NCBI GenBank assembly: GCA_963771075.1
Contig: CAVYSE010000008.1
Location: 1-64,000 of the forward strand
Origin: a candidate division FCPU426 bacterium
GTDB lineage: Bacteria; Oederibacteriota; Muellerivitia; Muellerivitales; Muellerivitaceae
Reading direction: 5' to 3'
DNA length: 64,000 bases
Positions within the stretch are counted from its first letter, which is position 1, and each line of letters opens with the position of its first letter. This document shows positions 1-64,000 of this stretch, piece after piece. The notes below the pieces were generated by a model, which worked only from the letters and a program-made list of their open reading frames with translations, had not been told where the DNA came from and did not search any database. The translations under genes and the position numbers were made by a program.

Positions 1-410
1 CAACGGCTTCGACGGATTCTTCGGTTTCTGGGTGGGGCTTTTCCTCCTGGCGGGGAGCTGGTGGCCACGGGCACTTCCTTAAAGTCTTTCAATTTATTCG
101 AATAAATCTTCCGGAGGGCGGCCACCTGGTCGGCAGTCAAGCCGTTGGCCCTCAAGCCGACGAAGCTTAGTGCCGAATTCTATCAGGGTCCCAGGCCCTT
201 CGGATTGTGGAATTCGGCGAGTCTCTTTTCCCCGTCGTTAAGAAGCTCGGTTTGCCCCTGGAATTGGGCTGGCCGCTCGAAACTTCCAGTTGAGGGCGAA
301 GGTTGCCGGTGCAGATTCCTTGGGAATCTGTGCAAGGTCTACCCCAACGGATTTCAGGAAGAAAGCCGTCTTTGCGTTGTGGATCGCGCCGCGCCAGAAG
401 GGGAAGTCTT

Positions 411-1379
411 TCATGGTGTTTTCTGACTCGTAGGAACGGTGGGAGTAGGTTTAAGCCGGTTAACCTTGAAGATAACCATTGATCCAACCTGTCCTTGAAG
501 ACCTTCTCCACTAATCTGAACGTTCACTTGGATATTTTTAACCTCATTAGGAATTTTAACTTCAATAGGAAATTTATTTAAAGTCCCTGGATTAATGGCA
601 CTAATTATATTTAAACCGGAAAACTGACGGAAATTACAATCTTCGCCGGGAGTGGAATCCTTTATGCAAACTGACGAAGGATTGACCGTTAATAAAATTA
701 TGGGGTTTTTTAAAGGGATCAATCCTGAATTTCCAATAACAAAATTGAGTTTAGTCCATTCTTCCCCAGAAGCAACGTCTAGAGAAACAGGCTCTTGATC
801 TTTTCTCTTATTCAAATCTAGGCCACCGCAATAAACATCGATTATGGCCGTGCGGTTCATTATTTCCTCTTCCCGCTTTAAAGTTTTGGTTAATATTTCA
901 ATTTGCTTATTTGCAAGGTCTATATTTGATTGAAGGACCTTTTGAAGTTCATTGGCCGTGTTCCTAAAGGTTTCTAATGAACCTTTGGAAGCCTCAAGAA
1001 AATCCACACTTCTTTTATTCATTTCGGAGGCCCCATCCAAAACATTTTTGGTTTCATTATTTAATGTTTTGAAAGATTCAAGGGATTGTTTTTGAAAGGT
1101 TTCGGCTTGTTCGTTGATGTTCCTTGCGGTTTCCAAAAACTTTTCATTTTCCTTAAGAAGACCTGCCCCCTCCTGATTGGCTTGGTAGGTCAGCCATAGA
1201 ACAATAATTGGGACAAAAATGTTTACCACGGTAGTTAAATCGGGAATAACAATTCTTTTGACCGCTTTTTTAAAACCGTATTTTTTATAATTACTTGAAA
1301 AAATATTAAAAAAAGTAATTAATTGGATCAAAACAAAAAATAAAAGAATGCTCATGATTGTCAAAATAATTTTACTCAT
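411..1379 (-). CDS. Hypothetical membrane-anchored coiled-coil protein
   Basis: 322-aa ORF with two hydrophobic N-terminal segments, a heptad-rich middle and a beta-rich C-terminus ending in PTPT. Confidence 0.6.
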   Translation of the reverse strand: MSKIILTIMSILLFFVLIQLITFFNIFSSNYKKYGFKKAVKRIVIPDLTTVVNIFVPIIVLWLTYQANQEGAGLLKENEKFLETARNINEQAETFQKQSLESFKTLNNETKNVLDGASEMNKRSVDFLEASKGSLETFRNTANELQKVLQSNIDLANKQIEILTKTLKREEEIMNRTAIIDVYCGGLDLNKRKDQEPVSLDVASGEEWTKLNFVIGNSGLIPLKNPIILLTVNPSSVCIKDSTPGEDCNFRQFSGLNIISAINPGTLNKFPIEVKIPNEVKNIQVNVQISGEGLQGQVGSMVIFKVNRLKPTPTVPTSQKTP

Positions 1380-1385
1380 AAATTA

Positions 1386-1634
1386 TTATGAATCTCCTAA
1401 TTCCTCACGCAGTTCATGGCTCGTTTTGAAGCCCCATTCCTGCTGGGTTTCGGCTCGCGTGTAGAAGGTGCCGTCCTTGTGTTGGAAGCCGGTATTTTCC
1501 ATTCCTAAGTGGCGATTACCGTCCGCCTCTGCCGCTTTTAGGGCGTCGTGATGCTCAATTCCGGTGTAGATCCTCCCTAATTCGGGATCCCGGACGGCCG
1601 CTTTGAAGTCGGATTTAAGGAAGGGTTTGGGCAT
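1386..1634 (-). CDS. Hypothetical protein
   Basis: 82-aa ORF in tight operon spacing with its neighbours, AAGG upstream of the ATG. Confidence 0.5.
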   Translation of the reverse strand: MPKPFLKSDFKAAVRDPELGRIYTGIEHHDALKAAEADGNRHLGMENTGFQHKDGTFYTRAETQQEWGFKTSHELREELGDS

Positions 1635-2287
1635 GTATACCTTATTTTGGAAATTCAGATTTTAATAAATCCCAATTATCCCGATACTTCTTCAAGTCCT
1701 TTGGCCAATCGCGCAATGGAAAGACTCGGGGTTTTTGACCCGGCGTCCGCCTTTATAGGCCAGGGAAAAATACTTTTGGAGGGCCTTGAACTCGAAGAGA
1801 TAAAATTCATCTTCCCGTTCGTTTTTACCAAGCAAGACAAAGATACACAAAAGGTTGGGGTTCGGAACCTTTTTTACCCCCCGGACAGTTTGGAAACCAT
1901 TTTTCAAATCGATCTCCAGAAACTTCTTGGCGTTGAACTGCCAGGAGGGCCCATTGATGGCTTTTACTTGAATAGGGATGGAAAACCCCCTTACATCTGC
2001 GGCCATCAAGTCAAAATCGGGTACGTTCCCTGCGAAAGGTGCGGCAATATAACCAAGGCGGCCAAGTTTAGCTGTAACGAGATGCTCTGGGTATTCCGAG
2101 TCAAAGTGCCCATTGATTCCGATTTAAAGTGCGCACCGATTCCGATCGAATGTGCGCAGTGATTCCGACGCAAAGTGCGCAACTTTGGCACGTTGTTTCG
2201 GGAGAAGCTTTTCGGTGAAAGCGACGCAGGGTGAATTCCTGTTAGTTGGTATGGTGCTTCCTTTTGAATCCATCAGGAGGAGGGCCC

Positions 2288-3838
2288 ATGCCGAGGGAAA
2301 AAATCCCCATGCGTCAAATTCGAGAAGTATTGAGGTTAAGGTTTGAGCAGAAGTTAAGTCATCGGGCGATAGCCCAATCCTGTGGAATAAGTCCCACCGC
2401 AGTGAGGGGATATCTCAAGAAGTTGAACGCTTGCCGCCTGAGCTGGCCATTGCCGGAAGATTTAACGGATGAAATGCTGGAAAAACAGCTTTTTCCTCCT
2501 ACCCCCTGTATTCCCACCGAGAATCGAACTCTTCCGGACTTTTCCTGGATTCACCAGGAACTTCAGAGAAAAGGCGTGACGCTCATGCTTTTGTGGAGCG
2601 AATACAGCCAAGCCAATTCCCAAGGATATGGATACAGTCGATTCTGCGATCTTTACCGTGCCTGGGCAAAAACCTTGGACGTGGTGATGAGACAGTCTCA
2701 CAAGGCCGGGGAAAAGATGTTCGTGGATTATGCCGGAATGACGATGGGAGTAGTGGATCGAAAAACCGGCGAAGTGAAACAAGCCCAGATCTTCGTGGCG
2801 GTCTTGGGGGCCAGCAGCTACACCTACGTGGAAGCCACCTGGACCCAAGAGTTGCCTAATTGGATCGCTTCCCATGTCAGGGCATTTGAATTTTTTGGCG
2901 GAACCAGTGAACTGTTAATTCCAGATAATCTCAAAAGTGGAGTCGTGTTGGCCCACCGCTACGAACCCACCCTGAACGCTACCTATCAGGAAATGGCTCG
3001 GCATTACCAAGCGGCGATTCTTCCAGCCCGACCCCTCAAACCCCGGGATAAGGCCAAGGTGGAATCGGGGGTCCAGGTGGCGGAAAGATGGATTCTGGCG
3101 GCTTTGCGAAACCGTACCTTTTTCTCCCTGCATGAACTCAATGAGGCCCTCTGGGAACGCCTGAAGGACTACAACGAAAAGCCTTTCCAAAAACTGCCGG
3201 GAAGCCGTCTCCAACAGTTTGAAACCCTTGAAAAACCAGCATTAAAGCCCCTTCCCCAATACCCTTACGAGTTTGCTGAATGGAAAAAGGTGCGTGTGAA
3301 CATTGACTACCACGTTGAGCTGAAAAAACACTACTACAGCGCGCCCTATCAACTGGCACACCAGCAGTTGGAAGCGAGGGTCACAAGCGCGGTGGTGGAG
3401 ATTTTCCACAAAGGCCAGAGGGTGGCCAGCCACGTTCGATCCTTCGTCGATTACGGCTACACCACGCTGGTGGAACATATGCCTCAAAACCACAGGGAAT
3501 ATGCCGAATGGACGCCCGTGAGATTGGCCCAATGGGCCGCCCAATCAGGGGAAGCCACGAAGGCGGTAGTTGAAAAGATATTGTCCAACCATGTGCATCC
3601 TCAACAGGGGTTTAGGCCCTGTTTGGGGATCATGCGCTTGGGAAAAACCTATGGGCCCGATCGCCTGGAAGCGGCTTGTCGGAGAGTTTCGAAACTGGCT
3701 GATCCCAAGTTGCGTCAGATCCATGCCATTCTCCAATCGGGATTGGATCAAAAGCCATTGGTAGAAGAGCAGCCGGTATTACCCGCCTTGGAACATGAGT
3801 TTGTCCGAGGCGCGCAGTATTACCAAACTCAAAACTAA
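2288..3838 (+). CDS. istA: IS21 transposase IstA
   Basis: N-terminal HTH; FVDYAG, PDNLKSGV and PRDKAKVE (DDE) motifs. Confidence 0.95.
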   Translation: MPREKIPMRQIREVLRLRFEQKLSHRAIAQSCGISPTAVRGYLKKLNACRLSWPLPEDLTDEMLEKQLFPPTPCIPTENRTLPDFSWIHQELQRKGVTLMLLWSEYSQANSQGYGYSRFCDLYRAWAKTLDVVMRQSHKAGEKMFVDYAGMTMGVVDRKTGEVKQAQIFVAVLGASSYTYVEATWTQELPNWIASHVRAFEFFGGTSELLIPDNLKSGVVLAHRYEPTLNATYQEMARHYQAAILPARPLKPRDKAKVESGVQVAERWILAALRNRTFFSLHELNEALWERLKDYNEKPFQKLPGSRLQQFETLEKPALKPLPQYPYEFAEWKKVRVNIDYHVELKKHYYSAPYQLAHQQLEARVTSAVVEIFHKGQRVASHVRSFVDYGYTTLVEHMPQNHREYAEWTPVRLAQWAAQSGEATKAVVEKILSNHVHPQQGFRPCLGIMRLGKTYGPDRLEAACRRVSKLADPKLRQIHAILQSGLDQKPLVEEQPVLPALEHEFVRGAQYYQTQN

Positions 3839-3848
3839 AGGAGACTAT

Positions 3849-4589
3849 ATGTTGGCTCAACCGATGTTGGAAAAGTTGTCCGCATTACGCCTGGAAGGAA
3901 TGCTGAAAGCTTTCAAGGAGCAAATAGAAAACAAGAACTGCAAATCCTTGAGTTTCGAGGAAAGGCTCGGGCTTTTGGTGGACCGGGAGATGACGGTACG
4001 AGAGAACAAAAGACTCGTCAGCCGTCTGCGTACGGCCAAGCTGCGCTTGAACGCTTGTATGGAGGATTTGGACTTCAAGCAACCCCGAGGCCTGGACAAA
4101 GGCCAAGTGATGTCCCTGGCTTCTTGCGGTTGGATTTCAGACCACGACAACTGTCTGATTGTGGGACCCACCGGGGCAGGCAAAAGTTATCTGGCTTGTG
4201 CCTTTGGTCAAAAGGCCTGCCGGGAAGGTCATCGGGTGTTGTATTTGAGGTTTCCAAGGCTCTTCGAGGAATTGGCCATCTCCCGGGTGGAGGGAAAATA
4301 TTTGAAATTCCTTTCTAACCTGGCCAAGTTTGACCTTTTGATCCTGGACGATTGGGCTTCCATGCCATTGGTGGATGAACAACGAAGGGCCTTGTTCGAG
4401 ATCCTGGAAGACCGCTACGACCGTAAGTCCACCCTCGTATCCGCCCAAATTCCGGTGGAGAAGTGGCATGAAGCTTTGGGAAACCCGACACTCTCCGACG
4501 CCATCCTGGACCGTTTGGTGCACAACTCCCACAAGATCACGATGAAAGGGGAGTCCATGAGGAAAACCCGTCGGGGAACGAAAAAATAA
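3849..4589 (+). CDS. istB: IS21 helper ATPase IstB
   Basis: GPTGAGKS Walker A, LLILDDW Walker B, AILDRLVHN. Confidence 0.95.
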   Translation: MLAQPMLEKLSALRLEGMLKAFKEQIENKNCKSLSFEERLGLLVDREMTVRENKRLVSRLRTAKLRLNACMEDLDFKQPRGLDKGQVMSLASCGWISDHDNCLIVGPTGAGKSYLACAFGQKACREGHRVLYLRFPRLFEELAISRVEGKYLKFLSNLAKFDLLILDDWASMPLVDEQRRALFEILEDRYDRKSTLVSAQIPVEKWHEALGNPTLSDAILDRLVHNSHKITMKGESMRKTRRGTKK

Positions 4590-4987
4590 TTTTTGTCATG
4601 GGGAGAGAAATATTTTATGCACGTAACGGCCCTTCTTTTGGGTGATCGGAGATGGAGTTGAGTTTCGGGGCATGGTGAAGAATAAATATTTCCTCACCAG
4701 GCACATCAGAATGTATGATCAAAAAAAGAAAGGAGATTCCCTCAACAGCATAGGAATGGAACCATGTTCCGAAATGTGTGCAACACCATTCCCACACCCT
4801 TGTCGCTTCCGGCTAAGCTGGTCAAATAACTGCGCACTTTGCGGCGGAATCACTGCGCACTTTGGATCGGAATCGGCGCGCTTTTTCGTCGGTATACCCA
4901 ATGCTCCCCTATTTGCCTGGTAAGTTGGATTTCCCGGCCCGTTGCCATAACTTCACCCCCTAATTATTTCCGATGCCCTGGCACTTC

Positions 4988-5437
4988 TTAAACAATACCA
5001 GCCACGAGTAAATCAAAATTATTAAGGTATTTCTCGAATTTCTGCCGGGGTTTTGTCTTGTTTGTGAATACGATGCTGTATTTTCCTTTGTTCTTTCCGC
5101 TCTTGTTTTGGTTTGCCTCTTTGACCAGGGCCAAGGAAGGCATTACCCAATATGACTTCGCCGGTTCGGAATAAAAAATATAGAAAAAGTTCTCTCTTGG
5201 GTCTTTGATGACCAACGCAGAAAACTGGCCCGCGCTGACAATATTGGCCTTATTTGAACGAGCTTTGATTTGGATATCGAGGTAAACGGGGCGGGGTTTT
5301 TTGGGCAACCGAATGACGCAATCGATCTGCTGGTCGTCCACCAGGGTCATATAGACATCAAACCCTCGGCGAAGAAGCTCCCCAAAGGCGATGAATTCTT
5401 GGCGCTTTCCAAAAGAGGCTGAATCGCGGTGGTCCAA
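4988..5437 (-). CDS. Small PD-(D/E)XK nuclease-family protein
   Basis: GKRQE...ELLRRGFDVY...ID...DIQIKAR pattern. Confidence 0.65.
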   Translation of the reverse strand: MDHRDSASFGKRQEFIAFGELLRRGFDVYMTLVDDQQIDCVIRLPKKPRPVYLDIQIKARSNKANIVSAGQFSALVIKDPRENFFYIFYSEPAKSYWVMPSLALVKEANQNKSGKNKGKYSIVFTNKTKPRQKFEKYLNNFDLLVAGIV

Positions 5438-5446
5438 ATGAACTCC

Positions 5447-5872
5447 TTATTTCTTTAAAACATTGTAGGCTTCGTTGATTATCTTCATTCTTTCCTCAGC
5501 AAAAGCCAAGGATTCGGGAGTCTTCTGCGGCACGGTGTCCGGATGGTTCTCCTTGGCTTTTTTCCTGAAGGCTTTGGTAATTTCTTCCATTGTTGCTGAT
5601 ACGGGAATCCCCAGTACCTCGTGGGGATCCAGTTTTATCGGTTTATTGGGAGCCTGGCTGGGATTGGAGGTATTAGAGGAATCAGGTCTGGGCTGGCCTA
5701 GATTGACGGGAATTCGATAATAGAACCCGCCGATTTGGCCGATAACGTAAGGACCAGCGGCGTCGATGTATATTTGCACCGGAACTTGGGGAGTAGGTTG
5801 TACAACCGACCTTTGGTAATTAAGCGGGTGAACACGATTATAATTTAGTCTCTTTCGGTTATGCCAGGGCAT
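5447..5872 (-). CDS. J-domain (DnaJ-like) protein
   Basis: C-terminal DPHEVLGI...KAFRKKAKENHPD...INEAYNVLK. Confidence 0.8.
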   Translation of the reverse strand: MPWHNRKRLNYNRVHPLNYQRSVVQPTPQVPVQIYIDAAGPYVIGQIGGFYYRIPVNLGQPRPDSSNTSNPSQAPNKPIKLDPHEVLGIPVSATMEEITKAFRKKAKENHPDTVPQKTPESLAFAEERMKIINEAYNVLKK

Positions 5873-5929
5873 GAGGTTCCTTAATTTTCAGCCTATATCT
5901 TAACTTCTTTGGTGCATTTAGATAAATCA

Positions 5930-6637
5930 TCATCCCCCGCCTTTATTCCGATCCTCAAACAGCTTGGCTTTCATTTTCTCGGCTGGGAAGGGCTTCAAAA
6001 GGGATTTAAGAATAGTGGTATCTTCAATCTTGGGGTCCAGCCAGGCGTCGTAATTACGTTCATCCAATATGACGGGCATACGGTCATGGGATTCTTCAAC
6101 CAGGCTGTTAGGCGCGGTTGTTATAAAAGAAAAAAGCTCGAATTCCATTTTCTTGGGGACGTAACTCGGATTAACCTTAAATTTCTTGTCCAGGGTCTTA
6201 TCGTCCTCAATATTAAGGTTCCACTTCCCCCAAATCCCCGCAAACGCGAATGGTTTCTTGGATTTTAAGCTGAATGCCCATTGCTGGGTGTATTTAGCGC
6301 CAATGTGCTTGGGCTCGAGGAAAGAGGGGAACACGGGGACCAAAACCCGGGATTTTTGGAAAGGGCCTCTGAAGGTTTTCTTTTCAGTGATGGTTTCGGC
6401 TTTGGCGTTGTGAAGGTGGTTTTTAAACAGTTTCTTTTTCTGAAAATCGTAAAAGGGCATTCCCCAGGTCATGAGCCTCAATAGCCTTTCCCCGGTCACC
6501 GGGTCGGCAATGACGACGGGGGCCTCGTAGCCGGGGTAGATTTTTTCCTTGGGGTCCCAAAGGATTTTAAGGGGTTTGGCTTTGAAGGCTTTGGCTATGT
6601 CCTTGAAGGGGAGGTTGAGTTGGTAGCAGACGCACAT
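5930..6637 (-). CDS. SOS response-associated peptidase (SRAP/YedK/HMCES family)
   Basis: Met-Cys N-terminus, NAKAET, FAFAGIW, HDRMPVIL. Confidence 0.9.
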   Translation of the reverse strand: MCVCYQLNLPFKDIAKAFKAKPLKILWDPKEKIYPGYEAPVVIADPVTGERLLRLMTWGMPFYDFQKKKLFKNHLHNAKAETITEKKTFRGPFQKSRVLVPVFPSFLEPKHIGAKYTQQWAFSLKSKKPFAFAGIWGKWNLNIEDDKTLDKKFKVNPSYVPKKMEFELFSFITTAPNSLVEESHDRMPVILDERNYDAWLDPKIEDTTILKSLLKPFPAEKMKAKLFEDRNKGGG

Positions 6638-6674
6638 TAAACACCTTCCAAAGGGACCAGTTTTAAAGCACAGA

Positions 6675-7232
6675 TCAGGTTAATTTATCTAAGAGTTTTT
6701 CCTCGATTACTTTTAACGTAATAACTTGTTCGCTAACAAAATATTTCCTAGATAAACCTTTTATATTGTTGTTACCAGTCGCAATATCCCTCTTAAGCAT
6801 TTCAGCCGGCACAAGTAATTCAGCCGCAAAGTGATTAGCTTCAGCCTCAATCGGGTTTTTGCTTTCAAGATCGATTTCGTAGTTCCCTTTCGTATGCTTC
6901 ATCAGTAGATGACCAATCTCATGTCCAACTGTAAAACGTTGTCGATGAGGATGTTTTTTATCGTTATAGCCAATCGCGGAGGAATCCCCGTTAGTAACTT
7001 GAATACCATCGATTTTGTCGCTTACTCTCCAAGAATAGACAGATAAATCGTGAGTTTTCTTTAGATGAATAACAACATCATTTATCAATATGGGAGGGTT
7101 AACAGAGCCGATTTGAGAAAGCAACTTTTTAGCCAAACTTTTGGCCCAAGTAAGCCTAGGTTTTATTTTTTCAGTTTCCACTTTTCTTCTTTTTAATAAA
7201 ATCAACAAAGTCCAATATTTGTTTTTTCTCAT
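6675..7232 (-). CDS. ImmA/IrrE-family metallopeptidase
   Basis: RQRFTVGHEIGH and EAEANHFAAELL; the true start may lie further downstream. Confidence 0.9.
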   Translation of the reverse strand: MRKNKYWTLLILLKRRKVETEKIKPRLTWAKSLAKKLLSQIGSVNPPILINDVVIHLKKTHDLSVYSWRVSDKIDGIQVTNGDSSAIGYNDKKHPHRQRFTVGHEIGHLLMKHTKGNYEIDLESKNPIEAEANHFAAELLVPAEMLKRDIATGNNNIKGLSRKYFVSEQVITLKVIEEKLLDKLT

Positions 7233-7518
7233 CGGTGGTAAGTTGTTTATCCGCCCTCAAGGCATAGGAAATATCTAACGGCTGGGTTTCCTTGCCAAGC
7301 AAATAATTAATGTCTGTTTTCAAAATATTTGCAATTTTTTCTAAGACGGAAATATCAACTTTTCGATCAGCCGACTCAAGAAGTGAAATAGCCGTCCCCG
7401 ACTCAAAACCTATACTCTCCGCCAATTGTTTTTGTGAGAGACCGGCCTTTTCTCTCGCTGTTTTAATCCTTTTCCCAATCGCTTCATAGATTTGATCGTC
7501 ATTTTGTGGGGTTTTCAT
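7171..7518 (-). CDS. XRE-family HTH repressor (ImmR-like)
   Basis: IGKRIKTAREKAGLSQKQLAE HTH, directly upstream of the ImmA-like gene. Confidence 0.9.
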   Translation of the reverse strand: MKTPQNDDQIYEAIGKRIKTAREKAGLSQKQLAESIGFESGTAISLLESADRKVDISVLEKIANILKTDINYLLGKETQPLDISYALRADKQLTTDEKKQILDFVDFIKKKKSGN

Positions 7519-7635
7519 AATGAAATTATAGTCATTTCATTATGGCTTGACAATGACTTATCATTTTGATAAGTTAAATAAACCATAGTGCTAACAACAT
7601 TTGGTGACAAAAATTTAAAGAAAGGGGGTAAAAAC

Positions 7636-7797
7636 ATGCCAAGAATTAATCCATGGAATTCGGTTAAAGAACCGCATCACCATGACAACACAAGGTGTGG
7701 GCCTGGTAGTGAAATTCCAGCCCACAACAAGTTGCCAGGCACGGGTAACAAACCGCTTTGTAGGGATTGTGCCAAGTTGGATCAAGAGGGGAAGTAG
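7636..7797 (+). CDS. Small His/Cys-rich protein
   Basis: GGGGG RBS; HHHDNTRC...LCRDC; divergent from the repressor. Confidence 0.6.
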   Translation: MPRINPWNSVKEPHHHDNTRCGPGSEIPAHNKLPGTGNKPLCRDCAKLDQEGK

Positions 7798-7924
7798 CGC
7801 CCCACTGAACCAACAATGCCATTGCAAGGGGCCGTTCCGTAGAACACTCCTTGCAATAAATTTACTGAGGATTCAACCCTAGTTTACCAGAGGAAAAAAT
7901 TATTTCAGAAAGGGGGTGGATTAA

Positions 7925-8056
7925 ATGCCTGACTTTTTAGCGTTTAAGCCAAAGACGAAAACAAAACGGCCCGTAACCTTTAAAACTCACACAGGTGAAA
8001 AAGTAAGTTTTAAAGCTAAAAGAAAGCCGGAAAGAAGGATAAGAGTAAAATTTTAG
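7925..8056 (+). CDS. Small basic hypothetical protein (43 aa, absent from the ORF track)
   Basis: GGGGGTGG RBS, then MPDFLAFKPKTKTKRPVTFKTHTGEKVSFKAKRKPERRIRVKF*. Confidence 0.5.
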   Translation: MPDFLAFKPKTKTKRPVTFKTHTGEKVSFKAKRKPERRIRVKF

Positions 8057-8151
8057 TTTTTCTTTGGGGACCGGGGAGAGGTTAACTCCTCTCCTCGTCC
8101 TCATTCAAATGTAGGGCGGCCGTTGACGACGTATTCGTAGGCCTCAATGTT

Positions 8152-9228
8152 TTACTTTCCCGATTTCTTCCTGTTGTCATCCTTGCAGAGCATTTGGCAA
8201 TTTTCTGAAATAGTCTTCCCGCCTTCGTGCCATGGCTTGATATGATCTGCTTCCATTTCTTCAAAGTCCCACTTCTTTTTGCAAACCGGACATTTAGCTT
8301 TTTGTCTTTCGTATGTTTCTCTTTTCTGTTTTTCTGTAAATGCGCGGATACTTAGGAACTTTTCTTTTCCTGTTAGGACAAAAAGATAAATGCCTCTTTT
8401 ATTCGTTACGTCTTCGTCCTCCATCAATTTGGAAATTTCCTTTTCCAACTTTTTCGGATCCAACTTTTTTGCTTTGTACTCGTTATATAAATGGCCGAAG
8501 GGGGCTCCTCTCATTTCTTTCCGATAAGTTGAAAAAACTGTCTGAACCCATCCAATAACTGCTTGAAAATATTTCCACAACGCTTTTGCGTCATTTTCTT
8601 TCTGATGTTTTGACATGTAATCTTCGATATTTCCTTTAGAGATCCAGTCAATGGCCGTTTCTAAATATTCCTGTCTAATAGCGGATCCAACAAGATAATC
8701 ATCCCCAATTTTGGGGCGGTCGGTCTTGGAAAAATATCGTTTTGCGTCTGAAACCCAAGAACCTGAATAAACTGCATTTCGCAATTCTTGATCAGATAAT
8801 TGTTCCCCAGCAATATTAATAGTTCTAAACCAGTCCAACCTTTCACTATCGGTTCCGGAACAGAAATAAATCATCAAGGGATAGTTTAAGATTTCTTCTT
8901 GTTTGTCTTTTTGAAGATTATGAAAGGCCAATCCGTCAATTGAAAATTCACCAGCAACATACTGGCAAAGGGAAATGGTTCTTTGCTGTCCATCAATTAC
9001 TTCAAATTTTCCGTCGCCACGCACAGACCAATACATCACGTTAAGGGGAAAATTTTTAGTGACGGTATCGATCACTGCGTTTCTTTGAATATCCTTATAA
9101 ATGAACTCTCGTTGGTAAGGCGGTCGTATGTCAAGTTTTCCCCCGTAACCAAATACACCGGCCTCGGCCATATCCTCATAACCTTCGGCTAACTGACGAA
9201 CAGTAATTTTTTTTAATTCTATTTTCAT
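8152..9228 (-). CDS. DUF262 (ParB/GmrS-like) plus HNH endonuclease
   Basis: RPPYQREF and IDGQQR; C-terminal CPVC...ADHIKPWHEGG...NCQMLC. Confidence 0.9.
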   Translation of the reverse strand: MKIELKKITVRQLAEGYEDMAEAGVFGYGGKLDIRPPYQREFIYKDIQRNAVIDTVTKNFPLNVMYWSVRGDGKFEVIDGQQRTISLCQYVAGEFSIDGLAFHNLQKDKQEEILNYPLMIYFCSGTDSERLDWFRTINIAGEQLSDQELRNAVYSGSWVSDAKRYFSKTDRPKIGDDYLVGSAIRQEYLETAIDWISKGNIEDYMSKHQKENDAKALWKYFQAVIGWVQTVFSTYRKEMRGAPFGHLYNEYKAKKLDPKKLEKEISKLMEDEDVTNKRGIYLFVLTGKEKFLSIRAFTEKQKRETYERQKAKCPVCKKKWDFEEMEADHIKPWHEGGKTISENCQMLCKDDNRKKSGK

Positions 9229-9586
9229 TTTCCCACTCTTTTATTACGGATAAATAATCTTTTGAACGCCGCCTTACCTTTTACCAAACAAGATTTGGAC
9301 CCGCCTTTCCAAACCCCTCCAGAATAACCAGTCCCATTGTCTTCCCCCATACCGATCAACTCGAATTGCTTTGGATTGTATTTATTAAGAAAGGTTACCG
9401 GCACTCCCATTACTCCCTTATAGTCGACGGGAATGTCGGCTGTCTTTCCCACTTCAATAGCATTGTAGTTGTCGTATTTAGGGTATTCTTTTTTGTTATA
9501 TTTTTTGAAAAGAATTAAATCTTCATGTCGCTTATCAATATCCATATTTGTGAACCAACAAGTATTATTTGTAGAAATAATTCTGT
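9225..9586 (-). pseudogene. C-terminal remnant of an EcoRI-family adenine methyltransferase, cut by IS66
   Basis: WFTNMD...YPKYDNYNAIEV...IPVDYKGVMGVPVTFLNKYNPKQFE; the N-terminus is replaced by the IS66 end. Confidence 0.85.
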
Positions 9587-9674
9587 GTAAGCGTCTTGTT
9601 GCACCATCTAGCCAATCCTGCCACCCTCCCGTAGAAACCACCATGGAGACCAATCTTGTCTAGGGAGGAAAACC

Positions 9675-10010
9675 ATGGCGAAGCAGAGCAAATTCCGGAA
9701 TAAAAAGCGGTGGGAGGAGGTTTTGCGGGCCTGGAAGCGTAGTGGCCTGAGCGGATCGGCCTATTGCCGTAAAAGTCGGATCAGCCCGCCAAGCTTTTAC
9801 GCCTGGAAAAGACGGTTGGCCGGTCCCCAGAGCCCTGTGGTTCGGGGTCGCCAGGCCTTCCTGCCCGTTTCAGTAGTGACTGCGGGTGGCGAAACCCATC
9901 CGGTTGTGGAATTGACCCTTTTGAACGGCCGGGTTTTGAGGCTGTACCGGGAAATGCCCGCCCCGGCGTTGGCTGAATTGGTCCGAGCCCTGGAGGAAAA
10001 GGCGTGCTGA
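9675..10010 (+). CDS. tnpA: IS66 TnpA (HTH)
   Basis: WKRSGLSGSAYCR...SFYAWKRRL...FLPVSV. Confidence 0.9.
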   Translation: MAKQSKFRNKKRWEEVLRAWKRSGLSGSAYCRKSRISPPSFYAWKRRLAGPQSPVVRGRQAFLPVSVVTAGGETHPVVELTLLNGRVLRLYREMPAPALAELVRALEEKAC

Positions 10011-10378
10011 CCCTCTCGGCGGGCATCCGAGTATTTGTGTGTACGAGAGCGGCGGACATGCGCAAGGGGTTTGACGGCCTGTCGGCCCTGGCCGGTGAGG
10101 TGATGAGGCAAGACCCTTTGAGTGGGCACCTGTTCGTGTTCCGCAACCGGCGGGGGGACCGGCTGAAGGTGTTGTACTGGGGCGGGGATGGGTTGTGCCT
10201 GTGGTACAAGCGCCTGGAAGCCGGGACCTTCGAGATGCGCCAAGGTGAAGGAACGTGCGTGGAGATGAGCCCGGCGGAGCTTTCGATGCTCATCGAGGGA
10301 ATCAGCCTGGCGAGAGTACAGAGGCGCAAACGGTTTAGCCTGGGCCTGTCGCACAAACCCCAACCGGTGATGGCGTGA
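10004..10378 (+). CDS. tnpB: IS66 accessory protein TnpB
   Basis: DMRKGFDGL...LFVFRNRRGDRLKVLYW...KRLEAGTF. Confidence 0.95.
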   Translation: MLTLSAGIRVFVCTRAADMRKGFDGLSALAGEVMRQDPLSGHLFVFRNRRGDRLKVLYWGGDGLCLWYKRLEAGTFEMRQGEGTCVEMSPAELSMLIEGISLARVQRRKRFSLGLSHKPQPVMA

Positions 10379-10388
10379 TGAAGAATTT

Positions 10389-12116
10389 TTGAAGTTGTTT
10401 GAAACTTCGGGAGAGGTTGGTGCGTCTCAAAGAGCGATGCCAACCTCTCCTCTTACTCTTCCCGATTTAAAAACCCTTCCTGATGATTCCGCTTCCCTAA
10501 AATCCCTCGTCCTAAGTCTTTTCGAAACCTTGAAGGATCAGGGTGAAACCATTGAACGCCTGCGGCACCAACTCTACTTGGCCGCAAAAAGTCGGTACGG
10601 TCGCAAGTCCGAACAATTCAACGATGCCCAACTGTCGATTTTTCTCAAAGAGATCGAAGAACGGTTGGGGCAGATGACCGCAGCCCAAAAGCCCCAAGAA
10701 GAAACCGAAACGCTGACCTACACGAGGAAGAAGGGCCATGGGCGAAACAAGCCGCCCGAGAACCTGCCCATCTTGCGGGTGGAACACCCCCTGAGCGAGG
10801 ACAAGAAGACCTGCCTGGAATGCCAAAAACCCCTGACGAAGATGGGCGAGGACGTGCGAAACACCCTGGAACACATCCCGGCGGTCACCTATATCCGCCA
10901 GGATGTCCTGGAAAAATGGGCCTGTTCCTGCTGTAAGAATGCCCCGGTGACCAGTGAGGCGCCGGTGAGGCCCATCGAGCGTTGCATCGCGGGTCCTGGG
11001 TTGCTGGCCCAGGTGGTAACGGCGAAATACGCAGATCACCTGCCGCTTTACCGCCAAGCGGAAATATTTGAAAGAGGGGGCCTGGAAATAAGCCGTTCCA
11101 CCTTGTGTGGCTGGGTGGGAGCAGTGGCGGGATTGTTGGAACCCTTGTACGAGGCCATGAAACAGGACGTGCTGGAATCCAAGGTGATCCACACGGACGA
11201 TACGCCGGTGCCATACCTGGACGACGGCGCCCCGCCGGGAGCCTCAGAGCCCCCGGGATCGGTGGGGCAAAGGGACGAAGAGGAAGATAAACATAGTAAG
11301 GCGAAGACAGGCCGCCTGTGGACCTACGTGGGCGACGAGACCCACGCGAACATTGTCTATGAGTTCACGGAAAATAGGCGGGCGGAGCACCCGAAGGCTT
11401 TCCTGGGCGATTGGAAGGGGTATCTCCAGGCGGATGCCTACACGGGGTATGACTGCATGTTCAAGCCCGAAAAGGCGGTGGAAGTGGCTTGTTGGGCGCA
11501 CGCCCGAAGGAAATTCAACGAAGCCAAGGTGTCGGACAAGAGCCGCTCCAAGATGGCCATGGCTTTCATTCGAAAACTCTACGAGGTGGAGTGGGAGGCG
11601 GACGAAAAGACGCTGGATACCGCCGGGTGGCAGGCCTTGAGGGCCGAGAAATCCAAACCGATCTTGGAGGCCTTCAAAGAGTGGTTGGACACCCAGGCGC
11701 TCGTGACCTTACCCAAGAGCCCCTTCGGTGAGGCCTTGACTTATGTGTTTAACCAATGGGACGCCTTGAACCGGTATGTAGAAGACGGCGATTTGAACAT
11801 CGACAACAACGCGGCGGAGAGGGCACTTCGGTGTGTGGCGGTGGGCCGCAAGAACTGGCTGTTCGCGGGGAGCGTTGCGGGCGGCGGGTGGGCGGCCATC
11901 CTCTACAGCCTGGTGGCTTCCTGCAAGCGCCACAAAATTGATCCTTACTTTTATCTTCGCGACATTATCAGCCGGGTGAAAACCCACCCCATGAGCCGTA
12001 TCCGAGAACTGTTGCCCGCCACCTACGTCCTCGGCCCCGTTCCGGAAACGCTGGTCTTCCAGACTGCCCGACCAGATTCCACCGAAAAAACGCCTACCAT
12101 GCTTGCCCCTCACTAA
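10389..12116 (+). CDS. tnpC: IS66 transposase TnpC
   Basis: KYADHLPLYRQ, HTDDTP, CWAHARRKF, IDNNAAERALR. Confidence 0.95.
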   Translation: MKLFETSGEVGASQRAMPTSPLTLPDLKTLPDDSASLKSLVLSLFETLKDQGETIERLRHQLYLAAKSRYGRKSEQFNDAQLSIFLKEIEERLGQMTAAQKPQEETETLTYTRKKGHGRNKPPENLPILRVEHPLSEDKKTCLECQKPLTKMGEDVRNTLEHIPAVTYIRQDVLEKWACSCCKNAPVTSEAPVRPIERCIAGPGLLAQVVTAKYADHLPLYRQAEIFERGGLEISRSTLCGWVGAVAGLLEPLYEAMKQDVLESKVIHTDDTPVPYLDDGAPPGASEPPGSVGQRDEEEDKHSKAKTGRLWTYVGDETHANIVYEFTENRRAEHPKAFLGDWKGYLQADAYTGYDCMFKPEKAVEVACWAHARRKFNEAKVSDKSRSKMAMAFIRKLYEVEWEADEKTLDTAGWQALRAEKSKPILEAFKEWLDTQALVTLPKSPFGEALTYVFNQWDALNRYVEDGDLNIDNNAAERALRCVAVGRKNWLFAGSVAGGGWAAILYSLVASCKRHKIDPYFYLRDIISRVKTHPMSRIRELLPATYVLGPVPETLVFQTARPDSTEKTPTMLAPH

Positions 12117-12141
12117 ACATATGGCCTGACAGGACGCTTAC

Positions 12142-12340
12142 ATGGGGTTTCAACGGGAATAGTCGAGAAAGGGTTATCTAAGACCGGGGTTGGAGTAGTA
12201 ACGATAGATTGTAACGGAGTGGGTTGGGTTTGGGCGGCCAACGGCATGCCTAACAAAAATGAAAGAAAGAGGGGTATCAGGATACCGGAGGCAACCGACT
12301 TTGTTGAAATAAGAGGCCATAGGGTGAAAATTTTTTTCAA
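12142..12340 (-). pseudogene. Secreted-protein N-terminus (leader copy 1) cut by IS66
   Basis: MKKIFTLWPLISTKS...LIPLFL...AAQTQPTP runs into the IS66 right end. Confidence 0.6.
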
Positions 12341-12378
12341 TTCTGGACTCTTTTCCCAAATTTATTTATAGATTAAGT

Positions 12379-13476
12379 TTATTGAGGGTGAAGCATATTG
12401 GAAAGAACCTTAATGTCTTCATTATTAGGATCGCGTGAAATCCCATAATCGAGATACTTTTGAGCAGTAGTATTGTCATTGGAAGCATAGAAGGAAAGGC
12501 CTAACTTTCCAGCCCAAGTAGAAGCAAAATACGAATCTTCGCCGTCGAGCTCTGCTTTTATTTTTTCAAATGTGCCTTCAGTTGCCGCTACCTTACGGAA
12601 TTCATCCCAAACCTGGGTATTTTCTTTTTCCACAAGTTCGGCAATAGCTTCCAATTTTAAAATTCCGAGGCCTGGTGTGATTTCAATGCTCTCGAGAAAT
12701 TTTAGTTGCGATTTTTTATCATTTATTGCCAGAACATAATTAAAAGCAGCTTCAGAATATTCACCAGTCCCTTCGAGTTTTTTCAAATAATATTTTGCAA
12801 TAGAAGGTGATTCTGACATTCTAACAGCGTCAAAAAGAACTGCGGTGGCTTCGGGATTAATGGCAAGCTCTGCGCGAAGAATGTCGTCTTTAGAACGTCC
12901 AGCGGTAGATTTCCCGATTCGTTCGAGCGCGAAGCCAAGTCGGTTGTAAGCATCAACAGAAAACGGATCCATTGAAAGCCATTCTTCTGCTTCAGTTTTT
13001 GCGTTTGCATAGTCCCCATCATGGCCAGATTTTTCAACCTTCTCTTTTGTTTTAGGAAACGCTAGTAAGCGCCATTTACCGTTTTCAAGAGTCCAAGTAC
13101 GAGAAAAAACATATTTTCCTTTTTTCCCATCCTTTCCAGGTCCTTCATAGGAGACGGAGACTATTGCATACATTTGGCCAGCTTGTTCTTTTACGCCGAG
13201 AACAGTGATCGACTTCGTGTAATTAGAACGATCCTTACCACAGATTTTTATCCATTCATCAAGGCTTAATTGAGCTTTCGATTTTGAAGAAAGAAAATGA
13301 TATTCGCCATCGTTCGAAAGATTTGTTTTTCCCCCAGGACGGTAGTAATAGTTAGCGACTTTTTCGAGATTTGATTCATCCAACAAGAGTCTGTCTAAGC
13401 CACAGCCATTGAGAAACAAGATACTGGCAAGTCCATATATAAAGAATTTAGAAGATTTTTTAATAACAATTTTCAT
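12379..13476 (-). CDS. Putative lipoprotein with TPR-like helices
   Basis: Signal peptide with LNGC lipobox; helical C-terminal region. Confidence 0.65.
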   Translation of the reverse strand: MKIVIKKSSKFFIYGLASILFLNGCGLDRLLLDESNLEKVANYYYRPGGKTNLSNDGEYHFLSSKSKAQLSLDEWIKICGKDRSNYTKSITVLGVKEQAGQMYAIVSVSYEGPGKDGKKGKYVFSRTWTLENGKWRLLAFPKTKEKVEKSGHDGDYANAKTEAEEWLSMDPFSVDAYNRLGFALERIGKSTAGRSKDDILRAELAINPEATAVLFDAVRMSESPSIAKYYLKKLEGTGEYSEAAFNYVLAINDKKSQLKFLESIEITPGLGILKLEAIAELVEKENTQVWDEFRKVAATEGTFEKIKAELDGEDSYFASTWAGKLGLSFYASNDNTTAQKYLDYGISRDPNNEDIKVLSNMLHPQ

Positions 13477-13495
13477 TTTTCCCCCATTCTCATTA

Positions 13496-13532
13496 GTTGC
13501 ACACCATCCTTTTTGGGAGGGCCATGTGCAGG
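13496..13532 (+). repeat. 37-bp CRISPR-like repeat, copy 1
   Basis: GTTGCACACCATCCTTTTTGGGAGGGCCATGTGCAGG, identical to five other copies. Confidence 0.97.
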
Positions 13533-13967
13533 TCTTTCTTCGTAGGTTTGTTTTAGATCCTTGTTAATTTTAGAAAAACACCTTCTGGAAAACTCGTGGA
13601 TCGTCATTACCTTTGGAAAATTCACGCTGTTAAGCACGTTTCCAAAATTCTTTTTTAACCGTCTTTTAAGTTCATCGGTGGCATCATTGGAGTATGTAAT
13701 AAAAAGAAGTTTCTGGGGGGAAACACCCCGGTCCACTAAGAGCTTGGCCCTTTCGACCACTACCCTTGTCTTCCCCGCTCCCGCCCCAGCCATAACCAAG
13801 TTTTTCTTAAAGGGGCTCGCCCATGCTTTGGCTTGATGTTCGTCGAACCCATCCGGAGCAAGTTCTGATTCTACATCCCAAACCTTTTGATCAATCTCTT
13901 TGAAATAAGACCAAAATAACTTCTGAAGAAGTGGAAACCGAAACAAAAGGGTGTGGAAGTTATTCAT
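13533..13967 (-). pseudogene. UvrD/Rep helicase N-terminal fragment ending at repeat copy 1
   Basis: Q motif, AGAGAGKT Walker A, ITYSNDA and VMTIHEF; no Walker B, and the sequence ends in the repeat. Confidence 0.85.
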
Positions 13968-13970
13968 GAT

Positions 13971-14462
13971 TTATTGAAGGATTTGGGCATTTTTTCCTTT
14001 GAGGGGCCAAACACATATTCCTTTTCGTTTAAAAAAATTGACGGTAAGTGCCCCTCGTTCCCTGGCTTTGGAGCCCGGCTTTTCGATGGCCTTTTTGATG
14101 GCGGCTCTTTCTGCCTCATAGATGGCCTGTGTTCTAAAATCCTCATCCAAAATTACCAATAAAACACTGTGCCACGGTTTTTCGAGCTTGATAATACCCA
14201 CTCTCTGCGCCTTTTTAGAATCTTTGGGGAAACTGCGCCCTTTGATTTGAACCCTTTTCTTCTTTCCCCTCCTGGTCCAAATACCGTCGTAACCTGGGGT
14301 CCTGGCCCCGGTTAATTTGAGGTTCTTTAGTAGAACAGATGCGGAAAACTCAGCTACTTCCCCGGTTATACCAAGGGGCTTACCGGTCAAAGAGCGGTAT
14401 TTCTTAGCCAGGAGAATTGCATCAGAAAGGATTTTCTGGATGGTTTTGGAGTTGGTGGTCAT
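13971..14462 (-). CDS. PD-(D/E)XK-type nuclease-fold protein (DUF6998-like)
   Basis: GITGEVAE...PGYDG...RVQIKGR. Confidence 0.6.
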   Translation of the reverse strand: MTTNSKTIQKILSDAILLAKKYRSLTGKPLGITGEVAEFSASVLLKNLKLTGARTPGYDGIWTRRGKKKRVQIKGRSFPKDSKKAQRVGIIKLEKPWHSVLLVILDEDFRTQAIYEAERAAIKKAIEKPGSKARERGALTVNFFKRKGICVWPLKGKNAQILQ

Positions 14463-14463
14463 C

Positions 14464-15186
14464 CTATACCTTTAATTTTTTTATCAAAGAAGGGCCGTCC
14501 CCGGAGAGCTTCTTGACTGGCCAGGCCTGCATTTTCTCGTCCGGATAGGGCCGCAAGAAGCCTTTTAAGGTGCCTTCTTCGGTTAGGGATCTATCCAGCC
14601 AGGCGTCCCAATTCTTCTGTTCCAGGATCACCGGCATACGGTTATGGATTCCAGTCATCATCTTATTAGGTGTGGTAGTGATGATGGAAAAGGTTTCCAC
14701 TACCTCCTTTTTGGGTTCGTACTTGGGATTGGTTTTCTTTTTTTTGATAATGGTGGCTTCGTCGTCCACCGTCATGTTCCAACGGCCCCAAATCCCGGCA
14801 AAGGCGAAAGTATCGTTCGTTTTTAGGCTAATGAAGTAGGGCTGTTTTATCTTCTCAGTAATCGCCTTCCATTCGTAAAAACCGGTCGTCGGGACCTGGC
14901 AACGGTCCTCCCGGAAGTGTTTTGAAAAGGTTTTCTTTTCGGTGATGGTTTCCCCGACCGCATTGATCAGCCTATAGATATATTTTTTTGACTTCATATC
15001 AAAGAAGGGCATGGACCATTTGACCTGGTCCAGCTCCCTCTTGCCGGTTTCAGGGTTGATCCGGACAATGGGGGCCTTGGTGGTGGGCATTATGTTGTAA
15101 CGGGGTTTAAAGGACTCGTAGGGATCCGCCTGGAATTGCTTGGCTACCTTACTGTCGGGGGTATCAAGGGTATAGCGGCCGCACAT
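14464..15186 (-). CDS. SOS response-associated peptidase (SRAP)
   Basis: MCGRY, RYNIMPT, GFYEW, HNRMPVIL. Confidence 0.92.
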   Translation of the reverse strand: MCGRYTLDTPDSKVAKQFQADPYESFKPRYNIMPTTKAPIVRINPETGKRELDQVKWSMPFFDMKSKKYIYRLINAVGETITEKKTFSKHFREDRCQVPTTGFYEWKAITEKIKQPYFISLKTNDTFAFAGIWGRWNMTVDDEATIIKKKKTNPKYEPKKEVVETFSIITTTPNKMMTGIHNRMPVILEQKNWDAWLDRSLTEEGTLKGFLRPYPDEKMQAWPVKKLSGDGPSLIKKLKV

Positions 15187-15208
15187 TTATTTTTTCCTTT
15201 TTAAAAAC

Positions 15209-16039
15209 TCATACTTTTTTTGGAGCTGTGGGGATGGCTTTGTCCAACCGTCGATGGAGAAAAGAAGCCAGAACTAATAAATCCATAGCATCTTGTTCTT
15301 CGATGGACCAGGTCACTTTTGGAGCATGCCCAGCAACATTTCGAAAAGCACCAAACATTCCCTTAATAAGGTTCATCAATCCTTTATGTTCACTTTGTTC
15401 GGTTTCTGTTCGAAGAGAATTAAAGGCTAGTATCGGGAAGCTCGAGGAACCAAGCCCAAAAGCCTTATCCACTAAATCGGAACCATCGCCTGTAAGTCCG
15501 CTTTTGTTTCTTATTTTTTCGGCAACACTTTTTGTGGCCTCGAAGACGGCGTGAAAATAATTGTCCTGCATTAATTCAGCTTGGCAGAAAAAAAGAACAT
15601 CCGCGTGAACGCCTCGAGCTTGAAGGGCACTCCGCAACCGTCCAGCCCGTGATTGTGCCTCATTCAATGTTCTGGCGTGTTCAATCCTTAACAGTTTGCC
15701 ATCTTCTCCCAGGGACATTCCACAAAAAGAAAGCACTTCGTTAAGGTCAATACGCCTTTTCAAAAACTTATTCGTATCCTGTAAGTAACGCGCAGGAGCC
15801 ATCGTGGCTTGAATGAAATTGGCGATTGAATTCCCACAATGATCATCGTTTTGTCTTAGACATAAGGCGTTAAAAAGCCTTTTATGTTTAGCGAGGGCTG
15901 GATTGGGGTCCTTAATTCCACATTGTTCCAGCATCCTCCCAATTTCCGTACCCGTTAGCCCATCCCCTGTGTCCGCCAAGACTTTGCAAATGGTTTCCAA
16001 TTGATCGGAAGTGAAATTCGAAATTGCAGCCATTTTCAA
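15209..16039 (-). CDS. TIGR02391-family protein
   Basis: NYFHAVFEATKS...DGSDLVDKAF...GMFGAFRN..HAPK. Confidence 0.85.
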   Translation of the reverse strand: MKMAAISNFTSDQLETICKVLADTGDGLTGTEIGRMLEQCGIKDPNPALAKHKRLFNALCLRQNDDHCGNSIANFIQATMAPARYLQDTNKFLKRRIDLNEVLSFCGMSLGEDGKLLRIEHARTLNEAQSRAGRLRSALQARGVHADVLFFCQAELMQDNYFHAVFEATKSVAEKIRNKSGLTGDGSDLVDKAFGLGSSSFPILAFNSLRTETEQSEHKGLMNLIKGMFGAFRNVAGHAPKVTWSIEEQDAMDLLVLASFLHRRLDKAIPTAPKKV

Positions 16040-16138
16040 CCTCTTTTTTTGGAAACAAAGCCTTAAGCCTGTTACTTCCTTTGGGTTGGTAAAGTAATTG
16101 AGACTTGGTTTCGAAGGCGAAGCAAAACCTTGATAACT

Positions 16139-18662
16139 CTAATGGTTTAATTTCTCAGAATATTTACCGATAAATTCATCAGGGGTAAGGTGAAATTGAA
16201 CTTGCAATTCAGCAATTTTTTGGACTTGCCACATTAAAGGGAGCTCCCGGGATAAAGCTTGGAAAAAACCGGTCAAATTATTTAATAATAAATCAATTGT
16301 TTTTGGCGTGATGGCCCGGGTCCCGTTTGGAAAAATTGCCACCTTGTCCACGTCTAAAACTTTAGAAACTATAATTGGAATAATCGCGCCTTGCCTAGCT
16401 TGATAGTTTTTATTGAACCACGCAATGCTGTGAAGGAGTTGTTCCGCATCTTTTTTGTGAAGGGTTTTTTCATTTTCTGTTTTGGCTTCAATTACCATAC
16501 TAATTTTGGGCAAAAGCCAAAGGACGTCAGGCCCTTCACCAAAATCCTTTTCGGGCCGGAATCCTTCGGCACCAATCAGGACAGCAAGCTCTTTTATGGC
16601 TTCCTCAACAATTTTCGGACTCCCATCAAATGACAATCGTCCTCGTAGGCTAACTAATTCCGCAATAGCTCCATTTGGAGTTTCAAAACTCCGAAACCAT
16701 TCTAAAATTTTGTTTTGTCCATCGTATTTATCCGTTGCAGGTGGACGACGGACGGTTTGCGGAGGGCAAAACAAAGAGCTGTTCTTTTCGTGAGCCGCAC
16801 CCTGGATTTCTAAAGCCCTACCGGGATTTATTTCGAAAACATAATTCGCAATACGTTGTAAATACCAGCTTTCTACCTTTGGAGTTGGCTTTGTTTCGTC
16901 GATTCCATCTTGCAAAAATTTTACTGCACCATCAGGATTATTAGAAACTGCCGAATTGAAGGCTTGCCTTTCACACGAAGCCATCTTGAGGTTTGAGGTA
17001 TTAGACCGTTCCAAGGGAGGCGTTATTCTTTTCCGTATTCGTTCGTCGTAAAACTGTTTCCAACCTTCGTCCCGTGTAAGGCATTTCCTCATCATATCAA
17101 CAACCACAGCATCTATTTTCCCACTACTTACACCTTCCTCTTGGGCGGCCAGTTCCGTCAATTCTAAAGCGAGTTTTAATTGTTCTTTTGTATCCGGGCT
17201 CATCAAAATCCTGGACTTCTTTCCGAACAATAAAGCTTGCCAATTGTGGGCCTGCTAAAATAACCACTGCATAATCAACATGGGACCGGACCGCCCTTCC
17301 CATTCCTTGCTCAATCCGATAAACAATGCGATTTCTGATACCACCGGCGATTGCGTTCTTGTTACTGTCGTGCTTATCAATAATTCCCTCCCCATAGGGC
17401 ATCCCATCAATAACTAAAATTCGGCAAGCGTTATCAGGCAGGTCAACGCCATCGTATCTTTGAGCAAAAACAACAAATTTCACATCAGACGAAGTATCTT
17501 TCAGATCCTTTACCGCCTGAGAGACTTCTTCGCGCATTACAACTTTTGCACCATGTTGCTCCCACTCTTTTGCAAGTTGCTCACTTGGAGAAAGTACAAC
17601 AACATTAAATCGGTTGGAAACCCTGGCGCAAAACCCCATTACCCAATCACGATCCAATTTTTCGTTTATAAGGATGGGGGCCAAAACCATGCGCTCACCC
17701 AAGCCTTTATCTGATAGTGGCAAAATTGGGTAGGTTGCAGCATGAATATCGCATCCAAGCTCCCTAACAAGCACAGAATCATCTGCCAAAGTTGCAGACA
17801 TGAAAAGGCGATGTTTTGCTTCAAAATAAGGCAGGCTTTTTTCTACAGGTAAGATTTCGGGAATGATTTCAATTGCGGAACTTGCAACCACACATCGGCA
17901 CCATCGTAAAATATCCCTTATCATTGGCCAGACAAATATTAATTCCCTATCCTCTGCGTGTTTAGCAAGTGTCTTTTGGATTTCAGCGATATATGGTTTC
18001 CAAATCCAAAATGGAACCTCAAGAGATTCGAAAGGAGGGATATCATTCAAAATATCCTGCCAAACACCGGTTTGGTATTTTTCGCATTGTGGCCCAAGTA
18101 TCTTGAGAAGTTTGTCATAGATTTCGGAACTTTTAGGAACCCTAAGGGTAAAAGAATTTCTGACTTCTTCAACACCTGCATGGGCATCATCCATGACGAT
18201 AGCGTGTGGCCTAAGTTGGACATTTGGATGATTGAACGTTGTTTTTGCGTTGAACAACTTTGCGTAAGTACAAATTATTATCGCCTTCCTTGCCGTTCCT
18301 TCCGTTGGCGGCAGTTGTTCCTTGGCAGGATAAACCACCGCTTTGATCCCTAACTTTTCCGCCTCCTCCTGGACTTGTTCCACCAACTGAACTGTCGGGC
18401 ACAAGTACACGACTGGCTCGTCCTTTTCTTGCATATATGATTGTAGATAGAGGAGCGCCACGGTCGTTTTGCCGGCACCGGTACTAATTTTTAAAACATG
18501 GTCTTTTTCCTCCCGACGTTTTCCCAATTCCTGGAGGGCTTCGATTTGAACAGGCCTTAATTCAGTATGCGACGATTGACGATCGAGGGATTCGAATAAC
18601 TTGATAAGGTCGGCGGGGTTAACCTCGCTTTTTTTCTGGACAAGTTTTTTAAATTCGACCAT
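16139..18662 (-). CDS. SF2 helicase plus C-terminal PD-(D/E)XK nuclease (Hna-like), frameshifted near 17205
   Basis: STGAGKT, DDAH, MSAT, DGVDLP and QGMGRAVR in ORF 17124-18662; GPDVLW...VIEAK in ORF 16139-17230; removing one A from the run at 17205-17208 joins them. Confidence 0.75.
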
Positions 18663-18761
18663 ATATTTCCTCTCGTATCTTTTTCTTTTCCCTGTTTTTA
18701 TTGGCCTTGATTCGTTCCAAGAGCTTGGAGGCGGGTTCGTCGTTGGGGCTTTGGTAGACTT

Positions 18762-21500
18762 TTATTTATCGAAGAGAGTTTTTTCATACCCGTTGCTAAA
18801 CTCTTCCAAGCCAAGTTCTTCGTGTCGTAATTCGTCAAAGCCTTCAAAATCATTGATTGTTGCAATTTCAACAGCGGTAAAACCCTTTCTTTCCATCACT
18901 TTGTCCACAAGGAAAAAGGTTTGAACTCCACCTTCTTTTTCCAGTAGTTTTAAAGCTTTTTTTCGGTCATCGATTTGTTTAGCTTCAGCCAAATGTTTTC
19001 CTTTGACATCAACCACAACCCACTTTCCATTGAAATAGCCAAGAAAATCCGGATAAAAAGGGGCGGGCCTCACCTCGACCAAATATTCAATATTAGGTTC
19101 GTTTCTTATCCAGAAACTTTTCTTTTTTTTATCCAAAGAACATAAGCGTTCAAGTGCATCGGCGACCCATTTTTCGGGGGGTGAATCAAATTTAACATAT
19201 GGGCGGATGGAAAATTTATAACCCTCAACAATAATACCTTTTTGTTGTTGGTGTGACGTCATTTCTTGGTAGGAAGGAATCAAGTTTATTGATTTTCCGT
19301 CGATTTTTCGAACAGTAACTTCGCGATTTAGAAATAAGCTCTTAACATTTTTAACTTTAAAATTAAACTGGCTTTTGAACATTAATTCAAATGACTTTTT
19401 GCCATAAAAATCTATTATGCTTTTTTTTAATGCTCTGAGAGCCCGTTGGTAATCAATCCCATAAGCGGTATCAACCTGTATCCCGGAACCAATAATTTTT
19501 TCTATTAGTTTTTTTACAAGATCAAAAGAATTGTTTCCAACAAAGGAGCCGGTTTGTTCAATAAACTCCAAGGCCCACCTGGCCATTTCGCTCTTAGAAA
19601 GGTCTATTGTCCGACGCGTAGTGGCCGGTTTGTCTTTTTGTAATTCCACTTCGTCTCTTGTTATCTCTGCATAATCTATCATTGCCAAAACTTCTGGTTT
19701 CAAAACCTTTTCGCCCTTTGAAAGGCCACAAACCTCGTCGATAAAAACACTAACACTTACTGATTTATCCTTTAAAACATCTTCAAAACTAACGTTGGTT
19801 GAAACAGGTTTAATTTGTAAAATCGGAATTTCATAATCACCCATTAATTCAGGGTTAATATTATTAGGTCTTGTTTCTTCCTCCGTCGGAACTTCAATGT
19901 TCGATGGGGTTAAATCCAAATTTTTTCTAATCTCATCCACAATTTTGTCGAAACGCCTGCCCCTTTCACAAATAATATGCAAAATTTCGCTTTGCTCCTT
20001 TAAATCATTTGCCAAAATGTCAAATTCCCTTTTTTCTTTATAAAGTCGAAGACCCCTTCCGATTAGTTGAGCGGCGGCGAGACCGACCTTCTCGACGGTA
20101 TCTCCCAAAACAACAATCGTATAAAAATTATCGTAATCAACACCTTCCGAGAAAATACGAACCTGGTTAACAATTTCGGCTTTGTTATCATCAAGTGATT
20201 GATATTCCGCCCAAACCTCCTCCTCGCTTCTGTTTTCGCTGTGAATAGTAAAAACCGATTTGGCAACAGTTGATAACCTTTTAATTAAAACTGACTTATT
20301 TTTTCCAGCGGATTGGCGAATGATTTTTGCTATATCCGTACCTTCTCTATTCACTTGTTCCAACACATCATCTAATTCCTTTTTGACCGAATCCGGCCAA
20401 TTTTTTAGATAACTGTCTATTAATTCGGCGTGTTTAATTGATCTCGCCTTTGTTAATAACATTGCCTTTCTAACCGGAGCGTTAACAGATACTAAAGAAT
20501 CTCCCTTTAACAAGTGAATAAGCATACCCCAAACCAATTTTTGCTTGTCACTTTCAGTAACTTCATCAGAAATCTTTTCTTCGCTTGTTCCACACCCAAC
20601 AGCAAATATCCTTTTTCCGTATCCTTCGTTTATGTACCTCTGCATTGGGTATTTGTATAAATTATCTTGTCCCAAAATATCTTTACCGCCCTTTTCTATT
20701 GAAGTTGCGGTAAATTCAAGAACAACACTGGGCAAAAAGTCCAAAATTGCTTCTGCCGTCTTGGTTTGTTGGTAATGGTGAGCTTCATCCGAAATAATTA
20801 CAGGATGACGTTCCCGTAAAAAATCGACGAAAGAAATAGTATTATTGCCTGTTTTGTCCCGCCACAAGGAATCCTCTAAGGGCCGACGTACATATGGGAC
20901 ACCTCTCATTGAGTCCCCAAATTCTTTTTGGTTTAATGGAGAACTTTTGTCATAAAATTTCTGCATGTTAAATACATAAAAAGAAATGTCGCGATCTTCT
21001 TCATAGTTGCAAGTTTTGTCCCGGTAGGAATTACCAGTTACCATGTTATAAGTAACGTTCCAGCCATCTCCAAAAATGCTTTTAACAGTTCGGGGAGTAA
21101 AATTTTCGATCGTTTTATCAAATAAAATCGTATTAGGGGTCAAAATCAAAAAGTCTCTATGGCCCCGGTTCCACAAATCTAAAATTACAGCCCCCATTAA
21201 AAGTGTTTTCCCTGAACCGGTAGCCATTTCAAAACCGACTTTGTTCCACTGAACAATTTTCCCCTGGTCGTTTTTACCGGTTTGGGTTGTTTTTATTTTT
21301 AAACTCCGGCTATCAAAGCCATCTTTCCAAAAAAGCTGAAAAGCCGCCAAGGCCTCAACCTGGTATGGCCGCAAGTTGTGTTTAAGAAGGGTTTGAATCT
21401 TTTTATAATTTTCAATCTTTTTAGGGGAGGAAGAACCAACCACAATTTTGTACTGTTGATCTTGTTTGACTAAATCGTAAAAGGTTTTTTGTATTTTCAT
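18762..21500 (-). CDS. res: Type III restriction enzyme Res subunit
   Basis: EMATGSGKT, DEAHH, QLIGRGLR, C-terminal FYPDF...VDVKG; directly follows mod. Confidence 0.85.
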   Translation of the reverse strand: MKIQKTFYDLVKQDQQYKIVVGSSSPKKIENYKKIQTLLKHNLRPYQVEALAAFQLFWKDGFDSRSLKIKTTQTGKNDQGKIVQWNKVGFEMATGSGKTLLMGAVILDLWNRGHRDFLILTPNTILFDKTIENFTPRTVKSIFGDGWNVTYNMVTGNSYRDKTCNYEEDRDISFYVFNMQKFYDKSSPLNQKEFGDSMRGVPYVRRPLEDSLWRDKTGNNTISFVDFLRERHPVIISDEAHHYQQTKTAEAILDFLPSVVLEFTATSIEKGGKDILGQDNLYKYPMQRYINEGYGKRIFAVGCGTSEEKISDEVTESDKQKLVWGMLIHLLKGDSLVSVNAPVRKAMLLTKARSIKHAELIDSYLKNWPDSVKKELDDVLEQVNREGTDIAKIIRQSAGKNKSVLIKRLSTVAKSVFTIHSENRSEEEVWAEYQSLDDNKAEIVNQVRIFSEGVDYDNFYTIVVLGDTVEKVGLAAAQLIGRGLRLYKEKREFDILANDLKEQSEILHIICERGRRFDKIVDEIRKNLDLTPSNIEVPTEEETRPNNINPELMGDYEIPILQIKPVSTNVSFEDVLKDKSVSVSVFIDEVCGLSKGEKVLKPEVLAMIDYAEITRDEVELQKDKPATTRRTIDLSKSEMARWALEFIEQTGSFVGNNSFDLVKKLIEKIIGSGIQVDTAYGIDYQRALRALKKSIIDFYGKKSFELMFKSQFNFKVKNVKSLFLNREVTVRKIDGKSINLIPSYQEMTSHQQQKGIIVEGYKFSIRPYVKFDSPPEKWVADALERLCSLDKKKKSFWIRNEPNIEYLVEVRPAPFYPDFLGYFNGKWVVVDVKGKHLAEAKQIDDRKKALKLLEKEGGVQTFFLVDKVMERKGFTAVEIATINDFEGFDELRHEELGLEEFSNGYEKTLFDK

Positions 21501-21501
21501 T

Positions 21502-23262
21502 TTATATTAGGTTATATTCCCGCAAAATTGTTGCCGGTATTTTTTTTACCAAGATGCGATCATCCAGTAATGACGGCGGAACCGAAACCGAAACATTTGT
21601 AAAAATTGTTAGGTGTTTGAATTTATCCTTTTCTAATCCAACAATAACCTTTTCGTATAATTCATCTGTAAGGGTTTGAACCTGTCTTGTGGCAAAAGAA
21701 AGGGCAAAATGATAACGAGTTGACTGATGCCTCCCCAGGTGCATATTAAAATTCTCAAGCCACTCTGCTTTGATCGGGCGGTATTGAAAATGCAAAAAGA
21801 TTGCCTCGGCCATCTCCTCTGCCTTCAAAGACCAATTGATATCCTGTTCAAAAATCAAACTTTGCCCCAATTCATAATATTTAAACCCCCCTCCCCCTTT
21901 CCAACCAATTTCCTCCATTGTACTAATACCGGTTTTATCTGGTTTTGCGGAAGAAATTACCGTATTTAGTCTTTTTAAACAGTGGGTTTCCGCATGATTA
22001 CCAAATTCTATTCCAACCCACTTCCGGTTCATTTTGTGGGCTACGGCCGCGGTAGTTCCTGAACCCAAAAATGAATCCAAAACCACATCTTTTTCATTAC
22101 TAAAATATTTCATTAGTTTCATTATTAATGCTTCCGGTTTTTTGCCACTTTTTAATTCAACCCCGCCTTCATGACTACAATTACCAAACTCACCCGCCAT
22201 ATTCCAAAAGTTTTCAATCGATTTTTTCTTAAAGGTAGCCTTATCGTCGTTTAAAATTTTAGTAGGGACACCTTGAAAATATTTTCCTTTTGTTGCCCCT
22301 ATCCTAAGTGGGCCTGTAAAATATCTATAATCGTAATTGTCCTCGCCAATATCGTGGACTTTGTATATGGAACCTAAACCGTCTTCTTTTACACGGCCTG
22401 CTAAAAAATCCCTAAAAAACCTTCCAGAAGAATTAATGTCTAAAATTGTTCCAGAAGCCCATATTTCCTTTAAACCCTTTTCAGAGGGTTTTCCTTCTTT
22501 TATCGAATACGACCCTTTTTTAAATATCTCAACCTTTTTTCCTCCAAGTTCGATGGTCTTTTTAGGTGTACCATTTTCTCTGATATACCAATGAAATTTC
22601 TGAAAACTATATTTCAAACTTTCTTGGTTTACTTTACTTGAAGGTGAGTTTTTATAAATAAAAATTTGTTCAATCAGGTCGTGAAAAACTCTATCTTGTT
22701 TTAGAGTTTTCTTTGGATAAACTGTTTGGACGTAAATGACCCCAAAAAAGTTATCTCTTCCATACACTTCGTCCATCAAAACCTTTAAATAATGAGCTTC
22801 TACATCATCGATTTGGACACAAATTATTCCGTCTTTTCTTAATAACTTTTTAAGCAAGATGAGCCTATCTCTCATCATTGCCAACCACTCAGAGTGTTGC
22901 AAGTTATCGTCATATTTTTCGAAAGCGCTTCCCGTGTTATAAGGGGGGTCAATATAAATAAATTTGACCCTTTCCTTTTCAGGTTTGCCTTTGAATACTT
23001 CGATCAAACTTCTTAAAACCAATAAGTTATCCCCTTTGATAAGCATATTGGTGCTTGTTTCGTCCCCGTAAGCCTTGATGAATTTTAAGATACGAGGTTC
23101 TGCAATACGGATGTCGTTTTTAGGTACCCATACTGGGCGTACACCTTTACCCTCTTTTTCATCAATTTCGTAATAAAGAGAGTAACCTTTATTTATCCAA
23201 TCAAGCCGAAGGGATCCTTTGTACAATTTACCTTTGTTAATATTTGATTCTTTTAAAACCAT
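21502..23262 (-). CDS. mod: Type III Mod DNA methyltransferase
   Basis: IYIDPPYNTG, KKPEAL, VLDSFLGSGTT. Confidence 0.92.
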   Translation of the reverse strand: MVLKESNINKGKLYKGSLRLDWINKGYSLYYEIDEKEGKGVRPVWVPKNDIRIAEPRILKFIKAYGDETSTNMLIKGDNLLVLRSLIEVFKGKPEKERVKFIYIDPPYNTGSAFEKYDDNLQHSEWLAMMRDRLILLKKLLRKDGIICVQIDDVEAHYLKVLMDEVYGRDNFFGVIYVQTVYPKKTLKQDRVFHDLIEQIFIYKNSPSSKVNQESLKYSFQKFHWYIRENGTPKKTIELGGKKVEIFKKGSYSIKEGKPSEKGLKEIWASGTILDINSSGRFFRDFLAGRVKEDGLGSIYKVHDIGEDNYDYRYFTGPLRIGATKGKYFQGVPTKILNDDKATFKKKSIENFWNMAGEFGNCSHEGGVELKSGKKPEALIMKLMKYFSNEKDVVLDSFLGSGTTAAVAHKMNRKWVGIEFGNHAETHCLKRLNTVISSAKPDKTGISTMEEIGWKGGGGFKYYELGQSLIFEQDINWSLKAEEMAEAIFLHFQYRPIKAEWLENFNMHLGRHQSTRYHFALSFATRQVQTLTDELYEKVIVGLEKDKFKHLTIFTNVSVSVPPSLLDDRILVKKIPATILREYNLI

Positions 23263-23330
23263 TTCTGGTTTCCTTCTCGCTCAATTTTCAAAAAAACTCC
23301 TCAAAGTGAAATTTAAGATTTTTGTTAAAA

Positions 23331-24182
23331 TTACTCATTAATTCTTTCCAATTGAATCTCTTTTAAAGTACGACCGTTTTGGTCTTTCCAATCGACTCGA
23401 CCATTGGCGGTTCTTCCTTGAATCACCCCTGCTGCGGTGGAAGGGGAATCAAAGGTATAATTTTGGGTCAAAACATAATGGTTACCATCCGGAAAAAAAA
23501 TCTTCTGATCTAATAATTTGGACCGAAGAACGGACATATAACGGTGGATAGAATCGACTTCATCTTTAACTGCTTGGGAGCCTTTTAGCACAACAAAACC
23601 TTCTGAGGATTCATAACCTCTAGCTTCAATCCCTTTTGCTTTTATAAAAAGGGTGCTTTTAGTGGCGATTATATCCGCAGGTTTTTCAAAAACATTAAGG
23701 CCAATAACTGGAAAACAAAGAAGCATTTCTTCTAAGAAAGCGTTCATTTCTATTAACTTGGATTCGGAATGGGTGGGCAATTCAGGACTATTCGCGTTTT
23801 CTAAGACACATCTTTTCGCTTCTTTTGCCAATTGAACCAATCTAGCTTCAAGAAATTGAATCGCGGTTTTATCCAAAGTATCGGCTTTACTGGTAAATAA
23901 AAATAATTTGTCCCAAAAATCCTTTTTCACAAAATGTTGTTCTAGTCTTTGTTTAACGGGATCGCCTTCCCCAATATAAATGGTCGTTTCGTCCTCATTT
24001 TTTCCTAATAAAACGTAAACGCCGGGTTTGGAAAATTCGTCTCTTTTATTTTTTATATCCGGAAACACAGATTTCGGGCAAACAATTCCGTTTCCAATCC
24101 AACCAGACTTTTCAATTGAACGAAACCCGTTAGGGTCTCCGTGTAAAAGGTTAATTGTTATTGTGAAAGGTCTATTGGCCAT
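23331..24182 (-). CDS. GIY-YIG nuclease with DUF4357
   Basis: GVYVLLG...IYIGEG; FDSPSTAAG...NGRVDWK. Confidence 0.88.
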   Translation of the reverse strand: MANRPFTITINLLHGDPNGFRSIEKSGWIGNGIVCPKSVFPDIKNKRDEFSKPGVYVLLGKNEDETTIYIGEGDPVKQRLEQHFVKKDFWDKLFLFTSKADTLDKTAIQFLEARLVQLAKEAKRCVLENANSPELPTHSESKLIEMNAFLEEMLLCFPVIGLNVFEKPADIIATKSTLFIKAKGIEARGYESSEGFVVLKGSQAVKDEVDSIHRYMSVLRSKLLDQKIFFPDGNHYVLTQNYTFDSPSTAAGVIQGRTANGRVDWKDQNGRTLKEIQLERINE

Positions 24183-24193
24183 ATGGTTGTTCC

Positions 24194-25267
24194 TTATTTC
24201 AAAATCTCATTTAGAACAAACGCCAACCGAATACCAGCCTTCTCAAGCTGTTGGTCAACGATAGGCCGCATTTTATCAAAGTATTCGCTTGGTAAGGGGT
24301 TATCGGTGTAATCCTGGGTCCCTGGGTCCATTCCTTTGTAAACCTTAGTCTTGGCGATCATGTAGCTCTCAAAGGCCCAATTTTTCTCATTTCCTCCAAC
24401 CCAAGCCTTCTTTTCACCGGCGGTAATTTTTCCCTCGAGCTCCGTGGCCAGTTGGCGGGGGTCTTCCCCGGTCTTGGGTTCGATTAGATGGTCCCAAAGG
24501 GCGTGTAGTTTGATTTTAGCCCCGTGGCCAGGCTTCCCTGGGTCTTTGAATCGAACCAGCTTTTCGTTGCCCCCGCGGTCGTTATCGTCCGCGCAATGAA
24601 GGGGCTGGTGAAGGTCGCCCATGAAATGAACGATGAATTTAAGGGCCTCTAAACGCTTTGATTTGGGCTTGGACGCGTCCCCGAGGATCCCCTGGAAGAT
24701 TTGGAGCTGGTTTAGGACGCAATCATTATTGGGGCAATATTCCTGCTCGTCTTTTAGGGTTAGGTCTTTCCGGATCGGAAGGTCGATGAAATGCCAGGGT
24801 GCGGTTTCCGGGCGACCAAACTGTCTAACCTGGTCGGCCCAATTGGAAATAGAGGCCAGGTCGTCCCCCTGGTCTAGGAGGGTGGCGATTTTTGCCTTGG
24901 CGGCCGCGGCGAGGTTGTCCTGGGCGATATAGGCGACGGTTTCGTGGCCGACGGGTCCCCAGGCGGAGGCCGGCAATGTCCCAAAAAGATTTAAACAAAG
25001 TACGGCAAAAAGCATCCCGAAAGCCCTCAAGCTTTCGAAGGATTGTGCGAAATTCCTAAAGGTCAAAGGGGGTTTGTTTGACCTGATAAATGGAATTTTG
25101 CAAAAAAGGAGGGGTATCAGGCCCAGCGAATTGATAATCTTCGCGGCCTTCGACGAGGCTTCAAGCCGAGGAGAAAGCTTTGGGGGTGCCAATACCGGGG
25201 GTATCGGTATACCGGAGAGGTGTGACTTCGTCGAAATTAGGGGCCATAGCGTGAAAAATATTTTCAT
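24194..25267 (-). CDS. S1/P1 nuclease with an extended leader (leader copy 2)
   Basis: A|WGPVGH, WAD, WHFID, HFMGDLHQPLH, DRGGN, LHALWD. Confidence 0.92.
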   Translation of the reverse strand: MKIFFTLWPLISTKSHLSGIPIPPVLAPPKLSPRLEASSKAAKIINSLGLIPLLFCKIPFIRSNKPPLTFRNFAQSFESLRAFGMLFAVLCLNLFGTLPASAWGPVGHETVAYIAQDNLAAAAKAKIATLLDQGDDLASISNWADQVRQFGRPETAPWHFIDLPIRKDLTLKDEQEYCPNNDCVLNQLQIFQGILGDASKPKSKRLEALKFIVHFMGDLHQPLHCADDNDRGGNEKLVRFKDPGKPGHGAKIKLHALWDHLIEPKTGEDPRQLATELEGKITAGEKKAWVGGNEKNWAFESYMIAKTKVYKGMDPGTQDYTDNPLPSEYFDKMRPIVDQQLEKAGIRLAFVLNEILK

Positions 25268-25300
25268 TTTTTGTACTCAATTCCTACTTCTTTTTAAAAA

Positions 25301-25909
25301 TCAATTATTAGGCGTTTGATGAGGTTTAATTCTGGTCCTGGCCCGGTCCGCTCTCGGAGGCTGATTGTGTTTGCGGGAGTTCAGCGCCCACCCGATTCCT
25401 GTCTTATAATACCGCCACAGCCAGTGCTGGATGAGACCGCCTCTCCTCCCTAGCTTTTTTGCCACATCATTAGTTTTCATCCCTTCCGCCAGGCAGGCAA
25501 GCGCCTGCAACTTTTCCCTCACCCACGGTCGTTCCTCTTTTGCCAAAAAGGACTTAATCTCCTGCAAGTTCATATTCCGCACAAGGCGAGGATGGAAAAA
25601 TCCCTTGTCTGTCCAATTCTTTGATAGCGCATTGAGAGGGACCTTTCGTTCAAGGATCCTCGTTATTGAAGAAAAGGAACCGGCAAGAAATACCGAGAGT
25701 TTCAATAGCACGTGAACAGATTGGACTCCTTCTTGCTCCCATCGTCCCCATTCCTCAAGCGTGCATCCACAATTGTCGGCAGCTTGTTCTTGGGTAAGGT
25801 TCTTTTCCAAGCGGAGTTCCCTGATTACTTCCCCGGTTTTTCGCTGAACATCTTTCCGTGTGAGCTTTACCCTCGCGGTGAGCGATTTTTGGGAGTCGAA
25901 TCCTTTCAT
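25301..25909 (-). CDS. XRE HTH plus second HTH DNA-binding protein
   Basis: IRELRLEKNLTQEQAAD; EGMKTNDVAKKLG...IQHWLWRY. Confidence 0.7.
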   Translation of the reverse strand: MKGFDSQKSLTARVKLTRKDVQRKTGEVIRELRLEKNLTQEQAADNCGCTLEEWGRWEQEGVQSVHVLLKLSVFLAGSFSSITRILERKVPLNALSKNWTDKGFFHPRLVRNMNLQEIKSFLAKEERPWVREKLQALACLAEGMKTNDVAKKLGRRGGLIQHWLWRYYKTGIGWALNSRKHNQPPRADRARTRIKPHQTPNN

Positions 25910-26229
25910 TTTTCATACTCAATTCTCAACTCTTGAAAGTAATCTAAAATCCGCCGTTTGATGAGGTTGAGTTCAACGACCTTCAGTTCCCTGCCCAAAA
26001 GGCCGACGATTTCCAGCTTGGCGTCCCGGAAGACCATATTGAAAGCTAGTTCAAACCATTCGGTTTGTTCTGCGGGGGTAAGGTCTTGGTATGGTTTGTG
26101 GAGACGTTTGGGCCAAGGATAATCCATGAGCAGTTCCGGGCCCAAAAAGCCATTCATGAAATTCGCCACACGGAGGGCGGCGGGATTTTTATTGCTGTGG
26201 GGGTTATAAGAACCAGGGGTTTCAGACAT
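25906..26229 (-). CDS. Hypothetical protein, paralog of 46447-46797
   Basis: FMNGFLGPELLMDYPWPKRLHKPY shared almost identically. Confidence 0.7.
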   Translation of the reverse strand: MSETPGSYNPHSNKNPAALRVANFMNGFLGPELLMDYPWPKRLHKPYQDLTPAEQTEWFELAFNMVFRDAKLEIVGLLGRELKVVELNLIKRRILDYFQELRIEYEK

Positions 26230-26244
26230 GAATATCTCTCCTCA

Positions 26245-26619
26245 TTAAATCCGCCGTCCGAAAAAGGCCGTTAAGGATGCCCATGAAGCGACCAGGGCAA
26301 AGAGCCAAAACCAAAACGGATGAGGTAAGGTCGTAAAGACCGATACGGTCCCTGACGAAATGAACCGGCCCAAGACCGAGAAGATGTGGTAGGTGATAAT
26401 CAGCCTATAGGCCGAAAAGACCAAAAGCACGGCCAAGGCGATCCCGAATAGTATCCTGACGAAATTCATTCCCGCCAATTTTGCGAAATGGAAAAACCTT
26501 TCGAGGTGTTCGTTGTTCATAAGGGCCGACCTTTCAGTCGGTGGTTCCTCCGAAACGATCCTGCTGTCTGTGTTTTCCATAATCCAATCCTTCCTCAATA
26601 GTCGATCACTTCTTCCCAC
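26245..26619 (-). CDS. Hypothetical membrane protein
   Basis: Hydrophobic segments; operon position. Confidence 0.5.
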   Translation of the reverse strand: MGRSDRLLRKDWIMENTDSRIVSEEPPTERSALMNNEHLERFFHFAKLAGMNFVRILFGIALAVLLVFSAYRLIITYHIFSVLGRFISSGTVSVFTTLPHPFWFWLFALVASWASLTAFFGRRI

Positions 26620-26873
26620 CGGCTCACTTTAGACGCGGGTTCCGCCTCGTGAAAGCCGAGGCCGTTGCACCTGGGGCAATCGGCCCCGCCGGGCAAGACA
26701 CCTCTGCCCCCGCACGGCTTACAGCTTTCCAACCATATCGGCTGTTTCCCGCTTCCGTTGCAATCCCCACAAGGGAATTTTCCGGAATAAAATATGCCTT
26801 CCAGCCAAAAACCCGGCTCCCCCGGCTCGTCGCCGGTCCCCCCGCATTTTTCGCAGTCGACTTCGCCTCTCAT
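26595..26873 (-). CDS. DnaJ-type zinc-finger protein
   Basis: Four CxxCxGxG repeats. Confidence 0.8.
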   Translation of the reverse strand: MRGEVDCEKCGGTGDEPGEPGFWLEGIFYSGKFPCGDCNGSGKQPIWLESCKPCGGRGVLPGGADCPRCNGLGFHEAEPASKVSRWEEVIDY

Positions 26874-26984
26874 TGTGCCGTCCTAGATGGCATTTTAGGT
26901 CCATCCAAAAAAATCCTGAACAAAAAGACATAAAATTTTATGCCGGGATATTGCCCCGCCGGCCAGGCCGGCGGGGCGAAAATC

Positions 26985-27353
26985 CTAATACTCGTTGGGG
27001 ACCATCAGGACAGGTTTACACTCCTGCATAGCGACGTAAAACTTCCAGGTTCCCTCCGGGAAATCCGTGAATTCGATCTCCTGCCGCACAATTTCTGGCC
27101 GGTCGTCGTCCTCCTTCATCGTAAGGATCGCCTTGGAGGCTTTGACTTCAAGCGTCCAAAACTGGATTTCCTCCTTCCGGGCATAACTGAAAATGGCGTC
27201 GATCAGCCAATAGGCCCCGGCAATCTCCGCCACGGCCTGGACCCCTTCCGTGTAAATTCCTCCCGTAATGTGCTTGAAGTAACTCACGCTACCCGTGCTC
27301 ATGGCGAAAACCTCCTCTATCCTCAACTTCTTTACGGCTTCTTCCCTGTCCAT
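26985..27353 (-). CDS. DUF6876-like protein
   Basis: TGS..Y...YTEGV..VAE..GAYWLIDAI...QFW.L...Q.IEFTDFP...LMVPNEY; AAGGAG RBS. Confidence 0.8.
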   Translation of the reverse strand: MDREEAVKKLRIEEVFAMSTGSVSYFKHITGGIYTEGVQAVAEIAGAYWLIDAIFSYARKEEIQFWTLEVKASKAILTMKEDDDRPEIVRQEIEFTDFPEGTWKFYVAMQECKPVLMVPNEY

Positions 27354-27632
27354 AGATGCTCCTTATCTTTATTTGGGAGGGGCCCCCTCCGGGGGGCGGC
27401 CCTCAAAGAATCTGGGCCGCAACACGGAGGCGAGAGAGGGTTGGTGGGTGGAGATTGAGCCGTGCGAAAGAAGCACCTAGCCAACCCCAGCAAACCGCTT
27501 CGGGCAAAGTGCCGAAGGGCGGACGCCGCGGCGGACGCATCTAGGCATTTAGCGGCCCTTGCCCCTGGGCCAGACGGTATTTGGCGGCCCAGGGGTGCGA
27601 TCTATCAGGCCAGCGGCACGATGAGGTTTGCG

Positions 27633-27669
27633 GTTGCACACCATCCTTTTTGGGAGGGCCATGTGCAGG
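27633..27669 (+). repeat. 37-bp CRISPR-like repeat, copy 2
   Basis: Exact copy. Confidence 0.97.
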
Positions 27670-27973
27670 GAGGAAGTCGCTCCCCGAGGCCCTGATCAAA
27701 ACCGCCGTCACAGACGGTAATGCTCCCGGTGACAGGAGCGTGACTACCAAGGTCCCGACTGCCGACCCTTCCAGTACGTTCATTGCCGGAAAGAAGAAAC
27801 CCAATAAGAAATACGCCATGGGTGTTATGCCCGATACGGCTGGCGTTACCGGGGGTAAAGGGATAATGTCCCCAACGGCAGGGACCGGGTCGGCATCGAT
27901 GTCCGACGCCGGTGGGTCGGGTAAGGCGGTTTCAGTTAGCCCCAGTTACCGCCAACAAAACCAGATGCCTTAA
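27670..27973 (+). pseudogene. 3' fragment of an unknown, probably phage, gene
   Basis: Open frame from the repeat edge to a stop that overlaps the next gene's AAGGAG RBS; no start of its own. Confidence 0.5.
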
Positions 27974-27981
27974 GGAGATAT

Positions 27982-28167
27982 ATGACACTCTTATCCTCTG
28001 ACTCGCGGGTTAAGGCGTATCCGGCCCTGGCACGGGAAATTTGGGTCAAATCCGCCAACAGTTTCTTGGCCTCAAATCCGAGCAATGAGCCGGACGCCGT
28101 AAAGGTCGGCTGGTCGGCGGTTCGTGCCGCCGGTTATATCAAGGACCAGCACAGGTGGAATTACGTT
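27982..28167 (+). pseudogene. ChaB-like domain ORF running into repeat copy 3
   Basis: YPALAREIWVKSANS...AVKVGWSAVRAAGYIK...W matches the ChaB pattern. Confidence 0.65.
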
Positions 28168-28204
28168 GTTGCACACCATCCTTTTTGGGAGGGCCATGTG
28201 CAGG
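28168..28204 (+). repeat. 37-bp CRISPR-like repeat, copy 3
   Basis: Exact copy. Confidence 0.97.
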
Positions 28205-28450
28205 GATTCCCAAACCCAACATTCATTTGCGTTGGGGAGGGGACCGCCAATGGAGGGGGAAGCCCCCGTGGGGCTGGCGGTGGGTGGGCCAGGGGGAAGT
28301 AAAGAATAACAAGCCGAAAGGCTTGTTACAGATCGCCTTAAAGGGATGGATCCGGAAGGGAAATTCCCTTTCCGAAAAACAGCCCAGGCCATAGGCCGAG
28401 CCACTTTACTTTAAAAATTTTTTTAATCCAGGACCTAAATTTCATTTAAG

Positions 28451-29215
28451 TTAGGGACAAGTCACAATATTCATTTCATAACAAGTCGTTCCAGCCGTAG
28501 TTGAGTAATTTCCAGAACTACCGTTTAAATAAAAAGTGTTCCAATATTGTAAAATATTTGCAAAGCACGAACTTCCGCAATAGGTACCTGGAATTTGATA
28601 AGTTGTGGTATACGAGGTGCAAGCCGCACTATTGACCCCTATTCCATTGCCACCATAGGGGCAATAAGCAACAAGTAAATAATTACCCACGCTCAAAACC
28701 GGATAAGGTGGTGGAAAATTAAAATAACTAGCGCTTTTCCAACTGCCTCCACTTCCACCAGAAAATCCATACGAAGAATAGGAAACAAGTGTCGCCGTCG
28801 TTCCTGAAATTGAATAAATGGCATAATCAACTTCGTTACCTCCGCTATAAAAAATGTTAAAACTTGTAACACTTGTAGTAGAGGGAATTGTTATCTCATT
28901 GCTGACGATATTATCCGTATTAAAAGGAACCACCGTAATTGAGGCAGAAGGATCATTGTTTCCATGTGTTGAACTACTTCCGCATGGTGTAAAAGTTGGA
29001 GTCATAGTTGGTGTATTTGAAGGAGTGAATGTTATTGTGGGGGTTCCGGTATTAGTTGGAGTAAAGGTTATGGTATTCGTCGCTGGTAAATAGACAACTG
29101 TTACTGGTGTGGAAGGAACTGATTTGTCCGGGCATCCAATATTGAGAATGGAAACACCGATAAAAAGTATCGAAAATAAGATTACTGAAAAAAGGCCGAA
29201 GAAACGTAATTTCAT
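28451..29215 (-). CDS. Putative lipoprotein with Thr/Pro-rich linker
   Basis: Signal peptide ending NIGC, TPT repeats, Ser/Gly/Tyr-rich domain. Confidence 0.65.
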   Translation of the reverse strand: MKLRFFGLFSVILFSILFIGVSILNIGCPDKSVPSTPVTVVYLPATNTITFTPTNTGTPTITFTPSNTPTMTPTFTPCGSSSTHGNNDPSASITVVPFNTDNIVSNEITIPSTTSVTSFNIFYSGGNEVDYAIYSISGTTATLVSYSSYGFSGGSGGSWKSASYFNFPPPYPVLSVGNYLLVAYCPYGGNGIGVNSAACTSYTTTYQIPGTYCGSSCFANILQYWNTFYLNGSSGNYSTTAGTTCYEMNIVTCP

Positions 29216-29330
29216 TGAAAAAAACCTCGCCTAAAACATGGTGTGTAGAAGGGTTTAAAAAAAATTTATCTTTTAGAAGTATAGCCGGGGTTGAAGGTAA
29301 GAAAACAAGGAAATTTTTCTCTTTACGACC

Positions 29331-29945
29331 CTATTTTAGAGCTTGCGCTTTAAGCAATCTTTTAAATTCAATGATCCCCAATATTAACCCAGCACAAATT
29401 CTTACTACTGCAAGTTTGGAATCTGTTTTAACTATTGGAATTAAATTCATGCAATTTTCAAGGTCGTTTTTAGGAATTATTTTGCCATCACTGTGCAGGT
29501 GCCCCGTATATAGAAATGCTTTGATTAATTCTAAACCACTATATTTGCCCGTACTGAGTAATCCTTCTTTTGACTGTTTTTGAAAATTTGATATTTTGTC
29601 TTTCTTGTTTAAGCAAGAATCAAAACTAGAACAAAATTCTTCTGTCTCTCTTTTGTAACCGAATAATTCGCGAGCGGCAGTTTCCAATGATCGGTAGAAG
29701 AATGTTTCGGAAGGTTCAATGAATTGCCTTAAAAGAGCCGCTAGAGATAATAGGTGCTCCTCATCAAAATTGAATTCATTGGTTTCGATACCATTTTCAA
29801 TAAAATTAAATTTTGGTAAAAATGGTCCTTTCCTTAACATTTTCGTAAAGGAACGATTTTCTATTTCATCGCAATATTCGTAAAAAGCATTAATTCTCGA
29901 CTGAGGAGTAATTAAGTTATTTATATCGCTTATTTTGCTTTTCAT
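29331..29945 (-). CDS. Hypothetical protein
   Basis: 204-aa AT-rich ORF. Confidence 0.55.
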   Translation of the reverse strand: MKSKISDINNLITPQSRINAFYEYCDEIENRSFTKMLRKGPFLPKFNFIENGIETNEFNFDEEHLLSLAALLRQFIEPSETFFYRSLETAARELFGYKRETEEFCSSFDSCLNKKDKISNFQKQSKEGLLSTGKYSGLELIKAFLYTGHLHSDGKIIPKNDLENCMNLIPIVKTDSKLAVVRICAGLILGIIEFKRLLKAQALK

Positions 29946-30283
29946 TACTCGCGCCTTTGATGATCCGGCAATTAAATTTACACTTTTGAATGTATTTTAC
30001 CGTGCAGTCCTTATTTAAAAATCATTTCCCTCTCAATTCATTAGTTGCGGGGAGGGGTCCGGGGAGGGAAACCTCCCCGGTGCCTGGAGACCGAAGGCAA
30101 AAGGGATTGTTAAGGAATGTTTTGAAAACCTGTTTGCTTAGATAAATTAACGGGATAGGAAATCCTGCAACCTGCCAGCTCCTTGGCAAAGGCTTTCTCG
30201 ATACCCCTCCATATAATCGGGTGGGCCTATTTTTCAGATGTATTGCCGAATACTAACGGTAAGCGAAAAATGAAAAATTCAGA

Positions 30284-31036
30284 TTAAACCAGAAATTCAA
30301 AATCTCCATGAAAGTAATAACCGACCATTTGTTTAGGTTGGTAGTTTGCGCGATTGGTGTCCATGTACTGCTCTCCAAGAATTTCAACCTGCGGAAGCTT
30401 TCCGAATAAGTCCCGCGCTTTTTTTATGGCTTCGTTGTAATGCATCATGAACTGCTTGCCGCTTTCGGAATTTTTCTTTTCCGCAGGAATGTTCCTCCAA
30501 ATTTCTTGGATAAATCTGTGGATGTCCTGAAGGGCTGAATGGACGCCCGCCACTCCAACGAAAGGGTCCTTGGATGCAAATAGTCCTGAACGTGCCATTA
30601 GCAAAAGTTCCTTGCTCATCGAAGCTCGAATACGTTGGGCGAGGGGGTCCGAGTAATTGTTAATGTCCACAATCGAAAGGAAGCTTCGGTAGTTGTCGCT
30701 TATCGTCCACCGCGCATATTCATCAAGCAGGGCACAAACGGTTGGGCGCATCCGCTTGAATCGAGTTTTTTTGAAACGAACAGCTAGGAGTCCCCATGCT
30801 TTTTTTAGTAATGTAACAATGTCATTTTTGAACAAGCCGATAATAAGGATTGCCTGGAGAGCATAAACAATCCATATCTTCCCGCTGGTATATTGGAACC
30901 CTAATTGTGGGCCAAGAAAAGTAGCGATTGCCGCCAAGGAAGCGACCAGTCGTATAAGATTATCCATAACGTTTTTCTGTGGCTCCGGAGTGGTTTCTTC
31001 AGAATCAAGCATTGATAATAAATCATTTCTGCCCAT
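30284..31036 (-). CDS. Hypothetical membrane protein
   Basis: 250 aa, two N-terminal TM segments. Confidence 0.6.
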   Translation of the reverse strand: MGRNDLLSMLDSEETTPEPQKNVMDNLIRLVASLAAIATFLGPQLGFQYTSGKIWIVYALQAILIIGLFKNDIVTLLKKAWGLLAVRFKKTRFKRMRPTVCALLDEYARWTISDNYRSFLSIVDINNYSDPLAQRIRASMSKELLLMARSGLFASKDPFVGVAGVHSALQDIHRFIQEIWRNIPAEKKNSESGKQFMMHYNEAIKKARDLFGKLPQVEILGEQYMDTNRANYQPKQMVGYYFHGDFEFLV

Positions 31037-31047
31037 GAAAAGCTCTT

Positions 31048-31503
31048 TTAAGCCTTTGCCGCATGGGCATGACGAATGACAACCGGGCGCCGCCCTGAAA
31101 ACCGTATGGTCTTTTTTTCAGGGGTGGGCAGTTCCTTGGTTTGGGTTATTCCCCTGGCCCGGGCCAACTCCTGGCCCCTCTTGAAAAAAATATTTTCGGT
31201 TTCGGTCAAGTCCTGGTTTCGCAAAGAAGGGTTATCCACCAGCTGGTAACCCAGGATTTTGATGGAAATATCCTTCACCGCTTTCAAGAACTCCTGCCAT
31301 TTAGGGTCTTTCGCGCGGAAGTCCCGGTCAATGGCCCCGTCGATGGCTTGCCTTGCATAGGAGGAGAAGTCTTTTATCCCCAAGGCTTCCATTCCCTCCA
31401 CCCATGCCTTTTTCCTCATGAGGTCTACCCGAAAACGGATCATTTCACTTTTATTGTGCCTAATCCGGTTTTTTAACCGGAAATGAATCTTATGGGTTTT
31501 CAT
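31048..31503 (-). CDS. Hypothetical protein, possible ribbon-helix-helix
   Basis: KSEMIRFRV...KKAW...DFSSYARQAID. Confidence 0.5.
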   Translation of the reverse strand: MKTHKIHFRLKNRIRHNKSEMIRFRVDLMRKKAWVEGMEALGIKDFSSYARQAIDGAIDRDFRAKDPKWQEFLKAVKDISIKILGYQLVDNPSLRNQDLTETENIFFKRGQELARARGITQTKELPTPEKKTIRFSGRRPVVIRHAHAAKA

Positions 31504-31913
31504 AATTCTTCTCCTTTGATGATTTTATCGAAAAGTTCCTGCGTCACTTCCTCGGCGAGGAAAAGGTGTTTTACGATACAAACCTCAAACCGCGCCGAAT
31601 ATTGGGCCACCAATAAAATCCGCTTTTGTTCGCTATGAACAACCCACAGCCCCGCGCCGTCACTTAATGGAACGGAAAAAACCCGGCTGTCAGGCGGGAA
31701 GGTTTTGAGGTAACCTTTGAACTTCAAATAAAGGTCCCGGAACATTGCCCCGTTGGGCATCCTCTCGATTGTTTTTACCTTCGACTTAACCCTTTCCAGC
31801 TCCTCGATGGTCCAAACCTTTACGTCCTCCGGTTTCAATGCCATTTCGTCCTCTTCCTTGCGCTTACGTCTAACCGTATTTGTAATTGTAGCGACATTTG
31901 TAGCGACATTCAA
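31500..31913 (-). CDS. Hypothetical protein
   Basis: ATGA overlap with the next gene; likely start MALKPED. Confidence 0.5.
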   Translation of the reverse strand: MNVATNVATITNTVRRKRKEEDEMALKPEDVKVWTIEELERVKSKVKTIERMPNGAMFRDLYLKFKGYLKTFPPDSRVFSVPLSDGAGLWVVHSEQKRILLVAQYSARFEVCIVKHLFLAEEVTQELFDKIIKGEEL

Positions 31914-31931
31914 GCGCCTTTTTTGTGATTC

Positions 31932-32061
31932 CTATAGTTGGTTTACTAAGGACTGGAATTCCCTCTCCTGGGCCGGTTCTAAGGCCACCCCTACAGAATC
32001 CAAAAATTGCCCTTTGGTCAGGTTGTCCTTAAAGTCAACGATGACATGGGAATTCATATCC
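31932..32061 (-). pseudogene. Probable 3' gene fragment starting at repeat copy 4
   Basis: DMNSHVIVDFKDNL...SLVNQL* with no RBS on this side of the repeat. Confidence 0.4.
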
Positions 32062-32098
32062 GTTGCACACCATCCTTTTTGGGAGGGCCATGTGCAGG
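32062..32098 (+). repeat. 37-bp CRISPR-like repeat, copy 4
   Basis: Exact copy. Confidence 0.97.
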
Positions 32099-32241
32099 GG
32101 TGTAAACGCCGGTCCAAAAGTGTGACGGTCTGAGAGGGCAAAAAGGCGGTCGAAAAGTGTGACACTCCCCGAATATCCGGGATGATGTGGTTTTCAGCAA
32201 TGGAACTACAGACACCGGAAGGAAAAGGAGTGTTAAAAAAC

Positions 32242-33741
32242 ATGAATCAATGGACTGAAATCCGTAAGAAAATCCTGGTGGAGGGTGTCTCCAAGCGCCA
32301 GGTGATGGAAGAAGAAGGCATCCACTGGGAAACCCTCAAGAAAATACTCGCCCATAGTGAACCTCCCGGCTACCAGATGAACCAGGAGAGACCCCAGCCA
32401 AAGATAGGGCCCTTCCTGGGCCGTATAAAGCAAATTCTGCAAGACGATAAGCACATCCACAAGAAACAGCGCCATACCGCGAAACGAATTTTTGAGCGCC
32501 TACGCAAGGAAGACGGCTATACCGGCGGGTATAGCCAGGTCAAAAAGGCCGTCCGGGGGATCAAACGAAGGAATAGTGAAGTGTTCATGCCGTTGACGCA
32601 CCGGCCCGGTGAAGCGCAGGTGGATTTTGGGCACGCTCTGGTCAAGCTCAATGGTGTGTTGGTCAAGCGTCCCTACTTTGTGATGGCCTTACCTTATTCG
32701 GATGCTTACTTCGTGCAGATATTTGAACGGGAAAGCACGGAATTCGTCTGGGAAGGCCACATCCGGGCTTTTGAATATTTCGGCGGTGTGCCCTGGCGGA
32801 TTAGCTACGACAACGCAAAAACCCTCGTGAAAAAGTTGATCGGTGTACATCAACGGGAATTGACGCGGGGTTTCCAGCAGTTGGTGAGCCACTATCTCTT
32901 CGACCATCACTTCTGCACCATACGCCGGGGCAACGAAAAGGGTGTGGTGGAAGGCGGGGTGAGGTATGTGCGGCTGAATTTCATGGTGCCGGTTCCACAA
33001 GTGGGAAGCTTGGAGGAATTAAACAAAAAGTTGGTAGTGAACTGCGATGAGGATTTGGAACGCAAATTGCGAGGCAAAGGACTTCCCAAAGAGCAACTTC
33101 TAGACGAGGAGAAGGCCCATTTCAGGCCCTTACCAGCGGCTGCTTTTGACGGCTGTATCAAGCAGTCCACCACAGCCACTTCCTTGTCCCTGGTGCGATT
33201 CGATACCAACGACTATTCCGTGCCTTCGGAGTGGGCCCACCATCCAGTGGTGGTCAAGGGATACACCGACCGGGTGGATATTTTTCACAAGGAAAAACGA
33301 ATCGCCACCCACGCCCGCCTTTGGTGCAAGGAAGGTGTGGCCTTCAATCCGGTGCATTATTTGGCGGTTTTGGAGGGTAAACCTGGGGCATTGGATCACG
33401 CCAGGCCTCTGGAAGACTGGAACCTACCGGAGAGTTTCCCCCTCCTGCGCCGCCGCACGGAAGGTAAGGAAAAGTTTCATGGTGAGGGGACACGGGAATA
33501 CATCAAAACGCTTCGGCTTTTGGAAAAATATCCCATGGGCAGGCTCCATCGGGCCGTGAAAAAAGCCGTACAGATGGAAATTTATACCCGCGACGCCGTT
33601 GCCCAACTGCTCTACCCCAGGGAGGATTTCAGGCTGACCACCTTCAGCCTAGCCGGGCGTGAGCACTTGAGGCGGGTCCATGTGGCCCGACAGGATATCT
33701 CGGCCTATCGCGAACTGTTAGCGGTTGGAGGTGAAGCATGA
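32242..33741 (+). CDS. istA: IS21 transposase IstA
   Basis: PGEAQVDFG, YDNAK, NEKGVVE. Confidence 0.95.
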   Translation: MNQWTEIRKKILVEGVSKRQVMEEEGIHWETLKKILAHSEPPGYQMNQERPQPKIGPFLGRIKQILQDDKHIHKKQRHTAKRIFERLRKEDGYTGGYSQVKKAVRGIKRRNSEVFMPLTHRPGEAQVDFGHALVKLNGVLVKRPYFVMALPYSDAYFVQIFERESTEFVWEGHIRAFEYFGGVPWRISYDNAKTLVKKLIGVHQRELTRGFQQLVSHYLFDHHFCTIRRGNEKGVVEGGVRYVRLNFMVPVPQVGSLEELNKKLVVNCDEDLERKLRGKGLPKEQLLDEEKAHFRPLPAAAFDGCIKQSTTATSLSLVRFDTNDYSVPSEWAHHPVVVKGYTDRVDIFHKEKRIATHARLWCKEGVAFNPVHYLAVLEGKPGALDHARPLEDWNLPESFPLLRRRTEGKEKFHGEGTREYIKTLRLLEKYPMGRLHRAVKKAVQMEIYTRDAVAQLLYPREDFRLTTFSLAGREHLRRVHVARQDISAYRELLAVGGEA

Positions 33742-34505
33742 GCGAATCCAAAAAGACTCTCTTGCTGGAACACCACCTCAAAAAACTCAAACTGCCAACG
33801 ATCTATCGCGAGTACGACAAGATGGCCCAACTCTGCCGCACTGAACGAAGCGATTATCCGCAGTACCTGCTCAAGCTCTGTGAGTTGGAACTTCTGGACC
33901 GCGAACGCAGGGTCAAGGAGAGGCGCATTCGCGATGCCGGGTTTCCCGTACTCAAGACCTTGGACACATTCGATTTCAAGGCCCAGCCCTCGATCAACCA
34001 GGAATTGACGCGGGAACTCATGCGGGGTGAGTACATCGACAAAAAAGAAAACGTCCTGTTGATCGGCAATTCCGGAACAGGTAAAACCCATTTGGCCACG
34101 GCCTTGGCCTTTCAGGCCTGCACCCAAGGCCGGACGGTGCGGTTCTTCTCCGTCACCGGCCTTGTGACAGAACTTTTGGAGCGCCGCGAGGAAAAACAAT
34201 TGGCCAAGTTCCATCGGCAATTGGCGAAGTACGACCTGATCGTCCTGGACGAACTGGGTTACGTCCCTTTCACCAAGGCGGGGGCCGAACTACTTTTCGA
34301 GGTGGTCAGCAAGGCCTATGAACGTACCAGCCTGATGGTAACGACGAATCTGCCCTTTGAAAATTGGGTGGAAATCATGGGTTCCGAGAGAATGACGGGA
34401 GCGCTTATTGACCGTTTGACCCATCGGGTGCATATTCTAGAGGCGAACGGCCAAAGCTTCAGATTGGGGGAAGCGAAAAAACGGCTCAGGCATAAAGATA
34501 AATAG
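33738..34505 (+). CDS. istB: IS21 helper ATPase IstB
   Basis: GNSGTGKT, LDELGY, ALIDRLTH. Confidence 0.95.
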   Translation: MSESKKTLLLEHHLKKLKLPTIYREYDKMAQLCRTERSDYPQYLLKLCELELLDRERRVKERRIRDAGFPVLKTLDTFDFKAQPSINQELTRELMRGEYIDKKENVLLIGNSGTGKTHLATALAFQACTQGRTVRFFSVTGLVTELLERREEKQLAKFHRQLAKYDLIVLDELGYVPFTKAGAELLFEVVSKAYERTSLMVTTNLPFENWVEIMGSERMTGALIDRLTHRVHILEANGQSFRLGEAKKRLRHKDK

Positions 34506-34773
34506 GATTGATAAGGCTAACCAACGACCATACACCGTAAGGCGTATGGAAGGCGGGGGGTGTCACACTTTTGGACCGCCCACCGTCACACTTTTCGAGC
34601 GGCGCGGACATCCATACTAGCCTCCACAACATTCATTCCATTTAGACGCCCAACACTTAAATTCAATTCCTGATTTTTAATTCTCTCCTTCTGATTATTG
34701 CAAATTTAAGGCATATCCAGTGTAGTGTTGACACAAAGAAAAAACAAATATAGTCTAACCAACGATATGCATT

Positions 34774-34971
34774 ATGGAATCGAGGGGAAATATCATGGTA
34801 AAAGAAGTAAAAAAACCGCAACAAAATTCTTCTCTTGAAGCGTTCATGGAAGAAATTCACAAGCTTGCGGAAGAGAATTATAAAAAGAGAATCGCGTCCA
34901 ACAAACCAGGCGATGCGCTCTCCGACTGGTTACAAGCGGAAAAAGAAGTTAAGAAAAAACACAAGCTGTAA
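34774..34971 (+). CDS. DUF2934-like small protein
   Basis: IHKLAEENYKKR...GDALSDWLQAEKE. Confidence 0.7.
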   Translation: MESRGNIMVKEVKKPQQNSSLEAFMEEIHKLAEENYKKRIASNKPGDALSDWLQAEKEVKKKHKL

Positions 34972-36009
34972 GCGGAACCATTTTAGCTTTCAAAAACAGT
35001 TCATTTTCCATTTTTATAATATTTTGCGTGTGGATGAAGGTCGTGGTAATGCTTTCTATTATCCTCTCTCCATTTCTCCTGAGAATGAATAATACAAAGC
35101 CTCCTGTTGTTTATCCTTTTCCCCTTTAACCTGACCCCACAAACTCTACAATCATCTTCTCCCAACTTCTTTGTCTTTTTCATTCCCTGACTCCGTTTAA
35201 GAACATCAACATCGCCTTTATAAATTGATCTTTGTATCAGAAATATTCTTCAAAGTTGTTACTCAAGCCTAACCGAGACTGGGTTCATCGGGCGTTAATA
35301 CCTCTTTTAAAAAACCGGCCTTTTACGGCACTTAAGTATTTCTTGGCCCGACCCATGTAGTAAACCGGTGACGGGAGTTTGAAAAATCTTTTGATCCCTT
35401 TGGATCTATCGGGACACACCTACAACCTCTTTTGCGAAATTGCCAGCCGATGCTTCCCTGATGGAAATGAATCCCCCATTTTTTAAAGATTAAATCCCTG
35501 ACGCGTTCCAGGTTCCAATGGGCATCTTTAAAACCGAATTTTTTCGGACTGATACCAAGCCAACCAACTACTTCCAGCCATTTTTCCTCGGTTAACGGCG
35601 AATTCATGCCCTGGGGGTACTTCCTTTGCGCCATTTTTCGCCTAAAGGAAGGGGTTCTCCAAAGTTTTTTAAATCTCCGACTGCGCCATCGGCGATACTC
35701 CAGGCCCCCCTGCACCTTTCTCGACATTTCCGACATTTGTTCCCTGTAAACAGGATCAGCCCACTTCTCTTTAAGGTATGCCCGTCTTTTCGTCCGCATC
35801 TCACTGGTTTTCCACGCGTTTTTGATCGCCTGAACAAAATGTTTTTTATATTGCGGATTCTTCCACAGTTTTTTTTGACTTTTGGAGTGTTCCTTGAATT
35901 CCCTGGGTGTCCATTTTCTGCCGGTGTTTGAAATGTTTCCCATGTGGATTGCCGACAGGATTTGCCTGGTTTCCGGGCTGATAATGGTGCGAACCTTAAA
36001 ATCTTTTTT

Positions 36010-37377
36010 GGGTCTTCTCCAAAAGTTGTGGGTAAAAAATCATAGCTAAAAGTCAGTTAAGCCTTTCCCTGTAACGAATTTCAGGCCTTGATGGGTCCGA
36101 AAAACTTGTCATGCTTGAGGAATGAAAAACTTCAAGCGTCTGTATGACACCTACCGATTCCCCGGCTTTATCCCCCGAGTCACGCTCAAAGGATTATTTG
36201 GTGACCGGTGCGCCCGGATCATTTCCCTACGCCGCCGGGGAAAAAAACGATTTGTGGAGCCTGTGGAAAGGTTTCTCGGACCTTTTACGACCACAAGACC
36301 AGGCTGGTGCGCGACAAGCCTTGCGGAGACTTGCGTATTTACCTGGAAATGGAAGTCCGGCGTGTGGACTGCAAGGACTGCGGTGCTGTGAAAGGTGAAC
36401 GGCTTTCCTGGCTGAACAACCCCTTCTACACCAAGCGGTTCGCCTATTACGTCGGCAAACGCTGTCAAAACACCACGATCCGCGAAGTGGCCGATGAACT
36501 TTGCCTGGATTGGAAGACCGTGAAGTCCATGGAAATGGACTACATGCGGGAAAAGTTGAAGCGAGCAGGTAACCCGACACCTCGAGTGTTGGGGATGGAT
36601 GAAATCTCGGTTCGCAAGGGGCACAACTACCGGATCGTGGTGAGTGACCTGGAACGTGGTCGGCCCATTTGGTTTGGTGGAAAGGACCGCACGGAAGAAA
36701 GTCTGGATCTGTTCTGGGAGGAATTAGGCCAGAAAAAGGCCGAAAAGGTTCGGTTGGTGGTCATGGACATGTGGGAGGCGTTCGAGAATTCCACGGTTAA
36801 AAACGCGACTCAGGCGGCCATCCTCTACGACAAGTTCCATGTGATGAGAAAACTAGGCGAGGCCATGGACGCCATCCGGCGGTCGGAATATAGCCATCTT
36901 CCAAAAGTGGAAAGGGGTTATCTCAAGGGGAACCGTTACATCCTGCTGTCTCATCGTCAAAACCTGGACTTGAAAGGTCGAAAAAGGTTGAAGGCGCTAT
37001 TGGCGGTCAACCAGCGATTGAATACGGCCTATGTCTTGAAAGAGTCCTTTGGTCAACTTTGGGACTACAAGTACTCGGCCTATGCTGAAAAATTCTTTGA
37101 GAATTGGAAGTCATCCTTGAAGGGTCAAAATCTGAAGCCATATGAGAAATTTTCACAGACGGTGGAGAGGCATTGGGAAGGAATCGTGGCGCACTGCAAG
37201 CCGGAGAACAAGGTTTCATTGGGGTTTGTGGAAGGGTTGAACAACAAGATTAGGGTGATTCAGCGACGGGCTTACGGTCTTCGAGACCCTGAATACCTGC
37301 GGCTCAAGGTGCTGACTTGTACCCTACCCAACTTCTGAAAATACCCCTAAACTACCCACACGTTTGGGAGAAGACCC
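36010..37377 (+). mobile_element. ISL3-family element
   Basis: IRs GGGTCTTCTCC / GGAGAAGACCC; 8-bp target duplication TCTTTTTT at 36002-36009 and 37378-37385. Confidence 0.95.
36122..37338 (+). CDS. ISL3 transposase with a frameshift at GGGGAAAAAAA (~36237-36247)
   Basis: CGAC/CKDC zinc finger, LGMDE, DMW, DKFHV, EGLNNKIRVIQRRAYG. Confidence 0.9.
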
Positions 37378-37855
37378 TCTTTTTTGTATTCAGCCTGTGT
37401 GTAATTGTGTGCGAACGTAAGATGGGTATGAGTGATGGCCCTGTAGGATTTATGGCAAATTTTGCATTCAATCATGAGCCCACCAACGGGGACAGGTTGC
37501 CCCCATCATTTATTTTGATCTCTTGTCCAACCCAGTTTCCCGTAGCGGCAAGTTTATTCTTTTTGATTTTAACCTATCCCGGCAGGGTAGGGACGGAAGA
37601 AAGCCATCTGGCTTTGGAGGAATTACCTATCAGACCTTGATGAAATCGAGATGAAGCCCTCGAAGCCAAATCTTTTAACTTTTTTCGCCGTTAATTTCGG
37701 ACTCGATTCTTTCACAAGCCGTTATGATTTTCCCGAAACTTGGCGGGTTTAAGATCAATCCCGCCTCCGTTATTACACCGGCTTCATTTCGTAAAATTCG
37801 TTGCGAAGTCCCCAATCATTCAGCCATAGGTTACCCCTAATATTCCATTGCAGAG

Positions 37856-39052
37856 TTAACTTTGCCCCGCCCAATAAACCACTGGTTTTTCCAGAAACGC
37901 TTCAATAGCAATTCCCTGATTTCCCACCAATAAGGATCGTTTCGGCTTAAAGGCTTTGGTAAAGGAATCAAGCCCGGGCAAAAGATTTTTTCCCATACCG
38001 CTTTTCACTTCGATCGCTGTTAATTCCTTCCCTCTTTTCAAGACGAAGTCCACTTCCTGATTTCTCTCGCGCCAATAAAATATTTCCATGTCCGTTCCAA
38101 TACAGCCGTTGACCAGGTGGGCTCCTACCGCCGACTCCACCCATCGGCCCCATGCCTTCGGGTCCTTGCGAGCTTGATCAAATGTCAGGTCCTGGCTGAC
38201 CGAGTAGAGGGCGGTATTCAAAACCTGCCATTTGGGAATGGAACCTCTTTGCCGTACTTTCTGTCCAGAGTATTTAGAAAGCCCCGTTAGCATTCCGACT
38301 TTTGACAACAATTCCACATAATGAGCCAAGGTGGTGGTATTCCCCGCGTCCTGCAGTTGTCCCACCATTTTCTGGTAAGAAAGAATTTGGCCGGAATACT
38401 CGCACCCCAGCTGAAATAACCTCCGCAATAGTGCGGGTTTGTCGACACGGGTCAAAAGAAGGACGTCACGCGAGAGGGTTGTTTCGATCAGGGAATCCCG
38501 AAGGTACTGGGTCCATCTCTCGGGCTCACTAATGAGGGAAGCTGAGCCGGGATACCCACCGTAATAGATATATTTTTCCAAGGTCCATCCAAAGGCCTTT
38601 TTCATTTCACTAAAAGACCAGTGGGTGATCGGGATGGTTTCAAACCTTCCAGCAAGACTTTCGGTGAGACCTTTCTGAATTAAAAGAGGCGCGGACCCTA
38701 AAAGGGCCACTTTGAGGGACACCCGATGGGCCGTATCCTCGTCCCAAAGACGCTTGATGATTTCCGACCAATCGCCAATTTTTTGAACCTCATCGAGGAT
38801 CAAAACCGCGCCAGAGTTCTTCTTTTCCCCGGCCAATAACCGCGCCTGATCCCACTGTTTTTGAATCCACTGAGGGTCACGAAGGGAGGGTTGGTCGGCG
38901 GAAGCGTAATGGTGTGGCGTTTTCAAGGATTTGAGGACCTGCCCCACCAGGGTCGTCTTACCCACCTGGCGGGGACCCGCCAAGACTTGGATAAATCGAC
39001 GGCTTTCTTCCAACCGTTCTTTTAGGATTTCCGCCTGATGTCTTTGATACAT
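37856..39052 (-). CDS. AAA_14 ATPase with DUF4143
   Basis: GPRQVGKTT, LDEVQ, ESLAGR, EVDF...IEVKSG. Confidence 0.9.
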   Translation of the reverse strand: MYQRHQAEILKERLEESRRFIQVLAGPRQVGKTTLVGQVLKSLKTPHHYASADQPSLRDPQWIQKQWDQARLLAGEKKNSGAVLILDEVQKIGDWSEIIKRLWDEDTAHRVSLKVALLGSAPLLIQKGLTESLAGRFETIPITHWSFSEMKKAFGWTLEKYIYYGGYPGSASLISEPERWTQYLRDSLIETTLSRDVLLLTRVDKPALLRRLFQLGCEYSGQILSYQKMVGQLQDAGNTTTLAHYVELLSKVGMLTGLSKYSGQKVRQRGSIPKWQVLNTALYSVSQDLTFDQARKDPKAWGRWVESAVGAHLVNGCIGTDMEIFYWRERNQEVDFVLKRGKELTAIEVKSGMGKNLLPGLDSFTKAFKPKRSLLVGNQGIAIEAFLEKPVVYWAGQS

Positions 39053-39245
39053 GGAGCACCTTTACAATTTACTCAATATGGTGAGTTATTTTACTCAACG
39101 TCCAGAACGATCGTCAAGACTCGCTTTCATGGTGCTAAAAAAATCTTTCTAAGGCGTACCGCACCACATCTTCCATTATGTATAGCCCCCACTTTCTTAT
39201 TCCCCAAAAAAACCACCAAGCGCAGCTGAAAGTATGGCACTATTA

Positions 39246-39494
39246 TTACACTGTGATTTTGATATCAATGTCCTCCGAGAATCGGTTGATGGCGTTGTAG
39301 GCTTTGGAAAGCGACGTGCCACCCTTGAAGGTCAGCGATGGGGCAATTGCGGACTTGAACAGCATTGACAGGGTCCAGACGACCCAAACATCCTTTTCCA
39401 ATAGATAGGCCGGGCGGCCAATCCTGGCTGAAGCGGCCTTTAGGGCTTCTTTCCGGTCCGCCCGTGAGAGCGAAAAATAGGACTCAGCCACGGT
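39246..39494 (-). pseudogene. AbiEii nucleotidyltransferase toxin, N-terminal fragment
   Basis: EKDVWV, FKGGTSLSKAY, RFSEDID, then an abrupt stop. Confidence 0.85.
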
Positions 39495-40080
39495 GGCCGG
39501 CTTCACCCAGCAATCTGGCGATCCATTCAGGGAATGAAGCCCTCGACGCGACCAGCAGCTTCCATTCTTCCTTGGAAAGTTTTTGGTGGATTTTGGACAA
39601 AGCCTCCTGCCCATGCGCCTGACCTATCCAAGCCAATGCGCGCACAGCCATTCCAGCAGGACGGTTGCCCAAGGATAATTGCCAGCGTGGGGCATGTGTG
39701 AATCGAATAATGCGATTCCCAAGTTTCATTGTGCGATTCCTGCCTGAGGTGAAGAACACTTCCTGGACGGGTACCTGAGTAGTCAAACCAAGGGCGTTGG
39801 CCGCTACAGCCCCATTAGGAGCCACTTCCTCGCCTTTTTTAACGGCGATAGACTTAATAACGGATTCCGGAGAGGGAGAACGACTGCCAAAACGGCCTTC
39901 CACGGGGACCACATACGCTCCGCGCTCAACCCGAATCAATTTCCCTGCTTTCGTCAGGCGGGTAAAAGCCTGGTCCACGGCGGCGCGGGTGTTGGAACCC
40001 AAAAATTCCTTGGGGGACAATACGCTTCCCTCCGGCATTGCCTTGGACGAACTAAGAATGGCTTCAATGAGGGGACTCAT
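39484..40080 (-). CDS. AbiEi-type antitoxin (DUF6088-like)
   Basis: RAAVDQAFTRL...GAVAANALGLTTQVP; upstream of AbiEii. Confidence 0.85.
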   Translation of the reverse strand: MSPLIEAILSSSKAMPEGSVLSPKEFLGSNTRAAVDQAFTRLTKAGKLIRVERGAYVVPVEGRFGSRSPSPESVIKSIAVKKGEEVAPNGAVAANALGLTTQVPVQEVFFTSGRNRTMKLGNRIIRFTHAPRWQLSLGNRPAGMAVRALAWIGQAHGQEALSKIHQKLSKEEWKLLVASRASFPEWIARLLGEAGHRG

Positions 40081-40223
40081 GGGAATAAACTCCTTTGTCA
40101 GAATTATATGTCAGTTTCTGACATGTTTCAAGGGACCATCTTTGGGGGTCTCAGAGGCTGTAATTGGCGCTCGCAGATTGGACAGCTAGAAACCAGGTTT
40201 TTGAGGGTGTAACGGACAGGAAT

Positions 40224-41675
40224 TCATTTCAACCCCAGCTTGTGCCGTAGGGCAGGAACATCGGGTTTCAGTAGATTGTTTCCACCCCTTTCTGAGTTCC
40301 GCTCATATTGATAAAGAAGCGCTTCCAAAAGTTCGCGTCCCTCGGGAATTTTGGCGGCTTGGCGCGGGGTGAGTCCTCCCAGGGCCGGAATCTTCTCGTC
40401 AAACCAACTTTCCCACTGCTTCGTAGCCATATGGGCCATGGCTTCCCGGACTTCGGGGCTTTCCTGAAGCTCTCGATCCGGCGCTAATGGTTTCCCTGCC
40501 AGCCCGCCCTTCATGTTTTTTCGGGCCGATTCGGGGGATTGGAGAGTGAGCCCCACGAAGGCGGCGTCCTGGCCCATGCGTTTTTCAATCTCCTGCCTTA
40601 TCTTTTTCGCGCGCTTCTCCGAGTTGACTTCCGCTGTGATCTTCCCCGGTTCCAGAACCAGAGCGCCCATGACCGTGCTGGTCCAAGATTTCATTTTCTG
40701 GTTGCCCTTCTTTAGCCATGAGAATTCTAACCGGCAGATGGCACCCGAGGGGTCCCGTGCGGCGTCGTCCCGGATATCTTCAAGTGTCCTCTCGAAACAA
40801 AGGGAAGCCAATCGGGGAAAAGCTGCCTCCACAGTGACCTTCAAATCGAAAGTCGCCTTGCAGAACATCAGGGGGTCGCCGTCGGTGTTGCACAGTTGGG
40901 GTGGCAACGGATTTTCGACGCTTTTTCTCATCCTGAAATAGGTTTCTCGGAAAAACGCATCCATTAACAAAAGCAGGATTTCGTCGGGGATTCCCCGCGA
41001 CTTTTTGACTTTAGACACATCTTCCCGTAGTTCAAGGATATGGCCCAGGTATTCAGGGGGAAGGGGTATCATCCCGGCTCCCATCAGGATGTTCGCATCG
41101 GGAAACCTCAGGACTCTCGAAAACAGGATGTCCCCTGGTCTAGCGTTTTCGGTGGCGGCAACCTCCGCCACTTCCACTTCGCCGCCTAGGATCGTGTCCC
41201 GAAGCAGTAGGGCGGGTCCCGGTTCCACCCGGCGCACCTGATAAAAGCTATAGCGCGCACGCATCAGAGCTAGTAGGAACCCAGTCTGATCCTCCCGAAG
41301 ATTTTTCTCTTGTTCAGCCAGATAGGCGGCAGCTACCGTGGGACGGGGGTAATCCGCCTCTGGGCCTGAGAGCTCAGACGGCGTCCAGATCGAGCCGATC
41401 CAGGGCATAAACATACCGAAAAAATCAGGGTCATCCTCGGGGATATCGCCGTCGAACAGTCCTTTCGCAAAAACCTTCAGCGCCCGGTCATAATCCTTTG
41501 GGTTGAAACGATCCCGAGCGTAATGGGCCAGTTTTGGGATGAGATCGCCCTCTAGTTCCCGATAACGCCGCCTAGCGAATTCGCGTTCCTCCCCAGATTT
41601 CCTCAGGCAACACTGCTTATATTTTTTGCCGCTTCCACAGGGACAACGATCGTTTCTTCCTGGTGATTTAGACAT
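40224..41675 (-). CDS. SEC-C domain protein
   Basis: GRNDRCPCGSGKKYKQCC; C-terminal W.DEKIPALGGLTPRQAA. Confidence 0.8.
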   Translation of the reverse strand: MSKSPGRNDRCPCGSGKKYKQCCLRKSGEEREFARRRYRELEGDLIPKLAHYARDRFNPKDYDRALKVFAKGLFDGDIPEDDPDFFGMFMPWIGSIWTPSELSGPEADYPRPTVAAAYLAEQEKNLREDQTGFLLALMRARYSFYQVRRVEPGPALLLRDTILGGEVEVAEVAATENARPGDILFSRVLRFPDANILMGAGMIPLPPEYLGHILELREDVSKVKKSRGIPDEILLLLMDAFFRETYFRMRKSVENPLPPQLCNTDGDPLMFCKATFDLKVTVEAAFPRLASLCFERTLEDIRDDAARDPSGAICRLEFSWLKKGNQKMKSWTSTVMGALVLEPGKITAEVNSEKRAKKIRQEIEKRMGQDAAFVGLTLQSPESARKNMKGGLAGKPLAPDRELQESPEVREAMAHMATKQWESWFDEKIPALGGLTPRQAAKIPEGRELLEALLYQYERNSERGGNNLLKPDVPALRHKLGLK

Positions 41676-41978
41676 GAAAACTCCGGATTCATCTACTTTT
41701 CGGGCATGGGGAATTATAGATAACAACATTACCACAACAAAGGGCCTTTTATTCCAGGCGAGATATTACAAAGGCAGTATGAACCTTCATTCAATGGCCT
41801 TCCCAGGTTAGGGGATATTGTTCGAAAATAACCCTCAGCTGCGGTTCTCTTTTTTAAAATCTCCTCCGCGAGCTTTTGAATTTCTACATAGAATGCTTCG
41901 AGAGATAGTTTTTGTTGCGGTTTTTTTTCTTCTTTTGCCGTGATAATAACTCATCTTCTATTCAGCATTACATATTAT

Positions 41979-42205
41979 TCAGATTTCCCTGATAAGCTTC
42001 TCTGGAAACGTTGGCACTTCATAAACCTGGTACTCCCTTGTCGGAAATAAGGGGTAGCACCAGACGCACCGCCAGGGGAATATCCGCGACATCGACACGG
42101 CTCGTCTTGACCAACGCGACCGACCGCTCCATGGTATCCGCCAACTCGCGTACATTTCCGGGCCAGGCATAGCCGAGCAGTTGTTCCTCGGCCGAGGCAG
42201 TAAAT
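41979..42205 (-). pseudogene. Sigma-54 activator C-terminal fragment starting at repeat copy 5
   Basis: LLGYAWPGNVRELADTMERSV; everything upstream is missing. Confidence 0.85.
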
Positions 42206-42242
42206 GTTGCACACCATCCTTTTTGGGAGGGCCATGTGCAGG
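42206..42242 (+). repeat. 37-bp CRISPR-like repeat, copy 5
   Basis: Exact copy. Confidence 0.97.
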
Positions 42243-42736
42243 GGTCCATCGTCTCGAATAATTCAAAATCGGCCGAAAAGTTCATCCACGGGATTAAGGT
42301 CTTAATGGCCAAAAACTACGTGGATAACCTCTCTGAGGAAACTCGCAAGGGGATGACTGAAAAGGCGGCGGAAGGGATATGGCCATCCGCCGCTCCCCTT
42401 GGTTACAAGAACATTGCCGGGCGTGACGGCAAGCGAACCATAAAGCCGGATTCCAAAATGAGCAGGATCATTTATTCCCTGTATAAGGACTATTCAACGG
42501 GGCGTTATTCCCTCACTGAAATAACTAAGAGGGACTGGAATAAAGGGTTGGTGGTCCGGAAAAGCAAAAAGATTCTTTCCAAGAGTACAGTTTATAAAAT
42601 TCTAACTAACCGGATGTATACGGGGGTGTTCCAATGGAGAGAGATAAATTATCGGGGTAAGTACAAGCCTATCATTCCGCAAAAACTTTGGGATAAAACC
42701 CAGAAGGTTATGGAAAAACACTTCAAGTTAAGATAA
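42243..42736 (+). pseudogene. Large serine recombinase fragment lacking the catalytic N-terminus
   Basis: EKFIHGIKVLMAKNYVDNLSEETRKGM...APLGY...ILTNRMYTG...PIIPQKLWDKTQ. Confidence 0.85.
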
Positions 42737-42791
42737 TCAGTAGTACTGAGTGTTCCTTTTGGGTCCCCATCATGGACAAAACTTTTCTTCA

Positions 42792-43937
42792 TTACGACAG
42801 TTTCATCCACCAGGGCGGTTGAAGTTTATGGGGCTTGCGGCCCACGGCAAATGGTGCGAGATCCATTTCCGTTTTCCCGTCCAAAATCAATTGCGTCATC
42901 AGGTGTCCACTAGCGGCTGCCAGAAGATGCCCATGCGTGTGGTGGCCCGCCGCGATAAAAAGCCCGTCCGTTCCCGGAACCGCGCCCAGGAAAGGGTGGC
43001 CGTCCACCGAACCGGGGCGGAAACCGGCGAAATAACCCGACACTCGTAGCGGCGACAAGGTCGGTGCCATGCGCCTGGCCGCAGTCGCCAGGGTCGCAAT
43101 GCCTTCAGGTGTCACAGCCCGCTCAAACCCGGCTTTTTCCAAGGTACTCCCGACGTACAATTCGCCGCCCCGGCGCGGCACCATATAGTACCCGGTCGCG
43201 AAGAGGATATGCTTGATCCCTGAAGGGGGACCTTGAAGAAGCAGTACCTGTCCCCGAAGGGGATACACCGGCAAATTGATCCCGAGCGGGCTCAATAGTT
43301 CCGGCGCCCAAGCCCCAGTGGCCAACACCACTGCGTCGGCTTCGATCATCCGTTTGCCTGTTTTCACCCCTTGAATTTTTCCGCCGCGAACCACCAACGA
43401 CTTCACCGGTTCGTTGGAGTGAATAGGCACTCCGGCTTTCCATACCGCTTTCACCGCCGTCAGACACATGGCTGAGGGGCGAATCTGGATGGTTTCGGGC
43501 AGGTACATGGCCTTGCGGACATCTTTCGGCAAGGCGGGTTCCTTGCGGCGAGCTTCCTTGTTGTTCAACCACCGAACCACCATACCCAATTGCTCCAGGC
43601 GTTTCGAAAGCGTCCTCGCGTTCTTTTCTTCCATCGCAGAAAACAAAAGCCCCATCGAACCCGACTTCTCCCATTCGGGGTCCACCCCGGAGACGCGGTG
43701 AAGTTCCTTCACCCAGGACGGGTACAGGCAGTAGGACAAACGGCTTAGTTCATAGAGTTCCGGGGTATCGAATGCCACACTGTGGAGGGGCAACATCCCC
43801 GCACCAGCGGCGGATGCTTCTTGCGCGGGCTCGTGACGATCCAGAACTACTGGCCGTGCACCGCGTTTTTTGAGGTGCCAAGCGATGGAGAGGCCGACGA
43901 GGCCCCCACCCACCACGAGAACTTTTGTTTTATTCAT
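42792..43937 (-). CDS. thiO: Glycine oxidase / FAD-dependent D-amino-acid oxidase
   Basis: VVGGGLVG, ASAAGAGML, P.RGQ, GFRPGS.DGHP. Confidence 0.8.
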   Translation of the reverse strand: MNKTKVLVVGGGLVGLSIAWHLKKRGARPVVLDRHEPAQEASAAGAGMLPLHSVAFDTPELYELSRLSYCLYPSWVKELHRVSGVDPEWEKSGSMGLLFSAMEEKNARTLSKRLEQLGMVVRWLNNKEARRKEPALPKDVRKAMYLPETIQIRPSAMCLTAVKAVWKAGVPIHSNEPVKSLVVRGGKIQGVKTGKRMIEADAVVLATGAWAPELLSPLGINLPVYPLRGQVLLLQGPPSGIKHILFATGYYMVPRRGGELYVGSTLEKAGFERAVTPEGIATLATAARRMAPTLSPLRVSGYFAGFRPGSVDGHPFLGAVPGTDGLFIAAGHHTHGHLLAAASGHLMTQLILDGKTEMDLAPFAVGRKPHKLQPPWWMKLS

Positions 43938-44104
43938 GTTTTCTCCCAGGTTCAGAAAAAAAGGGTCGGATCGCGGGCTGGCGCGACGATCTCTTGGTTT
44001 GGTTTCCAACCTTCAACATTTCGAACATAACATTTGGTTGTCCAGGATGGGTCCCCGTCATGGACAACCCGTTACATTTAGAGCGAAGTAAAATGGAACA
44101 AGGA

Positions 44105-44413
44105 TTAAGCTGTGTGGGCGTGGATCCGCAGTTCCGTCTTTACCCAGCCAGCGCGTTGAGCAAGGCGAAGATCGTAATCCGATTGAAGTGTGAGCCAGGT
44201 TTCGGGCGAAACGCCGAAATACTTCCCCAGACGTAAAGCAGTGTCAGCCGTAATCGAGCGGCCCGCATTGACGATGCCGCTGATGCGGTTGGGCGGAACG
44301 ATGATGTCGCGTGCCAGTTGATTGATACTGATACCCATGGGTTTCATAAATTCCTCTAAAAGCACTTCCCCGGGATGGATGGGATCCAACTTTTTCGCTT
44401 TTGTATTCATCAT
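44105..44413 (-). CDS. higA: HigA antitoxin
   Basis: PIHPGEVLLEEF...ITADTALRL...WLTLQ..YDL. Confidence 0.93.
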   Translation of the reverse strand: MMNTKAKKLDPIHPGEVLLEEFMKPMGISINQLARDIIVPPNRISGIVNAGRSITADTALRLGKYFGVSPETWLTLQSDYDLRLAQRAGWVKTELRIHAHTA

Positions 44414-44419
44414 TTCACC

Positions 44420-44698
44420 TCAGTGATAATCGACTATCTCAACGTTTATGGCTTCGCCCTCGTGCCAAGTAAAACAAATTCTCCATTGGTCGTTGACGCG
44501 GATGCTGTGCTGGCCTTTTCGATCGCCTTTCAACGCCTCCAACTGATTACCCGGCGGCACCCGTAAATCTTCGAGTCTTTTCGCGGCGTTCAAGTAGAGA
44601 AGTTTCCTCCGGGCCACGCGTTCAATATTCCTAAAACGCGGAACAACATTGTCCAGAAAAAGGGATTCAACCTCTTTATCTCGAAAAGTTCGAATCAT
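44420..44698 (-). CDS. higB: HigB toxin
   Basis: DLRVPPGNQLEALKGDRKGQHSIRVNDQWRICF...IVDYH. Confidence 0.93.
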   Translation of the reverse strand: MIRTFRDKEVESLFLDNVVPRFRNIERVARRKLLYLNAAKRLEDLRVPPGNQLEALKGDRKGQHSIRVNDQWRICFTWHEGEAINVEIVDYH

Positions 44699-44764
44699 AA
44701 GTTATGCTATTACGAGGTGCGTAATAGGTCAAGTGAAATTGACAAAATGTCGCGAAAAGAAGGG

Positions 44765-44801
44765 GTTGCACACCATCCTTTTTGGGAGGGCCATGTGCAG
44801 G
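44765..44801 (+). repeat. 37-bp CRISPR-like repeat, copy 6
   Basis: Exact copy. Confidence 0.97.
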
Positions 44802-45544
44802 AAATTCGAATAATCTGTTTCTTTTAATATATAAAATACATTGTCAAAAGTTTTTTTCTCTCGATTAAACGGCTTACAAATCATTTCCGACCCACGAATA
44901 TCAATGATCATCGTTTCTGTTTTGCCCATAATTACCGAATGATTCGTTTCGTGTGCCGCAATGTTTTGCCCATACAAACTGAATAGAGAAGGACAAACAT
45001 ATAAACTCCAAAAAGCTAAATAGAACGCACGGCCAAATTTATTAATAAACCAGTATTCAAAATCCGAATGAATAATGCTTGGGGACGGTTTTTCAGCTCT
45101 GGACCAAATTTTATTATGTCTTTCCCAGTAAGGAAGACCCGTACTTTTATAACGAAATGCTGGTAATAAAAACTCGATCGATAAAAAACCCAAAAAAATC
45201 AGTAAATAAACCTTCCAATTTTCCCATCCAAAAACCAATGTACATATAAAAAACAAAGGAAGACAAACGCCCCAAATCAAAAACCCTTTTCTCACCCTCG
45301 TATCTTTTCTTGGGAAATACATAAATACATAATTCAATGCAAAAACCACAAAAACAATAACTCCCAAAATCGGGTTAGCAATTGTTAAAAGGGATGAAAA
45401 ATCAAACTCAACGCAGTTTGCCGGAATGCGGTAATTAGAAAAATAACCAGACTTATATCCAAAAGCACATAAATAAAATAAAGCGGAGATGTAAATTACA
45501 AAAAGGCCCTTATCAAAATTTAGACTTTTATTTTCGTCGGCCAA
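44802..45544 (-). CDS. Multi-pass membrane protein whose 3' end runs into repeat copy 6
   Basis: About five TM segments; no stop codon before the repeat. Confidence 0.65.
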
Positions 45545-45574
45545 TTTTCAAGCCTTTCTCTTCAGTAAAAGTCT

Positions 45575-46450
45575 CTATTTTAATAAATCATTAAGAACGT
45601 ACGCCAACCGGAGCCCCGCCTTCTCGAGTTGTTGGTCCACGATGGGGCGCATTTTATCAAAGTAATTACTCGGGAGGGGGTTAACGGTGTAGTCCTGGGT
45701 CCCGGGGCTCATACCCGGGTAAATCTTCGTTTTGGCGATCATGTAACTCTCAAAAGCCCAATTCTTTTCATTCCCCTTGGTCCAGGCGGCCGCTTGGTCC
45801 TTGGGGATCGCATTTTCAAGGGTGGTGGCCAGCTCCCGGGGATCCTCCCCGGTCTTTGTCTCAATAAGGTGGTCCCAGAGGGCGTGTAGTTTGATTTTAG
45901 CCCCGTGGCCCGGCTTCCCTGGGGCCTTGAAACGAACAAGCTTTTCATTTCCCCCGCGGTCGCTATCGTCCGCGCAATGAAGGGGCTGATGGAGGTCGCC
46001 CATGAAATGGACGACGAATTTAAGGGCCTCTAAACGCTTGGACTTGGGTTGGGATTCATCCCCGAGGATCCCTTGGTTAATTTGGAGCTGGTTTATGACG
46101 CAATCATTATTGGGGCAATAGGCCTGCTCGTCCTTGACCGTGAGCTCTTTCCGGATGGGAAGGTCGATGAAATGCCACGGGGCGGTTTCCGGGCGCCCAA
46201 ACTGTCTAACATGGTCGGCCCAATTGGAAATGGTGGCCAGGTCGTCCCCCTGGTCCAGAAGGGTTGTTATTTTCGCTTTGGCGGCCGGGGAGAGGTTGTC
46301 CTGGGCGATATAAGCGACTGTTTCGTGCCCAACCGGACCCCATGCGGCGGCCGGCATTGCCGGCAGAAAAGCAAAAAGTAGGGGTAGAAGGATACCCGAT
46401 CGAGGGGTGATCGCCTTAAAGAAAGGCCTCTGGATGAAAAAATTCTTCAT
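45575..46450 (-). CDS. S1/P1 nuclease (leader copy 3)
   Basis: AAA|WGPVGH, HFMGDLHQPLH; close paralog of 24194-25267. Confidence 0.92.
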   Translation of the reverse strand: MKNFFIQRPFFKAITPRSGILLPLLFAFLPAMPAAAWGPVGHETVAYIAQDNLSPAAKAKITTLLDQGDDLATISNWADHVRQFGRPETAPWHFIDLPIRKELTVKDEQAYCPNNDCVINQLQINQGILGDESQPKSKRLEALKFVVHFMGDLHQPLHCADDSDRGGNEKLVRFKAPGKPGHGAKIKLHALWDHLIETKTGEDPRELATTLENAIPKDQAAAWTKGNEKNWAFESYMIAKTKIYPGMSPGTQDYTVNPLPSNYFDKMRPIVDQQLEKAGLRLAYVLNDLLK

Positions 46451-46797
46451 TTTTCATACTCAATTCTCAACTCTTGAAAGTAATCCAGAATCCGCCGTTT
46501 GATAAGGTTGATTTCAACGTCCTTCAGTTCCCTGCCCAAAAGGCTGACGACTTCCAATCTGGCGTCCCGAAAGACCATATTGAAAGCTAGTTCAAACCAT
46601 TCGGTTTGTTCTGCGGGGGTAAGGTCTTGGTATGGTTTGTGGAGACGTTTGGGCCAAGGATAATCCATGAGCAGTTCCGGGCCCAGGAAGCCGTTCATAA
46701 AATGAGCAATCCGCTCAATGTCGGATTTCTTTTTCCCTTTTGGGTTGTACGGAGCGGGTATTTCTGACACAAAAACTCCTTCAAATATCTTCGACAA
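46447..46797 (-). CDS. Hypothetical protein, paralog of 25906-26229
   Basis: Near-identical DNA over the 3' ~250 bp. Confidence 0.7.
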   Translation of the reverse strand: MSKIFEGVFVSEIPAPYNPKGKKKSDIERIAHFMNGFLGPELLMDYPWPKRLHKPYQDLTPAEQTEWFELAFNMVFRDARLEVVSLLGRELKDVEINLIKRRILDYFQELRIEYEK

Positions 46798-47407
46798 TTT
46801 CCCAACGGCTCACCTTTGAAGAGGGTTCTGGTTCGTGGAAACCCAACCCTTTACACCTGGGGCAATCCCTACCTTCGCGGTCCCGCCCGGATCCCCCACA
46901 AACCCGGCAGGAGTCGAACCAAACAGGTTGTTTCCCGGCTCCATTGCAATCCCCGCATGGGAATTTTCCGGAGTAAAAGATTCCTTCCAGCCAAAAGCCA
47001 GGCTCGCCCGGTTCGTCCCCCAACCCTCCGCAATGGTCGCAATCAACTTCGCCCCACATTAGGTCGAAAGGTACTGTTGACCAGGCCCCGACCAATGGAG
47101 CGGTGTGTATTTCATCAATGACATGACCTAGTAACTGTTGACGACCAGTAATCTTGGTTGGGATGGGTGTTTGGGTCGCATTTGAAACGGTTGCCTGGGG
47201 TGTCACCTGAATCGTTGGGGTTTGGGCGGATGAAAAAGAAGGAATCCCGGCCCAAATGGTAAAAAGAAGGGGTACGAGGCATCTGCGTCGAGGCTTCAAG
47301 CCGAGATGCGAGGTTTGATTGTATTGGAGCCCGAACAAGGCTCCAATGACAAGACATAGAGTAGAGATCGGGGGAAAGAGGGGCCGTAGTGTGAAAGAAA
47401 ATTTCAT
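46781..47407 (-). CDS. Leader copy 4 + T/P linker fused to a DnaJ-type zinc finger
   Basis: MKFSFTLRPL...SAQTPT..., then four CxxCxGxG repeats matching 26595-26873. Confidence 0.6.
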   Translation of the reverse strand: MKFSFTLRPLFPPISTLCLVIGALFGLQYNQTSHLGLKPRRRCLVPLLFTIWAGIPSFSSAQTPTIQVTPQATVSNATQTPIPTKITGRQQLLGHVIDEIHTAPLVGAWSTVPFDLMWGEVDCDHCGGLGDEPGEPGFWLEGIFYSGKFPCGDCNGAGKQPVWFDSCRVCGGSGRDREGRDCPRCKGLGFHEPEPSSKVSRWEIVEDI

Positions 47408-47408
47408 A

Positions 47409-49472
47409 TTAGTCGACCAAATATCTATCTTTAAGGTATTCAACCCATTTCTCATATTTAGCATCTTTAGATTTCTTCCCCAAAGCATTGAAGAATTTTT
47501 CATACGTTATATCCACAAATTTCTTGTCGCTGGGTTGTTTCAATAATTTCGAGTATTTAAAACCGACTTTTGTAAATTGGGAATTGCCTTCGGGGTAAAT
47601 AAGTATAAGAGTTGAATGTTTATAAACCCCGGAATCCGCAAGAAGAACACTTTCCCCCAAAATTTGGTTTCTCCAAATCTGGCGCAAGTCATCGCTTTTT
47701 AACAAATCCAGGGGGCCATCAATATAGATAGCCGATTTACTGGTAACTTTCCAATACCTGGAACTGGGGTTGTTGACCTCTTTTTCTTCCTTAGAACCCT
47801 CTTTTAACGGGGTATCTCCCTCCGTGTATTTCATCTCAATGCCAATCAACCCCCTTTTCCCATCCGTGTTCAAATAATCAATAAAGACATCAAAAGCCGT
47901 TTTGTCATTCAGGTGCTTTTCGGGGGGGCCGGGGGCGTATTCGATCCTAATCTCATTTACCTTGTCGATGATATTCCCCACAAAATGATTCAGCGTTTCT
48001 TTTGCGTAATCCTTGTCCTTCATCAAGGGGGCAAAAAAATTGAAAGGAATGTGTTCGCTTCGGAGCATATCCGCATAAACATTTTTGCTGTAATCATGGG
48101 CCTTTTTAACTTCTTCAAAGATCCCCAGCCCCTTATAAAAATTGGCTCCTTTTTCAGCGTCTGCCTTTGCCAACCATGATCCGTAGGTTTCATATCCAGC
48201 TTTTAGAACAGAACACCGGTATTTGGACTGATGGAGCCGGGCTTTGGCTTTAAACGGGCTGTCGGGGGGGTATTGGGGGCCAAGGTCTTGGTTCTCCAAG
48301 TTTGTGCTATCTAATACGTTATCAGAAACAGGTTTCCAACCTTTTAAAAGCCCAATAAAAGAAATCCATTTATACGGATTTTTAACGTGGAAAATATAAT
48401 GTTTTGCTTCATCCCTTACAAATATCTCGGTCGAATCGAGAAACATCCTGCTGTACGAAACCCGTCCTAGTAAAATACTTTTTTTCGAGCCTTCTATCTC
48501 AAATATGATTCTTTTGGTTGATAAAATAACAACTCCTTCACCTAATAGTTTAATTTCTGAATTATTAAAGTATTCCCCAGCTTCAATCCTAACGGATTTT
48601 TCTTTTTCCTTATCTTTTAAAGTTCCTGAATTAGGGTAAAAGACTTCATAAAAATTTGTGTTTTCAACAAAACAACCATCCTCTCCTTCAACAAGAAAAT
48701 CTTTAAGCGAAGGAATGACAGGAATTTCACCTCTCAATATGCCTTCTTTTAGAATATCCATTTCGGCCACATTTTCAGCCAATTTTGATCTGAATTTCTC
48801 AAGGTCGGAAACCCCGAGTTTTTTTCCGTCAATAAAAAGACTTTCGTCTTCATCATCTTCTATTGTCACATCTATAATTTTGGAATCTTCGTCCGAAATC
48901 CTCCCATAACCTTCACCAAATTCGTCTTCGTCCAAAGATTCAGAAAAAAGCGTAATGCAGCCATGCCATAAATAAGGATTTCCAACCACAAAATAGGAAA
49001 TTATGTTAGTTCTGTCATTGATGATACCTATGGCATTGGGGTAAAGATTTACAGAGCTAATATCTTTAAGAAAAATCTTCCGGCTTTCCAAACGTCCAAC
49101 AAATACTAGTCTTTGGTTGGTAAGGGTTAATGTTCCATGCTCTATGTCTTTGAGGCTTTGGTAAGAAGAAGATTCACTACCACCAACATATAAACCTTTC
49201 ATAACTCTTACACCAACACCACTAGAGACGCGGGTTGATCTTGATTCTTTTAATAAACAAGAATCAAAAAGCCAGGGCATTTCCGCGCTTTTTAATATCA
49301 CTGGTGTGCGGGGTCGTTCAATAGGCTCATGCTTTATGAGTTTTTCAACAAAAGCCTTTGCTTCATTCATCAAAATTTCACGATTTTGATTATTGGCTTT
49401 GTATTTACGAGAATTTTTGACTAAAAAAAACACAACGGCCCCAACAAATATTAAACAGATGATAATTTCCAT
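47409..49472 (-). CDS. Membrane-anchored protein with a C-terminal restriction-endonuclease-fold domain
   Basis: N-terminal TM; two GxLxLTxxR(L/I)(V/I)F repeats; SEHIPFNFF...DKTAFDVF...GIEMKYTE. Confidence 0.65.
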   Translation of the reverse strand: MEIIICLIFVGAVVFFLVKNSRKYKANNQNREILMNEAKAFVEKLIKHEPIERPRTPVILKSAEMPWLFDSCLLKESRSTRVSSGVGVRVMKGLYVGGSESSSYQSLKDIEHGTLTLTNQRLVFVGRLESRKIFLKDISSVNLYPNAIGIINDRTNIISYFVVGNPYLWHGCITLFSESLDEDEFGEGYGRISDEDSKIIDVTIEDDEDESLFIDGKKLGVSDLEKFRSKLAENVAEMDILKEGILRGEIPVIPSLKDFLVEGEDGCFVENTNFYEVFYPNSGTLKDKEKEKSVRIEAGEYFNNSEIKLLGEGVVILSTKRIIFEIEGSKKSILLGRVSYSRMFLDSTEIFVRDEAKHYIFHVKNPYKWISFIGLLKGWKPVSDNVLDSTNLENQDLGPQYPPDSPFKAKARLHQSKYRCSVLKAGYETYGSWLAKADAEKGANFYKGLGIFEEVKKAHDYSKNVYADMLRSEHIPFNFFAPLMKDKDYAKETLNHFVGNIIDKVNEIRIEYAPGPPEKHLNDKTAFDVFIDYLNTDGKRGLIGIEMKYTEGDTPLKEGSKEEKEVNNPSSRYWKVTSKSAIYIDGPLDLLKSDDLRQIWRNQILGESVLLADSGVYKHSTLILIYPEGNSQFTKVGFKYSKLLKQPSDKKFVDITYEKFFNALGKKSKDAKYEKWVEYLKDRYLVD

Positions 49473-49887
49473 GATCGTTCCTTAGTGAACGCCTTAAAGG
49501 GATAAACCCCAATCCCTCAAAATTGGCTACATTATACGCTTCCAATTAACCGTCGGATAAACCAGCGAAAAGGCCAAAAGCAGGGGTACAAGTATGCCCG
49601 GCAGGTGGATGATCTTCAAAATGCGGAGCCGATAGTGTCCCCTCCATCGAGGCCATTTATCTGCCCTCACTTTCATGGTGAGGGGCAACGGTAGATAATG
49701 CCAACTCAATAAGAGTTGGTACAAGCCGAGAATGCGAGCATTGGGTGTCCCGATTTTTGTTAGAAGGCTTTTAGGTAATCGGGACAATACCGACATCCCT
49801 GAAAGCTCATTAAATGGTCGGCATGTGCCGATTCCTACTAAGAATCGGCGGGGAAAGTTTTTTCAATTTTTGCTCGCGAACTGTCAT

Positions 49888-50592
49888 TTAAAATGATTTA
49901 AAGAAGAATTTTATTATCCCCAAAATGATCATCAGCCAACCTAATAGTTTTTGGTATTTCATCAGATTGGCAGGTCCCCAAAAAGTGAAGTAACTACCAA
50001 ATCCCACATAAATCAGAGCGTAGAAAAGCCTTCCTAAGCTGGTTCCCCTGCCAAAAATAATAAAAAGAGCCCCAAGACCTATACCGATCAAACACAAGAA
50101 AAACGCAGGGAGGGGATTAGTCCAATTAATTTTACGTTCAATCCTTTTTGTGACCGAAGGGCTCACTTTTTTTACAAACGTCTCCACGATTTCATCCATG
50201 TTTTCGTAACCATCCACGACAAAATTCTTGCCGTTGGCCTTAAAGGAGATAGCTAGTGGGTTTGTACGAATGGTCATTTGGGTGATGTCGGAGAATAGTA
50301 TTTTCAAGGGCTGATCGTTTGAAGTGAATAGGATTTCTTCCGTTGAAATCTCCAATTTTCGGGAGCGGAGGTTTTTTGAGCTGTACTTCCAAGTAAAAAA
50401 TATAGACCCACCCATCATTAGAAAAGTGCCTGTAATTATTATGAGGAACTCTCCCAGGGATCCCCCATGGGCAAGCATGATTGGGAAATAAAGGGCGAAG
50501 ATTCCCAAAAACAAACAAAAACTCGTGATAACGGCTATTCCTAAAGTCATCGCTCTCTTTTGGATTGTCTGTTCAGAAAAGGGATAAATCAT
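49888..50592 (-). CDS. Hypothetical membrane protein
   Basis: Two plus three TM segments around a soluble domain. Confidence 0.6.
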   Translation of the reverse strand: MIYPFSEQTIQKRAMTLGIAVITSFCLFLGIFALYFPIMLAHGGSLGEFLIIITGTFLMMGGSIFFTWKYSSKNLRSRKLEISTEEILFTSNDQPLKILFSDITQMTIRTNPLAISFKANGKNFVVDGYENMDEIVETFVKKVSPSVTKRIERKINWTNPLPAFFLCLIGIGLGALFIIFGRGTSLGRLFYALIYVGFGSYFTFWGPANLMKYQKLLGWLMIILGIIKFFFKSF

Positions 50593-50789
50593 GTTGGGCT
50601 CCTAAATTAACCGAATAAAATAATACCCTTCCCCACGGACATGGGGTACTGATGGGGGTCACTCTAGAAAACCTTTTAATTGCTGAATTATCAGGCGGTT
50701 GGGGAGAAGTTGTCGTGCGACCTGGGGCGAAAACACTATTTGAGCCCCTCGGATTGGCCGTGCCGGTTCCGTAAGAGAACCGGCGTCGA

Positions 50790-50931
50790 TATAGGCGACG
50801 GTTTCATGGCCAACGGGGCCCCAAGCGGCCACGGGCCGCGCGACCCAGAAAGCAAAAAACAGGGGTACAAGGATGCCTGATAGGTGGGTGATCTTTGAAA
50901 TGAGGGGCCGTAGCGTGGAAGGAATTTTCAC
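50790..50931 (-). pseudogene. S1/P1 nuclease N-terminal remnant (leader copy 6)
   Basis: MKIPSTLRPL...AAWGPVGHETVAYI, then similarity stops. Confidence 0.75.
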
Positions 50932-51707
50932 TTTTTTAATTTATCAATTGCCGGTTGTAAAACATCGTAGAAAATCTTCATTTTCTCGACAGCCCAAACC
51001 TTCAATTCTTCAGTAATATTCTCATCGTATTCTTTAGATATATAAATCCTAGCCCAGGTTTGGCGGTATTCTTTTTCCACTGTTATAGATTCCCCTAATT
51101 TTCGTTCAAGATCATCCTTTTGGGAAAGAATAGAATCGATCGCTCTAAGATTAGTGTCTCTATTGTTTGATTCAAAATGCAGTTCTACACCTAAACACAT
51201 TGGCCTCCGATGAAATACCCATTCAAAGTGAATACTTTTAGTATTTCCGACCTGGAAGTAATTCCCACCCCATGTTTCATCCAATTTCAACGAAACAAGA
51301 GGTTGAAATTTCAGAGCCAAATCTTTCCAAAACTTTTTATATTCTTCCTTCCTTAATGATAGGTTGTGCTCGATCTCTTCTTTCTTTTCCGCTTGAATGA
51401 TGAATTCCTTTGCTTCGGGTACAGGAATAAGAATATTTGATACTAATGCGATTTTTTGATTATCTAAAACATAAGGCGTTATTTTTACACATCTTATATC
51501 AATACCAAATTTCAGTAGCCACATTACCGAAGCTGTTACTTCTTTGCTGTATTCTCTTGAAACTAAAATAATTCTTGGGCGGCCATTTAATTCTGTAAAA
51601 TCCGGGTCAACAATGAAATTTTTTATCTTGTTTCCAGCATCCTCCTCTGAACAACTAATCCCCTTTTTGTTCAAAAAATCTCTGTGGATATTCGAAAGTT
51701 GGTCCAT

Positions 51708-51958
51708 TGGCCATTACCCCCTTTGCCCTGGGCAAGGAACTCTGGCGGCTTTATAAGTTCCATCTTTTTTCGGGCCCCGGTCACGACTCCATGCTTCACC
51801 TCCTGTTTCCCGGCTTCATGGGTATGGTTTTCAGTTTCGGGGCCGGGCTTCTGGCCTTACGCTGGCTTTCGAGTTGGTTGGAGAAGGGGAAGTGGAGCTA
51901 TTTCGGGGTTTATTGCTTGGGGCTGGCTGCCTTGATTTGGCTCGGGGCCAACCGTTAA
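51708..51958 (+). pseudogene. 3' fragment of a probable undecaprenyl-diphosphate phosphatase
   Basis: GMVFSFGAGLLALRWL..WLEKGKWSYFGVYC resembles the UppP/BacA C-terminus. Confidence 0.55.
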
Positions 51959-52009
51959 ATTTTCATTTCGTTTACAGTAGCGGCCATCCCCTTCTTTTAG
52001 GAGAGAACC

Positions 52010-52357
52010 TTGAAAATCACCATTTACCAGAAACCCACCTGCTCCACCTGCCGGGAGGTCTACAAAGCCTTGAAGGAAAGCGGGGTGGATTTCGACTCGG
52101 TGAATTACTACCTGGATCCCCTCAACCAGTCCCAGATCAAGGGGCTACTCAAAAAGATGGGGATGAAAGCGGCGGATCTTTTGAGAAGAAATGAGGAAAT
52201 CTACAAAACCCTGAAACTATCCGATAAAAATTTGTCTGAGGATCCGGTTGTCGACTTGATGGTGAAATATCCCGACCTGATCCAGCGCCCGATCGTGGAA
52301 AAGGGATCGAAGGCGGTTTTGGCCCGTCCCGCCGAAAGACTCAAAGAAATACTGTAA
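52010..52357 (+). CDS. ArsC/Spx-family protein
   Basis: IYQKPTCSTCR; PDLIQRPIV...ARP. Confidence 0.9.
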   Translation: MKITIYQKPTCSTCREVYKALKESGVDFDSVNYYLDPLNQSQIKGLLKKMGMKAADLLRRNEEIYKTLKLSDKNLSEDPVVDLMVKYPDLIQRPIVEKGSKAVLARPAERLKEIL

Positions 52358-52389
52358 TTATTCCTTTTGGCAATCCGTTAATAATTATT

Positions 52390-52776
52390 TCATTTCGATG
52401 GAGCGGGGTTTTCCAAAATATCCCGAATCGTAGCCTTCAATTGGGCCATCGGAACCGGCTTTGACAGGAAGGCACGGATGTTGTAGCCCTTCAGGTGAAA
52501 ATCGTCCTCCATTCCCTTGAACGCCGAGACCACGATGATCGGAAGGTCTGGAAATTCGGCCCGCACCTTCGGCACCAATTCAAAGGCGTTCATATCAGGC
52601 ATCTTGACGTCGGTCACCAGCAGGTCCACCTTCTGGTCCTCCAGGGTTCCCAGAACCTGAAGCCCATTCTCAGCCGTGAGCACGTGGTATCCCTCATCGG
52701 ACAGCTCCTCTAAATACAAAAACAGGGAGGCCTTCTCGTCCTCCGCCACCAGCAGGGTGATATCACTTGGCTTCAT
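52390..52776 (-). CDS. Single-domain response regulator
   Basis: AEDE, TDVKMPDM, SA, KP. Confidence 0.92.
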   Translation of the reverse strand: MKPSDITLLVAEDEKASLFLYLEELSDEGYHVLTAENGLQVLGTLEDQKVDLLVTDVKMPDMNAFELVPKVRAEFPDLPIIVVSAFKGMEDDFHLKGYNIRAFLSKPVPMAQLKATIRDILENPAPSK

Positions 52777-55597
52777 TTCCCGCCTCCTCTTCCAACGGCA
52801 GATAAAATATAAAACTACTTCCGACGCCCACCTGGCTTTCCACTCTCATTCCTCCCCCGTACGACTCGATGATCTTTTGGCAAATGCTCAGGCCCAGCCC
52901 GGACCCGGTGGTTTTGGTCATGAGCAACGGATTGAAAAGCTTTTGGATGTTTTCCTCCGGGATGCCACGTCCGGTGTCCTTTACGGTAATGGAAGCCATT
53001 TTTTTTCGGAAGAAAGAGGGCTGGAGATGCGACATTTCCGGGGTGTCAGCCTGGACGGAGGGCGGCAAGCCTTCCTCCACCCTTGCCCGCACGGTGAGGG
53101 TGCCTCCCGATGCCATGGCGTTGATGGCATTGAACATGAGGTTCATAAGAACCTGTTTGATCTTATCCTTGTCGACAGGGATAGGTGGCAGGCTTGGATC
53201 GATATCCCGGACAATTTCGACATTGGACGCGTCGGCTTTTTCGGCGACGATCATCAAGGAACCGTCCAGGATTTCGTTAAAGTCCACCCGTTCTTTGGCG
53301 GCGATTGGGGTTTGCGCCACCTTCTCCTCTTCCAAAGGAAGATAGAAAATAAAATTGCTTCCGGCGCCAACCTGGCTTTCCACCCGCATGAAGCCCCCAT
53401 GCGACTCGACGATCTTGTGGCAGATGCTCAAGCCCAGCCCCGTCCCGGTGGTTTTGGTCGTGAAAAAAGGGTTAAAAAGCTTGTGGATATTTTCTTTGGG
53501 GATTCCGCACCCGGTATCCCTAACGGAAATAGAAGCCATTTTTTTCTGGAAAAATATCTGTTGGACATGCGTCAGTTCCGATTTGGCCATTTGGTCAACG
53601 GGCAGCATTCCATCCTCCACCCGTACTCGCACCGTGAGAGTGCCCCCCGTTTCCATGGCGCTGAGGGCATTAAACATGAGGTTCAAGAAAACCTGCTTGA
53701 TCTTATCTTTGTCCATAGGGATGGAGGGCAGGCCGGGGTCAATCTCCCGCACAATCTTTACCTTGGAAGCGGCGGCCTTTTCTGTAACGATGAGCAGGGC
53801 GTCGTTCAAGACTGCATTTAAATCCATATTTTCCTTGGTTGCGACCAGGGTCCGGTTATATTCCAGCACGTCGTTGATGGTGGCGCCCAAACGATTGACC
53901 TCCTCAACGATGATATTGGCGTAATTCTTCAGTTTCGGGTCCGTCAGCTTGTCCGACAGGCGCTGGGAAAAGCCCAAGATGGCGTTCATTGGGTTCTTGA
54001 TCTCATGCGCCACGCCCGCCGCCATTTCCCCCAGATTGGCCAGCCGCTCGGACCTAAGGAGTTGTTGTTCCATCTGCTTAACTAGGGTGACGTCTTTCAG
54101 GGTCGCTATGACGCCCAGCGTGGCCGCCTCAGGGCTCTGCAGCAGGGTGCTCTGGAGAGAGATGTAAACGGGTTCAGGCTGTTGCTTATCCAATTCGACG
54201 TTTTCCTGGGAGAAGGACTTTCCTTCCGCCAGGGTCCGCCTCATGAGATTAGCAATGGGCTGGAAACTGGCGGGCAGTTCTTCCAACGAAGAGCCCACGA
54301 CACTGCTTTCTTCCAGGCCGGTGATTCTGCTGGCGGCGACGTTGAATGTTCTTACTTTTTCATCTCCATGAGCTACCACAATACCTGTCTGAATATTTGC
54401 CAGAAGGAGGTGGTAGTAACGGACAAGTTCCTTCAGATGCCTTTCGGACGCCAATAGCTTTTGGGTGACCATATCCGCTTGCTCGGAAATGGACTCGTTG
54501 ATTTTTCCATAACGCCTGGCCATATCCTCCCGGATTCTGGAATCGGCGGCGAGAAAACCGCTGAAGGTGGCGACGATCAGGAGGAAGGGGAGCTTGAGAA
54601 GGGTGGTCGTATCGGCGATCAGCCATTGGCCGGTCATTTTGTATTGCAGAAGAAGAAAGATAAAGCAGGCGGCAACACCTACGCCCACGCTGTTTTTGAC
54701 ATCCTTGACCAGGGCGCAAATGAAAATCGTCAGGAAGTACATTGTCATGAGGTCCCATTGCTTGATACCGGACAAATACAAGCCGCTCGTGACAAAAAGC
54801 GTGTCCACGGAGAAGACCAGAACCAGGAAGTTCATCTTTTCAAGCCAGGACTGATAAACAAAAAACATGCCGAGAATCGAGGCCAAAAACAGGGCCAACA
54901 GGATGATGGCGGCGGTTTCATCGGACTTGGGGGGCGGGTTGAAAACGAGGAAAGAGGTGATGATGACCAGGGAAAGGAATCGGAGGGTCACCAGTATCCG
55001 CCGGCGCCCGTCGGCTAGGGCTTTGTTCATCTGGCCTTCGGCCTTTTCGGTTCGATCCGCCTTGGCCTGGTCCGCCGCGGCATGGGCGTTCAGGATCTCC
55101 TGATCCTGCTCCAGGACCCTTTCCTGCATATTCTTGTTATGTTGATCGAGTTCTCGTTGCAGGCGGAAAATCTTCAGGTGGGTTTCCATCCGAGCCAGAA
55201 GTTCTTCGGTCTCGAAGGGACGGGTGATATAGTCCACCCCGCCGACGGCAAAGGCCCGGACCTTGTCGAAGGTCTCATTGTGGCCGCTGATGAACAAAAC
55301 GGGGATATCGGCGAGTTGGGGGTCTTTTTTCAGCTCGGCGCAGGTCTCAAAACCATCCATGTCCGGCATGGACACGTCCATCAGGATCAGGTCGGGAGGG
55401 TGGTTCCGGGCGGATTGGAGGGCGAGGAGCCCGGTGTGGACTGGATGGACCTCGTAACCTTGCCGCTTAAGCATTTTCTCCAACAACACCAAGCTGGCCG
55501 GAAGATCATCGACGACCAGGATGCAGGCCTTCCGGGCGGAATCCACGACTTTTCCCATGGCGGGATCGGTTAAGCCTTCCGGGGAAACGGTCGCCAT
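52763..55597 (-). CDS. Hybrid sensor kinase: REC-TM-PAS-HisKA-HATPase-HATPase
   Basis: N-terminal REC, AHEIKNP H-box, two N/G1/G2 box sets. Confidence 0.9.
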   Translation of the reverse strand: MATVSPEGLTDPAMGKVVDSARKACILVVDDLPASLVLLEKMLKRQGYEVHPVHTGLLALQSARNHPPDLILMDVSMPDMDGFETCAELKKDPQLADIPVLFISGHNETFDKVRAFAVGGVDYITRPFETEELLARMETHLKIFRLQRELDQHNKNMQERVLEQDQEILNAHAAADQAKADRTEKAEGQMNKALADGRRRILVTLRFLSLVIITSFLVFNPPPKSDETAAIILLALFLASILGMFFVYQSWLEKMNFLVLVFSVDTLFVTSGLYLSGIKQWDLMTMYFLTIFICALVKDVKNSVGVGVAACFIFLLLQYKMTGQWLIADTTTLLKLPFLLIVATFSGFLAADSRIREDMARRYGKINESISEQADMVTQKLLASERHLKELVRYYHLLLANIQTGIVVAHGDEKVRTFNVAASRITGLEESSVVGSSLEELPASFQPIANLMRRTLAEGKSFSQENVELDKQQPEPVYISLQSTLLQSPEAATLGVIATLKDVTLVKQMEQQLLRSERLANLGEMAAGVAHEIKNPMNAILGFSQRLSDKLTDPKLKNYANIIVEEVNRLGATINDVLEYNRTLVATKENMDLNAVLNDALLIVTEKAAASKVKIVREIDPGLPSIPMDKDKIKQVFLNLMFNALSAMETGGTLTVRVRVEDGMLPVDQMAKSELTHVQQIFFQKKMASISVRDTGCGIPKENIHKLFNPFFTTKTTGTGLGLSICHKIVESHGGFMRVESQVGAGSNFIFYLPLEEEKVAQTPIAAKERVDFNEILDGSLMIVAEKADASNVEIVRDIDPSLPPIPVDKDKIKQVLMNLMFNAINAMASGGTLTVRARVEEGLPPSVQADTPEMSHLQPSFFRKKMASITVKDTGRGIPEENIQKLFNPLLMTKTTGSGLGLSICQKIIESYGGGMRVESQVGVGSSFIFYLPLEEEAGNEAK

Positions 55598-55902
55598 TTT
55601 TTTGAACGCCCTTTCATCCCATTAATTTATCATTCAGTGACTATGCTAAGGGAAAAGGCCTAAATGTTATTAAAATTCGAGTGCCTTCCCTGGATAAAAC
55701 TAGTGCCAGCCTAAAAAGCTAATAAAGTGAACCTTTAATTAAAGAATGTAACCTCTGAAAAACTCAAAAATTTCACCGCCAAGACGCCAAGTTCGCCAGG
55801 AAAGTCTTTAATTTTCAACGAAAACCAAAAGGCGGAAGAACATTAAAAACCCTTTTTCAGAGATTACAGAATACTTATCGCTTCAAAACTAATGGCCTAC
55901 CC

Positions 55903-56004
55903 TTAAATCGCTTTTTCCTGGGACACCGCTTCCTTTCGAAGGATGGTCTCCAAGGCAAGTTTTAGCTGTTTCATGTCGACGGGTTTATTGAAAAAGGCCT
56001 TAAC
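55903..56004 (-). pseudogene. Response regulator C-terminal remnant cut by IS1380
   Basis: VKAFFNKPVDMKQLK resembles IRAFLSKPVPMAQLK of 52390-52776. Confidence 0.7.
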
Positions 56005-57708
56005 CCGGAATTTCCCAGAATGACCTTCTCTGAAAACATTGCCGGGTAATTTGTTTCTCATTATATCGCCCCCCCCCGCTTCTTCCATCCGAATCCGGAA
56101 TTTTCCGTCCTGGGCCACTGAAATAAGCCCCAGGAAAAGGTTTCTGTGCCCAAAAAAGCTGAAATTGACCTTCTGGAAAGCCAATTCTCGTTGTGAGCGC
56201 ACACCTATCCTGCGGTAGTCGCTCGGGTTGAAGCCTTGATGCCTTCCTGCGGTTATCGCAGTACTGGCGCTCGCGGCCTTACCATTGCCAGTAGCCGTAT
56301 CCGATTGAGGATTTCAGCAAACAGGCGTCGGGAAACCATCACCTCCGCCATCTGGAAAATAACGTACCGCGAATGACGGATGACATTAGCCCCGATCTTG
56401 ATGAGTTTTTCCCTCAAGGTCGTTAGCGACCAATGTTTCACCAGTTCTGGCAGTGCCAGTCGGCGCAGGAAGTTGCCCAGATTGTAGGCCAGGGCGAATA
56501 GTTGTAAGCGCACTTGGTTGTCCGCGAAGTCGTGGCAGCTTAGTCTTGTCCACTTCATCGCATACTTTCCCTCTTTGATCCACTGCTCAGCCGTGCCTCT
56601 TCCGTTGTAGAATTTCACCACCTGGGGTGCCGGTCGTCGCATGTTCGTTACGATGAAACCCACCTTTGGGAACAATTCCCCGTTGTGATGTTCGATCTTC
56701 GCCACCACGCGGCGGGGTTTGTCCCAGCTGACGGCTTGGTATTGGAAGCTGTGAAACCGGACAACCGGCTTGTGGGAGGGGCGGCCCACGGGACGGGTTA
56801 AAAATGGCTCGATTTCCCGTTGGAGTATGGCATTGGCAGGTTGGCGGATCGCGTAAAGATATCCTTCGTCTTCTAGGTATTCGTATAGTTCCTGACGGGC
56901 GAAAGCCGCGTCACCCCGGAAAAACCGGCTGATGGAAAGACCCCGGTAGCGGGCAACTACCGGTTCAAGAACCGAACGCCATTCGTGGGCACTGGCCACA
57001 TTGCCGTTGCGCAACATAGCCCGTTCCAAATCGCCGAACTGGTTGAAGCAAAACAGGGGATGGTAACAGGTACAGCCAAAGTAACCGTTGTACAAGGAAC
57101 CTTCCTGATCCCCGTAGGTCTCGCTCACTGAGCTATCCATGTCGAGGATGATCTGTTGTATGGGCTTTTTCTCATGGACTCCATCGATCCATTGGCCCGA
57201 TAAGTCAATTAAGCCGGTCAAATTCTTCGACTGGGTGAGGACCTCCGTCTCGAAACGACCCATCTGGCTGGTGGAGGCGGCCTGTTTTTCCCTGGCCCGT
57301 CCTCCGATCACATGCCGCATCGCAGGATCGACACTCAGGCGTTCTGCGTCGTTGGTATCCTCATAACCGGCCAAGCGGCTGAATACCGACTGGCGAAGAA
57401 GCGCCGTCATCGTGTGTTGCGTATTCTTACCGGTCCGCCGATCCCAAAGGATGTTTTCTGTTCTGTCAGTCAAACCAAAAGCTTCGTCGAGTTCGCGATA
57501 GGGAATCAACCCGCCATCGGAAGTGACCTTCGCACCATGGAACTCCAACTTGAGGCCAGGATCAAAAACCACCCGAAGAGCGTCTTTTCCGCCTTCACCC
57601 ATTGCATTTCCCCCTCTCATGTTCCCCAACACGAAGAAAAACCTTTGTTTATATGGCCAAACGTTGTCTTATTATACTCGAAAGGAAATTCCATCTGGGA
57701 AATCCGGG
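56005..57708 (-). mobile_element. IS1380-family element
   Basis: IRL CCCGGATTTCCCAGA (minus strand from 57708); IRR CCGGAATTTCCCAGA at ~56005. Confidence 0.88.
56253..57602 (-). CDS. IS1380 transposase
   Basis: TSDGGL, GYEDTND, LDMDSS, RGDAAF, YNGRGTAEQWIKEGK. Confidence 0.95.
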   Translation of the reverse strand: MGEGGKDALRVVFDPGLKLEFHGAKVTSDGGLIPYRELDEAFGLTDRTENILWDRRTGKNTQHTMTALLRQSVFSRLAGYEDTNDAERLSVDPAMRHVIGGRAREKQAASTSQMGRFETEVLTQSKNLTGLIDLSGQWIDGVHEKKPIQQIILDMDSSVSETYGDQEGSLYNGYFGCTCYHPLFCFNQFGDLERAMLRNGNVASAHEWRSVLEPVVARYRGLSISRFFRGDAAFARQELYEYLEDEGYLYAIRQPANAILQREIEPFLTRPVGRPSHKPVVRFHSFQYQAVSWDKPRRVVAKIEHHNGELFPKVGFIVTNMRRPAPQVVKFYNGRGTAEQWIKEGKYAMKWTRLSCHDFADNQVRLQLFALAYNLGNFLRRLALPELVKHWSLTTLREKLIKIGANVIRHSRYVIFQMAEVMVSRRLFAEILNRIRLLAMVRPRAPVLR

Positions 57709-58261
57709 TCCATTGTCATATTAGAACAATAGGCAGCGTATTTAAGCGCCTGAAGTTCTGCGGTTTTTCCGCTGTCGTCGCGCTTTAATTCCACTACAAC
57801 CAATACTCCATCCCGGTCGATTGCCAATAAATCTAGTCTTTCATTGGTTTTGTCAAATCCGTCGTATTCAGTCGTAATGATAAGAAGGTCGTCGAGAAGT
57901 ATTTCGGGGTTTTCTTCAACCCATTTTTCTATATCCTGTTTTTCTTTAATGTCGTGAGTTTTGAAATCTGTTTCGGGATAGATGTCTATTTTCTTGGTGT
58001 TTTTATTAAAAGTGAAAAGCATGTAAGCCCCCATCCCCTAAATTTCCAACATTATACGCATCATGTCTCGATGTTGGTTTAGCCCAAAAGGCCAAAAGCA
58101 GGGGTATGAGGAAGAAGGCGTAGCGAAGAATATTGTTTCGCGGCCTGCGACGAGGACACAATCCGAGGAGCAATCCTTGGACGTGCCGGTTCCAGAGGTA
58201 ACCGGCTGGTGAGATCGCCCAAATGCGGGGCCGTAGCTTGCAAGAAATTTTCATTTTTATA

Positions 58262-59383
58262 TTAATTCCCGAGATTATCGAAATAATAATGTTTCCAACC
58301 GTCAGACCACAAAATATTAGGAACTTTTACTTCGTCTTTTTTCACGAATTCGCCGTTTTTATATTCCCACGTTTGAAGACGGGTGATTTCGTATAACAAG
58401 AGGCCGGCCTTTTTATCCGTGTCACCGCTCCCCACTTGAACCGTGCCGTCCGGCAAACGCCGGGCAATACCCGCATAATCGCCGATAAAAGTCTTCACGA
58501 GGATTGGTTGCTGGTGGTCCACGATCTTGAAGATTTGCAAGCACTGAACGAATCCGTCGGCTTTTCCGATGTTATAACGAACCCAAACCATATGGGCTCC
58601 GCCCAGGTCGTGGAACTCGATGGGCCAAACGAAATGGATATCGCCCCCGGAAACATCCAGCGGAAGGGGCGGAAAATCAACCAACTCACCCTTCTCGTTG
58701 ATCTTTCCCGTCGAGAGGTAGGGCGCGGGCGTCCGCGATCCCATCGGGACGACGTAATCGGTCACTTCCCCTTTTAAGTTAATCAAGGCCCAAGTCGAAA
58801 GGGAGGGATAGGCGAAAAGCCGCGCGTAATAGGGGCTGTTGGAATCCTTGTTGGCTGAAATCGCCACCATGCGGTCTTTGTTGATTCGGGTTTGATTTGC
58901 AAACCATAATTGATTGGTTCCGAAAAAATAAAAATCCAAGAAACCTTTGCAATAGAGGGGAGAAATGAATCTGGCTGGATGACATAAATCAACCCGCTTT
59001 TTGTAGAGGGGGGTTAAATCTATAGGGTTCCGTTTGGTGCGGGTGTGAAAAGCAGACGTTAATCCTATATACCGGGCCATCCAATAATCGGATTCTACCC
59101 TGTCGTTATTTAGAACCGCCGTCTCGGCCTTTTGGTAAAAGGTCTTTAAGATATTTTCCAACTCCGCGTCTGTGGTTTTTTCGTCAATGACGGGTTCTCC
59201 TGGGGGTGCGGGGGAAGACACGGTATAGGTTGTTGTCATTGTCTCTTGGGGTGTTGGTGAAAGGATGGTAGTTCCTTGTGCGATAACACTGACGCTACTT
59301 GAAACAAAAAGGAGGGGTATCAGGACAAGGCATAGGGACGAGATCGGGGAAAAGAGGGGCCGTAGCGTGGAAGAAAAATTCAT
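58262..59383 (-). CDS. Secreted hypothetical protein (leader copy 8)
   Basis: MNFSSTLRPL...IAQ, T/P linker, globular region. Confidence 0.65.
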   Translation of the reverse strand: MNFSSTLRPLFSPISSLCLVLIPLLFVSSSVSVIAQGTTILSPTPQETMTTTYTVSSPAPPGEPVIDEKTTDAELENILKTFYQKAETAVLNNDRVESDYWMARYIGLTSAFHTRTKRNPIDLTPLYKKRVDLCHPARFISPLYCKGFLDFYFFGTNQLWFANQTRINKDRMVAISANKDSNSPYYARLFAYPSLSTWALINLKGEVTDYVVPMGSRTPAPYLSTGKINEKGELVDFPPLPLDVSGGDIHFVWPIEFHDLGGAHMVWVRYNIGKADGFVQCLQIFKIVDHQQPILVKTFIGDYAGIARRLPDGTVQVGSGDTDKKAGLLLYEITRLQTWEYKNGEFVKKDEVKVPNILWSDGWKHYYFDNLGN

Positions 59384-59395
59384 TTAAGGGGTGTA

Positions 59396-59674
59396 TCAGT
59401 ATTCAAAAGGTGCACTCCTTAATAAAAACCGGTTCAGGAGTTCCTCGACCATAAGCTTATCCTTTTTGCCCAAAATCAGGGAATTGCCAAGAGAAACTGA
59501 AGTAACGATTTCTTCGAGCATTTTATCGCGTACATCAGAGTCCAATATCTTTTGGTTAGGAGCAAGCTTTTGAAGGTGGGCAAACCACTTTTCAAAGAGG
59601 ATGAGTCCTTGGTTCTCGAGAAGATCCGCCACAAAGCGGGTGATGCCTTTATTCCGGTCGGCCCTGGTGCCCAT
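59396..59674 (-). CDS. Hypothetical protein, paralog of 60529-60861
   Basis: KW..H...VRDKML.E...VEE....FLL shared. Confidence 0.6.
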   Translation of the reverse strand: MGTRADRNKGITRFVADLLENQGLILFEKWFAHLQKLAPNQKILDSDVRDKMLEEIVTSVSLGNSLILGKKDKLMVEELLNRFLLRSAPFEY

Positions 59675-60063
59675 TATTTCAAGGCTTTCTCAGCCCACCG
59701 CAGAACCTTTCCGGCCAGCTCAACAGCTTTCTCATACTCCGCTGGTTGGATATCCATGAATTCCACGGGATAACGGCCTTTCAAAACATACTCTTCCAAG
59801 ATGATGGCCTCCATGACATCCGGCGGGGCCGAAAGTGGAGGTGGCAGGAGCTTAAACAATTTCTTTAAGCTGTGGGTTGGGGGAAAATCAACGTGGTGAC
59901 TTAATAAAACGGCCTTCAAGGCTTTTTCCGCCGATTGCTGGCAATGGTGGCAAAGAGATCCAACGCGAACATCCGGTAATTTTCCGCCACGGGCAAGGGC
60001 GAGGTCGCTTTTCGCGTAATCAAACCATATCGCCGGATCGTTCAAATCCGATTCAAGCGGCAT
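59674..60063 (-). CDS. HEPN domain protein
   Basis: W...AKSDL..A...HCQQSAEKALKA...THSL...RYP. Confidence 0.9.
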   Translation of the reverse strand: MPLESDLNDPAIWFDYAKSDLALARGGKLPDVRVGSLCHHCQQSAEKALKAVLLSHHVDFPPTHSLKKLFKLLPPPLSAPPDVMEAIILEEYVLKGRYPVEFMDIQPAEYEKAVELAGKVLRWAEKALK

Positions 60064-60370
60064 AAACTTCCCGGCCTTCCTTGAGCGCCCACTTGTAAAC
60101 AAGGGCGCAATTGTCCTTATATTTTTCAAGAACCTTCGGGGTGGTTACGATAAGGTCGTAATCTTTTTCCATTACGTCAACGTTAGTATAAAGACTGCGG
60201 GTGACGGCCCTGCTGTCCGTTCCCTCGGGCATGACAATCAAAAGGTCGATATCACTGTCCGGCTCCATGTCTCCCCGGGCCGCAGAGCCGAAAAGGATGA
60301 TTCTCAGGGGATGGGCTGTCTCCACGATTTGGTTTATTAACTTTTCAACAACCGACATTTCCACTTGCAC
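60053..60370 (-). CDS. Minimal nucleotidyltransferase (MNT)
   Basis: ILFGSAARGD...SDIDLLI. Confidence 0.9.
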   Translation of the reverse strand: MQVEMSVVEKLINQIVETAHPLRIILFGSAARGDMEPDSDIDLLIVMPEGTDSRAVTRSLYTNVDVMEKDYDLIVTTPKVLEKYKDNCALVYKWALKEGREVYAA

Positions 60371-60528
60371 TTAAACCCCCGAATTAGACCCAATAGCCTG
60401 TGGGCTGATCCTTGACGACTAAAAGTATTTTAGGCTTAATCCCCAATTGCGGCTAGGGTTTGGTTGTCCTGCGGCTTGAGACAAAACCACCATTTGAGCC
60501 CCCTAGGCCAGGGCTTCATTATTAACGT

Positions 60529-60861
60529 CTAAAAAAACTTCATTCCGGTCCCTAAATCGTCATAAGGGGCCATTTTTTTGTGAGCCTGCAAAAGATGAAA
60601 GGTTAAAAGAAATTGGTCGAATATTTCCTCGACCAACCCAATTTCGTCTGTGTTCAAAACGATCCCGCTTGTGTTAGCAACACCCTCGACTAATTCTACG
60701 AGCATTTTATCTCGAACCATTGAAACCCAGTCTTCAAGACCAGCGCCTTTAAAATCCTTATAGTGATTTGTCCACTTCTGGTAAAGCGCGTGCCCTTTTT
60801 CGGAAAGAATATCATTTGTGATATTACAAATAATTTGTTCGCTATTGTTCATTTTGACCAC
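60529..60861 (-). CDS. Hypothetical protein, paralog of 59396-59674
   Basis: Same shared motifs; GAGG RBS. Confidence 0.6.
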   Translation of the reverse strand: MVKMNNSEQIICNITNDILSEKGHALYQKWTNHYKDFKGAGLEDWVSMVRDKMLVELVEGVANTSGIVLNTDEIGLVEEIFDQFLLTFHLLQAHKKMAPYDDLGTGMKFF

Positions 60862-60862
60862 C

Positions 60863-61162
60863 TCAACCGATAGCTTTAACGATCTTCTTTTTCGGGATTG
60901 CTTCCCTTACCGCCTTTAACAAGCGCCTGTGGAAATAACCACCCGTGAAAAAGACGGGGTATGTTGTTCTACGGTGGACCCCGGATGGGAAGTAAATGTT
61001 GTAGTTCTTGTCTTTCTTCTCCTTGGCCAGGCGTATGCCGGTCATTTCAAAATAATTGCCTTTTTGGGGTGGAGAAAGATAAATCCTAGCGGTCACAACC
61101 GCGTCGTATCTTTTGTTCTCCACCCACTCCAAGGTAACTCTGATCCGGTATGAAGAGGCCAT
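60863..61162 (-). CDS. SpoVG-like protein
   Basis: FEMTGIRL...IYFPS...YPVF pattern. Confidence 0.45.
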   Translation of the reverse strand: MASSYRIRVTLEWVENKRYDAVVTARIYLSPPQKGNYFEMTGIRLAKEKKDKNYNIYFPSGVHRRTTYPVFFTGGYFHRRLLKAVREAIPKKKIVKAIG

Positions 61163-61164
61163 TG

Positions 61165-61437
61165 CTACCCTCTCTTGGATAGCAACTCGATTATCAGCTC
61201 CTCGATCTTCTTCTTGTATTCCTTGCTGACGTAGTAGTGGGGGATATGCGTCCACTTCTCGGTCTTGGCGTCCTTCACGTTCTTGCCGGCTAGCTCCACG
61301 AAAATACCCTTCGCGCCTGAAACGGCCCGCAAATTGGGAAGGATAACGAAGTTAGCCCCTTCAGTTATCTTCGCCGAAAATGTGGCCTTCAAATTGCCCT
61401 TTTCACTGAACTTCACCTTCTGTAACTCAATCGCCAT
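61165..61437 (-). CDS. SpoVG-like protein
   Basis: NLKATFS...LRAVSGAKGIFVEL...SKEYKKKIEELI. Confidence 0.65.
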   Translation of the reverse strand: MAIELQKVKFSEKGNLKATFSAKITEGANFVILPNLRAVSGAKGIFVELAGKNVKDAKTEKWTHIPHYYVSKEYKKKIEELIIELLSKRG

Positions 61438-61485
61438 AATTCACCTCCTAAGAAAAAAGTAAACCCGGACCCGGGGTCCGTGCCC

Positions 61486-61890
61486 CTACCTCAAATAATC
61501 CTGAGCCAAGGAAATCCCGTTGTGCTGCCTATAAGCCCACTTGGAATTCCCTTCCTGGGTCTTCTCAAAAACCATGAAAGAAAACTTGTCGGCCCCCGAG
61601 AAGTTGGTAAGCATCAAAAGTTGTTCTTTGGTGAACCCACGGGTCACGAATTTCTTTTTGTCTTCCTCGGTCCTTCTGGCTAAAAAGGAATCCGCCTGGT
61701 CCTTCGAAAAGAATAGGGGGATGGTATTCCCCTCGATCTCACGGAGCATGTAATAGGAACCAGTTATTTTGCCGTCTTTCAATTCCATCAGGCCCCAAAA
61801 GGGATCCCCTTTGGTCTTCTCGTCCGGTAATAGTTTTTGAACCCTAGAACCTAAATCCTGTAAAAATTCCTTCTTCTTTTTTTCCTTCAT
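61486..61890 (-). CDS. Hypothetical protein
   Basis: GGAGGT RBS before MKEKKKK. Confidence 0.55.
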   Translation of the reverse strand: MKEKKKKEFLQDLGSRVQKLLPDEKTKGDPFWGLMELKDGKITGSYYMLREIEGNTIPLFFSKDQADSFLARRTEEDKKKFVTRGFTKEQLLMLTNFSGADKFSFMVFEKTQEGNSKWAYRQHNGISLAQDYLR

Positions 61891-61900
61891 ACCCACCTCC

Positions 61901-63397
61901 CTAAGACGTAGCCCCCAAAGCCGCTTTCTTATCGACGTCCTCAAGCTTGGAGGCTTCTTCCAATATGGTTTTGACCGTTTTATCGTCCAGGGTTGGCTTT
62001 AATTCCCACCAAGACGCGGCCCCCCGGTCGGAGGCCAGCTTGTTTAAATGCTTAACGAGAATAGAGGTGTAGGGGATCGGCCTCTCGCCTTTTTCGACCA
62101 GCTTGAGCTTGAAAAAAATGGCGTTACGGCCAACGGAGGGAAGCTTGGCCTGGTATTGGTTGGTGTCGGCGGTCTTTTCGGCGTCCTGAAGGGTCGCGTG
62201 GGTGGGCCACTCGGAAAGGCCCTGGCTACATGTGATGTTCCATGGCAGGGTGACCGGCTCGTTGTTCTTGAGGGGGTCCCGGATCGGGGACTGTTTGAGA
62301 TCGTCCAGGACTCGAGGGCGTAATTCCGTTTCAATCGCCTTCCTGAAATCCTTGGCCTTCTGGATCGCCTGGCCCTCGGACCCCTCGAAGGCCCATATAA
62401 ACTCGTCCGCCCCGGCCCCCCCGCGAAAGGCCCGGTCGGGGAAATGCTCCTTGAGCATGGTTCCAAAGGTCTTGATGACCCGGTCGCCCATGTCGTGGCC
62501 CAAGCAATCGTTGACGCTCTTGAAGTAGTCGATATCGAGCCTTGAAATGTAAAAATTCATCCCCTCTCGGCATTTAGCGTGGAAATTAGGCAGGTAAACC
62601 GATATGGCCGCCTTGGAGTAACAGCCGGTCATGGGGTCGGTATAAAGAACCTCCGTCTCCTTCTGTTTGGAGACGACACCCAAAACGTAGGTGTTGATCC
62701 GGTCCACGGCCCAATAGGGGATCAAACGAAGCAGCCACTTCTCCAAGAAGTTCATGGATTTGTCTTCTTTGATGACTATTTCGTTGACGTGCTTCCGGGC
62801 TTTTTTGAAAGTCCGGTTAATCTCCGTGTCTGACTCCCCTATCTTTTTCAATTCGTTAAGGTAGTGGTAGGCGTGGGGGTATTCACCGTTTTGAAGGTGG
62901 GCGTATCCGAGCGAGTAATACATCTGGGTCGTGTTGTGGTTGCGGTTTAAGAGGCTCAAATAGATTTTGATGGCTTCCTTGTACTGCTTCTTCTCGACCT
63001 TTATGTCCGCTTGGAGCTCCACGGCGTCCAGGTAGTCGTGCTTGATCTCAAGAATCCGGTTAAGGACGGCCAGGCAGTCCGGGTATCCCTTGTTCATGAA
63101 TTTGGCCCGGGCGGTGCAATAAAGGAATTCCAGCTCGTCGTCCGAGTAGTCCTTGGGTTGTTTCTCGGCCAGCTTGTAAATATTCAAAACGTCCTCGGCT
63201 TCCTTCGCCTTGCCCGAGTCTAAAAAGATGTTCCCGGCCAGGATGTAAGCCTTGATGTTGGTCGGCTCGTACTTATTGATGATCTCCTCAAGAAGGTCGA
63301 GGGACTTGTCATATTTGCCGTCGTCGGCAAAGAGCTTGGCCTGGCTCAACTGAGTCCGGGCCCGCTCCGGGTTTAACTGAAAAATATCCTGGCTCAT
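61901..63397 (-). CDS. TPR + GGDEF-fold protein with a non-canonical active-site motif
   Basis: TPR helices; DPMTG, DIDYFKSVND..GH..GD, RGGAGADEF, AK...GRN. Confidence 0.85.
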   Translation of the reverse strand: MSQDIFQLNPERARTQLSQAKLFADDGKYDKSLDLLEEIINKYEPTNIKAYILAGNIFLDSGKAKEAEDVLNIYKLAEKQPKDYSDDELEFLYCTARAKFMNKGYPDCLAVLNRILEIKHDYLDAVELQADIKVEKKQYKEAIKIYLSLLNRNHNTTQMYYSLGYAHLQNGEYPHAYHYLNELKKIGESDTEINRTFKKARKHVNEIVIKEDKSMNFLEKWLLRLIPYWAVDRINTYVLGVVSKQKETEVLYTDPMTGCYSKAAISVYLPNFHAKCREGMNFYISRLDIDYFKSVNDCLGHDMGDRVIKTFGTMLKEHFPDRAFRGGAGADEFIWAFEGSEGQAIQKAKDFRKAIETELRPRVLDDLKQSPIRDPLKNNEPVTLPWNITCSQGLSEWPTHATLQDAEKTADTNQYQAKLPSVGRNAIFFKLKLVEKGERPIPYTSILVKHLNKLASDRGAASWWELKPTLDDKTVKTILEEASKLEDVDKKAALGATS

Positions 63398-63966
63398 TAT
63401 TTCTGGTCCGTGACCAGATAAAAGCCAACGACCTTAAATCCCTCGGGAAATTTCTGGATGATGAGACGGAAAGAAAAAGGGATACGGATGGATGAATTGG
63501 TCAGGTGAGACGTGTACTCCATGTCCCCCGTGAACCAATCGGAAACCTGGTTGTTTTTGACCTTCGTTTCCGCCGAAACCACGTCCTCGGCGGTGCAGTA
63601 AAGCTGCTGGTCCGAAATCTGCCTTTGAAGGTCGAGGGTGAAAAAGCTGTTCTGGAACTGGTACACCTGGTCCTGGGAAAAATACTTGCTGTTGTCGGCC
63701 AGGTAGGTCTGGATATTGTGAAAGCCGATGTTGCAAATGCTGATGGCGACCTTCTTGGCGAAAGCTTCATATTGGGGGATTTCCTCGGCTGGGATCGAAC
63801 CGTCCTGTTTTTGCGTAGCCTGGAACAGCGAGGAAAGGTTGAACGACCCCTTCACATGAACGAAGGTCAAAGCGCTAAAAACGGCTATCGCAAGAGCCCA
63901 AAGGGCAATCTTTGCCCAGCCCGGTAAAGACGTATCCGATTTTTCCACCCGTCCTAATTTGTGCAT
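63397..63966 (-). CDS. Single-TM protein, possibly VirB8-like conjugation component
   Basis: One TM, then an alpha/beta NTF2-like pattern ending PEGFKVVGF. Confidence 0.4.
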   Translation of the reverse strand: MHKLGRVEKSDTSLPGWAKIALWALAIAVFSALTFVHVKGSFNLSSLFQATQKQDGSIPAEEIPQYEAFAKKVAISICNIGFHNIQTYLADNSKYFSQDQVYQFQNSFFTLDLQRQISDQQLYCTAEDVVSAETKVKNNQVSDWFTGDMEYTSHLTNSSIRIPFSFRLIIQKFPEGFKVVGFYLVTDQK

Positions 63967-64000
63967 GGCTTTAGCTCCTTAAAAAATCCGGGTCGTTTCC

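What the first reader, a model, noticed from the sequence alone, without database searches (positions are those of the whole stretch)
13496..44801. Six identical co-oriented 37-bp repeats separate kilobase DNA fragments, like a CRISPR array with giant spacers
Seen: GTTGCACACCATCCTTTTTGGGAGGGCCATGTGCAGG at 13496, 27633, 28168, 32062, 42206 and 44765, with no mismatches and all on one strand. The edges are sharp and the flanks share nothing beyond one extra G in four copies. The intervening blocks are 14,100, 498, 3,857, 10,107 and 2,522 bp. Each copy is at a breakpoint: UvrD cut after motif Ib (copy 1), a headless ORF (2), a ChaB-like ORF running into the repeat (3), a probable headless ORF (4), two headless genes (5), and a membrane protein with no stop (6). 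Deleting a copy does not restore a recognisable gene, so these are not simple MITE insertions. Established: spacer acquisition duplicates the repeat around DNA with arbitrary ends, but spacers are normally about 30-50 bp. Inference: an integrase captures randomly broken 0.5-14 kb pieces of plasmid, phage and chromosome DNA at a repeat and builds a gene-capturing array. Alternatives are spacer-protospacer recombination or assembly chimerism.
Basis: partly seen in the sequence, partly recalled or inferred. Interest (0 to 1): 0.93.

Follow-up and report, generated by a model that had tools for sequence, protein, structure and literature searches.

The report
CRISPR-type array storing kilobase DNA pieces
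Six identical CRISPR-type repeats in an uncultured bacterium are separated by gene-sized pieces of DNA broken off from relatives, not by the usual 35-base virus snippets; they belong to a stand-alone Cas1-Cas2 pair that seems to paste in DNA of almost any length, which would be an undescribed route for picking up genes.

Summary
The 37-mer is a CRISPR-type repeat: on another contig a one-base variant lies 23 bp behind a cas1 with intact catalytic residues and a divergent cas2 (confirmed by fold), with no cas4 or effector beside them. The genome has 30 copies and no short-spacer array of this repeat. Across 7 related genomes, 71 gaps have a median of 1.8 kb (30 bp to 46 kb). Four inserts (139, 379, 559, 7,247 bp) match repeat-free donors from end to end, with no PAM. 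At 6 of the 12 window junctions a donor or homolog was found, none with the repeat at the break. Insert ends share a symmetric base bias in this family (not replicated in distant relatives). Best reading (0.85): a Cas1-Cas2 that has lost its length ruler joins both ends of broken DNA to the repeat and duplicates it. Not shown: biochemistry, polarity, raw reads, benefit to the host; the window array has lost its leader. This scan noted the same system eight times before, mostly in CPR genomes; this case adds a 4.4-Mb host, exact donors and mobility. Nine literature searches found no description.

The parts
13496..13532 (-). Repeat copy 1 (reads on - relative to the leader; oldest end of the array by inference)
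   Evidence: orientation from leader-linked copies
13533..27632 (.). Block 1, 14,100 bp: cut UvrD at the left end, SRAP, type III restriction-modification genes, S1/P1 nuclease, HTH; right 2,772 bp are 98.6% identical to G004:C2, which goes on without the repeat
13533..13967 (-). UvrD N-terminal fragment, cut by repeat 1
   Evidence: Pfam PF00580 positions 3-98 of 271
18762..23262 (-). Type III restriction-modification mod and res genes, apparently whole, inside block 1
   Evidence: PF01555 and PF04851
27633..27669 (-). Repeat copy 2
27670..28167 (.). Block 2, 498 bp; ends in a 62-codon ChaB-like ORF that runs into repeat 3; no donor found
   Evidence: lead only
28168..28204 (-). Repeat copy 3
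28205..32061 (.). Block 3, 3,857 bp, 42% GC, unassigned ORFs; left end 84% to G021:C76, which has no repeat there
32062..32098 (-). Repeat copy 4
32099..42205 (.). Block 4, 10,107 bp: IS21 (32101-34610), ISL3 (about 36010-37377), AAA ATPase, DUF6088, SEC-C protein, and a gene fragment cut at the right end
42206..42242 (-). Repeat copy 5
42243..44764 (.). Block 5, 2,522 bp: headless serine recombinase (97% to whole copies elsewhere in the genome), FAD oxidoreductase, HigA/HigB-like toxin-antitoxin pair
44765..44801 (-). Repeat copy 6; no leader or cas2 end beside it
44802..64000 (.). Start of the 45,717-bp stretch to the next co-oriented repeat (C8:90519, one-base variant); begins with a membrane-protein ORF cut by repeat 6; one insert or several is not settled
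57024..57582 (.). Repeat-free donor: internal 559 bp of an IS1380-type transposase gene, identical to a whole insert in the second array (C3:412649-413207)

Best explanation
The repeat is the target site of a stand-alone Cas1-Cas2 integrase derived from a CRISPR adaptation module. Shown: cas1, a variant cas2, a leader of about 20 bp and the repeat form one unit; the unit lacks cas4 and an effector; inserts between repeats are contiguous donor pieces with arbitrary, mostly mid-gene ends, no PAM, no shared terminal repeats and no loss or gain at the joints. Inferred: two Cas1 active sites each take one free DNA end (A/T-rich, frayable ends preferred), attack the two borders of the leader-side repeat, and gap filling duplicates the repeat, as in spacer acquisition; but the DNA between the ends loops out instead of lying along Cas2, so length is not measured. 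Substrates are broken pieces of incoming DNA from relatives and of the host's own mobile DNA. Inserts above about 2 kb carry whole genes, so the array works as homology-independent gene capture, not as a guide-RNA store. The window array has no leader: it most likely arrived as a piece of an array built elsewhere, or lost its leader later, since pieces of arrays are themselves captured and moved.
For: Cas1 at C1:44655-45659, PF01867 225 bits, with E, H and E at the columns of the catalytic residues of the I-E Cas1 (residue roles recalled). The next ORF folds as Cas2 (pLDDT 84; best PDB match SSO1404, E 2.9e-5), and its stop lies 23 bp from the repeat. The exact window repeat sits directly behind a leader in G001 (L057, with 243 bp of the cas2 end) and G002 (L036). 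In G044 (also reached as G047) 11 repeats span 53 kb behind the module. Four inserts match repeat-free donors end to end: 559/559, 379/379, 139/139 identical and 7,247 bp at 99.96%. The leader-side insert at C1 is a headless dnaX plus its neighbour, colinear over 3,347 of 3,477 bp with the chromosome of G015 at 72%, and 74% to the host's own dnaX. Contigs of four studies stop matching exactly at 27632. C is depleted three bases from both joining ends: 7 of 177 against 22% (P 1e-11; best of 46 distal control positions 0.02). The Cas1 clade (35 rows, support 100/99) showed no short-spacer array in 58 loci, whereas two outgroup loci with a canonical Y-D Cas2 have 34-43 bp spacers and a similar repeat.
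Against: No biochemistry and no raw reads. The window array has no leader or cas gene, and the only whole module in this genome sits beside a repeat one base different. Only 6 of 12 window junctions had a donor or homolog, and two of those are weak (an IS end; the edge of a toxin-antitoxin module where two donors also part). Inserts above 7.2 kb are not shown to be single events. The end bias did not replicate in distant clade members (C at -3 in 10 of 70, P 0.15). No shared trailer or shared insert was found between genomes, so polarity is untested. The cas1 heading the 11-repeat array in G044 has an internal TAG (two other copies there have none). Many clade loci have little sequence after the first repeat. 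G002, G003, G018 and G041 have repeats but no cas1 of this clade was found (89-99% complete).
Confidence: 0.85

Rival explanations
1. Same Cas1-Cas2, but mostly one-ended: a single broken DNA end is joined to one side of a repeat and the other side is resolved by replication or recombination, so large blocks are rearrangements or duplications and not two-ended captures.
For: In G044 one block is the 3' part of cas1 plus cas2 plus leader (1,081 bp), which reads as a tandem duplication ending exactly at the leader-repeat border. Many solo repeats, leaderless arrays, two opposite-facing pairs and no conserved trailers. Blocks of 10-46 kb have no traced whole donor.
Against: Four inserts have both ends on one colinear donor with a repeat at each end, and the end bias is the same on both sides. 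It may still be a second route for the largest blocks.
Confidence: 0.08
2. An ordinary short-spacer CRISPR array blown up afterwards by spacer-protospacer recombination and IS insertion.
For: IS21, ISL3 and IS30 copies do lie inside blocks; 2 of 71 gaps are 30 and 38 bp; the outgroup has normal arrays.
Against: 69 of 71 gaps exceed 50 bp; both ends of four inserts map to one donor with no leftover spacer; no PAM; no effector, cas4 or short array beside any clade module read; both short gaps lie next to a variant repeat or an IS end.
Confidence: 0.04
3. Assembly chimerism at the repeat.
For: The genome is a draft in 28 contigs with 3.2% contamination and some duplicated contig ends; I could not see its reads.
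Against: The same layout is in at least 9 genomes of the family, some with megabase contigs, and in distant Cas1 relatives; there is no short-spacer array to walk out of; exact two-ended donors are not what misjoins give.
Confidence: 0.02

Closest known systems
CRISPR adaptation module Cas1-Cas2(-Cas4) with 37-bp repeats (closest NCBIfam subtype profiles I-G, I-D, I-C, none over cut-off)
   Same: Cas1 over the general cas1 cut-off (TIGR00287, 242 bits), Cas2 fold, leader-repeat-insert-repeat layout, palindromic 37-bp repeat like that of outgroup loci L134 and L139.
   Different: Inserts of 30 bp to tens of kb, no PAM, no cas4, no effector, Cas2 with W-x-T/S in place of the canonical Y-D, leader of about 20 bp, arrays scattered over the genome.
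Casposons (Cas1-solo transposons)
   Same: A Cas1-family enzyme integrates long DNA and duplicates the target. The family 1 casposase of PMC8464041 (abstract and passages read) integrates 7 nt to about 4,000 bp and uses GC-rich 3' ends poorly, which parallels the end bias here.
   Different: No terminal inverted repeats on the inserts (3-9 of 25 matches); cargo is arbitrary and does not include the integrase as a rule; Cas2 is present; the duplication is a 37-bp CRISPR repeat, not a 13-bp target.
Integrons
   Same: Tandem arrays of captured accessory DNA separated by a repeated site.
   Different: No integron integrase over cut-off (best 42 bits of 265); donors carry no site; pieces are cut in mid-gene rather than being whole cassettes.

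Membership tests
CRISPR adaptation module | Cas1 with catalytic residues | tested here: met
CRISPR adaptation module | Cas2 next to cas1 | tested here: met
   fold match; no Pfam or NCBIfam Cas2 hit by sequence
CRISPR adaptation module | Leader then identical palindromic direct repeats | tested here: met
   the window array itself lacks the leader
CRISPR-Cas system (any type) | Spacers of uniform short length | tested here: not met
   2 of 71 gaps at or under 50 bp, median 1,792 bp
CRISPR-Cas system (any type) | Effector module | tested here: not met
   None at the locus. No Cas12f/TnpB or Cas4 match in G000, G004 or G047. G000 has a separate I-E system with another repeat. Cas9, Cas12a and Cas13 profiles were not searched.
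CRISPR-Cas system (any type) | PAM beside protospacers | tested here: not met
   no shared motif by eye beyond the breakpoints of the donors listed; small sample
CRISPR-Cas system (any type) | Polarised addition at the leader | tested here: inconclusive
   no shared inserts or trailers between genomes
CRISPR-Cas system (any type) | Array transcribed and cut into guide RNAs | not tested
Casposon | Terminal inverted repeats on the mobile unit | tested here: not met
Casposon | Cas1 without Cas2, with family B polymerase | tested here: not met
   Cas2 present; no polymerase gene among the ORFs at the locus
Integron | IntI tyrosine recombinase | tested here: not met
Integron | Cassettes are whole genes carrying their own site | tested here: not met
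   donors lack the repeat and are cut in mid-gene

The most novel reading that the evidence does not exclude
A mobile, effector-less Cas1-Cas2 has turned CRISPR memory into a general DNA-capture machine: it integrates any two-ended DNA from tens of bases to tens of kilobases at a 37-bp site, records horizontal transfer in order, delivers whole working genes (restriction-modification, toxin-antitoxin), and spreads between phyla, here riding as a cassette on the host's 30-bp palindromic cassette arrays.
Probability: 0.6. Interest if true: 0.95.

Novelty: categorically new. Interest (0 to 1): 0.9.

Why it matters
Cas1-Cas2 is known as a fixed ruler for 30-50 bp DNA. A natural version without the ruler would be a homology-independent route of gene gain, a living bridge between casposase-like transposition and CRISPR adaptation, and a way to test what sets spacer length. 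A two-gene, site-specific integrase for kilobase DNA with free ends would also be useful for genome writing and DNA recording. The proteins are members of known families; what fails every membership test is the system they build. This scan has noted the system before in other genomes, so this locus is a further case with new evidence, not its first sighting.

Tried and rejected
Rfam and tRNA scans of the window: nothing. Integron reading: no IntI. Simple insertion of the repeat: wherever a donor was found it did not continue into the other flank. Viral contigs: no relative of this Cas1 with two peptide patterns. Cas1-Cas2 complex prediction: no verdict, score 0.12, no evidence either way. Tetranucleotide test for foreign origin: blocks 1 and 3 at the 97th and 94th percentile, blocks 2, 4, 5 ordinary, so uninformative. 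Run search gave only small shares (0.2 or less) and no run holding the array; laid contigs cover donors, not the array, and lack of cover proves nothing. The RAMP search does not ring for I-E systems, so it says little. Search for a shared trailer found only RAYT transposase copies. End-bias replication in distant relatives failed (in that call two loci, L115 and L127, had the repeat miscalled and ten gave no repeat motif). Literature: searches found no description; passages of PMC12669027, PMC8390005 and 10.1101/2024.03.08.584096 did not mention it; their supplements were not read and subscription journals are not covered.
Full report
Observation. The 37-mer occurs six times without mismatch at the stated places, on one strand, and never in 100 shuffles. 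The blocks have the stated lengths. The repeat folds into a hairpin on either strand (z -1.9 and -2.3). The window is the first 64 kb of contig C8 of a 4.39-Mb genome, 96.7% complete.

The rest of the genome. There are 29 full copies within 5 mismatches of a one-base variant, plus one cut by the start of C13. They form further co-oriented clusters: seven copies on C3 (gaps 899, 764, 559, 104, 94, 682), four on C27, two on C1, and solo copies. No gap is under 67 bp, so there is no ordinary array of this repeat. The genome's ordinary CRISPR is a separate type I-E system with another repeat.

The integrase. A Cas1 search found a second cas1 at C1 (225 bits). It is followed by a 111-aa ORF whose stop lies 23 bp before a repeat. 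That ORF has no Pfam or NCBIfam Cas2 hit, but its model (pLDDT 84) matches Cas2 structures first (SSO1404, E 2.9e-5). Where canonical Cas2 has Y-D, it has W-x-T. Cas1 keeps E, H and an acidic residue at the columns of the I-E catalytic residues (roles recalled). No cas4 or effector lies at the locus, and G000 has no Cas4 or Cas12f/TnpB match. Five more repeats in G000 carry the same leader with 52-224 bp of the cas2 end. The window array has none, but its exact repeat stands behind the leader in G001 and G002 and in a contig of run X2. Relative to the leader the window array reads on the minus strand.

Recurrence. The repeat was found in 7 of 41 genomes (6 of 24 others of the family, 0 of 16 outside; reversed control 0), and later also in G044 and G041. 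This Cas1 is in 5 of 99 genomes of the phylum, all in the family, in four genera, at 96-99% identity, which points to recent spread. For 71 co-oriented neighbours within 50 kb in 7 genomes the median gap is 1,792 bp; 2 are at or under 50 bp, 45 exceed 1 kb, 8 exceed 10 kb (solo copies, opposite pairs, G018 and G041 left out). G044 has 11 repeats over 53 kb behind a module whose cas1 has one internal TAG; two other copies in that genome are whole. G004 (99% complete) has 10 repeats and this Cas1 as its only match. Relatives at 56-73% are labelled Patescibacteria where labelled. In a tree of 48 rows the family's Cas1 nests in a 35-row clade (100/99) beside such sequences (midpoint root, long branches flagged). 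Of 58 clade loci, 48 gave a repeat motif behind cas2 (two miscalled) and all 15 gaps seen were 140-7,672 bp; outgroup loci L134 and L139 have a canonical Cas2, a similar repeat and 34-43 bp spacers.

Donors. Four inserts match repeat-free DNA end to end: 559 bp of an IS1380-type gene (donor in the window at 57024-57582), 379 bp, 139 bp, and 7,247 bp at 99.96%. The leader-side insert on C1 is a dnaX cut in its first ten codons plus the next gene, colinear with the chromosome of G015 at 72%: core DNA of an unsampled relative. In the window, 6 of 12 junctions had a donor or homolog: copy 2 left (98.6% over 2,772 bp to G004; contigs of four studies stop at 27632), copy 3 right, copy 4 right (IS21 end), copy 5 left and right, copy 6 left. 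None has the repeat at the break and none runs on into the other flank. Sequence beyond the breaks shows no shared motif by eye. The block ends are not inverted repeats. Array pieces are captured too: a G044 array holds two window-type repeats 7.8 kb apart among its own variant, and one block is the module's own 3' part.

End bias. Reading toward each joining 3' end, C is nearly absent at position -3 (1 of 78 on one side, 6 of 99 on the other; together P 1e-11 against 22%), and positions -7 to -2 are A/T-rich; the best of 46 distal positions gave P 0.02. A symmetric bias fits a symmetric enzyme gripping two ends. Ends were deduplicated only by identity and include trailers. The bias was not significant in distant clade members (10 of 70). 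A casposase also uses GC-rich 3' ends poorly (PMC8464041, passages).

Mechanism. Shown: unit anatomy, donor colinearity, exact joints, no PAM. Inferred from known spacer acquisition: attack on both repeat borders and repeat duplication. Inferred and untested: loss of the Cas2 ruler with looping of the insert, broken DNA as substrate, and benefit from whole captured genes such as the type III restriction-modification pair in block 1.

What is known. It works like a CRISPR adaptation module in targeting and like a casposase in substrate length, but fails membership of CRISPR-Cas types, casposons and integrons (see tests). Nine searches found no description; passages of the 2025 classification (PMC12669027) did not mention it; supplements were not read. 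Eight earlier notes of this scan describe the same system, mostly in CPR genomes; my reading was set down before I saw them, and they are not independent support.

Verdict. Real, not an artefact on present evidence, and most likely a length-blind CRISPR integrase array (0.85). Interest 0.9.

Noticed in passing
window 44038-44067; many copies on C5, C21, C26, C4: A 30-bp palindrome separates gene cassettes in long co-oriented arrays; no IntI over cut-off. The cas1-cas2 module begins at this site in five copies. Arrays noted earlier as e1-6961481.
   Followed up: partly
window 32099-34610: The IS21 left end lies two bases from repeat 4 and has no target duplication, so either an IS-made break was captured or an adjacent deletion followed.
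   Followed up: partly
C1:39620-40573, C27:43389, C6:1544: RAYT-like (REP-associated tyrosine transposase) genes lie within 250 bp beyond the last repeat of three arrays; their end motif abuts or clips repeats in C15 and L059.
   Followed up: no
window 24194-26874 and 45575-47060: Diverged duplicate of an S1/P1 nuclease, small ORFs and DnaJ zinc-finger module (73-94% nt), also in G004, G014, G020.
   Followed up: no
window 34791-34895 and 41841-41945: 105-nt inverted repeat, 81% complementary, 6.9 kb apart inside block 4; the arms overlap short ORFs.
   Followed up: no
window 12259, 25186, 46369, 50850, 59302: Family of about 84-nt diverged intergenic repeats (60-85%) in the island.
   Followed up: no
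window 9587-12142 and 56253-57632: An IS66 and an IS1380-type element are about 100% identical in genomes of other genera, which shows very recent DNA exchange in the family.
   Followed up: no
L007 3838-13884 (C3): Type I-E CRISPR-Cas with an IS30 inserted in its array; the same IS30 (99.9%) sits in a block of the C27 kilobase array.
   Followed up: partly
window 1-4896; C3:1621 and C13:37: The window start is identical to the start of C12 (reverse), and C3 and C13 share 2 kb at 98%: duplicated segments or strain mixture in the assembly.
   Followed up: no
L062 10253-10470; L151 (G047:C3:400723-400905): Two pairs of repeats face each other 144 and 109 bp apart, which fits capture of a repeat-bearing piece in reverse.
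   Followed up: no
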